Source: a bacterium (GTDB lineage: Bacteria; Electryoneota; Electryoneia; Electryoneales; Electryoneaceae). Taken from it: 64,000 bases of DNA. Under the pieces are notes generated by a model. The model was not told the origin of the DNA. It ran no database searches and saw nothing but the letters and a program-made list of their open reading frames with translations. Shown here one piece after another: positions 1 to 64,000 of this stretch (positions are counted from its first letter, which is position 1; each line of letters begins with the position of its first letter). The position numbers were made by a program, and so were the translations under genes. The stretch spans positions 2,752,001 to 2,816,000 of the forward strand of contig CAXXKJ010000002.1 in the NCBI GenBank assembly GCA_963675295.2. The letters run 5' to 3'.

Positions 1-861
1 CCACGCGGTATAGTTAACGCTCGCCAGGGTGCGCAGCCGGCCGTAGTCGATATAACCACCCAATCCCAGCGACAAGGGCATCTCGAACTGTTCATTCGCA
101 AAGCCTACCGAATCACCCGCCTGGATGGTAAGGCTGGATTTCACATCCAGCATCGCCGGAGGCCGAACTGTCAACGAAACCGCGGAATTCGGACTCGGAT
201 GCACGGTAGCGCCCAGATTGACGCCGACACCATTGATCTCGTGCAGGATGTACCGGCCGGACCGGGAGAACGATCCCTGCTGGAAGTCAATTGTGACCAG
301 TTCTTCCAGTTGCCCGAAGTAGTAATCCAGCGATAAGCCGAAGTCGACCTTCTGCAACACCTGGAACGCCAGCACAGCGCCCGCGCGTGACATGCCACCG
401 TTACCCTGTACACGGCGCAACAGATCATAAGTCTCAACGGTATCGACCGGCTGTTCGATGTCGTAAGTATCGCTGGCGTGGATCAGGTAATCATGATCAG
501 TCATGGCCTGATAGTAAAACCCGAGGCCGAACGATTTATAGAATGGCAATTGGATGGCGGCGTTCGGGAAGACGTAGTTGTCAGCGATGTCTTTGCCGGT
601 GTAGTCGGACGCGTACACCTTGTTCGCGGCGAAGCTGACGGTGTATTTCGTCACGCCGTAGGATCGCCAGGTGGCGGGGTTGTCAATCGCGAAGTAAACG
701 GAATCGCTGAACGCCATGTCCGAGCCGCCGAGGCCGACACTGCGGGAATTGCCATTCTGCTGCCAAAGCCCAACGCCAAGCGGACCGAACACGGACTCCG
801 CCATCACCGGGACAGCGGCGAACAAAATCATCAGGGTGATGCTGAGCAGGCGTTTCATCAT
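1..861 (-). CDS. FadL/OmpP1-like outer-membrane beta-barrel protein, 3' end outside window
   Basis: Manually translated, not in ORF track: MMKRLLSITLMILFAAVPVMAESVFGPLGVG...RSVGLGG...DNPA. Signal peptide plus FadL-type N-terminal motifs; ATGA overlap with the stop of the upstream lipoprotein. Confidence 0.65.
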   Translation of the reverse strand, partial: MMKRLLSITLMILFAAVPVMAESVFGPLGVGLWQQNGNSRSVGLGGSDMAFSDSVYFAIDNPATWRSYGVTKYTVSFAANKVYASDYTGKDIADNYVFPNAAIQLPFYKSFGLGFYYQAMTDHDYLIHASDTYDIEQPVDTVETYDLLRRVQGNGGMSRAGAVLAFQVLQKVDFGLSLDYYFGQLEELVTIDFQQGSFSRSGRYILHEINGVGVNLGATVHPSPNSAVSLTVRPPAMLDVKSSLTIQAGDSVGFANEQFEMPLSLGLGGYIDYGRLRTLASVNYTAW

Positions 862-2066
862 GGCTTCTGGAACTCGGTGTACACTACGTGGAAATAGGGC
901 CGGTAGTCCGGATTAACCGCATCCGTACCGGCGAAGAACGCCCGGCGTGACAAGGTAAGCCCGGTCACCACCGCGCGAATGTCAACGCCGAAGTTGGTTT
1001 CCGGTAACGCGGCCCATTGGCGCGCAATCGGGGTCACGTTGATCCGCACCTGGCCCGTGGAGTCCGGAACGAAATACGCAAGTTCGGACATCGACCCGAC
1101 GATGATGGTGTCCGGATCGGCAGACCACTCCTCCGTGATGTCGTACCACGTCATTGACGAAGAATTGCCGATCTGGCGATCCCAATCACTGTCATGCGTG
1201 ATCACGAGGTCCACACGGTTGATGCTGTGCTGGGTCGGGTCAATCGTCGTGAAATCACCCTGGAACAGCATGTCGCGTGCGTATCCCTGAGAATAGACAA
1301 CATGGTCCGGATCAGCCGGTAATGAGCTGTCGTCGGTGTACCAGGTCGTATACAGGGGATTGACGTACAGCGTCGTGTCTTCCAGCGTGTCTTCGTTAAC
1401 GACAAACGTGCCTGATGCGGACAATCTCGGCAGATAGTCAGCGTCCGAGGCGCTGGAATAGGTCACGAACCGTTTGATGAACGTGGCTTGCTCCAACGGA
1501 CGGATGTACAACAACAGCGTGTCGAGGGTCAACGTATCCAGTGTCATGGTGAACTCGTTCACCTCGAAGGTGTCGAGGTCATCGTCAACCGTTCCCAGCA
1601 ACACAGTGTCTACCGGAGTTTTCTCGATCGTCTGCGCGTACTCGTAATCATGGGTGTACGGGACAAACGTCTCAGCGAACTGGAGCAGTTCCGCCTGCCA
1701 TTCGTCGTCCGGATCAATATTGTCTGGATCAACATATCCGTTGCTCCACAAGTGGAGTCGTGCGGAATCGAGTTCAAGGACTTCGCCAAGGTTCGCGAAG
1801 TTGGTGAACCACAGGATGATGTCCGAGTGATAACCATCCTCTTCGCCCAGATGCAGCTGCGTTGAGCTGTATTTGACGCGGTCACCACGATCGTAGGTGG
1901 AGACGAGATCGGCGGGGATCGTCACCTCTTTGATCTCGCCGTCTTCGTCACCTCCGACCAGGTTCTTCCCCACTCCCTTGTCAAATTCAGCGCAGGACCA
2001 CATGGCCAACGCCATCAGGAGGACGAAAAGCACACTGAGCCGGGATCGGTTTGCTGGTTGGGTCAT
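858..2066 (-). CDS. Hypothetical lipoprotein, 402 aa
   Basis: Hydrophobic leader ending MWSC (lipobox Cys); acidic beta-rich body; C-terminal INVTPIARQW..NFG resembles DNRLRE-type modules. Confidence 0.7.
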   Translation of the reverse strand: MTQPANRSRLSVLFVLLMALAMWSCAEFDKGVGKNLVGGDEDGEIKEVTIPADLVSTYDRGDRVKYSSTQLHLGEEDGYHSDIILWFTNFANLGEVLELDSARLHLWSNGYVDPDNIDPDDEWQAELLQFAETFVPYTHDYEYAQTIEKTPVDTVLLGTVDDDLDTFEVNEFTMTLDTLTLDTLLLYIRPLEQATFIKRFVTYSSASDADYLPRLSASGTFVVNEDTLEDTTLYVNPLYTTWYTDDSSLPADPDHVVYSQGYARDMLFQGDFTTIDPTQHSINRVDLVITHDSDWDRQIGNSSSMTWYDITEEWSADPDTIIVGSMSELAYFVPDSTGQVRINVTPIARQWAALPETNFGVDIRAVVTGLTLSRRAFFAGTDAVNPDYRPYFHVVYTEFQKP

Positions 2067-2337
2067 AATTTTGATGAGAAACCCTGCTTTGCCGGATTGT
2101 ACGGCTTTCGGCGGATACGTTTTGCCCGCTGCCTGTAAGATCGGGCCAATTTAGGTCAGGCGTACGAGTGACGCAAGAAAGCTGTTCATTTCGCTCGCAC
2201 ACTGGTAGTCGAAACTCACCTGCCCGAAGGTTATACACGGCAATGCGTGAACAGTGCCCAACCCTGTCTCTCCGCTCTCACGAAAAACCCCCGCACAAAA
2301 ATTGTGCGAGGGTTGAAGTTGAATGCGTTTGTGCGAG

Positions 2338-5300
2338 TTAGCGCAGCAGAACCACCTTGCGGCTTTCCTGCAGCGGACCAGCCGAGAAACGCAGGAAGTA
2401 GATGCCGCTGGCCATGTTGTTGCCATCAATCATCAGCTGATGGTGGCCGGCAGTCATCATGCCGTTGTGCAACGTCGCGACCCTCTGGCCGAGCACGTTG
2501 TACAGCACCGCCTGCACCTCGGTCGCTTCCAGCGTCGAGAACTGCACGGTAGCCGTTGGGTTGAACGGGTTCGGATATACACCATTGAATTCCCAGGCCA
2601 ACGGACGCAGTTCCGCGCCTTCGCCGACCACATATGTGGTCATGTCCTGATCCACCGTCAACGTAACCGGCAGCCAGGTCGTCGGAATCAAGGTGTTGTT
2701 GTCGAAACGCAACCACGTGGAATACATGCCTTCCGGCAGATCCAGCGACGCGAGGCTGACTTCGACAGTAAAGTCGCCGCCAGCCGGCGTAGTTTCGCCT
2801 TCCGTATTCAGGCTCATCCACGCGTTGTTCGGCGAGATCTCGTAGACTTCGACGACGTCGTCCATGGACGAAGCGTTACGCAGCTGGATGAACGTGAAGT
2901 AGAACGGATTCCACAGGTACGTGATTTCCGAGTCAGTCAATCCGGCAATCATGCCACGCGGGATGTTGTAGACAAACATGGTATCACCGGTCGCGGTGTC
3001 CATCTTCATCACGGTCACGTCGACGTAGTACGTCTCCTGCAATGTGAACCACAAGTTGTACCCATCCGGGTCGTCCTTGTGGTAGCTGAGCGAGCGGATT
3101 GTCATCTCCGGATCGTACGTACCGACGAAGGTACCGGAACGGTTCATCGCGTAAAGCGGACCGTCCGTCTGTCCCATCCAGAAGACGTCGTTTTCGTTGT
3201 CGTAAGTCAACATGTTGACGAGGTTCAGCGTAGCCGGAATGTCAATCGTATCGATCAACGAAATGTCGTGCGTCGTTGCGTTGTATTCGATCTGGTGCAG
3301 CATGCCGTCATCGACGCCATAGATGTAGTCGCCGTCGGACGTCAGGCAAAGGAAACCGTTGGTGGACGGATTCGTGACCGGCTGCGCATAGCTCTGCACG
3401 AGGTTGCCGTTCAGGTTGACGCGATACAATCCGTTCGGGTTCTGGTTGTTGTTGCCGCCGGAAACCCAGTAGAATCCCTTGTGCAGGGTGATACCGTAGT
3501 TGCGGTGCTCGGGACCGGTCAGCTGGAACTCATCGAGCAGATCCCAGGCAGCATCCGGTTCCGGGTTCGGACCGGTGTTGTCCATCTCCACCGTCCAGGT
3601 CAACTCACCATCACCCGTGTTGCTGACGACGACGTTTGCCGTGGTCGTCTGTCCCGGCGGGAGGGTTTCGTTGATCTCCGACACGGAGAGTTCGAATCCT
3701 GGCGCGGTGACCGAGAAGTCCTGCACCGTGATCAGGCCTTCCTGAACTACGATTTCAGTCGTCTGCGGGTTAATGCCCTGCATCTCCACGACCAGATCAT
3801 GCGTACCGATGACCACGTCGTAGATCTCGTAGTGTCCCTGATCGTCGGTGTAGCCGAAGTAGGCGTTGTCGGCGGTGCGAACAAGGGCGCCTTCCACCGG
3901 ACCACCACCCGTCGCGAACGTCACATCACCGGTAACGGTACCCGTGATCAACGCCGCCTGGGTCGTGATCAGAATCGCACGGCCATCGCAGATCGTTGCG
4001 TTCGGCGGGGTGCTGTTGCCATCCCAGTACGCGATCTGGAGACCGTCGGTCTGGTTATGATTCTCAACACCAACCGTCGCATAGGCGTTGTCGAAGCTTT
4101 CACCGGTGGTGTGGGTCACGTCCTCATACTGGAAGAGGATGTTGTTGTCGCCGGTAATCGTGATGTGCTCACCAACCTGATCGTACACGATCATCTGGAA
4201 GGTGTTCCATGCCGACGGGTTGCTCCACACGTATACATCCGCAACCGAATACCACTCAATGATATAGCGGCCGTTCGGCTCATCGTAGTAATGGTAGACA
4301 CCACTGTACTGGCCATCGACCATCCGGTCATCCCAGTACGGGGCAATCATGTAGTTCGGACCACCCGGGCTCGGAATCGGCCAGTTACGCGGGGTGCGCA
4401 TGTCAGCCTGGTTGCCCATCGAGACGAAACCGTTACAGGTAATCGTCATCTGGTCGAAATCAACGCCGTAGAACTTCATGGTGAACGGCAGATCGACGAC
4501 GACCGCGTCGTCATCTTCTTCACCATTATCGTTGATCGCGAGCGCAGTACCGTCGTAATCGTTACCACCGACGTTCGGATTGATCTCGACCCAGTCATAT
4601 TCCGGGGCGATGTCGTAATCCGTGTCGCGGTTATCAAATGCGATGTAGCCGTAGCCATCCGGACCAACCGGATCGGTCGAAGTCGCTGTACCGAGCTTAA
4701 CCTTAACGTTGACCGTGTCGCGGAAACCTTCCGCATTGCCGATCACCAGCAGCGCGTCAGCCGGATAACCCTTGAACGATTCCGGGTGCGCGGTGATTGT
4801 GTGCGTGGTGGTGCCTGTCTGACCAACCGGGATAGCCGGGAACGCAACCTGGCCGCTGTTGACAGTCAGGTACGGATCATCACTGACCAATTGGCAGAAC
4901 CCATTGCCGCCGTTGGTGAGCCCGATGTTCGCCACCGACAAGTCTAGATCGACAGTGCTACCCGGGACAATCGTACCACCAGGAACCTGGTTTACGTAGG
5001 TGTATTCCGGAGCGTGAATCTTGAACGTAAACACGTCCGTCTGCAGCACGTTCGGCGGCCCACCGCCCTGCGGCATCACACCAAGGCCAATCTCACCATC
5101 AACAATCCAACCACTCTGCGCATCGTCCGCGATCTGCATCAACGCGAGGCTGGTCGCCGACTGAATCTGGCCGGGGCCGATGTTTCCAACGCGTGCGATA
5201 CCACCGGTCTGTTCCACCATCGGGTCATCCGTGGTAAAAACAGCGCCGATCCGCGGTGCGGTGAACGGATACAGGTTATGCAGCGTCAGGTAGAGACCTA

Positions 5301-7347
5301 CGATTTCGCCCGGTTCGGCGAGACCGTTGCCGTTACCTTGCGAGCCGGCCTGCCCGTTATCGATGACCTGAACGTCGCGCACAGCCATCAGCTGGGTGAC
5401 TTCCACCGGGACATCGGTGCGGTACGGGTGGTAGTTCTGCGCAGTAACCGTCAGCTTGGCCATGCCTTCCGCGAGAAATTCAGGATCGAGGACGATGCGG
5501 CCCATGTCGTCGGTTTCACCAAACGCGACCGTATCATCTTCGGTATCGTTCTTGTAAAGGCAGACCCATGCGTCCGGTACCGGCTGACCGTTTCCATCTC
5601 GCACTTCAATTTCGAATCCGTGGCGACCGTAGTTGATCGCGGTCGGATGATTGACTTCGAGATCCTGCGGGATATCGGTCCACAGCCAAACGGTTGGGTC
5701 ACCCATCAGGTTCGTCCACTCCGCGAAGTTCGCCACCTGCGATGGAGCGTGTTCGTTGTAAGCGTTGAACAGGTTCACTTTCGACCAGAAAATGGTTCCA
5801 CCCATTTCCGGGTTACGCAGCACCAGATTCGAGAAAATAGCGCCGCCTGAAAGCGAATTGTTGTATCGGGTATGTGTACCTGACGTTGCTGTCGAAATCG
5901 CGCCGATACCGCCGGTCGGTTCGTTGACCGAACCGGCACGCATCCATGCTTCGTTCTTACCAGTACCTGTGGTCCAGTTACCGGTACCGCAGGTCACGTG
6001 GATGACCATGCAAGTCTTGAAGTAGTTGGTGAGCGCGTAAATTTCACTCGGATCAAGTCCCGTGCCGAGATAACCGCGATAGTTATAGAACGAAACACCG
6101 GCATTAATCGCCTGGATACATGCGTTGTTTACACCACCCTGGGTGTACCATGCAGTGTCAACTTGCGTGTAGCCGATGTCGAGCATCGCGTGGCGCGCGT
6201 AGCGGCCGAGGTAGATCGTGGAGACGCCAGAGCTTGCGGAACCCGCGGCAACCATGCCGCGCTTGTACCAGCCGGTTTCATCCATGTACGGATCACGTTC
6301 ATAGAACATGACCTTGTTCTTGTAAGCGATCAGGTCGGTTTGGGATTCGACACTGATTCGACCAATACCGGCCTCCGGAAGTTCGTCGTTGCCTTCGAGC
6401 TTCACATAGTACTGGTCACCATAGCCTGATCCCGCAGGTGTTGAGTAGATACCGCCGTTGTCGCCAACGACGACAACCCAGTCAAACTTTTCGTCCGAAC
6501 TATCCCAGCGGGACTGGAGCTCAGCTTTGATCGAGTTGCTGGACCAACTGGTGTTGGCGTCGGTGATGAACTCGAGTTTGTAGCCCTTCTGGCGCTTCCA
6601 CTCGATCCATTCAGCGAGCTGGGTCTTGGCCGTTTCCTTGACAACAACCTGCACCGATCCGCGATAGACCTCGAAATCATCCAGCTCGTTGGAATCCCAA
6701 TCGAGGAACTGTTCGTAAAACTCGATGTACGTCTTGCTCAGCTTCGTCGGGTACGAATCAAGCTCGTTGATACCTTCGCCGCCGTACTGGATGTCGACTT
6801 GGATATCGCTGTAGACGCGAACTTCGTTGAGGTACGGGTTCACCTGCACCGGGTAGGTCACAAGACTGGAAACACGGAACTGGCGAGCAATCGCCGGATC
6901 TGTGACCTCGGCCAGTGTCCCCGGATACCACGCATCAATCGACGGATCCAGCTCGCCAAACACCGGTTCTTCGCCGTCCAGATCCACCAGGGTGGCGTAT
7001 TCGAGTCCGGTGAACGTTTCATAGGTCGCATCAAGCACGACCGCTTGCGCGCCACCGGTCATCGGCATGCGAAACATGCGGCTCAGCATTGGAACCGGAG
7101 GTGCTCCTTCCACCTGCAGCATGCCGCCGCCGGGGATCTCCAACACCTGGCCCCAACCATCACCGACTGGAACATCAGCGATTTCGGGAGCAGCAATTTC
7201 CAGCGACACGCTCATGCCGTCCGCGCGTTTCTGGATGTCAGCTGCGTGCATCAAGTCTGCCTGCATCTCCGTCACGTTTGCTGCTGCAAATGCCGTCGTG
7301 GCAAGCAGGCTGGCAAGTAGTATCCCTAACAATCCCTTCCAGCTCAT
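2338..7347 (-). CDS. Gingipain-like C25 cysteine peptidase with propeptide, carboxypeptidase-regulatory-like domain and T9SS-type C-terminal sorting domain
   Basis: Signal peptide; WKRQKG, IGRIS, YNYRGY, VTCGTG, NLMGDP C25 motifs; YPNPFN..SGIYF..KVVLLR tail; GGAGG RBS before ATG 7347. Confidence 0.85.
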   Translation of the reverse strand: MSWKGLLGILLASLLATTAFAAANVTEMQADLMHAADIQKRADGMSVSLEIAAPEIADVPVGDGWGQVLEIPGGGMLQVEGAPPVPMLSRMFRMPMTGGAQAVVLDATYETFTGLEYATLVDLDGEEPVFGELDPSIDAWYPGTLAEVTDPAIARQFRVSSLVTYPVQVNPYLNEVRVYSDIQVDIQYGGEGINELDSYPTKLSKTYIEFYEQFLDWDSNELDDFEVYRGSVQVVVKETAKTQLAEWIEWKRQKGYKLEFITDANTSWSSNSIKAELQSRWDSSDEKFDWVVVVGDNGGIYSTPAGSGYGDQYYVKLEGNDELPEAGIGRISVESQTDLIAYKNKVMFYERDPYMDETGWYKRGMVAAGSASSGVSTIYLGRYARHAMLDIGYTQVDTAWYTQGGVNNACIQAINAGVSFYNYRGYLGTGLDPSEIYALTNYFKTCMVIHVTCGTGNWTTGTGKNEAWMRAGSVNEPTGGIGAISTATSGTHTRYNNSLSGGAIFSNLVLRNPEMGGTIFWSKVNLFNAYNEHAPSQVANFAEWTNLMGDPTVWLWTDIPQDLEVNHPTAINYGRHGFEIEVRDGNGQPVPDAWVCLYKNDTEDDTVAFGETDDMGRIVLDPEFLAEGMAKLTVTAQNYHPYRTDVPVEVTQLMAVRDVQVIDNGQAGSQGNGNGLAEPGEIVGLYLTLHNLYPFTAPRIGAVFTTDDPMVEQTGGIARVGNIGPGQIQSATSLALMQIADDAQSGWIVDGEIGLGVMPQGGGPPNVLQTDVFTFKIHAPEYTYVNQVPGGTIVPGSTVDLDLSVANIGLTNGGNGFCQLVSDDPYLTVNSGQVAFPAIPVGQTGTTTHTITAHPESFKGYPADALLVIGNAEGFRDTVNVKVKLGTATSTDPVGPDGYGYIAFDNRDTDYDIAPEYDWVEINPNVGGNDYDGTALAINDNGEEDDDAVVVDLPFTMKFYGVDFDQMTITCNGFVSMGNQADMRTPRNWPIPSPGGPNYMIAPYWDDRMVDGQYSGVYHYYDEPNGRYIIEWYSVADVYVWSNPSAWNTFQMIVYDQVGEHITITGDNNILFQYEDVTHTTGESFDNAYATVGVENHNQTDGLQIAYWDGNSTPPNATICDGRAILITTQAALITGTVTGDVTFATGGGPVEGALVRTADNAYFGYTDDQGHYEIYDVVIGTHDLVVEMQGINPQTTEIVVQEGLITVQDFSVTAPGFELSVSEINETLPPGQTTTANVVVSNTGDGELTWTVEMDNTGPNPEPDAAWDLLDEFQLTGPEHRNYGITLHKGFYWVSGGNNNQNPNGLYRVNLNGNLVQSYAQPVTNPSTNGFLCLTSDGDYIYGVDDGMLHQIEYNATTHDISLIDTIDIPATLNLVNMLTYDNENDVFWMGQTDGPLYAMNRSGTFVGTYDPEMTIRSLSYHKDDPDGYNLWFTLQETYYVDVTVMKMDTATGDTMFVYNIPRGMIAGLTDSEITYLWNPFYFTFIQLRNASSMDDVVEVYEISPNNAWMSLNTEGETTPAGGDFTVEVSLASLDLPEGMYSTWLRFDNNTLIPTTWLPVTLTVDQDMTTYVVGEGAELRPLAWEFNGVYPNPFNPTATVQFSTLEATEVQAVLYNVLGQRVATLHNGMMTAGHHQLMIDGNNMASGIYFLRFSAGPLQESRKVVLLR

Positions 7348-7603
7348 CGGCAATCCTCCAGATGAAAAAAGCACCAGTATCGCTTACCACTGTAAACCGT
7401 GCGTCGACTCAATTCCAGGACGGCGATCGGTGCAGTCTAACGCGGGGATATTCCCCATTGAAAACTCTTAACTTCGCGAGCAGGACCCATGCGCGCAAAG
7501 CGGTTTCACTGAATCGAACACATTATAGAGTCATGCAAACAGTGTTGCAACGAGAAATCTGGATTTTGAAATAAAGAACCCGACGCCTCGCTCCCTGCTC
7601 CCG

Positions 7604-8125
7604 TCACCATTTTTTCAGATCCAGAACGGCCTGATATACCTGATCATAACACTCCCACAAATCCTGACTGATAACGCGTGTTTGTCCGACCACCGGCATG
7701 AAATTGGTGTCTCCATTCCAGCGCGGAACGATGTGCTGGTGCAGGTGTGTCTCCAGTCCCGCTCCGGAGATGCGCCCCAGATTCCACCCGAGGTTAAATC
7801 CATGAGGATTGATTGTCTGTTGCAACGCACTCAACGCGACCTGAGTCAGCAACCCGATCTCGGCCCAATCCTCTGCTTCCAACTGCTGCATATCGGCGAG
7901 GTGACGTTTCGGTGCCACCATCAGGTGGCCGTTGGTGTAGGGAAACCGGTTCATCAACAGCAGGGTCCGCTCACCGCGGTACAGCAGCAAGTGCTCTCGA
8001 TCCTGTTCGACAGGGGCATTGACCATGTCACAGATGAAGCAGTCGTGCACGCCTTGTGAGCTCTCTTTAATCCACGGTAGCCGCCAAGGTGCCCAGAGAC
8101 GTTTCAGTGCGCTCTCATCGTTCAT
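7604..8125 (-). CDS. HIT family hydrolase (Ap4A phosphorylase-like)
   Basis: LWAPWR, CFIC, NRFPYTNGH, HLHQHIVPRW histidine triad; start moved to ATG 8125. Confidence 0.9.
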   Translation of the reverse strand: MNDESALKRLWAPWRLPWIKESSQGVHDCFICDMVNAPVEQDREHLLLYRGERTLLLMNRFPYTNGHLMVAPKRHLADMQQLEAEDWAEIGLLTQVALSALQQTINPHGFNLGWNLGRISGAGLETHLHQHIVPRWNGDTNFMPVVGQTRVISQDLWECYDQVYQAVLDLKKW

Positions 8126-8155
8126 TGAAAAACCGTTGTCCTGTGGCCAGACAAG

Positions 8156-8183
8156 AAGAAGCCGGACTTGCGCCCGGCTTCTT
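8156..8183 (-). terminator. Hairpin downstream of EF-G2 gene
   Basis: AAGAAGCCGG-8 nt-CCGGCTTCTT perfect inverted repeat. Confidence 0.6.
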
Positions 8184-8195
8184 GAATGCTTCGAT

Positions 8196-10277
8196 TTACG
8201 AGTGTTCCGCAGCCTTGCGTTCCTCGTACTCCTCAGCCAGCGCCTGCTGGATGTCGTGCGGCACTTCCTCGTAATGCGAGAACTTGCGGCGGAAGATACC
8301 ACGACCGGAGGTCAACGAACGCAGCGTGTTGGCGTACTTGTAAAGCTCCGCCAGCGGGACCGTGGCGCGAATGATCTGCCACTTCCCTTCCACGTCCATG
8401 CTGGCGACCTTGCCGCGACGGGACGAAATATCGCCCATCACGTCGCCCATGTTATCCTGCGGACACTTGATCTCGATTTCGTAGATCGGTTCGAGAATCG
8501 CAGTCTTGGTCTTCTTCACCGCTTCACGAAACCCGATCGAACCCGCCATCTTGAAGGAGAATTCGTCCGAGTCAACTGCGTGGAACTTGCCGTCGATGCA
8601 ATGCACTTTGACGTCCACAACCGGATAACCCGCGATCACGCCCTTCGTCAGTGTTTCCTGGATGCCTTTGTCCACCGCCGGGATGAACTGGCGCGGAATC
8701 GCACCGCCGACGATTTCGTCAAGGAATTCGTACCCGTCGCCACGCTGTGCCGGCTCAACCCTGAGCACGCAGAGCCCGAACTGGCCACGGCCACCGGACT
8801 GCTTCTTGTGCTTGCCTTCCGCTTCGCCGGAAGACTTGATCGTCTCACGATACGGAATCCGCGGCTTGATCATTTCGGCTTCGACGCCGAAACGGTCCTT
8901 CAGGCGATCAAGGACTACGGTTAAATGTGCGTCGCCCTGGCCGTTGATGATCAATTGGGACAGTTCGGTGTCGTGCACGATGTTGAAGGTCGGGTCGGCC
9001 TTCTGGAGGATCGTCAGACCGCTGGCGATTTTATCCTCATCGCCCGAGCCCTTGGTGATGACAGCCGCGCGGATAATCGGTTCCGGGAACTTCGGACCTT
9101 CCAGCTTCACCGGGTTGGACTTGGTCGCCAACGTTTCGCCGGTCGAGGTGTCGTGCAGCTTTACCGCGATGCCGATGTCGCCGGTAGAAACATGGTCGAC
9201 GCCGTTGCGCTGCTTGCCCATCGCCCAGTACATCTGATTTGGCTTTTCAACGTGTTCCTGGTCGACGTTGTACAGCTCTTCACCGCTGCGAACCGTACCG
9301 GAATACACACGGAAGTAGCTCATCTCGCCAACGTGCGCCTCAGACGTGGTCTTGAAAACCAGCGCGACCGTCGGACCATTCGGATCGCATGCGATTTCAG
9401 TTTGATCGCCGCTCTTGGTGTTTGTCGCCTTCTGAGCCGGCATGACATCCGGGGACGGAGCGTACTCGGCGAGGAAATCTACCAGCGTCGAGACACCGGC
9501 TTCGGTGTAAGCCGCACCAGCGAGAACCGGGAACAGAGCGTTGTCGCGGATACCCTTGCTGAGGCCCTTGACAATTTCTTCCTGGGTTAGTTCGCCGGCG
9601 TCGAAGAACTTTTCCATCAACTCGTCGTCAGCTTCGGCAGCACGTTCGATCAACGTCTCGCGCAGCCCTTCCGCCTTCGCCTGCAGGTCGCCGCTGAGCT
9701 CTTCCGACGTGACTTTGCCGCCGTCAAATGTCAGCACCTTCATCGTCAACAGGTTGACAATCTTGTTGAAGCCCGGACCTTCGTTAACCGGAATGGTCAC
9801 CGCGACGGCGTTGCCAAACGTGGAGTCCAGTTCTTCCAGGATCGCGTCGAACTTGGTGTTTTCTTTGTCCAGCTGATTGACGAAGATGACCCGCGGGACG
9901 TTGTCCTGATTACAGAACTCCCACACCTGTTCGGTTACCACCTCAACACCTGAGGTGCCATGCACCACGACCAGCGCGGTGTCGGAGACACGCAGGGCAC
10001 CGTTGACTTCACCGATGAAGTCACTGAAGCCGGGGGTGTCCATCAGGTTGAACTTGTGGCCTTTGTGCTCAGCGGTCAGCAACGTGGCGCTGACGGAACC
10101 TTGACGTTCGATCTCTTCCTTCAGGAAGTCGCTGGCGGACGTTCCTTCATCCACACGGCCCAGTCGTTCGATCGCCTTCATCTGGTGCAACATCGATTCC
10201 GCCAGCGTGGATTTGCCGCTGGCGCCGTGTCCAATCAAGCTGATGTTGCGAATTGCGTTGGCCGGATAGTCCTTCAC
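8196..10277 (-). CDS. fusA: Elongation factor G paralogue (EF-G2)
   Basis: 693 aa; GHGASGKST, DTPGFSDF, YRETI, KQSGGRGQFG, VDSDEFSF, LRSLTSGRG; not in the str operon. Confidence 0.92.
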   Translation of the reverse strand: MKDYPANAIRNISLIGHGASGKSTLAESMLHQMKAIERLGRVDEGTSASDFLKEEIERQGSVSATLLTAEHKGHKFNLMDTPGFSDFIGEVNGALRVSDTALVVVHGTSGVEVVTEQVWEFCNQDNVPRVIFVNQLDKENTKFDAILEELDSTFGNAVAVTIPVNEGPGFNKIVNLLTMKVLTFDGGKVTSEELSGDLQAKAEGLRETLIERAAEADDELMEKFFDAGELTQEEIVKGLSKGIRDNALFPVLAGAAYTEAGVSTLVDFLAEYAPSPDVMPAQKATNTKSGDQTEIACDPNGPTVALVFKTTSEAHVGEMSYFRVYSGTVRSGEELYNVDQEHVEKPNQMYWAMGKQRNGVDHVSTGDIGIAVKLHDTSTGETLATKSNPVKLEGPKFPEPIIRAAVITKGSGDEDKIASGLTILQKADPTFNIVHDTELSQLIINGQGDAHLTVVLDRLKDRFGVEAEMIKPRIPYRETIKSSGEAEGKHKKQSGGRGQFGLCVLRVEPAQRGDGYEFLDEIVGGAIPRQFIPAVDKGIQETLTKGVIAGYPVVDVKVHCIDGKFHAVDSDEFSFKMAGSIGFREAVKKTKTAILEPIYEIEIKCPQDNMGDVMGDISSRRGKVASMDVEGKWQIIRATVPLAELYKYANTLRSLTSGRGIFRRKFSHYEEVPHDIQQALAEEYEERKAAEHS

Positions 10278-10455
10278 CGCCCTACCTCCTCACCCGATCT
10301 TCGGGGGATTTATGTTCTCTGTTTTGTTTTTGTGTAAGACTGAGGAAGATAAACGAGAGCTCCCGAGTCGTCAAGGAGGCGAGCCACTCGCTCCTCGGGG
10401 AAAACGGAATTGGTGCGGTGGAACTGGGGGAACGTAAAATTATGGAATACGACCG

Positions 10456-10776
10456 CTATCTAAAACGTTCCATAATGAGTTCTTGCACATTTCTACGACC
10501 ATCTGTAACCATGAAAAGAATCACTCGATCATCTTCAACTCGATAAATAACACGATAGTTCGTCCAGAATAATTCCCGGTAGGTATGAGTGGACAAGCCG
10601 ACGGTCTCCTTCACCACTGATCCACGTTCTGGATACCGGGTTAGTGTCGATACACTGGACATGATTTCATCCCAGACATGAATCGCGGCTTCCACACCGT
10701 CATGCTGAGCGATGTAGCTCACAAGTTCTTCCAAATCCTGATCTGCATCATCTGTGACAACAATGCGATAGTTCAT
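10456..10776 (-). CDS. ParE/RelE family toxin
   Basis: A.QDLEEL.SYIA, YPERG, YRVIYRV, DGRRN; overlaps antitoxin stop. Confidence 0.85.
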   Translation of the reverse strand: MNYRIVVTDDADQDLEELVSYIAQHDGVEAAIHVWDEIMSSVSTLTRYPERGSVVKETVGLSTHTYRELFWTNYRVIYRVEDDRVILFMVTDGRRNVQELIMERFR

Positions 10777-11051
10777 TGTTGACCCGTAATTTTGTCACGA
10801 ATTCTCTCCATTGCCTCATCAAATGGCTTGACTTTTCCGGCTTCCACTTGTTCTTCACCTCTGTGCAGCAGCTGCATCAACGCCAGCCGCTCCTGGAGCT
10901 GCTCAAATTCCTTCACCGACTGAACAACCACCTTGGCCTCGCCGTTCTGGGTGATGATGTACGGTTCGCCGCCCTCGTTCAGCTTGCGAATCATCTCGGA
11001 CGCATGCGCCTTGAGGTAGCTGATCGGTTTGATCTGGGTCGAGTATTTCAT
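10773..11051 (-). CDS. Phd/YefM family antitoxin
   Basis: IKPISYLKAHASE...PYIITQNGEAKVVV typical Phd N-terminus. Confidence 0.9.
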   Translation of the reverse strand: MKYSTQIKPISYLKAHASEMIRKLNEGGEPYIITQNGEAKVVVQSVKEFEQLQERLALMQLLHRGEEQVEAGKVKPFDEAMERIRDKITGQQ

Positions 11052-11101
11052 GATGTACTCCGGATTGCTATCGCTGTGCCTGCTGACCTGAAAAATAACT
11101 C

Positions 11102-11157
11102 GTATTCAGATCCGATACAAGACCTGTATTCCGGTCCGATAATAAACCTGAATACAG
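11102..11157. promoter_or_regulatory. Candidate toxin-antitoxin operator
   Basis: GTATTC..TCCGATA direct repeats at 11102 and 11126; CTGTATTC/GAATACAG inverted repeat 11124-11157, upstream of antitoxin. Confidence 0.5.
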
Positions 11158-11174
11158 TTCTGTTTTCGAGTCCA

Positions 11175-12953
11175 CTACCGAATCAACGTCAATCGCACAT
11201 AACGTGCGGTGCCATCTTCCACACTCAGAACCGCAGCATACTGGCCGGAGGCGATCCCGTCGAACGTTAGCGGCATCTGGTGTATGCCTGCGGTATAGGT
11301 CGTTTGTGGCACGGTCGCGACCCTCTGCCCCATCATGTTGTAGACGGCGACAGACACCGTTTCCGGCCGTTGGAGAGTAAACCGCAGCTGCGTTGTCCCG
11401 TTGAACGGGTTCGGATACGCCGCCGCCAGCTCGAATCCAGCCGGCTGCACCGAAACGATTTCCCTGACCGCTGTCGGGAACGGTTCGAACGTGACCTCCA
11501 GATGCCCGCCCTGCCCGGCCAGCAGCCAGACGGAATCGTCATCATAGTTCGACTCCGGCACCGGGTCGCCATTCAGCAGGATTGAGGTGATGCGGATGGA
11601 TCCGTGCTGGGCGGCGATGGGACGCATGCGGAACAGGTGATCCTCGTTCTGCGCATCATGGTGGAAGTGCAACGTCACCGCCTGTTGGTGGACGAACAGG
11701 TTCGTGTAGAGGTAGGTGTAATAGCCGGTTTCGATGCTGTGGTAGCCGGCCTTGCCGTCACCGCCCTTGACCTCGTTCCACGCCAGCGCGCCGTACCTCG
11801 TGCGGTCGGCATACACCTCACCGTACTCCCGGTCGACGAAATGCGTCATGAAGAAATCCATCGACTCGTCCGCCATGGTCAATGGATCCGGGCCGTCCAA
11901 TAGCCCGTTCAGTTCCAGTCCGGCCATGACAGCCTGTTCCATCTGCCACCACGCCTTGGTCGTGTCCGGATTGCCCCACAGCAGCATCTCACCGGTGAGC
12001 CGGTTATAATCCTTGTACGGGCCACCGTAGACGTGGTCATAGCCGTAGTCCCAGACGTCGTAGAACAGGGTGGCCGCATCATCGAGCAGACTGTAGTCGC
12101 CGGTGACACGGGCGACACGACCGAGGCACCACGCGCTTTTCAGCACATGCCCCATGATCGTCATGGTCTCACTTCCCCGGACAAACCAGTTGCTGGTGTA
12201 TTCCTCCGCGAAGCCGATCGCTTGATCCTGCATCGAGGCGACGAGGTGATCCTGAATCTGCGCGGCCAGTTGTTCCAGGCGGTCGGTGTAGGCGGGTTCC
12301 AGCGTCTGCAGTTGCAGCAGCAGAACGTGAGTCGTGATCGCGTCCACGGTCGCGTTAAAACTCTTCCCATTGGGGAAATCGCCGTCGTAGTTGACGTTAT
12401 CGTAATAGCCTTCCAGCCCCTCGCGGTCATCCCACATGTGTTCGTCCAGCCACGCATAGCCCTCGATCAGCCGTTGCCACATCGTCGTGTCGCCGGTCGC
12501 CTGGACGTACGACGCCAGCCCGAGCAACGCATAATGCTGGTAGAACGCGGTCTTGTCAGCGAACGGATTGATCGGATCGCCGTTGTTGTCGAGGTCATTG
12601 TAGTAGCCGCCGTAATTGCTGTCCCACGCATGCTCGACCATCCAGTCGAGTGCATCCCGGGCGGCGTTCAGGTACGTCATTTCTCCGGTCATCTGGTAAG
12701 CGCGGACAAGACCGTAGGCGTTCCGCGACTGCGTGATCATGTCCTTACTGGTTCCAGTGGGCACGCCTTCCCGCGACACATCGGTGTAGAAGCCGCCGAG
12801 GTCGTCGTCCCACGATGGCAGCCAGAACTGTGCGCAGGAATCGACATAGCCGATGGTCAGCTCCGGCTGTTGCAGGTACACACAGTTGAACTGGGCGAAC
12901 GACGTCACCGCCAGCAGGACGCCGGCGACAATCAGAACGGATTTCTGCAGCAC
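11175..12953 (-). CDS. Secreted AGE/cellobiose-2-epimerase family protein with T9SS-type C-terminal domain
   Basis: QSR..Y, WD..YGGY, MGH, KAWWQ..QA, GYH motifs; signal peptide from GTG 12953 with GGAG RBS; YPNPFN tail. Confidence 0.8.
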   Translation of the reverse strand: MLQKSVLIVAGVLLAVTSFAQFNCVYLQQPELTIGYVDSCAQFWLPSWDDDLGGFYTDVSREGVPTGTSKDMITQSRNAYGLVRAYQMTGEMTYLNAARDALDWMVEHAWDSNYGGYYNDLDNNGDPINPFADKTAFYQHYALLGLASYVQATGDTTMWQRLIEGYAWLDEHMWDDREGLEGYYDNVNYDGDFPNGKSFNATVDAITTHVLLLQLQTLEPAYTDRLEQLAAQIQDHLVASMQDQAIGFAEEYTSNWFVRGSETMTIMGHVLKSAWCLGRVARVTGDYSLLDDAATLFYDVWDYGYDHVYGGPYKDYNRLTGEMLLWGNPDTTKAWWQMEQAVMAGLELNGLLDGPDPLTMADESMDFFMTHFVDREYGEVYADRTRYGALAWNEVKGGDGKAGYHSIETGYYTYLYTNLFVHQQAVTLHFHHDAQNEDHLFRMRPIAAQHGSIRITSILLNGDPVPESNYDDDSVWLLAGQGGHLEVTFEPFPTAVREIVSVQPAGFELAAAYPNPFNGTTQLRFTLQRPETVSVAVYNMMGQRVATVPQTTYTAGIHQMPLTFDGIASGQYAAVLSVEDGTARYVRLTLIR

Positions 12954-13054
12954 GGGGAACACTCCGGGATTCGGGAACGGGGACATCTCCCCAACATAAC
13001 AACAAAACCCGTGATCCAAATGGCTCACGGGCGTGATGGATCAAGTCGACAAAC

Positions 13055-15901
13055 TCAGGATGCTTCCTTCAGTCCCAACTCCCGCCGCAGGAACCGGCCG
13101 GTGTGGCTGCCTTCGACGTGCGCGACGTCTTCCGGCGAACCGGCCGTGATCAATGTGCCGCCCTTGTCGCCACCTTCCGGGCCAAGGTCGATGATCCAGT
13201 CGGCGGTCTTGATCACGTCGAGGTTGTGTTCGATCACGATCACTGTATTGCCCTTGTTGACCAGCGACTGCAGCACCTTCAGCAGCATGCGCACGTCCGC
13301 GAAATGCAACCCGGTGGTTGGTTCGTCAAGGATGTAGACCGTCCGGCCGGTGCTGACCTTGGACAGTTCTGTCGCTAGCTTCACACGTTGCGCCTCGCCA
13401 CCGGATAATGTCGTCGCCTGTTGCCCGAGGTGGATGTAGGTGAGGCCGACATCGTTCAGCACCTGCAGCTTGCGTTTCAGGCGTGGGACGGCATCAAAGA
13501 ACCCGAGCGCTTCTTCCACGGTCATGTCAAGCACGTCCGCGATGCTCTTGCCCTTGAACTTGACCTCGAGGGTTTCGCGATTGTAGCGCTGGCCATGGCA
13601 ATCGTCGCAGGTGACATACACATCCGGCAGAAAGTGCATCTCGATCTTGATGATGCCGTCACCCTGGCAGGTTTCGCAGCGTCCGCCCTTGACATTGAAC
13701 GAAAACCGTCCCGGCTTGTACCCACGAGCCTTCGCTTCCGGAAGTTGGCTGAAGATGTCACGGATGTGCGTGAACAGGCCAGTGTAGGTCGCCGGGTTGG
13801 AACGTGGCGTGCGCCCGATCGGCGACTGATCGATGTCGACGACCTTGTCGACGTACTTCAGTCCGTCAATCTCATCGTGCTCGAGCGGGACTTCACGCGA
13901 TCCATAAATGTGACGAGCTAACGACGGATATAGCGTCTCGTTCACCAGTGTCGACTTGCCCGATCCACTGACACCGGTGACCACGGTAAACACCCCGAGC
14001 GGGAAGGATACATCGATCCCCTTGAGGTTGTGTCCGCGTGCGTTCTTGATCGTGATCGCCCGCTTTTTCGGCGGACGGCGTTTCTCCGGAAGCTCGATGC
14101 GGTCAAGATCTGCGAGGAACTGCCCGGTGATGCTGTTGGGGGCTTTTGCGACGTCGTTCGGCGGCCCGGCGACGACCACCTCTCCCCCGTGACGTCCCGC
14201 GCCCGGGCCGAGGTCGACGAGCCAGTCGGCACGTTCCATCGTCTCACGGTCATGCTCGACCACGATCACCGTATTGCCGAGGTCGCGCAGGTTTTCCAAC
14301 GTGTTGATCAGGCGTTCATTGTCACGCTGATGCAGGCCGATGGACGGTTCATCGAGAATGTACAGGACGCCGACCAGCTGGCTGCCGATCTGTGTCGCGA
14401 GTCGAATGCGTTGCGCTTCGCCCCCGGACAACGTGCCCGCCGCGCGGTCGAGGTTAAGGTAGTCAAGGCCGACGTTGAGCAGGAACCCCAGCCGTGCGTT
14501 GACTTCCTTCAGGATCTGCGCGGCGATGGTGCTGTCCCGGTCGCTGAGCTTGAGCTGGTGAAAGAAATCCACGGCTTGATGTATCGACATCGCCGAGAGA
14601 TCGGCGATATTGGTATCGCCGACACGAACCGCAAGCGATTCCGGTTTCAGGCGTTGGCCGTTGCACGTGCGGCACGGCACATGCCCCATGAATCCTTCGA
14701 TCCATTCGCGGATGCCGGCGCTGTTGGTCTGGCGGTAGCGCCGCTCGAGGTTCGGAATCACCCCTTCCCACTTCGTCTTATATTTCCAGACCGACTCATC
14801 GTCGTCCTTCTTCCGCCACTCGTACATCAGTTCGTCGTCGGATCCGTAGAGCACGATGTTCTGGTGCTCCGGCTTCATCTTCTCCCAGGGGGTTCTGAGG
14901 CTGAAGCCGTAATGTTTGGCAGTCTGCTCGAGGCGGCGCATGTACCAGCTCTCGAACTGCGACCCGAACGCCTCCACCGCGCCTTGCTCAACGGATTTGG
15001 ACGTATTCGGTACGATCCGGCGCGGGTCGATCTTCATCGAAAAGCCAAGACCGTCACAGTCCGGACACGCGCCGAACGGACTGTTAAACGAGAAGCTGCG
15101 TGGCTCCGGCGGTTGGAAGTAAAGGTCACATTCGTGGCAGCCGTAATTCTCGCTGAACAGGCGTTCTTCTCCGTCCGCTGTGAGGATCGTGACCAGCCCC
15201 TCCGCCTTGTTGAGGGCGATTTCGAGGGAATCCGTGAGCCGGTTGCGGATGTCAGGTTTGATCACCAGGCGGTCAACGACGATATCGATGCTGTGCTTCG
15301 TCTTTTTGTTGAGCTCAGGCGGGCTATCGACGGGATAAATCTCGCCGTCGACACGCACACGCACGAACCCGTCCCGCTCGATATCCTTGAACAGTTTGCG
15401 ATACTCACCCTTACGGTCCCTTACCACCGGCGCGAGCACCTGCAACTTGGCTCCATCGCCCATCGCCATCACATTGTCCGCGATCTGCTGCACGGTCTGA
15501 CGTTCAATCACTTTGCCGCAGCTCGGGCAGTGCATGATCCCGATTCGAGCGTAGAGCAGGCGCAGGTAGTCGTAAATCTCGGTAACGGTCGCGACAGTCG
15601 AACGTGGGTTACGGCTCGTCGCCTTCTGCTCAATGGAAATCGCCGGACTGAGTCCCTCGATGAAGTCGACGTCCGGCTTCTCCATCAGGCCGAGGAACTG
15701 GCGTGCGTAGGCGGACAGGGATTCCACGTAGCGCCGCTGGCCTTCGGCGTACAGGGTGTCGAACGCGAGGCTCGACTTTCCGCTGCCGGACAGTCCTGTG
15801 ACCACGGTAAGCTGGTTTCGCGGGATGGTGACGGTGACGTTCTTCAGATTATGTTCACGTGCACCGACGATTTTTATCTGATCGGGCTCCTGGGGTGCCA
15901 C
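13055..15901 (-). CDS. uvrA: Excinuclease ABC subunit A
   Basis: GAREHNLKN, two GxSGSGKS Walker A motifs, LSGGEAQR x2, zinc fingers; 948 aa. Confidence 0.98.
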
Positions 15902-15985
15902 GGGCGGATCCTGCTGGTTAACGTACGGAAAGTGAACGAATGTACAGCCGCCGAGGAGAAAATGCCAGAGTTCATCCAGCGGGGA

Positions 15986-16204
15986 TTACACGGTTGAGCG
16001 ACGAGGCTGTTTCCGTGCCGAACGTTGTGCTTTCGGGGGAAACCGGTCATCGAGGAACTGCAGCAGGCGCTGCCATGCCTCTCGCTTGACCATCCGATTC
16101 CAGATCAGGTGGCTGTGCCGTTCGGCCTGGAACACACCGTACACCGCCGCCGCGACGGCGATCGGCCAGGTCCACCAGGGTTGTCTGCGTTTGCGGCGGA
16201 ACAT
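15986..16204 (-). CDS. Small basic hypothetical protein with one hydrophobic segment
   Basis: 72 aa ORF filling the gap upstream of uvrA on the same strand. Confidence 0.45.
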   Translation of the reverse strand: MFRRKRRQPWWTWPIAVAAAVYGVFQAERHSHLIWNRMVKREAWQRLLQFLDDRFPPKAQRSARKQPRRSTV

Positions 16205-16450
16205 GACAGTCGATCCAGCCTCGTTTGTGTTTCTACTCCCGGGTCAGGAAGATAGCGGCTACGAATGGATAGTGGGAGCGGTTGACAGAAAGCTCGTCTC
16301 CCGGCGTACTGACTCCGCCCGAACCCGTCAGTATCTTCCCGGATTCGGGTGATGTTTGCTGGCAACGGCATGAGTGCTGCAGGCAATCGTTCTCCTGAAC
16401 TGTATCAGGCCCTCGGATTATAGCCCGGGATCACAGAAACCAGGTGCAAG

Positions 16451-17671
16451 ATGTCCAAGCAGAAAGCTTCCGCCGGCCGTCGCGGGCCGGATGTCCGTTC
16501 CGACATATTCATCGAGTTGACCCTGACCGATTCGGGTGGTGTAGTCCTCGACATCCAGAGCAAGGTCAAGACCCTGTACGGCGAGTCGATAGACACGTTG
16601 ATCCGTGACGGGCTGGCGCACTTCGGCCTGAAGAACGTGAACGTGATCATTGAAGACGCCGGCGCGTTGCCCTTCGTGCAGATGGCGCGTCTCGAAGCGG
16701 CTGTCCGTCGGTTGGAACTGGACAAGCCAGTCGAACCGTGGTTGCCGGATGCGTTCGATGCATCTCCGCAACCGTCATCCCGGCAACGCCCCCGCCGCAG
16801 CCGTCTTTATCTCCCCGGCAACGAGCCGAAGTTCATGATCAATGCCGCGATCCACAGGCCGGACGGCCTCATCCTCGACCTTGAGGACAGCGTCGCACCG
16901 GCGGAGAAAGACGCCGCGCGGATCATGGTCCGCAACGCTCTGATCCACCTCGATTTCATGGGCGCGGAGAAGATGGTGCGTGTCAACCAGGGTGAACGTG
17001 GCCTGACTGATCTCGAATTTGTCGTGCCATACGGTGTCGACCTGATCCTGCTGCCGAAGATGGAAACGGCGGAACAGGTGGCCGAATTTGACGCACGTAT
17101 CCGTGAGTTGCGAACCAGTGCCGGTGTGGATCACGACATCTGGCTGATGCCGATTGTCGAGTCGGCGAAAGGGGCGTGGAACGCCTTTCCCATCGCGGCC
17201 GCTGCGGAAACTGTCGTTGCATTGGCCATCGGCCTTGAAGACTATACCGCGGATATCGGCGTGCAGCGGACGAACGAGGGCAAGGAATCGATCTGGGCCA
17301 GGCATCAGCTGGTCAACGGCGCCCGAGCGGCCGGAGTCACCCCGATCGACACCGTCTTCTCCGACGTCAATGACATGGATGCGTTGCTGACGTCCGTGGT
17401 TGAAGCTAAGTCGCTCGGGTTCGAGGGCAAGGGGTGCATCCATCCACGCCAGATTCCGGTCGTGCATCAGGGCTTTGCGCCGACGGACGATGAAGTGAAG
17501 AAAGCGAAACGGATCGTGCTCGCCTTTGAGGAAGCTGATCGGCAGGGGTTGGGTGTCGTCAGCCTCGGGTCCAAGATGATCGACCCGCCGGTGGTGAAAC
17601 GTGCGCTGCGGACGGTTGACGCCGCGATTCAGGCCGGGTTGTTAACGACCGACTGGCGCGAAAAGGACTAA
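16451..17671 (+). CDS. citE: Citrate lyase acyl-carrier (CitD) - beta subunit (CitE) fusion
   Basis: N-terminal RSD..S.V..LYG..D.GAL..ARLEAA (CitD); RSRLY.PGN, LDLEDSV, GKGCIHPRQI, KMIDPPVV (CitE). Confidence 0.88.
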   Translation: MSKQKASAGRRGPDVRSDIFIELTLTDSGGVVLDIQSKVKTLYGESIDTLIRDGLAHFGLKNVNVIIEDAGALPFVQMARLEAAVRRLELDKPVEPWLPDAFDASPQPSSRQRPRRSRLYLPGNEPKFMINAAIHRPDGLILDLEDSVAPAEKDAARIMVRNALIHLDFMGAEKMVRVNQGERGLTDLEFVVPYGVDLILLPKMETAEQVAEFDARIRELRTSAGVDHDIWLMPIVESAKGAWNAFPIAAAAETVVALAIGLEDYTADIGVQRTNEGKESIWARHQLVNGARAAGVTPIDTVFSDVNDMDALLTSVVEAKSLGFEGKGCIHPRQIPVVHQGFAPTDDEVKKAKRIVLAFEEADRQGLGVVSLGSKMIDPPVVKRALRTVDAAIQAGLLTTDWREKD

Positions 17672-17714
17672 AGCGTCTAACCTCCCGCATCAGATCCGAC
17701 AATAGGAGATCGCC

Positions 17715-18272
17715 ATGTTGACCCACCTCGCCTTCTGGTTCTCCATGGCGTTTCTCGTTTCGGAAGTGATCCTCTCGCGTGTGCGGCGATCCGGGACGAT
17801 GGTGCGTGACGGTGGCAGCCTGCGCGGCTTGCACTGGACCATCGGGATCAGCATCACGCTCGGCGTCACGCTGATGTTCACCGGGATTGGATGGTACCCG
17901 TTCGACCTGGTCTGGCGGTCGGCGTTGAGTATAGGTCTGCTGGTGGTTGGAGCGGTGATTCGTTGGACCGCGATCCGTCAGCTCGGCAAACGGTTCACCG
18001 TCGCGGTCGAAATCCAGTCGGATCACACGTTGATGCGGTCCGGGCTATACCGATTCATGCGCCACCCCTCCTACTCTGGCCTGATGCTACAATTCCTCGG
18101 ACTGACGGTGTATTTCAACAACTGGATCACACAACTATTGATTCTTATACCGATCACGATCTCGATGCTGTACCGGATCCGTGTCGAGGAACGAGCGTTG
18201 CTGGAACAGTTCGGGGATGACTACGCGAACTACATGAGGCAGACAGCCCGGTTGATCCCCGGGCTGTGGTAA
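17715..18272 (+). CDS. Isoprenylcysteine carboxylmethyltransferase family membrane protein
   Basis: GLYRFMRHPSYSG, RIRVEERAL..FG..Y..Y motif; GGAG RBS. Confidence 0.88.
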   Translation: MLTHLAFWFSMAFLVSEVILSRVRRSGTMVRDGGSLRGLHWTIGISITLGVTLMFTGIGWYPFDLVWRSALSIGLLVVGAVIRWTAIRQLGKRFTVAVEIQSDHTLMRSGLYRFMRHPSYSGLMLQFLGLTVYFNNWITQLLILIPITISMLYRIRVEERALLEQFGDDYANYMRQTARLIPGLW

Positions 18273-18298
18273 CGGCTTCATTGTCTTGATGCACGCAC

Positions 18299-18499
18299 TC
18301 AGATCGGCAGCTTCGCCCGCACTTCGTGCCACTTGCGAGCAGTCCACCGCCGGACGGATGGAAACTCCGCGCCGATAATCCCGAGCCCGAGCAGGATGAC
18401 AAGTATCCCGGGACCGGGCAACGGCAGCAACAGAATCCCGAGCACGATAAAAATCGATCCGAGGGCGAGCACAAAGGTTTTACGCAACAGGTCAGCCAT
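18299..18499 (-). CDS. PGPGW-domain small membrane protein
   Basis: GILLLPLPGPGILVILLGL...EF signature. Confidence 0.75.
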   Translation of the reverse strand: MADLLRKTFVLALGSIFIVLGILLLPLPGPGILVILLGLGIIGAEFPSVRRWTARKWHEVRAKLPI

Positions 18500-18711
18500 G
18501 TGTGGGAGTTTGCTTTCGTCGGTGATCGCGGCTGGAAACGAAACGGCTGCCGAATGGTGTTAACTCGGTTTTACCCTGTTCATTTGACTGAAGAAACGCC
18601 TGCAGGGTTTCCGCTCCGGGTGTCTCCGCGAAAGGTTCCGGAGCCCGAGTTCCCCTCTTGCATTTCGGGGTGAGCTTGTTTCATACTTAGGGCCGCAGCA
18701 AAAACGAGTAT

Positions 18712-18784
18712 TCCCCAGTAGCTCAATTGGCAGAGCGGGTGACTGTTAATCACTAGGTTGGCGGTTCAAGTCCGTCCTGGGGAG
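18712..18784 (+). tRNA. tRNA-Asn(GTT), integration target
   Basis: TCCCCAG/CTGGGGA acceptor stem, D-loop AGCTCAATTGGCAGAGC, anticodon loop CTGTTAA, GTTCAAGTC T-loop. Confidence 0.95.
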
Positions 18785-18790
18785 CAAGAA
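18741..18790 (+). repeat. attL core repeat
   Basis: GACTGTTAATCACTAGGTTGGCGGTTCAAGTCCGTCCTGGGGAGCAAGAA, identical to 43962-44011. Confidence 0.95.
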
Positions 18791-18794
18791 AAAC

Positions 18795-18822
18795 AAAGGG
18801 TTAGGCGATTGTCTGACCCTTT
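18795..18822 (+). terminator. Terminator after tRNA-Asn
   Basis: AAAGGGTTAGGC-GATT-GTCTGACCCTTT hairpin. Confidence 0.7.
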
Positions 18823-18831
18823 CTCTTTGTG

Positions 18832-19012
18832 ATTTGGTGCATATGAGGTGCAGTAGATCATTGCGCGCCCCTTATACCATATTTCCTGCACCTGTTGACT
18901 TCACAAGGTGCTGACTCCCTCTTTCCCACTCTTCAGACGATTCACGAAAATCCAAAGTCTACACCTACGCAGTGCACCAAATTGCACCGAGACTGCACCT
19001 GATGTGCACCTA
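18832..19012. repeat. Candidate integrase arm-type sites (GGTGCA/TGCACC array)
   Basis: GGTGCA at 18836 and 18847; TGCACC at 18973, 18983, 18994, 19005; the paired motif recurs at 31723-31746 and 43836-43859. Confidence 0.7.
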
Positions 19013-19157
19013 ACGACAGCTTGAGTAGTTTTATATGCCTGTATTTCCAAGTATATATATCAATATCTCCTGTGATTATTTATCCCCTGTTGACTTTTCC
19101 CGCCCCGTGTTGTAGCTTGACGTAGTGCTTAGACAGCGACATTTTCAGGGAGGCGTC

Positions 19158-20252
19158 ATGGCAACCATCGTGAAGCGGAAATCGAAACGGACAGGCAAGG
19201 TCACCTACCGAGTCCAGATTCGTATGAAGGGGTTCGACCGGCTTGAGGCCACTTTCGACCGGAGGACAGACGCTCGGGATTGGGCGCACCAGACCGAGGC
19301 AGACCTCAAGGCAGGCAAGCACATTGAACGTGCAGAAGCAAAGAAACACACGCTCAACGATGTTATCGAACGCTATGTGGAAAACGTGGCTCCGATGAAG
19401 AAAAGCGGGATGAAGCAGGCACGGCAGCTTGATTGGTGGAAGGAACGGTACGGTGAGCGCCTCCTGTCCGATATCACTCCCGCACTTATTACAGAAGCAC
19501 GGGATATACTGAAACGGGAAGGTGGCCGTGTGCAGGATGCGAAGGGCCGTCCGATTCCTGAAGATGGTGCGAGCAATGCAACCGTCAATAGATACCTCGC
19601 GGCGCTATCGCATGTGTTCACGGTTGCTTCGAAGGAATGGCAATGGGTACGAGATAATCCCGTGTTGAAGGTCTCCCGGCTGAAGGAACCGCGTGGAAGA
19701 GTACGTTATCTGGAGAACGGCGAACAGGAACGATTGCTGGAAGCCTGCAAAGCATCCAAGAATCCCGACCTCTACCCTGCCGTGATCCTTGCGCTTTCCA
19801 CTGGCGCACGGCGGATGGAGATTTGGGGCGTGCGTTGGGATCAGGTTGATTTCCCGCGTGAATTGATCGTGCTGCACGAGACGAAGAACCAGGAACGGCG
19901 TGTGCTGCCGATCAAAGGCCGTGCGCTGGAAATCCTGCGTGAACGGTCGCGTGTTCGTTCGCTTGAATCGGATCTGATCTTCCCGAGCCGGAAAGACCCG
20001 AAGAAACCGATGGATCTCCGCGCTCCGTGGGAAGAAGCGTTGAAACAGGCAGGAATTGAAAACTTCCGCTGGCATGACTTGCGTCATACGGCGGCTTCGT
20101 TCCTCGCCATGAACGGTGCGACACCGGGAGAAATTGCCGAGGTGCTCGGTCACAAGACGTTGCAGATGGTCAAGCGATACAGTCACCTGTCCGAGGCGCA
20201 CACGGCAACGGTTGTTGAGAGCATGAACAAGCGATTTCTGGAGGGAGCGTGA
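19158..20252 (+). CDS. int: Tyrosine recombinase / phage-type integrase
   Basis: TGARRMEI (R), TKN (K), WHDLRH (HxxR), LGH, RYSH (Y); GGGAGG RBS before ATG 19158. Confidence 0.95.
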   Translation: MATIVKRKSKRTGKVTYRVQIRMKGFDRLEATFDRRTDARDWAHQTEADLKAGKHIERAEAKKHTLNDVIERYVENVAPMKKSGMKQARQLDWWKERYGERLLSDITPALITEARDILKREGGRVQDAKGRPIPEDGASNATVNRYLAALSHVFTVASKEWQWVRDNPVLKVSRLKEPRGRVRYLENGEQERLLEACKASKNPDLYPAVILALSTGARRMEIWGVRWDQVDFPRELIVLHETKNQERRVLPIKGRALEILRERSRVRSLESDLIFPSRKDPKKPMDLRAPWEEALKQAGIENFRWHDLRHTAASFLAMNGATPGEIAEVLGHKTLQMVKRYSHLSEAHTATVVESMNKRFLEGA

Positions 20253-20833
20253 AAATCGTGTATCGTGATCGACCCGATCAAAGGTTTGAAATCCGCGTTG
20301 CAATAGACTGCGCAGAGCTGGGAGATACAAGGGCTGCTGAATATCTTCTCGCGGTTGCGAGCGACTATCTGAGTGAGGGAGCCGTAATGCCGCTGCAGCT
20401 TCAACGTTATTTGAGCACAATTTGCAGGAATATTGCTAACTTGTATTTCCATGAACAATTGGGGCAAAACATACAACCAGCCAAGTACAGAGAGGCCCTA
20501 GGTCTTAAGCGTAGGACAAAAACAAAGCGGTCGGAGTTAAATCGTCGAGATCTACTTCTTACAAGAATGGTCTGGGAGAAAATAGAGAAGACTGGACTTA
20601 ACCTAGCGCAATGCTGGTCTGACGTAGCTGAACAATATGGTCTTAGTGAGGCAACAGTTGAGAAAGCATGGCAAAAACACCAGATTGAAGCTGAACAAGA
20701 TTTTGTGAAACTACGAGCATGGAGCACAGCACGAAATTCGGATGAACGACAACGTGCTGCAACAGATCTAGGATTGAATCATCCGCCCGCAACCTCGGTC
20801 AACTGGCCTTTTGTGCTAGACGACGAGACGTAA
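20249..20833 (+). CDS. Hypothetical protein with possible C-terminal HTH
   Basis: GTGA overlap with int; VAEQYGLSEATVEKAW helix-turn-helix-like; lower GC than int. Confidence 0.6.
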   Translation: MKIVYRDRPDQRFEIRVAIDCAELGDTRAAEYLLAVASDYLSEGAVMPLQLQRYLSTICRNIANLYFHEQLGQNIQPAKYREALGLKRRTKTKRSELNRRDLLLTRMVWEKIEKTGLNLAQCWSDVAEQYGLSEATVEKAWQKHQIEAEQDFVKLRAWSTARNSDERQRAATDLGLNHPPATSVNWPFVLDDET

Positions 20834-20933
20834 GGTTCCCACCAACCAATATTGCGCTTTTCGTGGGCCACCATTTCCCTTCTTACCCCTGATTTTGTGA
20901 TGCAGGACTGTACAACAAAATTGGGGTTTCCTC

Positions 20934-21143
20934 ATGAACGCCACATCAGTAAAGAAGTATTACACTGTCGCAGAAGCGGTCGAAGCTAACCTTTGGCCTA
21001 ACCAGGGCGGGTTGCGCTGGCTGATTTTCAGAGCACACGAAAACGGCCTCAAGCGTGCGCTTCGCCGGGTTGGTCGCCGCGTCTTGATTGACGCAGACGA
21101 GTTTATCCGCTGGATGGATGAACACGCAGAGGAGGCTGCGTGA
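20934..21143 (+). CDS. Excisionase/AlpA-like DNA-binding protein
   Basis: 69 aa; YTVAEA..GGLRWLIF..NGL...RVGRRVLID..EF..W winged-HTH pattern. Confidence 0.75.
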   Translation: MNATSVKKYYTVAEAVEANLWPNQGGLRWLIFRAHENGLKRALRRVGRRVLIDADEFIRWMDEHAEEAA

Positions 21144-21499
21144 AGCAAATCCTCCCTAAAAGGTACGCGGCTCAAGTAGCGGCGTGGATAGAAAAACTAC
21201 AGGATCGGATCTTCGTCTTTCAAGAAGAAGAGATACCGGCTAAGCTCTGGAATCTCGCAGATAAAGCCCAGCAGCTTCTGAGTGGTGCTGACAGACTATT
21301 CCCTCTGTGCTTCAGCGATACCCAGCCTACGCACCTTCAACTACGTGATCCTGTAACGGGTGACTTGAATTGCAGGATTCGTGCGGTTAAACAAGATCGA
21401 AGCGGAACCGTCAGACTGGTGGTGGAATCACAGTCACGACCGGGGCAGCCGTTCCTGATAACCTTCCGCCAGTCCGGAGGACGGACGTATGTCAGTTGA
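21140..21499 (+). CDS. Hypothetical protein
   Basis: 119 aa, overlaps both neighbours; GGAGG RBS. Confidence 0.6.
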   Translation: MKQILPKRYAAQVAAWIEKLQDRIFVFQEEEIPAKLWNLADKAQQLLSGADRLFPLCFSDTQPTHLQLRDPVTGDLNCRIRAVKQDRSGTVRLVVESQSRPGQPFLITFRQSGGRTYVS

Positions 21500-23504
21500 T
21501 CCGGCTGCAAGTGCAATCCTGAACGGATTGCCACAGGTGCCAGACCTTGACCAAATCCGGCGCGCGCATGGAATCTACAATGCCCTCGGCTACCGTACAT
21601 GCGAATTTGACCGTGGTACGAAAGCACCTCGTGAGCCCGGCTGGCCAACACGCACGGTCACAGAACCCAGGCTGCTGAACCTCGGGATCATACTTGGCGA
21701 GGCTAGCGGTTGGCTCACAGATGTTGACCTTGATACACCTGAAGCGATAGCAGCCGCACCCTGGATTCTACCAGCTACGAAGATGAAGAGCAGGCGTCAC
21801 GCTGCTCCGGTAAGTCACTTCTGGTATCGTTGCCAAGGTCTCCCACCAGACAAGACGCGTGTAGAGTACAACGATCCAAAACCTCCGAACGGCGGTCGCG
21901 CTTGTCTTGTCGAACTTCGCTGGGGCGGTAGAGGGGGCATACAAACCGCTGTACCTCCGTCTATCCTTCCCCGCTCTGACGGGTCCGGCGATGATCGGGT
22001 TGAGTGGGAGGACAAAAAGGCACTGACACCAGCAGAGGTCGATCCTGCAACCCTTCAACAGGCGGTGAGGAAGGTTGCCGCAGTCGCACTCCTTGCGCGA
22101 CGATGGGTGAGCGGAAAGCGTCATGCAATGGTCCTGCCTTGGGCTGGAACGCTCGCAAGAGGGGGGATCGGTGAAGATGCGGCTGTCCTATTGACGAAGG
22201 CGCTTTGTGCTGCTGCTGGCGATCCAGAAGTAGATGACCGCATTCAAGCCGTTGCCGATACCTATCAGAAACACGAGGCTGGGATCTCCAATTTTTCCGG
22301 CATACCCACCCTGAAATCCCACCTTGGCTCGAAGGAAACGGCACTGCTCTGCGAGTGGCTGGGAATCGAAACGGGGAGTGCACGTCTACCCCAACCGGAT
22401 CTATCCGTAGCTGAACGATATGTGCAGGTGAAAGACGATCTTTCTATTGAAGTCCTTGAAAACGCTCGCTTGGCAGAAGAAGACATTCAACTGCCCACAA
22501 TGCAGGATGTAATCAACAGGTGCGGGAAGATAACGTGGCTGTGGCAAGATTATCTGGCAAATGGTGCGATTACGCTTATCGTTGCGGATAAAGGCGTAGG
22601 CAAATCCTGGGTTGCACAAAGCATTGTAGCATGTGTAGTGCATGGGCTACCGTGGCCCAACTCAGCGTTCAACGAAGATTTAGACGGCGGATATGTGTTG
22701 TGGGTCGAAGCCGAGGGCCGAAAAGTACTGAACGCTAATCGGTTGAAGGGAATGAACGTTAATCTTGATCGGGTAGTAATGCCGGAAATCGATAGCGCGG
22801 GGATTGACTTGACCAAACCCCAGCATTGGTTGAAATTTGTCGGTGCGGCGCAAAGACCGGAGATCAAACTGATCGTGATTGACTCGCTATCCGGTGCTCA
22901 CGAAGGAGATGAAAACAAAACCCAGGACCAGCAACGTGTGATGAAGCGGCTCGCCAATTTCGCGGAATTTCTTCAGAAACCGATCATCGTGACGCACCAT
23001 CTACGAAAGAAGGCTCCAGGCCAGCAACGAAAAAATGTTGAGATAGACGATGTTCGGGGATCAGGCTCAATCACGCAGTACGCTCAGGTTATCGTTGGGA
23101 TTACCCGCACCAGCGATGAAAGCCCGGTGATGCACGTCAAGCAGATACGTAACAACCTCGTGGAACACCCGCGCGAACAACTCGAAGCACGTGTAGTGGA
23201 TGGAATTGTTGAATGGGATACCGTTGAATCATCCGATTCCGACACTTCCCATCAGTCACAAGCCTATAAGTTCTTCCTGTTCACACTCGAAGAAGCAGGA
23301 GACGGTGGAATCACCGCTAAGAAGCTGGTTGCGACCATGCAGCTGCAAGGACACAGTTACCAAGATTACCTGACAGCACGCGCCAAAGCGATTGTCGAAG
23401 ACCTTCTGGTAGAAGTTGATGAACGAGATATGCACGGCACGTTCCTCGGCAAGACACTGAAACTGGCGAAACCGATACCAGCTGGTGAAAACGATTCGTT
23501 CTAA
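21489..23504 (+). CDS. Bifunctional primase/polymerase fused to AAA_25/RepA-type helicase
   Basis: KAP..PGW, NLGI..G, DVDLD, H.WY, PPS (Prim-Pol); ADKGVGKS Walker A, IVIDSL Walker B, HHLRK, RGSGS. Confidence 0.85.
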   Translation: MSVDPAASAILNGLPQVPDLDQIRRAHGIYNALGYRTCEFDRGTKAPREPGWPTRTVTEPRLLNLGIILGEASGWLTDVDLDTPEAIAAAPWILPATKMKSRRHAAPVSHFWYRCQGLPPDKTRVEYNDPKPPNGGRACLVELRWGGRGGIQTAVPPSILPRSDGSGDDRVEWEDKKALTPAEVDPATLQQAVRKVAAVALLARRWVSGKRHAMVLPWAGTLARGGIGEDAAVLLTKALCAAAGDPEVDDRIQAVADTYQKHEAGISNFSGIPTLKSHLGSKETALLCEWLGIETGSARLPQPDLSVAERYVQVKDDLSIEVLENARLAEEDIQLPTMQDVINRCGKITWLWQDYLANGAITLIVADKGVGKSWVAQSIVACVVHGLPWPNSAFNEDLDGGYVLWVEAEGRKVLNANRLKGMNVNLDRVVMPEIDSAGIDLTKPQHWLKFVGAAQRPEIKLIVIDSLSGAHEGDENKTQDQQRVMKRLANFAEFLQKPIIVTHHLRKKAPGQQRKNVEIDDVRGSGSITQYAQVIVGITRTSDESPVMHVKQIRNNLVEHPREQLEARVVDGIVEWDTVESSDSDTSHQSQAYKFFLFTLEEAGDGGITAKKLVATMQLQGHSYQDYLTARAKAIVEDLLVEVDERDMHGTFLGKTLKLAKPIPAGENDSF

Positions 23505-23748
23505 TCCTAAAAATACCATGCAATATGCAATGCATCGGTCTCGTGAAAAGGGGGTTTTACACTACATGGTCGTTTTTATTGAACTTACGTCGAATGCGGT
23601 TTGCAACGCTTATGGCAAGGCACCATGGAATCGGGTGAGCCTTGCATACCGCGTAAGCTGTAAGTCGTTAAAAAACATCCATTGAGTCTAGGCCGCACCC
23701 CCAGTGCAACGCATTTTGCAATGCACACTGCAACGTATTTTTGGGATT
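23503..23748. repeat. Candidate replication origin bounded by 32-bp imperfect inverted repeats
   Basis: 23503-23534 vs reverse complement of 23717-23748, 26/32 identical; TGCAAYGCA-like iterations. Confidence 0.55.
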
Positions 23749-23772
23749 TTGATATCGAAAGGAGATCGAAGA

Positions 23773-24231
23773 ATGCCCACTGCTAAAAGAGCGACGCAAC
23801 AGCGAGGTAGACCGTTCAAACCCGGACAGAGCGGAAATCCGGCAGGCAGACCGCAAGGCTCGAAGCACAAAGCCACACTCGCGGCTGAGGCGCTGTTGGA
23901 TGGCGAGGCTGAGGCGTTGACACGGAAAGCTGTAGAAAAGGCGCTGGAAGGCGATACAACGGCGCTCAGGCTATGCTTGGAACGAATCGTGCCACCGCGC
24001 CGGGATCGGACCGTACCGTTCGATTTCCCCCAGGTAGAGACCGCTTCCGATACAGTCAAGGCAAAGACCGCGCTACTCCGGGTGGTTGCGGACGGTACCC
24101 TCTCCCCTGCCGAGGCGCAAGCGTTATCCGGACTGCTCGACGGATTCCTCAAGACCCTTGAAGTGGTCGAACTTGAAGAGCGGCTTGCTCGGGTTGAGGA
24201 GCGGATGGAACAGCAGAGGAACACACGTTGA
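23773..24231 (+). CDS. DUF5681 protein, small-terminase-like
   Basis: FKPGQSGNPAGRP.GSK, A.EGD..AL.L.LER motifs; AAGGAG RBS. Confidence 0.75.
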   Translation: MPTAKRATQQRGRPFKPGQSGNPAGRPQGSKHKATLAAEALLDGEAEALTRKAVEKALEGDTTALRLCLERIVPPRRDRTVPFDFPQVETASDTVKAKTALLRVVADGTLSPAEAQALSGLLDGFLKTLEVVELEERLARVEERMEQQRNTR

Positions 24232-24485
24232 ACCGCGCAATGTTGAATCGCCTCGAAGTGCTGGAGCGGCTGACGTTTGAACCTGACGGTTTCCAGGCAA
24301 TGCTTCGTTCGGAATATGATCGTCTGCTTTCAGAGCACGGTGACGAGGAGAGCGTCCGCAAGGTGCTCGGTGTCCGGCTGCTTGTCGTTGTGGATGAAGA
24401 CCCGCCCGGCGGAGACGAAATGGCCGTTTGGGCTGTTGAGTCGCTTTACTCGGCGCTGGAACGATCCGGATACGAGGGCAAATAA
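24228..24485 (+). CDS. Small hypothetical protein, paralogue 1
   Basis: NRLEVLER...SEY..LL.EHG.E...LG; overlaps upstream stop; GAGGA RBS. Confidence 0.65.
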   Translation: MNRAMLNRLEVLERLTFEPDGFQAMLRSEYDRLLSEHGDEESVRKVLGVRLLVVVDEDPPGGDEMAVWAVESLYSALERSGYEGK

Positions 24486-24486
24486 C

Positions 24487-24942
24487 GTGAACCGTGCGAA
24501 GCTGCTTCATCGGCTGGATGTGCTTGAACGGTCACTCCCCCCTTCCCCGGTTTTGTTCATGTTGCCGGGAGAATGGCAGGAACATGTTCGGAAACATGGC
24601 GGAAGCGAATCCCGCGCAAAACGTGAACTTGGGACCGAGCCCGTGCTGGTGCCAGACGAGACCACTCGTGCGTATGCCGAGGAGATGTTCAACAATCCCG
24701 CTCCCAGTCTCCTTAGAACGACCGTGGCCGAGGTTTGGGACAAGATCTTTGAATGCAACGGCGGAACCCCTGCCATTTTAACCGATTTCCCGGTTGTCGT
24801 GTGCGCAGATTGGATGACGTATGACGCCCTCGCCGGGAAAAACCCGTTGATTACCCGGTTCGGGTGCGGCTTGACCGGAGAGGAACACCGTGATCTCGAA
24901 GATGAAGCGGCGGCTGAAGACGCTCGAAGATCGGCTGAATAG
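24487..24942 (+). CDS. Hypothetical protein, paralogue 2 (151 aa)
   Basis: GTG 24487; NRAKLLHRLDVLER...GEW..HV.KHGG.E...LG. Confidence 0.65.
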   Translation: MNRAKLLHRLDVLERSLPPSPVLFMLPGEWQEHVRKHGGSESRAKRELGTEPVLVPDETTRAYAEEMFNNPAPSLLRTTVAEVWDKIFECNGGTPAILTDFPVVVCADWMTYDALAGKNPLITRFGCGLTGEEHRDLEDEAAAEDARRSAE

Positions 24943-25111
24943 CGTCTCCGGGTTGACAGTGTTCCTCGCGTCAGAGTGGCACAAACTGCTCGAACAGCAC
25001 TGCGGAGATGAATACGCGGCTCGTAGGAGCACCGGTTCACACGTACTGATCGTCTCTAAATCGGCTGATCGAGAGGCGCTGCAAGCGTGCCTGGATGCTG
25101 TCTACAGATAA
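24890..25111 (+). CDS. Small hypothetical protein, paralogue 3
   Basis: RRLKTLED...SEW..LL.QHCG.E...TG; GAGGA RBS. Confidence 0.6.
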   Translation: MISKMKRRLKTLEDRLNSVSGLTVFLASEWHKLLEQHCGDEYAARRSTGSHVLIVSKSADREALQACLDAVYR

Positions 25112-25251
25112 AATCTGAAAACCATTGCGAACACCTCCAAGAGTCACCTGCCCAAGAATACCAATCAGCACATGCCTCTGTTTGTGAATTCTTGTACTCT
25201 CTGCACTAAGTTGAAAGCCAAACTCAGTCACCAGTACTGGAGATTGGTCCG

Positions 25252-27351
25252 ATGAAAATCAGCGTCTCTGTGATTCTAGTTTGCTTCACAGCACTCACAG
25301 CATCCGCACAGCCGGTTTGGGTTGACCGTGAGATACACTCCGGCCTTGACCAAGATTTGACCGCAAACATAGCTGATATTGATGGGGATGGAGACCTTGA
25401 CATTCTCTCTGCATCCTACAATTCCGATTACGTACAATGGTGGGATAATCTTGATGGTACTGGACTTAACTGGTCGTATCACCCTATTGGAAGTATAGAT
25501 GGTGCTCGTTCCTCGTACGCTGGCGATATTGATGGAGATGGTGATTTAGATGTTGTTGGTGCAGCATATTTTGATGATGATGTTATATGGTGGGAAAACG
25601 CAAATGGTAACGGGACAAACTGGATAGAACATACGGTAGATGACAATTTTAATGGCGTTAATGCAGTTTATATATCTGACATTGACGGTGATGGAGATAA
25701 TGATGTGATCGGTGGCTCTTGGTGGAATGGATTCAAGTGGTGGGAAAATATTGACGGTGATGGAAGGTTTTGGAATACATATACTGTTTCTGGAACAGAT
25801 TATGGTGTATCAGTTCACTGCGCTGACGTAGATAGTGATGGTGATATTGATGTATTAGGAGCATCAACAGACAACGAAAAACTATTTTGGTGTGAAAATG
25901 AGGATAGTAATGGCACATCATGGATCGAACATACTATGTCATTAAATTCGGGTGATGCAAGAGATGTAAATACGATAGATATTGACTCAGATGGCGATAT
26001 AGATATTATAGGTGCTATAGATCATAGTATTATGATTTGGGAAAATGACGGTACCAATAATATAAATGATTGGAATGAATATACTTCTGGAAACATAGGT
26101 GGTACAATGTCAGTATATGCCGTAGATGTTAATGAAGACGGTTGGATGGACATTCTATCTTCAATATGGTCGGGTACGCCGATATCTTGGTGGGAAAATG
26201 ATGGTACGAATGATATTTCTAACTGGTTAGAACACCTTGTAACAGAAGAAGGAGGAGAGTTTGGCAGTGTAAAAGAAGCATGTTCGGGAGATTTTGATTC
26301 TGATGGTGATTGGGACGTACTTGGAGCATCCTATGATTCAATCACGTGGTGGGAGCAACATTACCCGACAGAGATTTTAGCTCCAAATGGTGGTGAGGCT
26401 TGGAGAATCGGGACAACTCACGATATTGAATGGAGTACTACTGCGGACCAGACAATCACCCTTGATCTTCTTGATGGTGAAAATCTGGAACGTACATTGG
26501 CCGAGGATATTGAAAACTCTGGAATCCTTGAATGGACAATTCCGAACGATATTCAACCGGGTCAGAACTACTACATCCGGTGCACTATAGCTGATGGTTC
26601 CGAACAAGACGTTAGCGATGTAGCGTTTGCAATTACTGCTCTCCCCGGATTGACTCTTACTCCGCATTTACCCCCGATTATTATTCCGTCACAGGGTAAT
26701 GGTTTCTGGTACTGGGTTGAGATAAGTAATCACTCTCCATTTTCAGGAACCGGTCACTACTGGACTGAGGTCGTTTTACCGAATGGAAACACTTATGGCC
26801 CACTGTCAGTTACGCCCAAGACGCTAGAGCCGTGGCAGACGTTTGCCCCCGGCCTACCCTTCCCACAGTGGATACCAGCCTATGCACCGGCAGGTACATA
26901 CGATTTCGTGATGCACGTGGGTATCTACCCGAATTTGATCGTTGCAACAGATAGCTTCGAGTTTGAAAAGCTAGCAGGGACAAGCACGGTTTCCGTCCCT
27001 CAGTCTGCCTGGAACGTGGAGGACTGGCGCAACGAAGCATGGGAGACCACGGGTGCACAGGTAGCCACTCAGGAACCGCTCCCTAACGAGTTCAGCGTCT
27101 CCCCCGCGTATCCGAACCCCTTCAATGCCAGCATCTCGCTCACGGTGTTCCTGCCCGAACCGGCAGAACTGACTGTGACCGTCTACGACGTGCTCGGGCG
27201 CGAGGTGGCTATCCTTGCCAATGGACAACACTCTGCCGGGAAAAATCGGCTTACGTTTGAAGCATCCGGCTTGGCGAGCGGTCTGTATTTCGTCCGCGCG
27301 ACGGTTCCCGGCCACCTCGACCAGGTGCAGAAGGTGATGTTGGTTCGCTAG
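25252..27351 (+). CDS. Secreted FG-GAP/VCBS repeat beta-propeller protein with Ig-like domains and T9SS-type CTD
   Basis: Signal peptide; seven DxDxDGDxD..WWEN repeats; PNGGE.W..G.T.DI.W module; YPNPFN..ATVPGHLDQVQKVMLVR. Confidence 0.85.
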   Translation: MKISVSVILVCFTALTASAQPVWVDREIHSGLDQDLTANIADIDGDGDLDILSASYNSDYVQWWDNLDGTGLNWSYHPIGSIDGARSSYAGDIDGDGDLDVVGAAYFDDDVIWWENANGNGTNWIEHTVDDNFNGVNAVYISDIDGDGDNDVIGGSWWNGFKWWENIDGDGRFWNTYTVSGTDYGVSVHCADVDSDGDIDVLGASTDNEKLFWCENEDSNGTSWIEHTMSLNSGDARDVNTIDIDSDGDIDIIGAIDHSIMIWENDGTNNINDWNEYTSGNIGGTMSVYAVDVNEDGWMDILSSIWSGTPISWWENDGTNDISNWLEHLVTEEGGEFGSVKEACSGDFDSDGDWDVLGASYDSITWWEQHYPTEILAPNGGEAWRIGTTHDIEWSTTADQTITLDLLDGENLERTLAEDIENSGILEWTIPNDIQPGQNYYIRCTIADGSEQDVSDVAFAITALPGLTLTPHLPPIIIPSQGNGFWYWVEISNHSPFSGTGHYWTEVVLPNGNTYGPLSVTPKTLEPWQTFAPGLPFPQWIPAYAPAGTYDFVMHVGIYPNLIVATDSFEFEKLAGTSTVSVPQSAWNVEDWRNEAWETTGAQVATQEPLPNEFSVSPAYPNPFNASISLTVFLPEPAELTVTVYDVLGREVAILANGQHSAGKNRLTFEASGLASGLYFVRATVPGHLDQVQKVMLVR

Positions 27352-27376
27352 CTAGACAAGCTACGGCAGATTTATC

Positions 27377-27409
27377 AAAGGGCGCTTCGGTCACATCGGG
27401 CGCCTTTTT
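27377..27409 (+). terminator. Putative intrinsic terminator
   Basis: AAAGGGCGC...GGCGCCTTTTT. Confidence 0.5.
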
Positions 27410-27801
27410 CTGTAACTTCCTATACGAAGGCGTTCAAAGGGAAAGTTATGGAAAATCGTGTCCAACCCGCCCTATGTGCCCCACGAAAAATTTCCAGAAA
27501 ATATATCAGTGCGTTCGATCCCGAGGCTCCGTAGGTACCGGTTTACGGGGTATTTCCACGCAGGCCGTATCTCCACTACGGGGGCCGTTTCTGCGCAAGA
27601 CAGGTTTTCACGCACTTTTTTGTGTTGTCTCGCTGCAGCGCGCTGCGTGCAGCACCTTGAATCGGGGGATGTCAGCACACAACAAAACAAAAATGAGAAT
27701 CCGGATTGCTGGGATAGCAAGCCTGATACACAAACCGTATATTGATTTTCAGGGATCGATCTAAGCCACGCAGCTGGGATCAGTATCTGGGGGAGGGAAT
27801 C

Positions 27802-29637
27802 ATGAAAAAGCTTACCATCCTACTTTGTGCCATTCTGATGTGCACCACTGCATCCGCGCAAGAATGGACCGAACACGCGGTAGATTCTGAGTTTGAAGGT
27901 GCAAACTGCGTTTACGCGGCAGATGTGGATAATGATGGTGACATAGATGTGCTTGGCGCAGCAATTTTTGCAGATGACATTACTTGGTGGGAGAATCTGG
28001 ATGGTACAGGTCTGGTCTGGTTTGAACACATAGTGGATGGAGAATATGATGGTGTTCAAAGTGTTTACGCGGCAGATATGGACGGTGACGGCGATATCGA
28101 TGTTTTGGGCGCTGCATATTCTGTAGACGAGATCACTTGGTGGGAAAATTTAGATGGCAATGGATTGAGCTGGGCTGAACACGTGGTTGACGAGAATTTC
28201 AATGGATGCAGGAAAGCATATGCGGCTGATGTGGACGGCGACGGCGACATGGACGTACTCGGCGCAGCAAGTTCTTCCGATATGATCGCTTGGTGGGAGA
28301 ATCTCGATGGCACAGGCCTGAACTGGTCTGAACACATAGTTGATGAAATGTATAATTACGCGCATTGTGTTTTCACGGCGGATGTGAATGGAGATGGCAA
28401 CATGGATGTGCTTGGTGCTGCATGTATTGACGGCATTGTCTGGTGGGAGAATCTCGATGGTACAGGCCTGAACTGGTCTGAACACGTAGTAGATGAAATG
28501 TTTGATTGCGCGGTAAATGTTTACGCGGCAGATGTGGATAATGATGGTGACATAGATGTGCTAGGCGCAGCCCGAAATGTCAACGATACAGACGACATTG
28601 CCTGGTGGGAAAACGTAGATGGCGATGGGCTGAACTGGTCCGAACACTCGTTGGACGAGAATTACGACGGCGCTTGGGGTGTTCATGCAACGGATATGGA
28701 CGGCGATGGCGATGTGGACATACTAAGCTCTGCCCAACACGCCCAAGAGATCACCTATTGGGAGAATCTGGATGGTACAGGACTTACCTGGTTTGAACAC
28801 ACAGTGGATGACTCGTTTGATATGGCAAGGGGTGTTTTTGCTGAAGATGTAGATGGTGATGGCGACATCGATGTTCTGGGGGCAGCTCTATTTGCCGATG
28901 ATATCGCCTGGTGGGAACAGCTTGGATCTCCCGACCTGATCGACATCAGCCTGACCGCCCCGAATCCGCTAATCGTACCCCGGGGAGGGAGTTTTCAATA
29001 CGAAGCCCTGGTAACGAGCAACCTTCCTTCACCATACAATGTAGACTTCTGGACGTATGTCAGCTTGCCCAACGGTTCGCCTTATGGCCCGCTGCAACGG
29101 ATCAACAACGTTCCGATGACACCAACGACAATCATCGGACCGGTCAACCTGGGTCTTGCTATTCCCCAGACCGCCGTCCTGGGTGAGTACACCTTCCATA
29201 TGCAGGCTGGACGATTCCCGGCAACGGTGGTCGGGGAAGACGAGTTCCCCTTTGAAGTGGTCGCAGCTACCGGCACAAACGGCCTGCCATCCAGCGATTG
29301 GTCCGCATGGGGACTGGACCAGCTACACCAGACTAGTAGCGAAGAAACGGTTACTGATGTGGCTACTCCCACTACCTACTCGCTTGCCGGTGCGTATCCG
29401 AACCCGTTCAACGCGAGCACTACGCTGACCGTGAACCTGCCGGAGATAGCTGAATTGACCGTGGTCGTGTACAACACGCTTGGCCAGGAGGTGGTGCGAA
29501 TAGCGGACGGCACCATGTCGGCCGGGAAGCACGATTTCTCCTTCAACGCCAGCACGTTATCCAGCGGTGTCTATTTTGTCCAGGTACGGGTACCAGGCAA
29601 ACTGGACGAGTTACGAAAAGTCGTTTTGATGAAATAG
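27802..29637 (+). CDS. Secreted FG-GAP repeat protein with T9SS-type CTD
   Basis: MKKLTILLCAILMCTTASAQ leader; seven repeats; YPNPFN tail; GGGGAGGG RBS. Confidence 0.85.
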   Translation: MKKLTILLCAILMCTTASAQEWTEHAVDSEFEGANCVYAADVDNDGDIDVLGAAIFADDITWWENLDGTGLVWFEHIVDGEYDGVQSVYAADMDGDGDIDVLGAAYSVDEITWWENLDGNGLSWAEHVVDENFNGCRKAYAADVDGDGDMDVLGAASSSDMIAWWENLDGTGLNWSEHIVDEMYNYAHCVFTADVNGDGNMDVLGAACIDGIVWWENLDGTGLNWSEHVVDEMFDCAVNVYAADVDNDGDIDVLGAARNVNDTDDIAWWENVDGDGLNWSEHSLDENYDGAWGVHATDMDGDGDVDILSSAQHAQEITYWENLDGTGLTWFEHTVDDSFDMARGVFAEDVDGDGDIDVLGAALFADDIAWWEQLGSPDLIDISLTAPNPLIVPRGGSFQYEALVTSNLPSPYNVDFWTYVSLPNGSPYGPLQRINNVPMTPTTIIGPVNLGLAIPQTAVLGEYTFHMQAGRFPATVVGEDEFPFEVVAATGTNGLPSSDWSAWGLDQLHQTSSEETVTDVATPTTYSLAGAYPNPFNASTTLTVNLPEIAELTVVVYNTLGQEVVRIADGTMSAGKHDFSFNASTLSSGVYFVQVRVPGKLDELRKVVLMK

Positions 29638-29671
29638 GCGGAAATTCTGCCAGTATCTGGGGGAGGGAATC

Positions 29672-31495
29672 GTGAAAAAGCTCGTCATTCTTTTCTTTGC
29701 CATCCTGATGTGCACCACTGCATCCGCACAAGAGTGGGTCGAACACGCCGTGGACGGCGATTCATTTGGTGCTTGTTCCGCATACGCCATGGATATTGAC
29801 GGCGATGGCGATATCGACGTGCTTGCTGCAGCGACGTTTGCCCATGAGATAACCTGGTCGGAGAACACAGATGGATTGGGCACAGTCTGGACCGAACACA
29901 CCGTGGACGGCAATTTTGGCTACACAGAGTCTGTTTACGCAACAGACATTGACGGTGACGGTGACATCGACGTAGTTGGTGCGGCGACTGAGGACCTAGT
30001 CACTTGGTGGGAAAATGTTGCTGGATCTGGCACGGTATGGACCGAACACACCGTGGACAACAATATTGATAACCCGCGTTCTGTTTACGCAACAGACATT
30101 GACGGTGACGGTGACACAGATGTGCTCGGTGCTGCATATTTTGGAGATGAAATCATTTGGTGGGAAAACGTTGACGGCGCGGGCAGTGCGTGGAACGAAC
30201 ACACTGTGGATGGTGCTTTTGAAGGTGCAATCTCGGTGTACGCAACAGATATGGACGGCGACGGCGACACCGATGTGCTTGGTGGGGGGTTTCATGCTGA
30301 CGAAATCACATGGTGGGAGAACACCAACGGTGTCGGCACAGTCTGGACAGAACATACCATAGACGGTGATTTCGAAGCGTTTTCCGTTTACGCAACAGAC
30401 ATTGACGGCGACGGCGATGTCGACGTTTTTGGTGGTGATACGGGTTTTTCTGTCCAGGGCCTCACGTGGTGGGAGAACGTTGATGGTGCCGGCACGGTGT
30501 GGACCGAATACCTATTGGACGGCGATTGCGTTGGCGTACGTTCCGTGTATGCGACAGATGTTGATGGCGACGGCGACACTGACTTGCTCGCAGCAGATCA
30601 GTGGGAGAACAACATCTCGTGGTGGGAAAACGAGAATGGCGATGGCAGCGAGTGGATCAGACACACTGTAATTGGAGATTTCGAGGGCCCTCAATCTGTT
30701 TACGCCACGGATATTGACGGTGACGGCGATATCGACGTACTTGGTGCGGCTAACCCAGGCTACGAAATAGCATGGTGGGAACAGGTGAATGCGGAACTCA
30801 CCCTTGTTCCTCATCAAACCACAGTTCCTTCCGGTGGTGGACACCTAATCTTCGATGTGACCTTATCTATCCCCGGAAATGTTCACATGCTTCATGCACA
30901 GTTTTGGACGGAGCTGACATTCCCGAATGGCGGCGAATGCTTGCTGCATATGCGTGCATTTGAAGTTGATCCGTTCATGAATTTATCGTTCTCAGATATC
31001 GCAACACAAAATGTGCCAGCTGCCGCTCCGCCTGGGATTTACACATACACCGCCAGTGCGGGTCGGAACGGTTTTCCTCGATTGATTGAAGTCACGGATT
31101 CCTTCGAGTTCGAGAAATTGGGCGATGCAACTGTATGCAGTAACTATGTGTTCAAGCCCGACGATTGGCAGTTCAACGGTCTGGACTTTGGATCGGAAGC
31201 GGGTGATGTTCAAGCGACCATTGTACCTGACGAGTTTATGGTGACAGCTCCCTACCCGAATCCCTTTAATTCGACCACCTGCATTAGTATCAGACTGCCG
31301 GAAACAACTAAGCTGGAGGTGACTGTATTTAGCGTGACCGGGCAGCGAGTCGTTAAACTGGCGAACGGCCGGTATCAGGCCGGATCGCACACGCTGACCT
31401 TCGACGCGTCCAACCTCGCGTCCGGCCTGTACTTCATCCGCGCCACCGTGCCTGGCCAGCTCGACCAAGTGCAGAAGGTGATACTGGTGCGCTGA
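29672..31495 (+). CDS. Secreted FG-GAP repeat protein with T9SS-type CTD (tandem paralogue)
   Basis: Same 21-nt upstream leader and similar signal peptide as 27802; seven repeats; YPNPFN tail. Confidence 0.85.
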   Translation: MKKLVILFFAILMCTTASAQEWVEHAVDGDSFGACSAYAMDIDGDGDIDVLAAATFAHEITWSENTDGLGTVWTEHTVDGNFGYTESVYATDIDGDGDIDVVGAATEDLVTWWENVAGSGTVWTEHTVDNNIDNPRSVYATDIDGDGDTDVLGAAYFGDEIIWWENVDGAGSAWNEHTVDGAFEGAISVYATDMDGDGDTDVLGGGFHADEITWWENTNGVGTVWTEHTIDGDFEAFSVYATDIDGDGDVDVFGGDTGFSVQGLTWWENVDGAGTVWTEYLLDGDCVGVRSVYATDVDGDGDTDLLAADQWENNISWWENENGDGSEWIRHTVIGDFEGPQSVYATDIDGDGDIDVLGAANPGYEIAWWEQVNAELTLVPHQTTVPSGGGHLIFDVTLSIPGNVHMLHAQFWTELTFPNGGECLLHMRAFEVDPFMNLSFSDIATQNVPAAAPPGIYTYTASAGRNGFPRLIEVTDSFEFEKLGDATVCSNYVFKPDDWQFNGLDFGSEAGDVQATIVPDEFMVTAPYPNPFNSTTCISIRLPETTKLEVTVFSVTGQRVVKLANGRYQAGSHTLTFDASNLASGLYFIRATVPGQLDQVQKVILVR

Positions 31496-31852
31496 AGCAG
31501 CCCGGTTCCACAGGGAGCTTCTAAGAGTCGAAAGCGGCCACAGGTCAAATACCTTGACCATGTGGCCGTTTGTCGCTCAGGGGCGCTCTATTGGCCTTTC
31601 TGGCGTGTAGAATCTCAAGCAGCGTACAGGAAAGCGATCAGGGATGTGGTTATGGTACGAGTTACACTATTTGATTTCGAATCCGGCAGAAGGCCCATCC
31701 CGCATGGCTTTCGCCGCTCTAAATTTGGTGCAAATGAGGTGCAGTGAGGACAACAAACTGCCATATTCAGCAAACAGCGCCAAGAGTTAACCTCTTAAAG
31801 AAACAATTGGTAACAATTGCAGCTTGTTGTGATATATGGTATTGCTAAGACT
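31441..31852 (+). repeat. Internal copy of the element's right arm
   Basis: Collinear with ~43554-43965: CTD 3' end, CGGCCACAGGTC..ATGTGGCCG hairpin, TCGAATCCGG, ATTTGGTGCAAATGAGGTGCAGTG, TGCTAAGACT; stop-to-core distance 354 nt in both. Confidence 0.85.
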
Positions 31853-31895
31853 ACGGATCAGGAGGTTTGGGGTTCGAATCCCTACAAGAGTACCA
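31849..31895 (+). pseudogene. 3' half of tRNA-Arg(ACG), relic att site
   Basis: GA-CTACGGA-TCAGG anticodon arm, TGGGG-TTCGAAT-CCCTA T-arm, ends ACCA; no D-arm or 5' acceptor strand upstream. Confidence 0.85.
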
Positions 31896-31899
31896 TATG

Positions 31900-31930
31900 A
31901 AAGGGTCAGGCAGCTGCCTGACCCTTTTTC
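31900..31930. terminator. Bidirectional terminator
   Basis: Perfect 28-bp palindrome AAAGGGTCAGGCAGCTGCCTGACCCTTT. Confidence 0.75.
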
Positions 31931-32476
31931 GTAGCGCAAGACGGACTAGATTCAGAAAACGAATCGAACTCGGAAAGAAACCAGATCAACCACTGGATCA
32001 CTGGGTATAGTCATCCGTCCTTCCGCATCGATACCCCAATGATCGCCGAGGCGCAAGTTCAGCCCCGCAAACGCGTGTCCCTTGAACAATAGCGAGGTTC
32101 GGCTGTGCTGTTCGAGTAATCCGCCCGCGAACACGGTTGAATATTTGCCATGCATCCCGGGACCCGCTGACAGAACAAAGGTCAACCTGGACAATACGGG
32201 GAAATCATGCCGTGCAAGGGCGAACAAGGAACTGACACCTATCATTGTCCTCGTGATGTCCTCTTTTTTTATTGCGACTAGAGTCTCGAACCGAAGTTCA
32301 GGATCTAGCAACCACTCGGTATCTAATCGCCATTGGCTTCCTCCCTGCCAAGCGGTGTCCATGTACCCAAACGGATATGCTACGGCAGCGCTGATAGAGA
32401 ATTGGGACTGCATGCCCTGACAGTCTTGTGGCACCAGCAAGAGGATGCTCAAAATCGCCAGACATGTAAAAATAAA

Positions 32477-33003
32477 CTACCCCGCAGCAAGCTACGGGGT
32501 ATCGACTACTCACAGCTCAAGTCGACTTTGATGTAGCGGCTGGTAGTTAGCTTCTGTACCTTGGTTCATAACGTATTTTCTGATTGTATTTTCGTCACCG
32601 TGCGGACCTACGGTGGATATATAATAACCTTTTGTCCAAAATTCCCCACCCCAGAGCTGCTTTTTAACTTTGGGTTGTCGGATAAACATCTCTCGTGCTG
32701 TTATGCTCTTTATAGTTCGTACTAATTTTGTAGCACTCATGGTTGGCACGGATTGCACTAAGAAATGCACATGATCTCTATCTATTCCAATTTCTATAAA
32801 TTCTATTTCATAACGTTTTTGGATTTCAAAGCAGATATCCTTTAATGTTAAATCTATCTCAGGTTCATCAAATACAACACGACGGTATTTCGCTACACAT
32901 ACAAGATGGTATAGCAATATCGATACGTTGTGTTGTTTTCGGATCAGCTCAGACATTCCACAAGAAACCAACTGCAGCTGGCCGAAGCAAGCTTCGGGGC
33001 ATC
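32477..33003 (-). mobile_element. IS200/IS605-family insertion sequence (tnpA only)
   Basis: Subterminal hairpins TACCCCGCAGCAAGCTACGGGGTA and CCGAAGCAAGCTTCGG; AT-rich; ends approximate. Confidence 0.8.
32510..32956 (-). CDS. tnpA: Y1 HUH transposase
   Basis: YHLVCVAKYRR, DHVHFL (HUH), LWGGEFW..GYY, YV.NQ. Confidence 0.92.
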   Translation of the reverse strand: MSELIRKQHNVSILLYHLVCVAKYRRVVFDEPEIDLTLKDICFEIQKRYEIEFIEIGIDRDHVHFLVQSVPTMSATKLVRTIKSITAREMFIRQPKVKKQLWGGEFWTKGYYISTVGPHGDENTIRKYVMNQGTEANYQPLHQSRLEL

Positions 33004-33047
33004 AACCGCACTGGAGTGAAACATGTACTTGCGTATCATCATCATCC

Positions 33048-33515
33048 TCACGATTTCAGCTCGATGACCAGCACCATGTGTGAGCTGCTGTTTGTCTTGG
33101 GGACAACGGGTTCTGTTTCAACAGGATCATCCCCACCCCCTGTTTTGTATACATGTTCGCCACTCAGGGAAGCGATACCACCGATATACACGGCCAGGAG
33201 ATAAATGCCGTCATCGACCGAATGATTGTCATCATCGGTGTAATCCCACTGCACGGTGTGAACGCCGGCAGCAAACATGCCCTTTGCAAGATCACGGACC
33301 AACTTGCCGCTGGGCTCGTAAACGGCAATCGAGGCCGAGGATGAAGCAGCCAGGGAAAATTCAATCTCGATCGGAACATCCCGGTTGGTGACTACGACAT
33401 CGACATCGTCCTCATCATACAGCGTCGGTTCGACAAGGTTCTCTGTGTCACAGCCGCACAGCAAGCCAATCAGTATCAACAATGGAATCCACGGAAGTAG
33501 CGCATGTCGTCGCAT
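33048..33515 (-). CDS. Lipoprotein with FlgD-like Ig domain
   Basis: LCGC lipobox; IAVYEPSGKLVRDL..G...G.HTVQWD.TDD....DGIY. Confidence 0.7.
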   Translation of the reverse strand: MRRHALLPWIPLLILIGLLCGCDTENLVEPTLYDEDDVDVVVTNRDVPIEIEFSLAASSSASIAVYEPSGKLVRDLAKGMFAAGVHTVQWDYTDDDNHSVDDGIYLLAVYIGGIASLSGEHVYKTGGGDDPVETEPVVPKTNSSSHMVLVIELKS

Positions 33516-33576
33516 GTTGTCCCCCTACAAGGGGCCTGCCAGGTTCGACAGGCCCACATTGCGTGCTCAGATGGAT

Positions 33577-35436
33577 TTATCGGACCAGCATCACCTTCTG
33601 GACGTCGTTCAACTCGCCAGGTACAACCGTGCGGATGAAAAACAGTCCGCTGGCCAAGTGAGATGCGTCAAACACCAGCCCATGTGTGCCGGCGGAGTGT
33701 TCTCCATCAGCCAGTTGCATCACGAATTGGCCGGTGACGTTGTACACCGCGACGCTTAGATCGGCTGTTTCGGGAAGGTTGACATGAATCGTGGTCGTTG
33801 GATTAAACGGGTTGGGATAGGCGGCGCTGCACTCATACTGCAACGGCAACCCATCGTTGTCAGATGCTTTGGTTGTTACAGCTGAATGGGTGAACGCAGA
33901 GTGAACACCATCCGCTCGCCAGTGTGTACTTGAGTTGCCGGGAGCTGTGTTTCCCGCGACGATTTCAAAATCAAACTCGTCGCTGCCTACGACCGCATAC
34001 GGGAAACGTCCGGCGTACATGCGGTAGGTATAGGAACCAAGCGGAGCATTTCCGGGGATTTGTTGCCCGAGACCTGATGCGAAGAGTACACCGCCCGGAG
34101 CGATCGGTAGTTGTTCGATCAACCACACAGGCCCGTATTCATCGCCATTGGGAAGGACCGCTACGGTCCAGATGTCGACATAGCGGAATGTGGGTAGCAG
34201 GCTGTGAATGACCGCGTCATATTGAAAGTACCCACCGCGCTGGACATGCAACATCGGCTGAGCGATCAGAGTCACATCGAACAGGTTTGGCAACTCAACT
34301 GGTCCAACCTGCTCCCACAGGGTGATTTCCTGGGCGTAGACTGCGGATCCTAGCACGTCGATGTCGCCGTCTTCATCCATATCCATGGCGAGCACATAGA
34401 ATGCACCATCGAAGTCGCCGTCGATTGTATGCTCGGTCCAGTTTGCCACATTGTTCGTGCCATCGTTCTCCCACCACGCAACCTCACCGCCGGTGACGGC
34501 TGTTGCGAGAATGTCGGTGTCACCATCTCCATCAACGTCTGACGCATACACACCTGCTGCCCAGTCAAAATCATCGCATACGGTGTGTTCGATCCAGTTG
34601 TCGACATTGTTGGTGCCGTCATTCTCCCACCACGTGACATCATCGTCATCCCGGCAGGTACCGAGCACATCGATGTCACCGTCACCATCCATATCTTCAG
34701 CGTAGACATACTGAGCCCCGGTGAACGCCCCGTCAATTGTGTGTTCGGTCCAATTGTCGACGTTGTTGGTGCCGTCATTTTCCCACCACGTGATGTCGTC
34801 GGCGTAGGATGCGGCTCCCAGAATGTCAATATCTCCGTCGTCGTCAACGTCTCGTGCGTAGATCCCATTTGCCCCGTCGAAAGCACCATCGACCGTGTGT
34901 TCGGTCCAGTTGTCGACGTTGTTGGTCCCATCATTTTCCCACCACGTGACATCATCGTCATCTTTCGCAGCTCCGAGCACATCTACATCACCGTCGCTGT
35001 CGACATCGATCGCGAACACACAGTGTGCGCTGTTGTAAGCGTTGTCGACCACATGTTCGACCCATACCTCGGTGTTACCGGCCCCGTCGCTTTCCCACCA
35101 GACGATTCGATCACCGAGCTTGTCTGCACATAACACATCGGTGTCACCATCTCCATCAACATCGATTGCATAGACATAAAATGGATCGATAACGGACGAT
35201 CCGACCAGATGCATCGTCCAATCGGCCAGATTGTTTGTGCCGTCATTCTCAAACCAGACGACCTCATCGTTGTTAATGATCCCAGCGATGATATCGATAT
35301 CACCATCGCCGTTCATATCGGTCGCATGCACCGAGCGGCAGTCAAACACACCATCCGCGGAGTGTTCGATCCATTGCTGAGCAGCTGCCAGAACCGGCAG
35401 CAAAATCGCAACCAAGACACACACTTTCACCTTCAT
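33577..35436 (-). CDS. Secreted FG-GAP repeat protein with T9SS-type CTD
   Basis: Signal peptide; seven repeats, several near-identical WWENDGTNNVDNW; YPNPFN..VQKVMLVR. Confidence 0.85.
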   Translation of the reverse strand: MKVKVCVLVAILLPVLAAAQQWIEHSADGVFDCRSVHATDMNGDGDIDIIAGIINNDEVVWFENDGTNNLADWTMHLVGSSVIDPFYVYAIDVDGDGDTDVLCADKLGDRIVWWESDGAGNTEVWVEHVVDNAYNSAHCVFAIDVDSDGDVDVLGAAKDDDDVTWWENDGTNNVDNWTEHTVDGAFDGANGIYARDVDDDGDIDILGAASYADDITWWENDGTNNVDNWTEHTIDGAFTGAQYVYAEDMDGDGDIDVLGTCRDDDDVTWWENDGTNNVDNWIEHTVCDDFDWAAGVYASDVDGDGDTDILATAVTGGEVAWWENDGTNNVANWTEHTIDGDFDGAFYVLAMDMDEDGDIDVLGSAVYAQEITLWEQVGPVELPNLFDVTLIAQPMLHVQRGGYFQYDAVIHSLLPTFRYVDIWTVAVLPNGDEYGPVWLIEQLPIAPGGVLFASGLGQQIPGNAPLGSYTYRMYAGRFPYAVVGSDEFDFEIVAGNTAPGNSSTHWRADGVHSAFTHSAVTTKASDNDGLPLQYECSAAYPNPFNPTTTIHVNLPETADLSVAVYNVTGQFVMQLADGEHSAGTHGLVFDASHLASGLFFIRTVVPGELNDVQKVMLVR

Positions 35437-35481
35437 GATTTCCCCCAGTACTTGTCTTCGCTATTCCTTTCCTTCTTATAG

Positions 35482-35497
35482 TGCAAGTGTTGCGCCA
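35482..35497 (-). promoter_or_regulatory. Sigma-54 (-24/-12) promoter of the FG-GAP gene
   Basis: Minus strand TGGCGCAACACTTGCA vs consensus TGGCAC-N5-TTGCW. Confidence 0.8.
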
Positions 35498-35525
35498 GAT
35501 AGTACGGAGCACCTACACTTTTATT

Positions 35526-35538
35526 AATCAATGATTTA
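35526..35538 (+). promoter_or_regulatory. IHF-like site
   Basis: AATCAATGATTTA matches WATCAANNNNTTR, between promoter and palindrome. Confidence 0.55.
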
Positions 35539-35569
35539 ACCTAGAAAGACGTAGGAGGAGAAGTCAATG

Positions 35570-35609
35570 TGTCATCTCAGGATGACAGGGGTGTAATCTC
35601 GGGATTGCG
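35570..35609. promoter_or_regulatory. Candidate enhancer (UAS): TGTC-N10-GACA plus weaker second site
   Basis: TGTCATC-TCAG-GATGACA palindrome 35570-35587; degenerate copy at 35592. Confidence 0.65.
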
Positions 35610-35690
35610 CGGAAAACCGGAAAACGGTCGGAAGGTTGACAAGCACTGGTGGGATCCTGCCAGTAACCAGGGAAGCCATTCCTGATGCTA

Positions 35691-37070
35691 TCAGGAATCA
35701 GATAGTTCGCGGAAGTCGGCAGGATCAAGGCCCAGGGTGGAGAATATCTTGTACAGGCTGGGTCTTTGAATACCAGAGCAACGGGCGACATCTGCCACTT
35801 TCCCACCTTCCCGTTTCAACAATTCCGTGAAATACCTTAGACGGAATTGCTGTAGCGCAGCCTCATAATCGATGTTACCATCGACTTCGCTTGGGGCGTT
35901 GTCGGCCAACCTCCCGAACATCAGTTTATCCGGCGTAATCTCGGTGCCTGTGGTTCGGATGCAGGCGGCTTCGAGCACGGCGAACAACTCGCGTACGTTT
36001 CCCGGCCAACTGTAGTTCATCAGCTGCTTCATTGTTTCTTTGGACAGCATGGGTGGGTTGTTCTGCCTCCCACGGATCTTCTTCTCAAGATAATAGGCGG
36101 CGAGAACAGGGATATCGTCCAGGTGTTCACGTAGCGGCGGCAGCTCGATCGGAAAAACGTGCAATCGGTAGTACAGGTCTTTGCGGAATGATCCGTCTTT
36201 GACTAGATCCTCCATATTCCGGTTGGTTGCCGCGATGATTCGTACATCAGCCGCTAGTGATCGCATCCCGCCGACACGTCGGAACTCGTGGGTTTCAATC
36301 ACTCGCAGAAGTTTCACCTGCATGTGTGTTGGCAGGTCGCCGATCTCGTCGAGGAACAACGTGCCGCCGTCTGCGATTTCGAAACAGCCAGCTTTTTTTC
36401 CGGTAGCACCGGTGAATGCCCCACGCTCGTGCCCGAAAATCTCACTTTCGAACAATTGCTCGGGCAAATCGGGCAAGGAAACCACGACAAAGGGCTTGTC
36501 TGCCCGTCCCGACAGCCGGTGCAGTTCGCGAGCGACAAGGTCTTTTCCTGTACCGGTTTCACCGGTGATGAGGACAGTGCTGTCCGTCGGGGCGGCTTGA
36601 CGGATCAGTTGCCGAACCTGCTCGACTGCCACATTCTGGCCGATATAGCCGCCGGCAGCCTGGTTCAGACGGTCTCGCAGATGCCCCAGTTCGCGACGCT
36701 GTGCCTTTCCATTCAGTGCACGCGAAATCATCGCGTCCAGTTCTTCCACGTCTGGCGACTTGCCGATATAGTCATCGGCGCCGAGTTTCATGGCACGGAC
36801 GACTGAATTCAAGTCCCGCAGCTTGGAGATCATGAAAACAGGTAGCAGGGGATCGATCGATTTGATCTTTGTGAGGACTTCAAGACCGTCCAATCGTTTC
36901 GGACCGAAATCAATGTCCAATAGTACCGCGTCAGGTGTGTATTCTTCCAGCTTTGCTATCGCCTCTTCACCACTCTCGCACTCCTGGATCTCATACTGAT
37001 CACGAAGTACAAGGGCTAGTGTTCTGCGGAATCCATTGTCGTCGTCAACCAGCAGGATGTGACGCTTCAT
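35691..37070 (-). CDS. Sigma-54-dependent response regulator (NtrC family)
   Basis: REC (LVDDD, LLDI), GETGTGKD, GAFTGA, FLDEIGD, WPGNVREL, Fis-type HTH. Confidence 0.95.
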   Translation of the reverse strand: MKRHILLVDDDNGFRRTLALVLRDQYEIQECESGEEAIAKLEEYTPDAVLLDIDFGPKRLDGLEVLTKIKSIDPLLPVFMISKLRDLNSVVRAMKLGADDYIGKSPDVEELDAMISRALNGKAQRRELGHLRDRLNQAAGGYIGQNVAVEQVRQLIRQAAPTDSTVLITGETGTGKDLVARELHRLSGRADKPFVVVSLPDLPEQLFESEIFGHERGAFTGATGKKAGCFEIADGGTLFLDEIGDLPTHMQVKLLRVIETHEFRRVGGMRSLAADVRIIAATNRNMEDLVKDGSFRKDLYYRLHVFPIELPPLREHLDDIPVLAAYYLEKKIRGRQNNPPMLSKETMKQLMNYSWPGNVRELFAVLEAACIRTTGTEITPDKLMFGRLADNAPSEVDGNIDYEAALQQFRLRYFTELLKREGGKVADVARCSGIQRPSLYKIFSTLGLDPADFRELSDS

Positions 37071-40000
37071 TGACTGGCTCCGCTTTTCTCGGCGTATCTC
37101 AACTCGATTCGCATGGTCGTACCCTGATCGGCCGATGATTCAGCAACGTAAATCGTGCCACCGAACCGTTGCAACAATTCCTTACTGCGATACAATCCGA
37201 AACCACCTCCCTCACCTCCGCCTTGGGCAGAAGTACTGAATGAGGCATCAAAGATGGCTTCCCAAAACTCCTCTTTGATGCCTGGTCCCGAATCGATAAC
37301 GTCCACCCTGACCATGACGGCAGACTGCTGCACCTGCAGACGCAGTTGCCTGGTCGTCCTGTTGGCCAGTACCCGCAGGCTGTTTTGAACCAGGTTGTCC
37401 AGCACGAACATCAGGTGTTGGCGGGGCAGCCTGACGAGCACATCTGCGGAATCGGTGTCAACCCTCAGTGTAATTCCCTTGGCAGCGATTTCGGATTCAT
37501 ATCGTTTCAGAACATCAGCAAGAACATCCGCCAGTACGGACGAGAACTCCGGCGACAGTTCAGCGCGCAAGCGGTCAATGCTCTCGTCAAGGTTTTCCAG
37601 CAGGTTCAACGTTTTCTCTGCATGCGGAATCTCTCCACGGACGATCGTGTCTTCCACTCGGCGCAGCCTCTGGTCCAACGTCCGCAGACGATCATTCAGC
37701 AGGTGCCCGTTCCCGCCGTTGACCTTCGTTGCTCGAGCCAGATGATCGATTCGCTGCAATGCTGGAAAGGTGTAGGTCTGAATCTGACTGATCAGCTCGT
37801 GAATGTGTCCTGCCAGTTCCGGACCGGGTTGCGTCGAACGATGGGACAGGTTCTGCAACAGGAATTTGAGACTGTCGACCGGACTTTCGACCTGCTTGTT
37901 CTGGTGCCGGAACTGAATCAGCTCGAGGTACAGCTGTTCACGATCCGTGTGACTGTGCGTTCGCTTCCGTGCCACTGCCCCGGGAATGGTCACCGTAGCG
38001 AATACGATCAGCGAGGCCCCGACATACCCGGCAACGAACCAGGGATAGAATCCCCAGAAGATGTACATCGCGAACAGCACAAAGGCTGCGAGCATCGCCA
38101 GTTTGCTGAGCGGTCGGCGCTTTTTCGGCCACAACCAGCCCATTAACAAGGCTGCCAACAGCAGCGGAAGACCCTGAAGCCAGAGTGGCAACCTTTTCAC
38201 CAGGTGCTGCACTGATGTTCGCCACAGAATCATCGGCGTCGCGACTGCCAGCTGGAACAATTGAGATCCAGATTCCACCACGGTGACAGTTGAACCCGCA
38301 CGGATGCCAGTCCTTAAGATTCGCAGTCCGGATGGGAAGACACATTCGAGATCAACGAGCCTTTGTTCGCCGGTTCCGAAGTGGATGGTTCTACTGGAGT
38401 GCGATGATTTTCCGCCGGTCTCAGCGGCTTGCCTGTATCCGAGCAATGCGTCCGACTCACCGAGACGACCATGGTGAAACAGTCGAACAACCGCCCCGAT
38501 TCCGTCACGGTTTGACTGAGTTCCGATCAGGTTCACTTTTAGGAATTGATTGTTATTGCATGGGTTGAGCTTCACTCGGTAATTGAGAAAATAGTCAACG
38601 ATGACGATGTCCAGATCGCCGTCATCATCGAGATCGCCACTAAGCAATCCATTCCCACCGCCAGAATCTTCAAATCCCGAGCCGATGATCTCATTCTTGA
38701 AACTGCCGTCTCCGTTGTTGATGAACAGGGCATTTTCCATGTCCACGTTCAGCAGGTACAGATCCAGCCACCCATCTTGATTCAGATCGAGAAATTCCGC
38801 TGCTTCGGTGGTGAAAGTCTGCGTGAGTGCAACCGAATCGGTGACATCGACAAATCCTTCTACTCCACGATTTTCAAGCAAGACGCCACTTTTACGATAG
38901 CTGTTCTCTGCTTCCGGATACCACGGCAGGTAGCAGGCATACAGGTCCAGATCTCCATCGTTGTCGTAATCCCCTTGACAGAATGTGTGATACGGATTGC
39001 CGCCCGGTTTTAATAGAATGTCCAACTGCTGTTCGGCAGCATTGAACTCAAATGCCCCCTGCCGGTAGTGAAGTTCGGTAAGCGGCGCATATAGATCAGA
39101 AATGCGATCCCCATCGTAGTCAGCAAATGCCGGGTGAGCAGTTCCGAGTCCATAGACCCAGTAGGCATCCAGACGGGAGTCAATGCGTTCATACCTTCGC
39201 TTTTTAACGGATTGAAACACATTGATTTTAAATTTGTTAACCTGATTCTCTTTCTTCCTGAAGTGATTGGCATAGCCATGATGAAGCAGGATATCCAGGT
39301 AACTGTCCTCGTCAAGATCCTGCACCAGAAAACCGGTCCAGTTCAATGGATCAGAAATGAAACCCCACCTTTCAGTCCCCGACTCAAATACTCCAGAACC
39401 ACGGTTTTCGAATAGCTGTGGCGGGCTTATGGCGTATTCGTTGGCCAGGAGGATATCCTGGTCGCCATCGTTGTCCAGATCGGCAAACAGCGCAGAGCTC
39501 CCCACTCCGATATCGCCGGCACCTTTCAATTTGGACTGGAAAAACTCTCCGTGACCGTTGTTAAGCAGCAACGGATTCGGATGCAGATGCGACGCGAAGT
39601 ACAGATCCAGGTCGCCATCACCGTCGGCATCTCCCAGCGCGGCAGCGTTGGGGTGGAATTTTGGCGAGTGGCTCAATTCATCCAGGGATTCGACAAGCGA
39701 GGGACTTGGATAATCCTCGAATGGACACAGGCGGGCGGGACCGACATAGATGTTATCCAGCCAGACATGCTGGATGCGTGTACCTCCGACATCGATTTCC
39801 AGCGAAGCCAGCCGGATGTTTCCAGCCAGGTCCGGGTATTGCGATTCAAGCAACCGTACGAGGCTGTCCACGGATACCGAAACACAATGCCATCGATTCG
39901 GTACCGTGGGTATCAGGCATTCATAGCTGAAGGTATACCGTGTACATGCATACCAATCGTAGTAGAACAGCCGTGAACTGTCCTGTGGCACCTTGAAATT

Positions 40001-40468
40001 CAGCCGCACGTTGGTGAAGTTCGTTTCCCACACGTCCGATACTTTCCATTCCCAGCGAAATGTGGTTGCTTCGTCGGGGCGAACATTCATCCAAGGTTGC
40101 AGGTCACGGCGAATCCTACAGCGTTGATTACCAGCCGGATCGAACAAGCTGACATCGAGACGCAACGTGGATGATCCGTCATGACCCGTGTTTGGTTCGA
40201 TGGAAAGGGACGTTGCCCCCGCCTCTTCGGCGATGTACCACGGCGAGGGAGTTGTCCGGTCGAACTCGTCAATCAGTGCGGTTATCTGTGCGGATGCTGA
40301 GGAAATTATGCACAGAGTCAGGATGGCCAGGAGCGCAATTGTTCCTGTTTCGTGCAGCGTTTGGCGTGATATATCTGGCATGCCCCACTTCATGCCCACT
40401 GTCCCCCAATTCGTCGGATTGAAGTGACTCTCCGATGAACCCAGGCAAGATATGTGCCTCATGATCAC
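37067..40468 (-). CDS. Membrane sensor histidine kinase with extracytoplasmic FG-GAP/ASPIC-UnbV (CRTAC1-like) domain; start may be downstream (~40393/40381)
   Basis: Signal peptide; DxDxDGDLD repeats; SNRDGIGA.V..HFG.G ASPIC motif; TM helices; N box LDNLVQNS, DSGPGI, FST, GGGFGL. Confidence 0.85.
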   Translation of the reverse strand: MIMRHISCLGSSESHFNPTNWGTVGMKWGMPDISRQTLHETGTIALLAILTLCIISSASAQITALIDEFDRTTPSPWYIAEEAGATSLSIEPNTGHDGSSTLRLDVSLFDPAGNQRCRIRRDLQPWMNVRPDEATTFRWEWKVSDVWETNFTNVRLNFKVPQDSSRLFYYDWYACTRYTFSYECLIPTVPNRWHCVSVSVDSLVRLLESQYPDLAGNIRLASLEIDVGGTRIQHVWLDNIYVGPARLCPFEDYPSPSLVESLDELSHSPKFHPNAAALGDADGDGDLDLYFASHLHPNPLLLNNGHGEFFQSKLKGAGDIGVGSSALFADLDNDGDQDILLANEYAISPPQLFENRGSGVFESGTERWGFISDPLNWTGFLVQDLDEDSYLDILLHHGYANHFRKKENQVNKFKINVFQSVKKRRYERIDSRLDAYWVYGLGTAHPAFADYDGDRISDLYAPLTELHYRQGAFEFNAAEQQLDILLKPGGNPYHTFCQGDYDNDGDLDLYACYLPWYPEAENSYRKSGVLLENRGVEGFVDVTDSVALTQTFTTEAAEFLDLNQDGWLDLYLLNVDMENALFINNGDGSFKNEIIGSGFEDSGGGNGLLSGDLDDDGDLDIVIVDYFLNYRVKLNPCNNNQFLKVNLIGTQSNRDGIGAVVRLFHHGRLGESDALLGYRQAAETGGKSSHSSRTIHFGTGEQRLVDLECVFPSGLRILRTGIRAGSTVTVVESGSQLFQLAVATPMILWRTSVQHLVKRLPLWLQGLPLLLAALLMGWLWPKKRRPLSKLAMLAAFVLFAMYIFWGFYPWFVAGYVGASLIVFATVTIPGAVARKRTHSHTDREQLYLELIQFRHQNKQVESPVDSLKFLLQNLSHRSTQPGPELAGHIHELISQIQTYTFPALQRIDHLARATKVNGGNGHLLNDRLRTLDQRLRRVEDTIVRGEIPHAEKTLNLLENLDESIDRLRAELSPEFSSVLADVLADVLKRYESEIAAKGITLRVDTDSADVLVRLPRQHLMFVLDNLVQNSLRVLANRTTRQLRLQVQQSAVMVRVDVIDSGPGIKEEFWEAIFDASFSTSAQGGGEGGGFGLYRSKELLQRFGGTIYVAESSADQGTTMRIELRYAEKSGASQ

Positions 40469-40531
40469 GAAGTAAAAAACGTTCCGCTATCCCGCATTTG
40501 TTCCTCCCCTGCAAAGCTCTCGACAGAAAAG

Positions 40532-40570
40532 TGTCTCCCACGTATGACAGGTTGTCAGCTGAAACAGACG
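40532..40570. promoter_or_regulatory. Tandem TGTC-N10-GACA sites
   Basis: TGTCTCCCACGTATGACA (40532) and TGTCAGCTGAAACAGACG (40553), 21 bp apart. Confidence 0.6.
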
Positions 40571-40644
40571 GATGCTTCATCGGCTCGCATGTTGGAATTT
40601 TCTAAACCATTGTTTATTCAAATCTTGTTTCCAACCTCAACCTC

Positions 40645-40660
40645 AGGCCCTGTGTTTGCG
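40645..40660 (+). promoter_or_regulatory. Candidate sigma-54 promoter
   Basis: AGGCCCTGTGTTTGCG (GG-N10-GC with TTGC), ~75 bp downstream of the tandem sites. Confidence 0.55.
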
Positions 40661-40671
40661 AATGTTGTGGC

Positions 40672-40878
40672 TGTCCAAGGGTGACGTAGTCGCGCGGACT
40701 GGATTCGTACAGGGGAAGGGCTCAGGGGCTACCTCCAGTGAATCTACCCGCGCCCAATGGAGACACGCACGGCGGTTCCGCTTTCCCCCGTGTGGTATGA
40801 AACCCAGCGCTGATCCACGGATGCGCGAAATAAGACGTGCAAGGAGGGGAGGTTGGGATTCGTCCCAGCCTCCTTTCT
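40672..40878 (+). ncRNA. Candidate ~200-nt small RNA (or small-peptide transcript)
   Basis: Lies between a candidate sigma-54 promoter and a strong terminator; only ~18-20 codon ORFs are contained; several GGA/AGGG motifs. Confidence 0.4.
40848..40878 (+). terminator. Intrinsic terminator
   Basis: GGAGGTTGGGA-TTCG-TCCCAGCCTCC-TTTCT. Confidence 0.7.
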
Positions 40879-40958
40879 GGTTCATCAAGGCGTCTTTGTC
40901 GGAGCACGGTTTCGAAACCTCCAGCAACCGATCCAGCAGTCCTGTTTCCAGGCAAACC

Positions 40959-40997
40959 TGTCTCCCTTGGAAAACAGTTTGTCATCCAGCGAAGACA
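40959..40997. promoter_or_regulatory. Tandem TGTC-N10-GACA sites
   Basis: TGTCTCCCTTGGAAAACA (40959) and TGTCATCCAGCGAAGACA (40980), 21 bp apart. Confidence 0.6.
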
Positions 40998-41068
40998 CTA
41001 TTGTGGTGCTTTACTCCCCACCGAATGCAAAGCATTTGATTCCACTGAAATTACCAATTCTGGTTTTT

Positions 41069-41084
41069 CGGCATTCGATTTGCC
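41069..41084 (+). promoter_or_regulatory. Candidate sigma-54 promoter of the beta-helix gene
   Basis: CGGCATTCGATTTGCC (GG-N10-GC). Confidence 0.65.
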
Positions 41085-41148
41085 CATAACAACGGGAAAG
41101 GAGAAAAGGCATTCAGCAGCATGAAGTTTGGAACAGGGGGACAGGATC

Positions 41149-43608
41149 ATGTGTAAGCGTTGGACTGGAGTAGCTCTTGGCATTTTTTTGCTGGTTTCGG
41201 CAGGTATCGCTCAAACTGAAATCAGTGGTCCGCAAAGCGGAACCATCACAGCTGGCACGTACATCGTAGTCGGCAGCCTTTCAATCGTAAACGGTGAGTC
41301 ATTGACCATCGAACCGGGAACAACGTTTCTGTTCGATGGCGAACACGACTTTTTTGTTGGTTCAAACCGCACGTTGACCTGTGTCGGCACCGAAACGGAC
41401 AGCATCAAGTTTCTGCCGAATGTCGACAACGGCGTCACTGAGTGGGGGCACTTTTCGTTTATCAACTCGGGCAACGACGATCAGTTCGCGTATTGCTTGT
41501 TCTCTGGCGGGTGTTCTGAAAATTTTGGCGGTGCAATCGACTGCGCGAATTCAAGTCCATCGCTATCAAACTGTGTGATCCGGGATTGCATGGCAGACGA
41601 TTTTGGAGGTGGAATTGCATGCAGAGATGCTTCCGACCCGGTAATTGATCAATGCACGATTACTGGTAATTCGGCTTATGTTGGAGGTGGTGTTTACTGT
41701 TCTGAATCACAATCAACATTAACACAGTCATTAATCAGAGATAACAGTTCATATTCTGATGGTGGAGGCCTCTATTGCATTGATAATTCTGATTTAGGTG
41801 TATCAGACTGTATCTTCATCACAAATATCGCTGGTAGTAACGGTGGTGGAGTTTACTGCAATAATTCAATACCAAATCTTACGGCCTGCTCGTTTGATAG
41901 CAATCATGCTTTTTATGGAGGAGGTCTGTACTTTTATAACTATAGTAATGCGATAATCGAAAACTCATCAATAACAAACAATGTAGCTACTTCTCAAGGA
42001 GGTGGTATAATGTGTCATTTATATTCAGACTCTTTTATTAAATACTGCAATATTTCAAATAATACGGCAACAAGCAGCCATGGAGGTGGGATAAACTGTG
42101 GTCAGTATGCCGATGCTACCATTGAATATTGTACCATTGCCAATAATTTTTCAGGTGCACATGGGGGTGGTATTATCTCGGTAGGGTCTACTATCGATGT
42201 ATCTTGCTGTACTATTACTTCAAATACGTCAAATGCAAATACAGGAGGTATCTTTCTCCAACATCAAACGCCAAGTGTTGCAAATTCAATCGTATCCTTT
42301 AACACTGGTGTAGGTATTTATCTTGATGCTGGATCTCCTGAAGTCATGTTTTGTGATGTCTACAGCAACTCAGGAGGCGAATATGGAGGCAACGCACTTG
42401 ATCCAGATCTTGGTGTCATCGTCGGTGAGAACGCCAACGGGGATCCGTGCGACGCGTTCCACAACATCTCGATGGATCCGTATTACGTCGATGCTGCCAA
42501 CGGGGACTACCACCTGACGTACGGTTCGCCATGCATAGACGCCGGCGATCCGGACAGCCCGCCGGATCCGGACAATACCGTCGCCGACATCGGTGCGTTC
42601 CCATTCAGCCACGGACCCGCGATCCTGGTCACAGCCCCGACCGCCGGAACCGTCTTGATGCGAGGTGACAGCTTCGACATCACGTGGAACGACAACATCA
42701 CCGAAATGGTCTCGATTGAGCTGCACCAGGGGGGGAACCTGGTTGAAGTTCTTACCGACGGCACGGAAAGTGACGGCGTATACGAATGGGATATCACCGA
42801 GGACGGCCCGGTCGGCGATGACTTCACCATCGTCATCACCAGCACCACCGATCCGGGGGTAACCGACAGCAGCGATGAATTCACACTTGACGAACCACCC
42901 CTGCTGATCCTCGAACTGGTCGCGGATGACACCCTGATCGTGCCCCAGGGAGGTTCGTTTGAGTACGGTGTGATTCTGGAAAGCAATCTGGCAACGACGC
43001 ATATCGGGGATCTGTGGACGGAAGTGGATCTTGTGAGTGGGTACACGTACGGACCCATCTGGCTGTTGAGCGATATTTCCGTCGGGCCGAACACATCTCT
43101 GGTCGCTGAAGGCATCGGGCAGGCGATTCCGGCGACAGCAGCACCGGGCTATTACACTTTCCGGATCGAAATCGGTTACTTCCCCAGCTATTTCGTGTTC
43201 TCCGATGAAATCACAATTGAGGTTACCGAGGTACCCGTGGCTGGAATCAGCGGTTCAGAACCGGTCGATGATTGGCATGCGTGGGGGTACCAGGATGCGT
43301 TCAAGTTAAATATTGCTGCTATTGTGGACACCGAGCTCCCGGACGAATACAGCATGTCGCCGGCCTACCCGAATCCATTCAATCCGACCACGACTGTTTC
43401 CGTCAGCTTGCCGGAAACGGCAAGGCTGAAGGTGTCCGTGCTCAACATACTTGGCCGGAAGGTTGCTGAACTCGCTGACGGATCCTTCAGCGCCGGAGAA
43501 CACAATATCGTTTTCGACGCCACGAGACTTGGGAGCGGTTTGTACTTTATCCACGCTACCGTTCCTGGACACCTTGACCAGGTGCAGAAGGTGATGCTGG
43601 TGCGTTGA
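41149..43608 (+). CDS. Secreted right-handed parallel beta-helix repeat protein with Ig-like domains and T9SS-type CTD
   Basis: Signal peptide; repeated N.A..GGGIxC; DYHL..GSPCIDAGDP; YPNPFN..ATVPGHLDQVQKVMLVR. Confidence 0.85.
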   Translation: MCKRWTGVALGIFLLVSAGIAQTEISGPQSGTITAGTYIVVGSLSIVNGESLTIEPGTTFLFDGEHDFFVGSNRTLTCVGTETDSIKFLPNVDNGVTEWGHFSFINSGNDDQFAYCLFSGGCSENFGGAIDCANSSPSLSNCVIRDCMADDFGGGIACRDASDPVIDQCTITGNSAYVGGGVYCSESQSTLTQSLIRDNSSYSDGGGLYCIDNSDLGVSDCIFITNIAGSNGGGVYCNNSIPNLTACSFDSNHAFYGGGLYFYNYSNAIIENSSITNNVATSQGGGIMCHLYSDSFIKYCNISNNTATSSHGGGINCGQYADATIEYCTIANNFSGAHGGGIISVGSTIDVSCCTITSNTSNANTGGIFLQHQTPSVANSIVSFNTGVGIYLDAGSPEVMFCDVYSNSGGEYGGNALDPDLGVIVGENANGDPCDAFHNISMDPYYVDAANGDYHLTYGSPCIDAGDPDSPPDPDNTVADIGAFPFSHGPAILVTAPTAGTVLMRGDSFDITWNDNITEMVSIELHQGGNLVEVLTDGTESDGVYEWDITEDGPVGDDFTIVITSTTDPGVTDSSDEFTLDEPPLLILELVADDTLIVPQGGSFEYGVILESNLATTHIGDLWTEVDLVSGYTYGPIWLLSDISVGPNTSLVAEGIGQAIPATAAPGYYTFRIEIGYFPSYFVFSDEITIEVTEVPVAGISGSEPVDDWHAWGYQDAFKLNIAAIVDTELPDEYSMSPAYPNPFNPTTTVSVSLPETARLKVSVLNILGRKVAELADGSFSAGEHNIVFDATRLGSGLYFIHATVPGHLDQVQKVMLVR

Positions 43609-43961
43609 TGCAGACAGGCTCCACAGATCGATTTTAAAGAGTCACTCTCGGCCACAGGTCAAATACCCCGACCATGTGGCCGTTTGTTGCTCAGTGGCGC
43701 TTTACAGGTGTTTCTATCGCGAAGAATCGCAAGCATCTAGTGGATGGCTGCACAGTGAGCGCAGAGGATACGAGGTTCACTGAATGACCTCGAATCCGGT
43801 AGAGGCTATATTTTATATAGGATTACCCACTCCGTATTTGGTGCAAATGAGGTGCAGTGCGGACAACATACGACCACATTCAGCCACTTATTTCAAGAGC
43901 TAACCTATAGTATAATCAATCGTTAACAGTTGCGACTTGTTGTCGAATATTGGCGTGCTAA

Positions 43962-44011
43962 GACTGTTAATCACTAGGTTGGCGGTTCAAGTCCGTCCTG
44001 GGGAGCAAGAA
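43962..44011 (+). repeat. attR (3' part of tRNA-Asn)
   Basis: Identical to 18741-18790. Confidence 0.95.
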
Positions 44012-44017
44012 GCAGAC

Positions 44018-44050
44018 AAGGGTCAGGCAAACGCCTGGTCCTTTCTTTTT
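44018..44050 (+). terminator. Terminator after attR
   Basis: AAGGGTCAGGC-AAAC-GCCTGGTCCTT followed by T-run. Confidence 0.65.
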
Positions 44051-44485
44051 TCCGTTTCGACCGATCCAGAACCGCTCGACTTTCTTCGTACCGTTTCCAG
44101 CCAAGCTGTCTTGATGACACCCAAGGACACTCCCAAACCACTCCCTCAAGCCCTGAGTGCATGAGAACGAAAGCTGGCCCAAGTTAACGCACAACTGTCC
44201 CACATCGTGAAGAAATGAGGCACGGTATGGGTCTTTTCCCTCATACAAGATATGCCTGGCCTGGACGCATCCGAATTCCTTCTTTCCCGGCACGGACCAC
44301 CTTGGAATCCGACTTAGCCTTTACTTCGATTGGTGAATTCGTTACCTTCTTCACGAAGCCGTGACGGGTTTGTTCAGTGGTCACGGTGCACCGCAATTTT
44401 TGTCCCCTGCGATGCGGTCACAACCCTGTAGATTCAAAGTGTGCAGTCTGGTTTCTATCGTCCACTCTTGATGAAAAGGTCAACG

Positions 44486-46291
44486 ATGAAACACATTCTT
44501 TTCCTCCTCGCATTCGCAGTCTCCGCGTTTTCCCCAACATTCGCTCAAGTTCCAGACACCGTGTGGACAATGATCCATGGTGATTACGGCAAGAACATCG
44601 GCATGGATGTTGAGCAGACTCCGACTGGTGAGTTCGTCATTGCCGGCACGGCTCGTGTCACCCAGGATGACCCGCTCAACGGGGATGTCTGGCTGGTCAA
44701 ACTGGATGCAAACGGCAACGAGATGTGGACCAGCTACTTCGGTGGAGCGGGCGGCGAAGAAGGCCGGGGGATGGCTCCCGCACACGACGGTGGCTGGGTT
44801 GTCTGCGGTATGACGTATTCTTTCGGTGACCCGGACGTCGACGACATGTACTGTGTGAAAGCAGATGCAGATGGAAACCTCGAATGGGTGCGGACCTTTG
44901 GGGGTGACTACTCGGATGCAGGACGTGATGTCATTGCGACGAACGACGGCGGCTACCTGTGGGTTGGCTATACGCGCTCCTTCGGTGCAACACAACAGGA
45001 CATCCTGCTGGTAAAGACGGACGCGGATGGAAACGAGCAATGGCACCAGCTTTACGGCGGCAGTGAAAACGATCAGGGCTGGTCACTCGCGCAACTGGAA
45101 AATGGAAACTATGCGATTGCGGGACGCACGTGGTCGTATGGTGCTGGGGGACGTGATGCCATCCTGATGGAAGTCACGCCGACGGGTGAACAACTCTGGC
45201 AGCAAACGTACGGTGGTCCGGAAAAAGACCACTTCTATGAAATGCGTCCCACTCCCGATGGTGGATTCATCAACACGGGAAAAACAGAATCCTTCGGCCA
45301 GGGTGCGGGTGACGCATGGCTGATTAAAACGGACGCTGTCGGCGACGAAGAATGGCGCAGGTTCTGGGGCACAGAAGAACTTGAGTTCGGGCGAAGTTGT
45401 ACTCCCACAACGGACGGTGGCTATGCATTCTGCGGTGTGACCCATGTGGACGGAAATGTCGGCAATCAGCTCCTGGTGGCAAAAGCCAGCGCTGACGGTG
45501 AATGGGAGTGGTCTTTCACCATCGGCGGCAGCGACATGGAGGATTCATGGTGCATCCGCCAGACACAGGATTACGGGTACGTCGTATCCGGATTCAGCTG
45601 GTCGTATGGTAATGCAGAACGAAGCATGTTTGTCGTCCGCCTTGAATCAGATTATGGGGAAGTCTCAGCGAACCTGTCTGCGCCAACTGAACCGGTAGCC
45701 GTTACGCCTGAATCCACGTTTTCCTACACATGGGCTGTTCACAACAACACTTATGACCAGATCACAGGATATGACCTGTGGCAGGTCCTGGAATATCCTT
45801 CCGGGGTTCACGGACCACCGGAATTCATGTATTCAGACAACCTTGAGCTGGAACCGTTGACGGAAATTGGTCAGGACCTCCTGTACGAAGTTGGCAACTG
45901 GGTCCTGGGCACCTACAGTCTTCATCTGCAAGCTGGTCACTATCCGAACGTGGTTGACTCGGATGAATTGCAATTCATCGTCAGCGAATCCGGCACGGGC
46001 ACGGACCCCGAAGTGCTCATCCCGGAAACCTTTGCGTTGTCCAAGGTCTATCCCAATCCGTTCAACTCAACCCTCACAATTGCCGTCGATGTCGCCCAGC
46101 CCACGCAGCTCACGGTCAAACTCTTCGATGTGTCGGGACGTTTGGTGAAAACGCTGGTACGTGCTCCCGTAGCCCCGGGTCAACACCAATACAGTGCCCG
46201 CATGGATGATGTCGCGTCCGGAATGTATTTCCTGCTGGCTGAAAACTCACTCGGTGAATCAGCCACCGAGAAGGTTGTCCTGCTTCGCTGA
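44486..46291 (+). CDS. Secreted repeat beta-propeller protein with T9SS-type CTD
   Basis: Signal peptide; repeats T.DGGY...G.T.SFG....D..LVK.DA.G..W...FGG; YPNPFN tail. Confidence 0.8.
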   Translation: MKHILFLLAFAVSAFSPTFAQVPDTVWTMIHGDYGKNIGMDVEQTPTGEFVIAGTARVTQDDPLNGDVWLVKLDANGNEMWTSYFGGAGGEEGRGMAPAHDGGWVVCGMTYSFGDPDVDDMYCVKADADGNLEWVRTFGGDYSDAGRDVIATNDGGYLWVGYTRSFGATQQDILLVKTDADGNEQWHQLYGGSENDQGWSLAQLENGNYAIAGRTWSYGAGGRDAILMEVTPTGEQLWQQTYGGPEKDHFYEMRPTPDGGFINTGKTESFGQGAGDAWLIKTDAVGDEEWRRFWGTEELEFGRSCTPTTDGGYAFCGVTHVDGNVGNQLLVAKASADGEWEWSFTIGGSDMEDSWCIRQTQDYGYVVSGFSWSYGNAERSMFVVRLESDYGEVSANLSAPTEPVAVTPESTFSYTWAVHNNTYDQITGYDLWQVLEYPSGVHGPPEFMYSDNLELEPLTEIGQDLLYEVGNWVLGTYSLHLQAGHYPNVVDSDELQFIVSESGTGTDPEVLIPETFALSKVYPNPFNSTLTIAVDVAQPTQLTVKLFDVSGRLVKTLVRAPVAPGQHQYSARMDDVASGMYFLLAENSLGESATEKVVLLR

Positions 46292-46310
46292 TGAACAACT
46301 CGAGTAGACT

Positions 46311-47669
46311 ATGGACCGGCGTCAATTCGTAAAAACATCCTTCAGCACCACCGCCGCGCTGGCCCTGGCGAACCAGGGCTTTTCCCAACCGAATCAGCCA
46401 AATGTGCTCTTCATCGGCGTCGAAGATCTTAACGACTGGATCGGTTGCCTCGGCGGTCATCCAGACACGATTACACCCAATTTCGACCGCCTCGCAAACA
46501 TGGGCATGCTGTTCAGCAACGCCCATTGCAACGCGCCCGCATGTGTTCCCTCACGAACCACGCTACTTACCGGAATTCGTCCATCGACTTCCGGCGTGTA
46601 TGACAACGGCATGCACTGGCAGGACTACATCCCGGACGCGGTGACAATGCCGGTCCACTTCAGGGACCATGGGTACACCACGCGAAAAGCAGGGAAGATC
46701 TTCCATTTTGAGGAACCGACTTTCTGGGATGATATGGCGCCCTTTTCCCCGAAGGTCATACCCCCGGAAAAACGGTATAACGGTCTGCCACTGAAGCCGA
46801 ATGATCGCTTCGACTGGACAGCACTGGATGTTCCGGAAGAAGAGATGCAGGATTACAAGCATGCGGATTATGTCATCTCAACCCTTGAAAACCCACCCGA
46901 TCAGCCGTACTTCCTCGCTTGTGGATTTCACAGGGTACACACTCCCTGGTACTACCCGCGGAAATACATGGAGAAGTTCAATCCGAACGAGGTGACATTA
47001 CCACCCTACCTGGAAAATGACCTCGATGATGTGTCCAATATCGGTATCAGCTTCACCTACCCTGCCCTGTTCAACCAGGTGAAGAATTACAAGCAGTGGC
47101 ATGCGGGAGTGGCTGCTTATCTCGCGGGCATCAATTTCATCGACGCACAGCTGGGCCGCATCCTCGATGCCTTTGACGCTACCGGAGCGGCGGACAACAC
47201 CATCATTGTCCTGTGGAGTGATCACGGCTGGCATTTGGGTGAGAAAAACCACTGGAAGAAGTTCACCTTATGGGAAGAGTCCACGCGTATCCCGATGATG
47301 ATTCATGTTCCCTGGTTGACGACGGAGAACAGCTCCTCCGACCAGCCCATGAGCATGGTTGACCTCTTCCCCACACTCAATGACCTCTGCGGATTGCCGG
47401 ACATTGATCAACTGGAAGGTTCAAGCCTCGTTCCCTGGCTGAGCAATCCCAATTTGCAACGAGCGGAACCGGCGCTGACGACCTACCGCTACATGAACCA
47501 CGCTCTGCGTGACGACCAATGGCGTTTCATACGGTACAACGACGGATCTGAAGAGTTATACGATCACGATACCGACCCGAATGAATGGACCAATCTAGCG
47601 GATATCCCCGCCTATCAGCCAATTAAGGATGCCCTGAGTCAGTGGTTTCCGGAGGTGAATCACCCATGA
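46311..47669 (+). CDS. Tat-exported formylglycine-dependent sulfatase (iduronate/choline-sulfatase-like)
   Basis: DRRQFVK twin-arginine leader; CVPSR (CxPxR), GKIFH, SDHGWHLGEK. Confidence 0.9.
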   Translation: MDRRQFVKTSFSTTAALALANQGFSQPNQPNVLFIGVEDLNDWIGCLGGHPDTITPNFDRLANMGMLFSNAHCNAPACVPSRTTLLTGIRPSTSGVYDNGMHWQDYIPDAVTMPVHFRDHGYTTRKAGKIFHFEEPTFWDDMAPFSPKVIPPEKRYNGLPLKPNDRFDWTALDVPEEEMQDYKHADYVISTLENPPDQPYFLACGFHRVHTPWYYPRKYMEKFNPNEVTLPPYLENDLDDVSNIGISFTYPALFNQVKNYKQWHAGVAAYLAGINFIDAQLGRILDAFDATGAADNTIIVLWSDHGWHLGEKNHWKKFTLWEESTRIPMMIHVPWLTTENSSSDQPMSMVDLFPTLNDLCGLPDIDQLEGSSLVPWLSNPNLQRAEPALTTYRYMNHALRDDQWRFIRYNDGSEELYDHDTDPNEWTNLADIPAYQPIKDALSQWFPEVNHP

Positions 47670-49168
47670 GAAAGCCGGCATTCATTCGTTTGTCAACGTG
47701 GTCAGCAAGCCTGCTCGTGATTCTCCTGCTGGTGGGAGTCGATTACGCGAACGATCACCGTAAGCCGCACACCGATCGTTCCATCACCACCCTGAACAGT
47801 GGTTCGGCTTACGATATCCTGCTCTCTGTCACGACTGTGTCAACCGATGAGTTGCTGCTGACGGGACGGACATCCTCACACGATGCCGAGCTCGTTGACG
47901 GCTACCTCGCCCTGACCGACAGTAACGGTGAGCCGGTATGGGAGGAAACGTTCGGTGGTGAAGCATGGGATGAGCTTCGTGTCGCCGTCGAGGGTACGGA
48001 TGGCGGCTATCTCGCGGCAGGAACATCTGAATCAACGGACAATGAAACCTACGACTTCTGGGTCGTAAAAGTAGACGCTGCTGGATCCCTCGAATGGCAG
48101 ACTATGTACGGATCTGACACGGAAGATGACCAGATTGACGCGGTCCTGCCGGCAGCAGACGGTGGATACTACCTCGCTGGTTTCACCAACGATGATCTGG
48201 ACGACAACAGGTCAAACGTCTTCCTGGTCAAGATTGATCAGAATGGACAACTCGAATGGCAAAACTCATATGGCAGCGAGCGAAATGATTATTGCAACGC
48301 CATTGCCTTCACAGGCGACAACCACCTTCTGCTCGCTGGCAGCACGTTTTCCTACGAGGACGAACACCGCGATATCCACCTCGCGAAGGTTGAACTTGAT
48401 GGAGATCTTGTATCTGAAACGTTGATCCAGATCCCTCATCCGCAGATTTGCAATGCGATGGTGGCAAATGCTGACGGATCGTTTACCCTCTGTGGCGAAA
48501 CCTATCCTGACGATGACACGGAATTCAGTTCCGCGTTTGTCGCAAGGATCGATTCCGATCTGCAACTCGACTGGATGAATACCTACGGCTCGAATGGTAG
48601 TTTCGCGGCGCAGGATATCGTGATCCGGCCGGGCGGCGGGTACTACCTCAGCGGACGTGCGACCCCGAATAACGAAGTTGCATTCGACGGGTGGGTCTTT
48701 ACTGTCACACAGAATGGCAACCTGGATGAATCGTGGGAATTCGGCGGTGGTGCCTACGAAGAATTCTACGGTATCGACCTCGTCAGCGGCGACATTCCGG
48801 TAGCCGTCGGCTATACTTCATACAGCGCGTCACGACTCGCTGATTTCTACATGGTGATTGATCTGGAAGACTCGGTCGAGGTCGGTGAAGAGCGCCTACC
48901 AATGATGCCGATGTTGATGCAGGTCTACCCGAACCCGTTCAATTCGACCGCGATGATCGAGCTTGACCTGCCGGTACGTTCTGAAGTACAGGTCGTGCTC
49001 TACGACATGCTGGGACGCGAGGTAACCGTTGTTGCAGATCAGGTCGCTGGACCGGGCAGTCAGCAGATTTCCATTTCCGCGGAAACCCTCGCCTCCGGAA
49101 CTTACATCGTCTATGCCAGCACCGACACCGGACATTCTGCCGCACGCAAGCTTACACTGGTCAAATGA
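47666..49168 (+). CDS. Secreted repeat beta-propeller protein with T9SS-type CTD
   Basis: Same repeat type as 44486; ATGA overlap with sulfatase; YPNPFN tail. Confidence 0.78.
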   Translation: MRKPAFIRLSTWSASLLVILLLVGVDYANDHRKPHTDRSITTLNSGSAYDILLSVTTVSTDELLLTGRTSSHDAELVDGYLALTDSNGEPVWEETFGGEAWDELRVAVEGTDGGYLAAGTSESTDNETYDFWVVKVDAAGSLEWQTMYGSDTEDDQIDAVLPAADGGYYLAGFTNDDLDDNRSNVFLVKIDQNGQLEWQNSYGSERNDYCNAIAFTGDNHLLLAGSTFSYEDEHRDIHLAKVELDGDLVSETLIQIPHPQICNAMVANADGSFTLCGETYPDDDTEFSSAFVARIDSDLQLDWMNTYGSNGSFAAQDIVIRPGGGYYLSGRATPNNEVAFDGWVFTVTQNGNLDESWEFGGGAYEEFYGIDLVSGDIPVAVGYTSYSASRLADFYMVIDLEDSVEVGEERLPMMPMLMQVYPNPFNSTAMIELDLPVRSEVQVVLYDMLGREVTVVADQVAGPGSQQISISAETLASGTYIVYASTDTGHSAARKLTLVK

Positions 49169-49248
49169 TAGCGTAACCGTTGGCAGGCAGCAAAAACGCT
49201 TGAACGTACGCCTTCAAAGCCTTTGAACAGAAGCTTCGTTGTTGTACT

Positions 49249-50139
49249 TCACCAGATCCATGTGTAGCCAAACAGCACCGCAACCGCGATGTGTACGAAC
49301 ATGATAATGAACATGACCAGTGCGAACGGCCGGTGGATGACATGCCAGTGGTGGAGTGTTTTGCGGGCGACGTTGAGGAAGGCACGGCGGCGGATCAGCA
49401 GCGCACGTTTCCGAGCCAGCGCCACCATGTCGCTGATGTGAGTGGACGCCAGCTCGGTTTCGCTGGCGATTTTGCTTCGCAGAGCACGAACCCGGATGGG
49501 ACGTAGCAAATCCTGTCCGATCCAGCTGAAGACCGCGCCGAACCCCTGTTTCTTTCCTTTGTGTCCGCCGCTCATGGTGCGGGTGATCTCGGCGACGAGC
49601 TCATCGGTCATGCCGGGCAACGCGCGCATTTCGCCTTGCAGCGAGCTGTCTATCGTATCCAGCTCGTGTTCCGATAACTCCTGTCCGGAAAGGGTGCGCG
49701 GGATCTGCAGGTAGATGTACCGTCCGAGCACGCCGCTAAGCGCCACCGCCACCATCGACCAGTAGCTGACCGCGACGATTCCGCCAAACTTGAACGTTGA
49801 GTGAAACGTGATCAGCAACGGGCCGGTGATACCCATCCAGATATGCACATTCAGCCAGTGTGACAGTTTGCCGGCGTTCTGCAGCTGGCGCATGTTCTTC
49901 CGAGGGATGTACAGCAGCAGGAGCATCATCAGCAGGCTGCCGATGATGCCGAGGCCGTGCCCGATGACCCCGCCCGCCTTCCACGCTTCATGCAATTGCA
50001 TGTGCGGACGGTCGAGCCGATCCGCGGTATAGTAATCCCAGCCCTGCACAGCGATCAGCACCACCGCGGCGATGGTCACGCTGAACAGCGCGATCATCAG
50101 CATCCGGTGCGCGAGGGACGGTTTCTGCTCCTGGTTCAT
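49249..50139 (-). CDS. Inner-membrane protein with intramembrane His residues (putative heme b, ferric-reductase-like)
   Basis: About five TM segments; GH, W..VHIWMG, FHS, WHVIHRP, VHI. Confidence 0.7.
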   Translation of the reverse strand: MNQEQKPSLAHRMLMIALFSVTIAAVVLIAVQGWDYYTADRLDRPHMQLHEAWKAGGVIGHGLGIIGSLLMMLLLLYIPRKNMRQLQNAGKLSHWLNVHIWMGITGPLLITFHSTFKFGGIVAVSYWSMVAVALSGVLGRYIYLQIPRTLSGQELSEHELDTIDSSLQGEMRALPGMTDELVAEITRTMSGGHKGKKQGFGAVFSWIGQDLLRPIRVRALRSKIASETELASTHISDMVALARKRALLIRRRAFLNVARKTLHHWHVIHRPFALVMFIIMFVHIAVAVLFGYTWIW

Positions 50140-50143
50140 GCGC

Positions 50144-51754
50144 TCAAAATCTCACACCCAGTTCGAGATAGCTGCGGTTGCTGTTCTGCAGGTCGCCGGA
50201 GGTGTATTCGTGATACACCTGCCCGTACCACCGCTGCCCGAAGGTAAACGACACGCCCGGGCGAATCCAGAAATCCGTGTAGCTTTCGTTGGTCGAGTCG
50301 TAGTCGTAGACACGTGTGCCGGCATCCAGGTGAACACGCGCGCGGCGGTGCGGATACATCGCCAACCCGAGCGAGGGCTGATACCCGGTGCTGTATGGGT
50401 TGTTGTAGTAGGCCAGCCGTGCATTCAGTGATACACCGCTGCTGAACAGGTCACGGTGGCTGAGGCTGGCATGGCCGGTGTACGTGTCGTCGCCGCCGTC
50501 GCTACGGGTACGCATGTTACCCTGAACCGTGAAACGCAGGTCGCGGGTCAAACGCAGGGTTGTCCCCAAACGCCAGCCCTCACGGACTGCATCATCGAAC
50601 AGGCTGTCCGGGGTGTCTTTCGTTTCCCACGTGCGCAGTATCCGGCGGTTGTCGTACCCGACATCGAAACTGGCCACATCGACCGGCGAGTATCGCACGC
50701 TGAACAGGATGTTGTCTAATTCCAGCGACGATCCAGTCGCCTCTTCGCGCCAGCCACGGTTCACAGCCAGTTCCGCGCTCTCGTATACCGTCAGCGTGCG
50801 ACCCAACGAGTAGCGAATCTGCTGATACAGAAATTCCTCGTCGATTTCGCCCCGGCGGTACGATCCGGCAAACGCCAGCGAGGCGTCAATCCGCTGGGAC
50901 GACCAGTCGCCGCGTGTGTGCTGCACGAATACACCGGTCTTGACCTCGTCACTGTTGACGCGGCTGGTGGTCGGGTCCGGCCGCAATCCACCGAATGCAC
51001 CCACGGTCCAGCTTTCCGCGAAATCGTAATCGACATACGCGCCATCAAACACACCGATCCCGCTCACCGCCCGGGCGTACACCCGCCCGACACGATACCC
51101 CAATGCCGACGCCGGGTCATCATACTGCAACGATGCTTCATAGATCCGGTTGTTCCACGGATCCGGGTATGTTGATTCCGCCTTGCTGTCACGCAGCTGA
51201 TAGCGCGACCGTCCTCGCAACTCGAAGCGCAGCGCGGTGCCGAACAAATCGTCCATCCGCAGCCGGGCCGTTAAGCCCGGTTCTGCCAGGTCACGGTTGT
51301 TGTCGTCCGTGCCGGTGTACCGCAGCTGCAGGCCGATCCGTCCACGTATTGTCATCGGTTTCGCCTCGGCAACCGGACGAGTGGCGCTGGCTGGTGTGGA
51401 AGGTGTCGCCGGAGTCGCGGAGTAGACCGGCGACTCGTCGATCGGGTCGAGCAGGCGTTGCGGGACCGTGAAATGCACAAGATCGCCGACCTGAAGCTCG
51501 TCCAGATCACCCTCGATCAACTCACAGGACGCGGACGCATCAGCGGTGAACAAAACCCGTCCCAAGGCGATTTGCTCGTGATCACGCAACACCTGAACCG
51601 TATCGCCCACTGCGAGACCGGCATTTGAGCCCGAGCCAATGAAGAAGCCGTCCGCCGTGAGGTAGCTGATCGTGGTTTCGCCCAGCGGCGCGGTTGCGAA
51701 CGCGTACCCTGTAACCAGCAGCAGGAGTGCGAATAGCATCGTGAGCCGTTTCAT
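50144..51754 (-). CDS. Outer-membrane beta-barrel with N-terminal small beta domain
   Basis: Signal peptide; Pro/Ala/Thr linker; many amphipathic strands; terminal YLELGVRF. Confidence 0.75.
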   Translation of the reverse strand: MKRLTMLFALLLLVTGYAFATAPLGETTISYLTADGFFIGSGSNAGLAVGDTVQVLRDHEQIALGRVLFTADASASCELIEGDLDELQVGDLVHFTVPQRLLDPIDESPVYSATPATPSTPASATRPVAEAKPMTIRGRIGLQLRYTGTDDNNRDLAEPGLTARLRMDDLFGTALRFELRGRSRYQLRDSKAESTYPDPWNNRIYEASLQYDDPASALGYRVGRVYARAVSGIGVFDGAYVDYDFAESWTVGAFGGLRPDPTTSRVNSDEVKTGVFVQHTRGDWSSQRIDASLAFAGSYRRGEIDEEFLYQQIRYSLGRTLTVYESAELAVNRGWREEATGSSLELDNILFSVRYSPVDVASFDVGYDNRRILRTWETKDTPDSLFDDAVREGWRLGTTLRLTRDLRFTVQGNMRTRSDGGDDTYTGHASLSHRDLFSSGVSLNARLAYYNNPYSTGYQPSLGLAMYPHRRARVHLDAGTRVYDYDSTNESYTDFWIRPGVSFTFGQRWYGQVYHEYTSGDLQNSNRSYLELGVRF

Positions 51755-54700
51755 CAGCGCGCCCCCTTCCGTTCTTCATCAGGTTCAATCTGATCCGGGA
51801 ACAGGTTCGGCCCTTCATCGCCGTCCGGGTGACAGTTGTAGCACGCGAGGCTGTTGTACTGATAGCCCGGAACGTCGTCGTGCTCGTTGTCCATCGCACC
51901 CTGCAAGTGGCAGGTTAGACAGGTGAAGTCGGTGTAGTCGTTGGGGTTCGGATGACACTCGGAACACGAATCCCACTCCCCCTGATGCTCACCGCTGTAT
52001 ATCGGGAACCAGACGATGTGGTTGAACTGAGCGTCCTCCCAGTCGAACGTATTGTGGCACAGGTCGCAAGTTGTGGGGAACATCACCTGCTGATGGTTCG
52101 GATCGTTTGTCTGGTTGTAGTCGTCCTCATGGCAGAAGAAGCACTCGTCCGGCGTGCCGGTGTATTGCCCACCAACATGGCACAGTGTGCAGTCCAGCGT
52201 CAGGTGCTGGCCGGTGAGGTCGTAATCGGTCTGCTGGTTATGGTCGAACGTGGACGGTGTCCAGCCGTTGACCGAGTGGCAGATCGTGCAGTCGGTCCCG
52301 AACGAACCCGGATCGTGCGGCGGATCGGCGTTGTTGAAACTGCCCTCGTGGCACGCAAAGCAGGTGGACGGCGTCCCCTCGTACCCGTTTGTATGGCACA
52401 TCGAGCAATTCACGCCCGTGTGTTCACCCTCAAGCGGGAAGTCGGTCCACTGATCGTGGTCGAAGCTGTCCAGCGGCGTCCAGCTGGCCTGCGTATGGCA
52501 GGTGGTGCAAACCTGCGGGTAGCTGTTTGTGACGTGGTTCGGATCGCTGACACCGTTGTAGTTGCCCTCATGACACGCGAAGCACTCCGTCGGCGTGCCG
52601 GTGTAGCCTTCACTGTGACACAGATTGCAGTCGAGCGTGGTGTGCGCGCCGACCAACGGGAAGCCGGTGTTGTTGTGGTCGAAATCGGCGTCGTCCCAGT
52701 CGGACGTGTTGTGGCAGATGGTGCAGTCGTGCGGGTAGTTGTTCGCCAGATGGTCCGGGTCGTCCGCGTTGTTGTAATCGTCCTCATGGCACGCGAAACA
52801 CTCCGTCGGCGTGCCGGTGTAACCTTCACTATGGCACAGGTTGCAGTCGAGTGTCGTGTGCGCGCCGGTCAACGGGAAGTCGGTGTTGTTGTGGTCGAAA
52901 TCGGCGTCGTCCCAGTCGGTCGTGTTGTGGCAGATGGTGCAGTCGTGCGGGTAGTTGTTCGCCAGATGGTCCGGATCGTCCGCGTTGTTGTAATCGTCCT
53001 CATGGCACGCGAAGCATTCGGTCGGAGTGCCCGTGTAGCCGTCGGCGTGACACAGATTGCAGTCGAGCGTGGTGTGCGCACCGGTCAACGGGAAGTCGGT
53101 GGTGTTGTGATCAAAATCGGCATCGTCCCAGTCAGACGTGTTATGGCAGATGGTGCAGTCCGTCGGGTAGTTTCCGGCGAGGTGATCCGGGTCGTCGGCG
53201 TCGTTGTAGTCCTCTTCGTGACAACCGAAACAGGTTTCCGGCGTGGACGCGTACTGCCCGTCGATATGGCAGTCGGCACAATTCAGCTCGGTGTGCGAGC
53301 CGTTGATCACGAACTGGGTTTGCGTGTCATGGTCGAAGGTGGACGGCGTCCAGCCCTCAATCGTGTGGCAGACTTCGCAATCGTTGCCGAATGATTCCGC
53401 TTCATGCGGCGGCACGGCTTGATCGAAGTCGTCCTGATGGCAGCTGATGCACGCGGGGTCGGTGTTGGCGTAGCCGTCGGCGTGGCAATCAACACAGGTC
53501 AGTCCGGCGTGTCCACCGATCAACGGGAATCCGGTCTGAACGTCATGTGGGAAGTCGTCATCATCGACATCCTCCCAATCGATCTGGTTGTGGCACTCGG
53601 TGCAGTCGGTCGGGTAGTTGTTCGCCGCGTGGTCGGGGTCGTCCGTGTTGTTGTAGTCGTCCTCATGGCAACCGAAGCAGGTCACCGGGGTGTTCACGTA
53701 CTGGCCATCGATATGGCAGTCGGCGCAATCGAGTTCGGTATGCGCCCCTTCGACGAGGAAATCGGTGTCCTGATCGTGATCGAAGCTGGACTGTTCCCAC
53801 GTTTGCGTGTCATGGCACAGCAGGCAGTCGAAATCGAACGAATCCGGATTATGGATTGGCTCGGTTGCGTCTTCGTAATCCACCTGATGGCAGGCGTAGC
53901 AGTCCGTTGGCGTATTGACATAGCCGTCAACGTGGCAATCGGCGCAATCGGTTTCGAGATGCGCGCCAGTCAGCGGAAATTCAGTCGCCTGGTGATCAAA
54001 CTCTGCCTCTTCCCAGTCGACGGGTGTGTGGCAAACTTCGCAGTCGGTTGGATACCCTTCGGCGGTGTGATCCGGATCGTCCGTATCGTTGTAGTCTTCC
54101 AGGTGGCAATCGAAGCACGCGTCCGGCAGGCCAACGTACACGTTGTTCAAGTGACACTGGGAACACTCGGCCTCACGGTGTCCGCCGACCAGCGGATACA
54201 TCGTGTCCGCATCATGGTCAAAGCCCGGCGCCGGAGACCAGCCGTCCGTGGTGTGGCAAATCGAGCAGTCGGACGCGAAGCTCGCCGGATTGTGCGGCGG
54301 ATTCGTCGCGCCGTCGTAATCGTCCTGATGGCAGCCGTTGCAGGCGGTCGGTGTGCCGGCATAACCAGCTGTGTGGCACTCGTTGCAATTCACCTCGCGG
54401 TGTTCGCCGGTGAGGTCGAAACCCGTGGTAGAGTGGTTGAAATCGTCCGCATCGTCCCAGTCATCGATGGTGTGGCAGATCGAGCAGTCGGTCGGGAAAC
54501 CGGCCTGCGCGTGGTTCGGGTCATCGGTTCGGTTGTAATCGTCTGCGTGGCAGGAATAACATTCGCTCGAGGTTTCAGCATAATTGCTGCCCGGTGCATG
54601 GCACGCCTGGCAGTCAAACACACGGTGCCCGCGCACGAGCGGGAAGTCCGGCGTATGGTCAAAGTCGACAATGCTCCCAGCCCAATCGACAGACACCAGT

Positions 54701-55263
54701 CCGTGGCACTCGTCGCACGTTGTACTGAATCCCGCCCCGGCATGGTCCGGGTTGTTCGCGTGATAGTAGTCATCCAGATGGCAGCCGGCGCAGTTGAGTG
54801 ACGCCTCGGCGTAGTTGCCGTCGGCGTGGCAGGCCGTGCACGCCAGGCCATCATGAGCACCGGTCAACGCGAACCGCGTCTGCTGGTGCATTTCCCGAAA
54901 GTGGGCTTCGTCGAACCAACCCTCGGGACTGTGGCATTGGCTACAGTCGTGCGTGAACTGTCCGGAATGGACATCCACATGGCAGTCGAAACACTGTGAG
55001 GACGCCTGCCGAAATTCGAGGGATTCATGGCAGAACTGGCAATCGACCTGCTCATGCCGTCCTTCCAGCGGGAAGGTGGTGGAATTGTGATCAAATTCCA
55101 GCGGCGCTTTCAGTTCGCTCCAGCCCTCAACCACATGGCACAACGAACAGTCGAGATCGAAGTCGTCGCCGTGCGGCATCGTCTGCACCGTTGCTCCCGG
55201 CACCGATCCGGCGAGGATCAGCAGCATCGCCAACAGCAGAAACAGCGTTCGGTCAACTCTCAT
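51754..55263 (-). CDS. Giant multiheme cytochrome c, 46 CxxCH
   Basis: Manual count of 46 CxxCH in ~72-aa triheme repeats; signal peptide from ATG 55263 (ATGA overlap). Confidence 0.92.
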   Translation of the reverse strand: MRVDRTLFLLLAMLLILAGSVPGATVQTMPHGDDFDLDCSLCHVVEGWSELKAPLEFDHNSTTFPLEGRHEQVDCQFCHESLEFRQASSQCFDCHVDVHSGQFTHDCSQCHSPEGWFDEAHFREMHQQTRFALTGAHDGLACTACHADGNYAEASLNCAGCHLDDYYHANNPDHAGAGFSTTCDECHGLVSVDWAGSIVDFDHTPDFPLVRGHRVFDCQACHAPGSNYAETSSECYSCHADDYNRTDDPNHAQAGFPTDCSICHTIDDWDDADDFNHSTTGFDLTGEHREVNCNECHTAGYAGTPTACNGCHQDDYDGATNPPHNPASFASDCSICHTTDGWSPAPGFDHDADTMYPLVGGHREAECSQCHLNNVYVGLPDACFDCHLEDYNDTDDPDHTAEGYPTDCEVCHTPVDWEEAEFDHQATEFPLTGAHLETDCADCHVDGYVNTPTDCYACHQVDYEDATEPIHNPDSFDFDCLLCHDTQTWEQSSFDHDQDTDFLVEGAHTELDCADCHIDGQYVNTPVTCFGCHEDDYNNTDDPDHAANNYPTDCTECHNQIDWEDVDDDDFPHDVQTGFPLIGGHAGLTCVDCHADGYANTDPACISCHQDDFDQAVPPHEAESFGNDCEVCHTIEGWTPSTFDHDTQTQFVINGSHTELNCADCHIDGQYASTPETCFGCHEEDYNDADDPDHLAGNYPTDCTICHNTSDWDDADFDHNTTDFPLTGAHTTLDCNLCHADGYTGTPTECFACHEDDYNNADDPDHLANNYPHDCTICHNTTDWDDADFDHNNTDFPLTGAHTTLDCNLCHSEGYTGTPTECFACHEDDYNNADDPDHLANNYPHDCTICHNTSDWDDADFDHNNTGFPLVGAHTTLDCNLCHSEGYTGTPTECFACHEGNYNGVSDPNHVTNSYPQVCTTCHTQASWTPLDSFDHDQWTDFPLEGEHTGVNCSMCHTNGYEGTPSTCFACHEGSFNNADPPHDPGSFGTDCTICHSVNGWTPSTFDHNQQTDYDLTGQHLTLDCTLCHVGGQYTGTPDECFFCHEDDYNQTNDPNHQQVMFPTTCDLCHNTFDWEDAQFNHIVWFPIYSGEHQGEWDSCSECHPNPNDYTDFTCLTCHLQGAMDNEHDDVPGYQYNSLACYNCHPDGDEGPNLFPDQIEPDEERKGAR
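52560..53230 (-). repeat. About three near-identical 216-bp tandem repeats within the cytochrome gene
   Basis: Anchor (G/A)TGGCAGATGGTGCAGTC at 52711, 52927, 53143; boundaries approximate. Confidence 0.85.
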
Positions 55264-57002
55264 CCATCCCTCCCGGGACGTTCCGGTTGATTTCCATGGC
55301 AGGCGCTGCACTCACGGTTCAGGCCCGCGTATTGGATGACATCCCTATCGCCAACCTGCGTCGGCTTGTGGCACAGATTGCAGGCCACATTTTCATGCCC
55401 GCCGGTGAGCGGGAAATTGGTATCACGATTGTGCACGAACAGCAAATCCGTCCAGCCGCTCGGGATATGGCACTGCTCGCAACCGTCGGACGCGACAATC
55501 TCCGCGAACTGGGCGGCGTGCGGATCGTCATGGCACGCCGCGCAGGTACGTTCCAGCGGCTTCATCCACACCAGTTCCTCGCCGGCGTCTGTCTCGATCC
55601 AGTGGCACTTGAGGCAGAGGATCTCGCGATGCTTTCCCTGCAACGGGAATCGCGCGAGGTTGTGATCGAAGCTGGTGCGGCTCCACGTGCTGGTGTTGTG
55701 GCAGAATTCGCAGCCGTTTTTGTCGATCCAGATGTCGAGTTGGCTGCGATGGATGTCGTCGTGGCACGCCTGGCAGCGCGTCGACTCGAAGGTGAAGGTC
55801 GCGTACGAATCGCCCGTGTCGTCCATCTTCTGCACATGGCACAGCGCGCAGGGTATCGCGCGGTGGCTGCCGGTCAGTGCGAAGTCTGTCTGCTTGTGTT
55901 CGCTGAGACTGAAGGTGGTCCTGTGGAATGGACGTTCGACACTGTGGCAGGCATCGCAGGCACCACCGTCCGCACGATCCGTGAACTGGCCGCGGTGCTC
56001 GTCCTCGTGGCAATCCCGGCAACGGTCGTACGCCAATGGTTCGGTCATCGAGCCGCTGGTGTGGCAATTAAGGCACTGGACCTGCTGATGCAGGCCAAGG
56101 AGCGGAAACTCAGTTCGGCTGTGGTCAAACTCGCCGGACGCCGTCGCGGACTGGAACCCGGCTGTCGTGTGGCAACGGCTGCAGTCGGCACCGAACCGTC
56201 CTTTGTGCACGTCCTCATGGCAAGCGGCGCAACTGGCATACGACAGGCCTGCGTACTGCGCGTAGCTGTCAGGACTGTTTTTGTCCACGATCATTCCGGC
56301 GGAGTGAGACGTGCGCGGTAAAGCGGCGTGGCATTTGACGCACTCGAGGTCCGTGTGACGACCGGTCAGCGCGTACTCGGTGTCACGCGAGTGGTCGAAT
56401 CCGGGAGCGGGCTTCCATGCCTGCTGGGTGTGACAACTGGTGCAGGTATTTGTCAACTGGTCGGCGTGTTCATCTTCGTGGCAGCTGACGCATTGAGAAT
56501 CCAAGCCGAGGAAGGTGCTTTCCTCGTTGACGACGTTCTCCGCAGAGAAGGCGTCCTCGGTGTGAAATCGCGGCTGATGGCATTCGCGACAGTCGAGATT
56601 CTGATGGGCGCCGGAGAATGTCCAGCCGGTTAACCCGTGGTCAAACTCGCTCTGACCGGACGGCCAGTAGATCAGTTCATGGTCGCGGCCGTGATGTTCT
56701 GAATGGCAGGTGGTACAGGCTTCGCCCTGAACCTCGGAGCTGGCGTGGTAGCCTTGCCCGGCGTCGATGCGAGAGTTCAGGGTTGTATGACAGGTGAGGC
56801 ACTTGTCGCCAACAACCGCCTGACCCAGTTCGTGACACTGGGTGCATTTCGTTATGCCTTCAAGGGATTCATGCGCGGCGGACAGCTTGCCGGGAGAGAT
56901 CTGAGCTGATGCAAAATCAGCTGCAACGCTGAAGAAAATCAGCAAAGCGAACACGTACAGGATGCAACGGCTGCGCTTGGGGGTGAACGTTGCCGGTTTC
57001 AC
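55260..57002 (-). CDS. Multiheme cytochrome c, 20 CxxCH
   Basis: Manual count of 20 CxxCH; signal peptide then QISPGKLS..H. Confidence 0.92.
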   Translation of the reverse strand: MKPATFTPKRSRCILYVFALLIFFSVAADFASAQISPGKLSAAHESLEGITKCTQCHELGQAVVGDKCLTCHTTLNSRIDAGQGYHASSEVQGEACTTCHSEHHGRDHELIYWPSGQSEFDHGLTGWTFSGAHQNLDCRECHQPRFHTEDAFSAENVVNEESTFLGLDSQCVSCHEDEHADQLTNTCTSCHTQQAWKPAPGFDHSRDTEYALTGRHTDLECVKCHAALPRTSHSAGMIVDKNSPDSYAQYAGLSYASCAACHEDVHKGRFGADCSRCHTTAGFQSATASGEFDHSRTEFPLLGLHQQVQCLNCHTSGSMTEPLAYDRCRDCHEDEHRGQFTDRADGGACDACHSVERPFHRTTFSLSEHKQTDFALTGSHRAIPCALCHVQKMDDTGDSYATFTFESTRCQACHDDIHRSQLDIWIDKNGCEFCHNTSTWSRTSFDHNLARFPLQGKHREILCLKCHWIETDAGEELVWMKPLERTCAACHDDPHAAQFAEIVASDGCEQCHIPSGWTDLLFVHNRDTNFPLTGGHENVACNLCHKPTQVGDRDVIQYAGLNRECSACHGNQPERPGRDG

Positions 57003-57080
57003 AAAGTGTCTCGATCAGGTCGCTGTTGACTTGTTGCAAAAACTACATAAGTTTGCACCAGTGTGCCAATGATGAAACCG

Positions 57081-58388
57081 CTAAACCTCCCCAAACTTTC
57101 GCGTGAATTCGATCCCGATGCTCTGGAGGAATTCGGTGGGCAGAACACCGCCAGCGAACACAAATACCTGGTCATTGGCCAGTTCCTGTTCATCATCTCC
57201 GACACGAAGCAGCGCCTTGCCGGGCTCCAGTTTTAACACCTCCGAACTGTAAAGCGGGTGAACTTCGCCGGAGGCAATGGATCTCTCCAGGCGTTCCGCG
57301 TTCTTCTCCTTGATCCGGAAGATCTTGTCCCGCCGGTAGCTCAGATGGACTGTTGTACCGGGCTGTTCACCGAGGGACACGGCCGCTTCCACCGCGCTGT
57401 CGCCACCTCCAACCACGAGGATTTTCTTGTCTGCGAAGTGTTCGGGATCCATCAACCGGTAGTATACGCGCGGCGACTCTTCGCCGGGAATACCCAGCTT
57501 GCGGGGGGTCCCGCGTCGGCCGATCGCCAGCAGAACACGCCGGGCATGGTACTCCTGTTTGCTGGTGACAACCCGGAAATGGCCGTTTTCACGGCTGACA
57601 CTCTCGCATTTTTCCCCAGTCTGAACCGTCAGGTCGGTTTTCTGGAACACGGACTGGAACGTACTGAGCAGATTCTCCTTCTCCACTTCCCGCACCTTGA
57701 TCGTGCCGTAGCCGGGCAGCTCCAGCGGCTGAGTCATCACCAGCTTGCGGCGCGGATACGAGAGGATCGTGCCACCGAGATCGTCCTGGTCGATGGTGAC
57801 AAACCGCAGTCCCTCTTCTTTCGCCTGCAACGATGCCGCGATCCCCGCCGGACCCGAGCCGACAATCAGCAGGTCGAGCAGATCCTGACCGTCCTCGCGT
57901 TCGAGGCTCTTCACGATGTACTCGGTTGCCTGCCGGCCCTGAGTCACTGCATTGCGGATCAAGCCCATCCCGCCCAGCTCACCGGCGATGTAAACACCCG
58001 GAACATTGGTCTCGAACGTACCCTTCAGGTGTGGAATGTCGACTCCGCGCTTTTCGGTGCCGAAGACGAGCGTGATTGCGTTCACCGGGCACGCAGCCTG
58101 GCACAACCCATGCCCGATGCAGTTGGACGGACTGATCAGCTTGCCGGCATTGTCAATCAGGCCGAGCACGTTCTGTTCCGGACACGCACGCACGCATGCC
58201 CCCGACCCGATGCAGATGTTCGGGTCGATCACCGGGTGCAGCGAAACCGGCTGGTCACGGCCACTCTCGACCGCCTTGGTCAACGTTTCCGCAGCACGCT
58301 TGCTCTTGCTTCGTTCGCGATACCAGTAGATGCCGGGAATCAGCACAACCAGCATTCCAACAGCGACGTAAATGAGGGTCTCTAGCAT
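57081..58388 (-). CDS. Membrane-anchored ferredoxin-domain / FAD-NAD(P) thioredoxin-reductase-like oxidoreductase
   Basis: N-terminal TM; CIGSGACVRACP and CIGHGLCQAACP; VGSGPAG, VGGGDSAVE, SYRR. Confidence 0.85.
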   Translation of the reverse strand: MLETLIYVAVGMLVVLIPGIYWYRERSKSKRAAETLTKAVESGRDQPVSLHPVIDPNICIGSGACVRACPEQNVLGLIDNAGKLISPSNCIGHGLCQAACPVNAITLVFGTEKRGVDIPHLKGTFETNVPGVYIAGELGGMGLIRNAVTQGRQATEYIVKSLEREDGQDLLDLLIVGSGPAGIAASLQAKEEGLRFVTIDQDDLGGTILSYPRRKLVMTQPLELPGYGTIKVREVEKENLLSTFQSVFQKTDLTVQTGEKCESVSRENGHFRVVTSKQEYHARRVLLAIGRRGTPRKLGIPGEESPRVYYRLMDPEHFADKKILVVGGGDSAVEAAVSLGEQPGTTVHLSYRRDKIFRIKEKNAERLERSIASGEVHPLYSSEVLKLEPGKALLRVGDDEQELANDQVFVFAGGVLPTEFLQSIGIEFTRKFGEV

Positions 58389-58784
58389 CGGGATGATCTG
58401 CGCGTTTTACAGTGGATCAGCTGATGTTGTATCACATACGTGATGAATGTACTCAAAGCCTGTTGGAAATTAAACTCTTGTGACAGATGGCCACAACTCG
58501 AATCCGCCATGGCCGTTTCCGTTCCACTATCCGTCCACACCACTGTCCTCTGCAAAAAACCGGCTGCTGAATGATCTCCAGTTTATGCAAAAGATACACG
58601 AAATGATGCTGCCCAGCGGATGCGCCAGCCTTGGCGGTCTGCTCTCACAAAATTCGGCAATATGACAGGATTTCGCGTTTTCGTGCGGCGTTCTGAATAC
58701 ATTGAATTTGATGTGGTTGATTCCAATTCGCCACAGAGTGCCTCGATTGGGGCATGAGGGTAGTTTTCGACATGGGGGGAAGCG

Positions 58785-60350
58785 ATGAAGACGATAGCTG
58801 CGATCTTGATTGTGCTGTGCGTGGCGTGTGTCGTCAACGCACAGTGGGCACAATGGACGCCGATGAACGCCAGCCGCTACGGTCTCGACGCCATTGAGTA
58901 CAACGGGGATATTTATGCTGTTGGCGGCATGGATAACCTGGTCCCCGTAACGACAATGGAGCGGTATTCGGGTGGAACCTGGACCTATCTGGCCAATCTT
59001 CCCGTCGCGCAGGGCTATCTGTGCGCAGCATTGGTTGGTGACAAGATTTACAGCTTCGGCGGCTACGGCCCGTTGAGCACAATTCAAATCTATGACATTC
59101 CATCGAATACCTGGTCTACGAGCCCGGCTGTGTTGCCAATTCCATTGTATTGGGCGACTGCGGAAACTGTGGGGAAACACGTGTACGTGATCGGCGGGTA
59201 CACGGTTCCGGGAGGCGCTCAAGACGATGTGTATATCCTGAACACGACGACCAATTCATGGACCATGGGAACTCCCTGTCCGGTAACGTTGCAGGGCTGC
59301 ACATCGGTCATCTATAACGGGTATATCTACGTTTTCAGCTACAATGGGGACTACAAGTACAACTACACGACCGACACCTGGACCTCTATCGCAAACCGGA
59401 CCTACCTGACCCGAGGCGCTTCAGCGGAAGTCATCAACGACGCCATCTATGTGATCGGCGGCCATTTCGGTAACATTTACGAAGCTGAAGACTATACCCA
59501 GATCTACGACACCGCTTCAGATTACTGGACTATGGGTCCGGATATGATTTTCGCGCGCTATCACCTCGCGTCCGCTTATGTGAACGACTACCTGTACAGT
59601 ATCGGTGGACGTGATGCGAACGGAGGTTCAAACAACTGGGTGGAACGGCTGTATGTGATGGGTGGACCGCCGATGCTTGAGCTCAGCATGACACCGATAA
59701 CAGCCAACATTCCTGCGGGCGGAGGTATGTTCCGTTATATCGCCTATGTGACCAACAATACGGGCAGCCTGCTTGTCCGTGATGCCTGGACGTATGTGCG
59801 TCTTCCCGGAGGCGCATTCTACGGTCCCCTGATGACGAGGACTGTCAACCTGCCACCGGGATTGGTTACGGCGCCCAATCTTCGTGAAGCGATTCCGGGC
59901 TATGCACCACCTGGTGAGTACACGTTCCATGGATACGTCGGAACGTTCGTACCGTGGATTGTCGATGCGACCAACACATGCTACTTCACCAAATTGACGA
60001 CCGGACCCGGGAATGTGGATGAGTGGTTCGGAACGGAGTGGGAATTCACATCAGATGCGAACCGGATGACGGTTGAGCGGCCATCGGAATACACGATGGT
60101 AACCGCCTATCCGAACCCGTTCAATGCCTCAACTGTTGTCACGGTAAATCTGCCGGAACCATCTGAGCTGACGGTGACGGTTTTCAACGCTGCCGGCCAG
60201 ACTATCGCCGAGCTGGCGAGTGGATCGTACACTGCTGGGATAAACCACTTCACATTTGACGCTTCAGGACTTGCAAGTGGCTTGTACTTCATCCACGCCA
60301 CAGTACCCGGTCACCTGAACAAGTTCCAAAAGGTGATGCTGGTACGCTGA
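58785..60350 (+). CDS. Secreted Kelch-repeat protein with T9SS-type CTD
   Basis: Signal peptide; IY..GG..YD..W repeats; YPNPFN..ATVPGHLNKFQKVMLVR. Confidence 0.85.
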   Translation: MKTIAAILIVLCVACVVNAQWAQWTPMNASRYGLDAIEYNGDIYAVGGMDNLVPVTTMERYSGGTWTYLANLPVAQGYLCAALVGDKIYSFGGYGPLSTIQIYDIPSNTWSTSPAVLPIPLYWATAETVGKHVYVIGGYTVPGGAQDDVYILNTTTNSWTMGTPCPVTLQGCTSVIYNGYIYVFSYNGDYKYNYTTDTWTSIANRTYLTRGASAEVINDAIYVIGGHFGNIYEAEDYTQIYDTASDYWTMGPDMIFARYHLASAYVNDYLYSIGGRDANGGSNNWVERLYVMGGPPMLELSMTPITANIPAGGGMFRYIAYVTNNTGSLLVRDAWTYVRLPGGAFYGPLMTRTVNLPPGLVTAPNLREAIPGYAPPGEYTFHGYVGTFVPWIVDATNTCYFTKLTTGPGNVDEWFGTEWEFTSDANRMTVERPSEYTMVTAYPNPFNASTVVTVNLPEPSELTVTVFNAAGQTIAELASGSYTAGINHFTFDASGLASGLYFIHATVPGHLNKFQKVMLVR

Positions 60351-60390
60351 CAGTGTCCTGACAGTTGACGGTTCGGCTTTGTTCTGAAGT

Positions 60391-60436
60391 AAATCAACCC
60401 CACGGAGGTTACCATGCCTTCGTGGGGTTTTGATTT
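60391..60436 (+). terminator. Intrinsic terminator
   Basis: AACCCCACGGAGG...CCTTCGTGGGGTTTT. Confidence 0.7.
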
Positions 60437-60572
60437 GCGATCCACACCTCCAGGGACCCGATTCGTTCGTATGAGCGCATTCTCAGGCCCATGCTACTTG
60501 ATGTATCCTCGATTCGGAAGAAGTGTGCAACCGGCGACGTCTGAACAGAATCATGCCAGCTGAGGGGAAATC

Positions 60573-61112
60573 ATGCCTACCTACGTGTTTGATACACAAC
60601 GATTGCGGCTGCGGATGATGACGGAGGAAGATTTGCCTGCCCTCCGTCCGATTCTATCCAGTGAAATCGCCATGAAACACTACCCGAAGGTGCTGAATGA
60701 CGACGAGATCCGTGACTGGGTTTCCAGAGTTCTGAAACGGTATGAATCGGATGGTCATTCCTTCTGGATGGTCGAATTGAAAGAAACCGGCGATGCCATT
60801 GGCCAATGCGGAATCCTGACGCAACAGGTCGACGGTAAAACCGAACCGGAAATCGGCTACCTGTTCAATCCGGCATTCTGGGGACATGGATATGCCACCG
60901 AAGCCGCGAAGGGTTGCATGGAGTATGGCGCGAAAACGTATGGCTATGAACGCTTTATCTCATTAATTGTTCCTGAAAACCAACCCTCAATCAACGTAGC
61001 CCTGCGAAATGGATTCACCCTCGAAAAGACAGTTCCGTACAAGGATCGTCCTGAAGTGCGGGTGTATTCGATCCGTCTCGCACAAGATCAAAAACCTCCA
61101 GCCACAAGTTGA
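60573..61112 (+). CDS. GNAT N-acetyltransferase (RimJ/RimL-like)
   Basis: TQRLRLR, EIGY..P.FWGHGYATEAA, N.PS..V..RNGF. Confidence 0.9.
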   Translation: MPTYVFDTQRLRLRMMTEEDLPALRPILSSEIAMKHYPKVLNDDEIRDWVSRVLKRYESDGHSFWMVELKETGDAIGQCGILTQQVDGKTEPEIGYLFNPAFWGHGYATEAAKGCMEYGAKTYGYERFISLIVPENQPSINVALRNGFTLEKTVPYKDRPEVRVYSIRLAQDQKPPATS

Positions 61113-61242
61113 TACCGAATACAGATGTGCTATTTATCGGACGTGGATGATTTGCGTCTGTTCATCCCATCAGCAGTACCCAACCATGACTGGCAGGACG
61201 TGGCTACACTCCTGATATACTCAAGCAAAGGACATCAGAATC

Positions 61243-62196
61243 ATGAAAGAGATCATTCTTGGATCACAGGGTCTTCGTGTGCCCGCCATCGGCTTGGGCT
61301 GCATGGGCATGTCGGATTTCTACGGTTCTTCCGATGAAGCGCAGAACCTTCGCGTTCTCGACCGGGCGCTCGAGCTCGGCTGCACCTTCTGGGATACGTC
61401 GGATATGTACGGCCCGTTCACGAACGAGATGCTGTTGGCCAAGGCAATGAATGGACGCCGTGACCAGGTTATTCTGGCGACCAAGTTCGGCGTGCGTCGC
61501 GGTGAGGACGGTGGCTTCCTGGGCATCAAGGGGGACGCGGAGTATGTCAAGGCGTCTTGTGATGCTTCGTTGAAACGGCTCGGCACCGATTACATCGACC
61601 TCTATTACCAGCACCGTGTCGATCCGGAAACGCCAATCGAGGAAACGGTCGGCGCGATGGCGGAGCTGGTGCAGGCGGGGAAAGTACGGTACATCGGCTT
61701 GTCCGAGGCGGACCCGGAAACCATCGCCCGTGCGCACAAGGTCCACCCCATCAGCGCCCTGCAAACCGAGTACTCGCTCTGGTCACGGGAGGTCGAGGAC
61801 GAGATCCTGCCGGCCGTGCAGAAGCTCGATATCGGGTTTGTCGCCTACAGTCCGTTGGGCCGGGGTTTCCTCAGCGGCACGATCCGGTCACGCAGCGACC
61901 TCGAACCCGGCGATTGGCGTCTGGAGAACCCGCGATTTACCGACGAAGCCATCGCGCAGAACAGCAAGCTGGCCGACGCGGTCGCGGAGATTGCGAAGGA
62001 ACTGGACGCGACCCCGGCGCAGATCGCGTTGGCTTGGGTACTGTCGCGCGACGAACACCTCGCCGCCATCCCGGGAACGCGCAAGATCGAACGTCTCGAG
62101 GAAAACTGGGCCTCGCAGGATCTCACGTTGCAACCGGAACACTTGGAGCGGCTGGCGTCTTTGATCCAGCAGAGTGTTGCTGGCGAGCGGTACTGA
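61243..62196 (+). CDS. Aldo/keto reductase
   Basis: GLGCMGMS, DTSDMYG, ATKFG, DLYYQHRVD, AYSPLGRG, IPGT. Confidence 0.95.
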   Translation: MKEIILGSQGLRVPAIGLGCMGMSDFYGSSDEAQNLRVLDRALELGCTFWDTSDMYGPFTNEMLLAKAMNGRRDQVILATKFGVRRGEDGGFLGIKGDAEYVKASCDASLKRLGTDYIDLYYQHRVDPETPIEETVGAMAELVQAGKVRYIGLSEADPETIARAHKVHPISALQTEYSLWSREVEDEILPAVQKLDIGFVAYSPLGRGFLSGTIRSRSDLEPGDWRLENPRFTDEAIAQNSKLADAVAEIAKELDATPAQIALAWVLSRDEHLAAIPGTRKIERLEENWASQDLTLQPEHLERLASLIQQSVAGERY

Positions 62197-62303
62197 TCCA
62201 CGCCGCGATCTCTTTGCGGAAGAACATTGAATGCAACAGGGCCGGGCAATATGCCTGGCCCTATTGACGTTCACGCCGATCTGCTCTTCCATCCTGAGAA
62301 CAC

Positions 62304-63563
62304 TCATCGCATCAGCGACAGCCCTTCGCGATCAAACCTTGGGACACGTGGCGATACCGGAACCAGGCGGATAGCGTACGGTTCCCACCCCGCCAGCGGA
62401 ATTGGCTGTTCGTCCGGCAGGCCGAGCTTGCGCACCAGCACCGGCTCCAGACGTTTTACAGTTGTCTTCGGCAGAACGTGTTCGTGTTTGCCCACGAGGC
62501 AACCCGCCTGGGGGCTGGTGACCATCAACAGCTCATCTTGCAGCTCTGGCATTTTTAATTCCGGCTCGATTGCAGTCGTTTCGACAACATACCCTTGTTC
62601 GTTCACCGTACCCGGAAGCTCGTCGCCCCAGCCGAGTTGCAGCAGCCTTAGCCTGCGTCCCCTGCCCTGAAAGCGGATCTTGTATTCGCGTGCGCAATAC
62701 TGAACGTTCAGCGCGAGGTGTTCTTCCGCAGCCCGTTTCAACAGACGCAACGCAGACAACTCGGAATCCAGTACCGCGTTCGCCGGTTCGTGCAGCAGTG
62801 TGTAGTTGCGTTCCACGAACCGTCCCGCATTCCACTTGTTCACGGTCAGCTGGTGCAGATGCAGGTGATCCACTCCGATCCCGGCCAGCACGTGTAACAA
62901 CTGAGCGACTCGTTCCTCATCCTCGGGTATGGCCGGAATTTCGACAGTTACTCTCCACGGCCATTCGCGTGCGAGCCGGACCGGTTTTAGACGATAGTTG
63001 ATCGCTGAGATGTCGAAGCGGATCTCATTCAGTCCCGCATGGAACAATCGGTCCAGCCGTTCCCTGTTTGCGAGGATGCCGTTCGTGTACAGCCACAGGT
63101 AGATGTTGTCACCGGAACGTTCACGGATCGACGTGATGAAATCGACTGTTCGATCCAAGTTCAGCAGCGGCTCTCCCCCGCTCAACCCGACACCACGGTA
63201 CCCCGCGTGTTCCAGAAAATCCACGTACCGGCCCGGCGACGGGAAATCCACGCCCAGGGCCGTCGGCGGCGGCGCTTCACGGTCGGCGGGTTCCATCGGG
63301 CAGTAGAAGCAGTCGGCGTTGCAGGTTTGATTGATGAACAGGCAGGACCAAGTGCCGTCGCCGCAATGCCGGCATCCGGGCGAAAGAGTACCATGATGCG
63401 GCTTGGTTCCGGCATAAGACAGATTGATCGACGCTGACAGGTCGTTGAGATACGTGTTCCGGGTCCGGTTGGCCGTCTCCGCGTATCCTTCGTCAAGCCA
63501 GGCCAGAAACCGGCCCGCAGAACCCAGCTCCTTCCCGATTCCGTTGTATCCAGGCATCTCCAT
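62304..63563 (-). CDS. Radical SAM protein
   Basis: CNADCFYC (CxxxCxxC), SGGEPL, YTNG, EIRF. Confidence 0.85.
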   Translation of the reverse strand: MEMPGYNGIGKELGSAGRFLAWLDEGYAETANRTRNTYLNDLSASINLSYAGTKPHHGTLSPGCRHCGDGTWSCLFINQTCNADCFYCPMEPADREAPPPTALGVDFPSPGRYVDFLEHAGYRGVGLSGGEPLLNLDRTVDFITSIRERSGDNIYLWLYTNGILANRERLDRLFHAGLNEIRFDISAINYRLKPVRLAREWPWRVTVEIPAIPEDEERVAQLLHVLAGIGVDHLHLHQLTVNKWNAGRFVERNYTLLHEPANAVLDSELSALRLLKRAAEEHLALNVQYCAREYKIRFQGRGRRLRLLQLGWGDELPGTVNEQGYVVETTAIEPELKMPELQDELLMVTSPQAGCLVGKHEHVLPKTTVKRLEPVLVRKLGLPDEQPIPLAGWEPYAIRLVPVSPRVPRFDREGLSLMR

Positions 63564-63734
63564 CCTGTATCAGCTTCCTGTCCTCGTTATCAGGGTATGA
63601 CTACATGGATAATGTACTTCTGAATGAGCGTAAACCATTGCATCGATCGTTCAGCCGCCCCTCCGCCTCCGGACACAGAGAAGGGCTCCCGATCACCCGG
63701 AAACCCTTTATAGACGCTCTCATAACCCATCTAC

Positions 63735-64000
63735 CTACCTGAATCCAAACAGGATCGGAAATAAGACCACCACAATCGCCGCCCAGATCGGGTACACGGG
63801 GATATACGCCGTCTGCCAGCGTTCCAGCGTGGCGAACGGAACTCGTTTGAACAGGAAGCGAGCGTACAGCACCGCCGACCAGCCCAGATTCACCAGCAGG
63901 ATCAGGTTTTCGCCCAGCGCCGCGACCTTATTCGGGCTGAAACCGAATTCGGAAATGCGCATCCCGATGGCCCATAACGCGAGGCCGTCCACGATCAACG
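63735..64000 (-). CDS. Membrane protein, C-terminal fragment
   Basis: Hydrophobic ORF running off the window end (RISEFGFSPNKVAALGENL). Confidence 0.65.
   Translation of the reverse strand, partial: LIVDGLALWAIGMRISEFGFSPNKVAALGENLILLVNLGWSAVLYARFLFKRVPFATLERWQTAYIPVYPIWAAIVVVLFPILFGFR

What the first reader, a model, noticed from the sequence alone, without database searches (positions are those of the whole stretch)
31441..44011. Element with two right ends aimed at two different tRNAs (Arg-ACG inside, Asn-GTT outside)
Seen: the right arm occurs twice, collinear, with the same 354-nt distance from the stop of a CTD-bearing gene to TGCTAA|GACT. The outer copy continues as the tRNA-Asn 3' half and matches attL. 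The inner copy continues as a tRNA-Arg(ACG) 3' half with T-arm, CCA and terminator. Both fragments begin at the same position of the anticodon arm and have GA-[7-nt loop]-TCA, differing in the loop (CTGTTAA vs CTACGGA). Known: many tyrosine integrases use the anticodon loop as the 7-bp overlap and need overlap identity. Inference: sibling elements can switch tRNA target by changing only the loop. The inner att would not pair with attL, so the 12 kb between the two ends travels as captured cargo, perhaps gained by recombination through the shared CTD+arm sequence.
Basis: partly seen in the sequence, partly recalled or inferred. Interest (0 to 1): 0.85.

Follow-up and report, generated by a model that had tools for sequence, protein, structure and literature searches.

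The report
Stacked tRNA islands, one mismatched end
Three mobile-element units are stacked beside the single tRNA-Asn gene, and the first one ends in a leftover piece of a different tRNA (Arg), a footprint of how sibling elements recombine and change their chromosomal landing sites.

Summary
Two collinear 353-nt arms each follow a T9SS-CTD gene and end in TGCTAA|GACT. The inner arm continues as a 47-nt tRNA-Arg(ACG) 3' half, the other as a tRNA-Asn half that repeats attL perfectly for 50 nt. The "outer" end is itself internal. The array runs from tRNA-Asn (18712) to a decayed Asn half and the native terminator at ~60.4 kb, in three units, and only unit 1 has an integrase. The Arg piece matches this genome's own tRNA-Arg(ACG) at 45 of 47 positions. 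Its two acceptor changes match no tRNA in 185,579 species, so it is a relic, not a working site. The pattern recurs: the genome's tRNA-Arg island holds an inner end with a tRNA-Pro(GGG) half (45/45). Arg- and Pro-locus siblings share 88% identity through the P' arm and integrase start but differ in the tRNA segment. A cargo cassette sits between different tRNA halves in a sister genome. Best reading: tycheposon-like elements stacked and reshuffled by recombination among siblings aimed at different tRNAs. The exact route (homologous or integrase-mediated) is unresolved. Only attL and the 43962 end are predicted to excise, as a 25.2-kb circle. This is a new variant of a known kind, of moderate interest.

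The parts
18712..18785 (+). tRNA-Asn(GTT) gene, the only one in the genome; attL. The core GACT lies at 18741-18744, and 18741-18790 is copy 1 of the perfect 50-nt repeat.
18786..19124 (+). P' arm of unit 1: terminator hairpin (~18795-18822), then arm-type repeats GGTGCA-N5-GGTGCAG at 18836-18853 (+), 18982-18999 (-) and 18993-19010 (-).
19125..20252 (+). Tyrosine integrase (Phage_integrase + Int_N). The likely start is the ATG at 19158. It is 81% identical to the G001 sibling and 63% to the integrase at the genome's tRNA-Arg(ACG).
20249..25111 (+). Unit 1 backbone: ORF194; a 69-aa ORF at 20934-21143 with a sub-threshold HTH_17 (excisionase-type) hit; ORF119; Prim-Pol/AAA_25/DnaB_C replication protein at 21489-23504; DUF5681 at 23704-24231; ORF221.
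25252..31495 (+). Unit 1 cargo: three FG-GAP proteins with a T9SS C-terminal sorting domain (25252-27351, 27742-29637, 29672-31495).
31496..31848 (+). Inner P arm (353 nt): hairpin after the CTD gene (~31536-31572) and arm-type repeat at 31727-31744. Its proximal 150 nt are 78% identical to G001's arm, which is joined to a tRNA-Asn half.
31849..31895 (+). tRNA-Arg(ACG) 3' half relic. It starts at G30 and includes the T arm and CCA. It matches the genome's tRNA-Arg(ACG) at 45 of 47 positions, with two G-to-A differences in the acceptor strand.
31897..31933 (+). Terminator hairpin of the type that follows att cores in this element family. No P' arm-type repeat follows it.
31952..43608 (.). Unit 2, with no integrase: ORF166 (-); IS200 copy at 32470-33020; FlgD_ig ORF; FG-GAP/CTD gene 33577-35436 (-); sigma-54 response regulator 35691-37070 (-); FG-GAP/ASPIC histidine kinase 37067-40468 (-); ORF155; beta-helix/CTD gene 41128-43608 (+).
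43609..43961 (+). Second P arm (353 nt), with the arm-type repeat at 43840-43857.
43962..44011 (+). Copy 2 of the perfect 50-nt repeat (tRNA-Asn 3' half 43962-44006). An element-type terminator hairpin follows at ~44014-44046.
44050..60350 (.). Unit 3, absent from G001 and with no integrase: CTD genes, a sulfatase, two multihaem cytochromes, a Fer4/Pyr_redox protein, and a Kelch/CTD gene at 58785-60350.
60362..60436 (+). Decayed tRNA-Asn 3' half (~60362-60396) in register with G001's half, then the native tRNA-Asn terminator hairpin (~60392-60435). Synteny with G001 continues from 60554. This is the original right boundary of the array.

Best explanation
The interval is the middle of a ~41.7-kb array of three integrative-element units stacked at the single tRNA-Asn(GTT) gene (18712 to ~60400). 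The units resemble tycheposons: a tyrosine integrase, a primase/helicase and cargo, with each unit ending in a T9SS-CTD gene that reads toward a P arm.

Unit 1 is complete. Its P arm is joined, exactly at anticodon-stem position 30, to a relic 3' half of tRNA-Arg(ACG). Unit 2 has no integrase and ends in a homologous P arm joined at the same position to the tRNA-Asn half that repeats attL. Unit 3 is older, and its right att has decayed.

The inner end is a fossil right end from a sibling of the same arm family that carried a tRNA-Arg(ACG) segment. It came to lie in the Asn island through recombination between sibling elements. The first candidate route is homologous or ectopic exchange in shared segments (P' arm and integrase, CTD 3' end and arm, shared cargo). 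The second is an integrase-mediated exchange at the core between two sites that share TGA|CT..A|TCA.

The relic is inert. It cannot pair with attL, and if used at tRNA-Arg it would leave two acceptor-stem mismatches. The only competent pair is attL and the 43962 end, so units 1+2 should excise together as a 25.2-kb circle.

Shown: the anatomy, the homologies, the recurrence of the pattern and the reshuffling of cargo. Inferred: the order of events, the route of recombination and the excision behaviour.
For: Anatomy.

The array reaches 60.4 kb. G001 synteny resumes at 60554. A decayed Asn half and the native terminator lie at 60362-60436.

There is no integrase remnant in units 2 or 3.

The Arg half matches the genome's own tRNA-Arg(ACG) at 45 of 47 positions. 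All 10 native tRNA-Arg(ACG) genes read in relatives (8, 2) and G000's own have acceptor strand CAGGCGT. There was no exact match of the relic's T arm plus acceptor in 185,579 species.

The inner arm is like G001's Asn-attached arm up to TGCTAAGACT (78% against 67% for the outer arm).

Recurrence: of 12 displaced tRNA halves in the genome, 10 lie behind their own tRNA. The 2 exceptions are this Arg half and a Pro(GGG) half (45/45) in the tRNA-Arg island. Both are the first half after a family integrase.

Sibling similarity: the Arg and Pro loci are 87.65% identical over 915 nt.

Reshuffling: a cargo cassette 88% identical over 7.9 kb lies between Pro and Arg-ACG halves in G000 but between two Arg-CCT halves in G001.

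Family range: family integrases sit beside at least 15 tRNA species. Near-identical integrases sit beside different tRNAs in two clades.

Known models of accretion and island growth: PMC5704250 and bioRxiv 10.1101/2020.12.28.424599 (passages read).
Against: No step of the history is observed directly.

No sibling with GGTGCA-type arms beside a tRNA-Arg gene was found. The arm type occurs in only 3 of 16 genomes of the order, and in G001 and G003 it lies at Asn sites. The metagenome pattern scan gave 0 hits, and the closest metagenomic integrases are at most 52% identical.

A single homologous crossover of a circle predicts a second P'-integrase copy after the Arg half. None is there.

The two arms are now only ~70% identical, which is poor substrate for RecA.

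Unit 2 genes have no close relatives that would show their earlier context. The histidine kinase was found in 0 of 20 relatives at E<=1e-30. ORF166 gave only 3 weak hits in 60 relatives.

Short-read unitigs cannot bridge the 39-nt stretch shared with tRNA-Arg, so the assembly at 31.9 kb is not independently confirmed.
Confidence: 0.6

Rival explanations
1. Site-specific accretion across different cores. A circular sibling X had an attP made of the 43609-43961 arm, a tRNA-Arg half, a terminator and a P' arm. The integrase recombined it with unit 1's attR (inner arm plus Asn half) inside the shared TGCTAAGACT. The two present junctions are then the reciprocal products of one event. On this reading the inner arm is the Asn-cognate arm and the other arm is the Arg-cognate one. 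X later lost its P' arm and integrase.
For: - The switch from G001-like arm to tRNA-Arg lies exactly at the core.
- Ten identical bases precede both cores.
- Only two Asn halves exist in the genome, so the 43962 junction is the only candidate reciprocal product.
- Insertion into an attR harms no gene, whereas insertion into the single tRNA-Asn would.
- Integration of an incoming element into an att site of a resident one is the published accretion route (PMC5704250, passage).
- Both cores share TGA|CT..A|TCA.
Against: - Four of the 7 loop positions differ. From recalled knowledge of lambda-type integrases, such heterology blocks completion of exchange.
- There is no trace of X's P' repeats or integrase.
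- The same core-precise junction would also exist if unit 1 were simply an intact Arg-aimed sibling.
- No independent Arg-core element with this arm type was found.
Confidence: 0.2
2. Deletion in cis. A normal tandem array (unit 1, Asn half, P'-integrase of unit 2, and so on) carried a complete tRNA-Arg gene as cargo. The integrase then recombined unit 1's right-end core with that gene's anticodon loop. This removed the Asn half, unit 2's P' arm and integrase, and the tRNA's 5' half.
For: It explains four features at once: the missing integrase and P' arm of unit 2, the core-precise junction, the CCA and terminator after the fragment, and an acceptor strand unlike the host's.
Against: - No element-borne tRNA-Arg gene was seen in any sibling examined.
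- It needs the same heterologous-loop exchange as the accretion rival.
- The terminator after the fragment looks like the element family's att-linked terminators.
Confidence: 0.07
3. Working dual-target element. The inner end is a functional alternative right end that lets the element use tRNA-Arg(ACG) as a second landing site.
For: - The arm carries the same arm-type repeat as the other right end.
- The loop and anticodon stem match the host tRNA-Arg(ACG).
- The host has a sibling island at that tRNA.
Against: - The site has no P' arm next to it.
- Using it would install an acceptor strand with two mismatches in the single tRNA-Arg(ACG) gene.
- The parallel Pro half in the Arg island also lacks a P' arm.
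Confidence: 0.05
4. Assembly artefact. The contig was joined wrongly through the 39 nt that the fragment shares with the real tRNA-Arg gene.
For: Short-read unitigs end and start inside that shared stretch (pieces 30087-31886 and 31857-32498), so they do not bridge it.
Against: - The alternative joining would give the single tRNA-Arg(ACG) a mismatched acceptor stem.
- The two pieces overlap by 30 nt as expected for a graph branch.
- The genome is in 2 contigs.
- An analogous structure with a Pro half occurs elsewhere in the genome.
Confidence: 0.03

Closest known systems
Tycheposons (Hackl et al., bioRxiv 10.1101/2020.12.28.424599; passages read)
   Same: - A tyrosine recombinase, a primase/helicase module and cargo, integrated at tRNA genes.
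- New arrivals push older ones inward.
- Partial tRNAs and decayed remnants build large islands next to the tRNA.
- Recombination and captured flanking DNA are proposed as sources of island material.
   Different: - That paper says integrases cluster by the tRNA they target. Here near-identical integrases and P' arms sit beside different tRNAs.
- The passages I read mention partial copies of the island's own tRNA between elements, not halves of another tRNA.
- The host here has a T9SS and the cargo is T9SS-secreted proteins.
- Membership of this integrase in the tycheposon recombinase clade was not tested.
ICE/IME-CIME site-specific accretion (ICESt1/ICESt3, IME_Sag2603_tRNAlys), as reviewed in PMC5704250 (passages read). 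The primary papers by Pavlovic 2004 and Bellanger 2011 were seen only in its reference list.
   Same: - A tandem array with internal att sites.
- Integrase-less units that keep att flanks.
- An incoming element that integrates into an att site of a resident one.
- A composite predicted to excise as a whole and carry the decayed unit in cis.
- A 'chimerical attI' is described.
   Different: - In those cases all att sites derive from the same target gene. Here the internal site carries another tRNA's half.
- No relaxase, coupling protein or T4SS domain was found in unit 1, so it is not an ICE or IME by gene content.
Islander-type tRNA islands and their tandem arrays; anticodon-centred (A) attP class (PMC4383910, passages read). 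Williams 2002 was seen only as a reference.
   Same: - An intact tDNA plus a displaced 3' fragment in the same orientation, with a tyrosine integrase between them.
- The identity block starts in the anticodon stem.
- Tandems are known (125 with two or more among 3919 islands).
   Different: - Islander pairs a tDNA only with its own fragments and requires an integrase per array member. It would therefore not report the Arg half in the Asn island or the integrase-less units.
Secondary-site integration and altered cores of phage lambda (recalled, no paper read)
   Same: Integrase can act at sites that resemble the core, which links an arm to new flanking sequence exactly at the crossover.
   Different: Lambda cases change a few bases of the overlap. 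Here the whole 45-47-nt tRNA segment and its terminator differ.

Membership tests
tRNA-integrated genomic island (Islander signature) | Intact tRNA gene plus a displaced cognate 3' fragment downstream in the same orientation | tested here: met
   tRNA-Asn at 18712-18785 and a perfect 50-nt repeat at 43962-44011. A further decayed copy lies at ~60362-60396.
tRNA-integrated genomic island (Islander signature) | Tyrosine integrase gene inside, next to the tRNA | tested here: met
   Phage_integrase 4.2e-31 and Int_N 5.1e-08. R, HxxR, H and Y motifs are visible in the translation; the motif names are recalled.
tRNA-integrated genomic island (Islander signature) | Flanks conserved in relatives while island content varies | tested here: met
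   The left flank is 84% identical in G001. The right flank resumes at 60554. Only the integrase and arms of the island match G001.
Anticodon-centred (A) attachment-site class | Identity block runs from the anticodon stem/loop to the 3' end of the tRNA | tested here: met
   The repeat starts at G30 (18741 / 43962). The same start is seen for the Arg half here, G001's Asn half and the Pro halves.
Anticodon-centred (A) attachment-site class | Strand exchange within the 7-nt anticodon loop | not testable with these tools
   attL and the 43962 end are identical over 50 nt, so the crossover point cannot be read from sequence.
ICE/IME-CIME accretion | Three or more att sites in direct orientation, with an integrase-less unit between two of them | tested here: met
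   There are four att-type sites (18741, 31849, 43962, ~60362). Units 2 and 3 give no integrase hit.
ICE/IME-CIME accretion | All att sites derive from one target gene and can recombine with each other | tested here: not met
   The site at 31849 is a tRNA-Arg half whose loop differs at 4 of 7 positions. Recombination itself was not testable.
ICE/IME-CIME accretion | Conjugation or mobilisation genes (relaxase, coupling protein, T4SS) | tested here: not met
   None of the 14 different unit-1 ORFs scanned against Pfam has such a domain (9, 6, one ORF scanned in both).
Tycheposon | Tyrosine recombinase plus a primase/helicase replication module plus cargo, at a tRNA | tested here: met
   Integrase; Prim-Pol/AAA_25/DnaB_C protein; FG-GAP/T9SS cargo. 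The sibling at tRNA-Arg has an NrS-1 polymerase-like protein.
Tycheposon | Integrase belongs to the tycheposon recombinase clade | not tested
Tycheposon | Integrases cluster by target tRNA (as stated in the preprint) | tested here: not met
   The G000 Arg-ACG and Pro-GGG integrases are sisters (164/178 aa identical). A metagenomic clade mixes Asn-GTT, Arg-TCT and Lys-TTT at branch lengths of at most 0.12.
IS200/IS605 (the insertion in unit 2) | Y1 transposase and several near-identical copies | tested here: met
   Y1_Tnp 4.1e-36. Seven further copies are at least 99% identical over ~551 nt.

The most novel reading that the evidence does not exclude
In this integrase lineage the landing site may be set mainly by the tRNA segment carried in attP. 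The enzyme itself would read only generic features of the anticodon arm (TGA|7-nt loop|TCA).

The 'wrong-tRNA' inner ends would then be footprints of a one-step retargeting route:
- An element aimed at tRNA X recombines into a sibling's island at tRNA Y.
- Excision between attL(Y) and the resident's outer right end gives a circle whose new attP couples the newcomer's integrase and P' arm to a Y core.
- The old X end rides along inside as a fossil, together with captured cargo.

The two composite islands in this genome (Asn with an inner Arg half, Arg with an inner Pro half) would be such intermediates.
Probability: 0.3. Interest if true: 0.7.

Novelty: new variant of a known kind. Interest (0 to 1): 0.5.

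Why it matters
tRNA-targeting integrases are usually treated as fixed address labels, one integrase lineage per tRNA. Island finders pair a tRNA only with its own fragments.

This genome departs from that in three ways:
- It has two islands whose first right end carries another tRNA's half.
- Sibling elements differ in the tRNA segment while their arms and integrase start are about 88-91% identical.
- One cargo cassette sits between different tRNA halves in two genomes of one genus.

This gives a natural series for asking how such elements change address and capture cargo. It suggests simple loop-swap and half-swap recombination assays. It also warns that automated island mapping will mis-place boundaries in such arrays. 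Here the true array is 41.7 kb, not the 25 kb between the cognate repeats.

Tried and rejected
- Host tRNA for the relic. I looked for a tRNA ending like the relic (exact 22-mer of T arm plus acceptor) in 185,579 species' genomes and found 0 hits. A host with another T stem would be missed.
- Sibling right ends in metagenomes. I searched for the pattern of arm-type repeat, an 85-115 nt gap and GCTAAGACT, and found 0 hits. Asn-type ends were not found either, so the lineage is simply not in that collection.
- Close integrase relatives. In metagenomes the best is 52% identical. In the genome collection the best is 80%, the sister genome, and the rest are at most 56%. None is informative about the GGTGCA arm lineage.
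- Unit 2 as chromosomal flank of a tRNA-Arg gene. The histidine kinase was found in 0 of 20 relatives at E<=1e-30. ORF166 gave 3 weak hits (26-29% identity) in 60 relatives, none in the same family. The earlier context stays unknown.
- Read-level check. Only Logan contigs of 4 runs from one study were on offer. Unitigs break at repeats, the listed joints have sides of at most 32 nt among paralogous CTD/FG-GAP genes, and run X4 covers the stretch only in low-depth patches. This gives no verdict on assembly or excision. attL and the 43962 end are also too far apart (25.2 kb) for one 20-kb lay.
- I replaced it with a BLAST version.
- I did not ask for supplementary files. The tycheposon preprint's supplementary examples of adjacent elements could bear on whether foreign tRNA halves were seen there.
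- Literature searches (listings and abstracts, three papers read in passages) showed no description of a foreign tRNA half inside a tRNA island. This is not exhaustive.
- G001's own tRNA-Asn array could not be read through, because its contig ends 2.2 kb after the tRNA.
Full report
OBSERVATION

The window holds one tRNA gene, tRNA-Asn(GTT) at 18712-18785. It is the only tRNA-Asn among the genome's 50 tRNA genes.

- A 353-nt arm (31496-31848) follows the stop of a gene with a T9SS C-terminal sorting domain (29672-31495).
- A second 353-nt arm (43609-43961) follows another such gene (41128-43608).
- Both arms end in TGCTAA followed by GACT.

The arms are homologous well beyond chance. Genome-wide blastn gives 71.9% over 484 nt at E 1.8e-65. 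Global identity is about 70% in both the proximal and distal parts. The exact arm-type repeat GGTGCA-N5-GGTGCAG occurs four times in 4.8 Mb, and all four are in this island: twice in the P' arm next to the tRNA and once in each right arm (window statistics).

After the second arm, 43962-44011 repeats 18741-18790 perfectly for 50 nt. After the inner arm, 31849-31895 matches the genome's own tRNA-Arg(ACG) 3' part at 45 of 47 positions, including CCA. A strong hairpin follows. Both fragments begin at G30 of the anticodon stem. The loops differ at 4 of 7 positions.

THE ARRAY IS LARGER THAN THE FINDING

Unit 1 (18786-31848) is a complete element:
- a tyrosine integrase;
- a 69-aa ORF with a sub-threshold excisionase-type HTH hit;
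- a Prim-Pol/AAA_25/DnaB_C replication protein;
- DUF5681;
- three FG-GAP/T9SS cargo genes.

Unit 2 (31897-43961) carries regulators, T9SS cargo and a young IS200 copy, with seven further copies at least 99% identical.

Neither unit 2 nor the DNA to its right holds any remnant of the integrase or the backbone.

Synteny with the same-genus genome G001, to the right of that genome's own arm and tRNA-Asn half, resumes in the window only at 60554. At 60362-60436 lies a decayed tRNA-Asn half, in register with G001's half, followed by the counterpart of G001's native terminator hairpin. So 44012-60350 is a third and older unit. It carries a sulfatase, multihaem cytochromes and CTD genes.

The 'outer' end of the finding is therefore internal. 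The array has four att-type sites, at 18741, 31849, 43962 and ~60362. Every unit ends in a T9SS-CTD gene that reads toward its arm.

WHAT THE ARG FRAGMENT IS

The genome's single tRNA-Arg(ACG) (C2:3167004-3167080) has acceptor 3' strand CAGGCGT, and so do all 10 native copies read in relatives (8, 2). The fragment has CAAGAGT. No genome of 185,579 species contains the fragment's T arm plus acceptor exactly. Its anticodon-stem 3' strand (TCAGG) is that of this genus, while other genera have TCAGA.

The fragment is thus a slightly decayed or never-used copy of this lineage's tRNA-Arg half. If it were installed at tRNA-Arg it would leave two acceptor mismatches.

The hairpin behind it resembles the terminators that follow att cores in this element family, but no P' arm-type repeat follows it.

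SIBLINGS AND RECURRENCE

The integrase family is common in the relatives (58 of 61 genomes have a match, mostly distant). Family integrases sit about 300-450 nt downstream of many tRNAs:
- in relatives and in G000: Asn-GTT, Arg-ACG, Arg-CCT, Met-CAT, Pro-GGG, Lys-CTT, Lys-TTT and Ser-TGA;
- in metagenomes: also Leu-TAA, Leu-CAA, Thr-CGT, Arg-TCT, Asp-GTC and His-GTG. Twenty of the 35 metagenomic loci scanned had a tRNA.

The closest sibling (G001, 81% integrase identity) ends in an arm plus a tRNA-Asn half. Its proximal arm is 78% identical to the window's inner arm but only 67% to the other arm. The resemblance to the inner arm holds right up to TGCTAAGACT.

A 74% sibling in G003 lies upstream of a tRNA-Ser(TGA) half.

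The genome's own tRNA-Arg(ACG) carries a sibling island with a 63% identical integrase and a different arm repeat, GGGGCA-type.

That island has the same odd build. Its integrase-bearing unit ends, after a CTD gene and an arm, in a tRNA-Pro(GGG) half that matches the tRNA-Pro gene at 45 of 45 positions (C2:3174580-3174624). Then comes an integrase-less unit ending in an arm plus an Arg-ACG half. Then comes another unit ending in an Arg-like half with a different loop.

Genome-wide, 12 displaced tRNA halves exist. Ten lie behind their own tRNA gene. The two exceptions are the Arg half in the Asn island and the Pro half in the Arg island, and each is the first half after a family integrase.

The Arg- and Pro-locus elements are 87.65% identical over 915 nt, through the P' arm and the first half of the integrase gene. 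The P' arm is 87.9% identical, against 58.8% for the tRNA half plus terminator. The integrase fragment is 164/178 aa identical.

A metagenomic clade shows the same thing. An Arg-TCT locus and a Lys-TTT locus have 90.9% identical P' arms, against 63.3% for the tRNA part. In the tree these integrases and an Asn-GTT one lie within 0.12 substitutions per site.

ANTICODON ARMS OF THE TARGETS

In all three close-sibling switches the tRNAs share TGA|7-nt loop|TCA. The three are Asn/Arg-ACG here, Arg-ACG/Pro-GGG, and Arg-TCT/Lys-TTT/Asn-GTT. Arg-ACG and Pro-GGG share the whole 5-bp stem. Only 6 of the genome's 50 tRNAs have this feature.

I defined the feature after seeing the first cases, so only the metagenomic trio is an independent check. 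Across the whole family 9 of 29 neighbouring tRNAs have it, so it is a property of clades, not of the family.

RESHUFFLING

The integrase-less unit of the Arg island occurs in G001 as a cassette 82-88% identical, with 7.9 kb at 88%. There it lies between two tRNA-Arg(CCT) halves, with a remnant of a P arm but no core on its left, and with no integrase within 40 kb. Cargo units and att modules are therefore exchanged between tRNA loci in this genus.

MECHANISM

The following points are shown:
- a stacked array;
- a core-precise junction between an arm of the Asn lineage and a tRNA-Arg half;
- recurrence of such junctions;
- near-identical siblings on different tRNAs;
- cassette reshuffling.

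The rest is inferred. The Arg end is a fossil of a sibling that carried an Arg segment, brought into the Asn island by recombination among siblings.

Two routes fit:
- Homologous or ectopic exchange in shared segments. This needs no unusual enzymology and fits the cassette reshuffling. It does not explain the missing second P'-integrase copy, and the arms are only 70% identical today.
- One integrase-mediated exchange between unit 1's attR and an Arg-core attP, within the shared TGCTAAGACT. This makes the two junctions reciprocal products and fits the published accretion route of integration into a resident att site (PMC5704250). It requires tolerance of four mismatches in the loop.

The G001 comparison does not decide between them, because close siblings can differ in target.

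Either way the Arg end should be inert. The predicted excision pair is attL with the 43962 end, giving a 25,221-bp circle with units 1 and 2. This was not tested.

COMPARISON WITH KNOWN SYSTEMS

The elements work like tycheposons and like accreted ICE/IME-CIME arrays (passages read), and they carry the Islander signature of the anticodon-centred class.

They differ in three ways:
- the foreign tRNA half at an internal site;
- integrases that do not sort by target among close relatives;
- no conjugation genes.

I found no description of such foreign halves in four literature searches. The searches are not exhaustive, and I did not see supplements.

VERDICT

This is a new variant of a known kind. 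Interest is moderate (0.5). The feature is not a new machine. It is a clear, twice-repeated natural record of how tRNA-targeting elements swap addresses and capture cargo.

Noticed in passing
G000 contig C2:3167004-3209034 (outside the window; loci L127-L129): The tRNA-Arg(ACG) island has the same build as the window's island. The integrase unit ends in an arm plus a tRNA-Pro(GGG) half (3174580-3174624, 45/45). Then comes an integrase-less unit ending in an Arg-ACG half (3195720-3195764, one mismatch). A third unit ends in an Arg-like half with loop CTTCGAA (about 3208985-3209032).
   Followed up: partly
G000 contig C2:3700103-3709990 (locus L130): The tRNA-Pro(GGG) island has an integrase cut off after about 510 nt and fused to a CTD-like 3' end. 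Its attL and attR share not only the tRNA half but also the terminator.
   Followed up: partly
G001:C72:34367-43986 (loci L132, L137, L138): A cargo cassette 82-88% identical to part of G000's Arg island lies between two tRNA-Arg(CCT) halves. A coreless P-arm remnant sits on its left, and there is no integrase nearby.
   Followed up: partly
window 32470-33020: An IS200-type insertion (Y1 transposase) has seven further copies at least 99% identical in the genome, so it was recently active.
   Followed up: yes
window 31536-31572 and 43650-43685: A conserved strong hairpin sits just after the CTD genes at the start of both arms (z -6.5 and -4.6). It is probably the terminator of the cargo gene. 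G001's arm does not share it.
   Followed up: partly
window 51754-57002: Unit 3 carries two large multihaem cytochromes (Cytochrome_C7, MtrC/MtrF-like domains) next to a Fer4/Pyr_redox protein. This looks like mobile extracellular-electron-transfer cargo.
   Followed up: no
G000 contig C2:4439111 and C2:720395: ARAGORN reports a tRNA of unknown type with a four-base anticodon (tttc) and a tRNA-Ile(aat) with an odd loop. These may be pseudo-tRNAs or unusual decoders.
   Followed up: no
G003:C80:9729-16009 (locus L027): A 74% sibling integrase lies 4 kb upstream of a tRNA-Ser(TGA) half (14807-14849). An unrelated tyrosine integrase (31%) follows that half, so this is another mixed array.
   Followed up: partly
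metagenome loci L050, L053, L055, L056, L059, L061: A clade of near-identical integrases lies beside tRNA-Asn(GTT), tRNA-Arg(TCT) and tRNA-Lys(TTT). The Arg-TCT and Lys-TTT loops differ by one base.
   Followed up: partly
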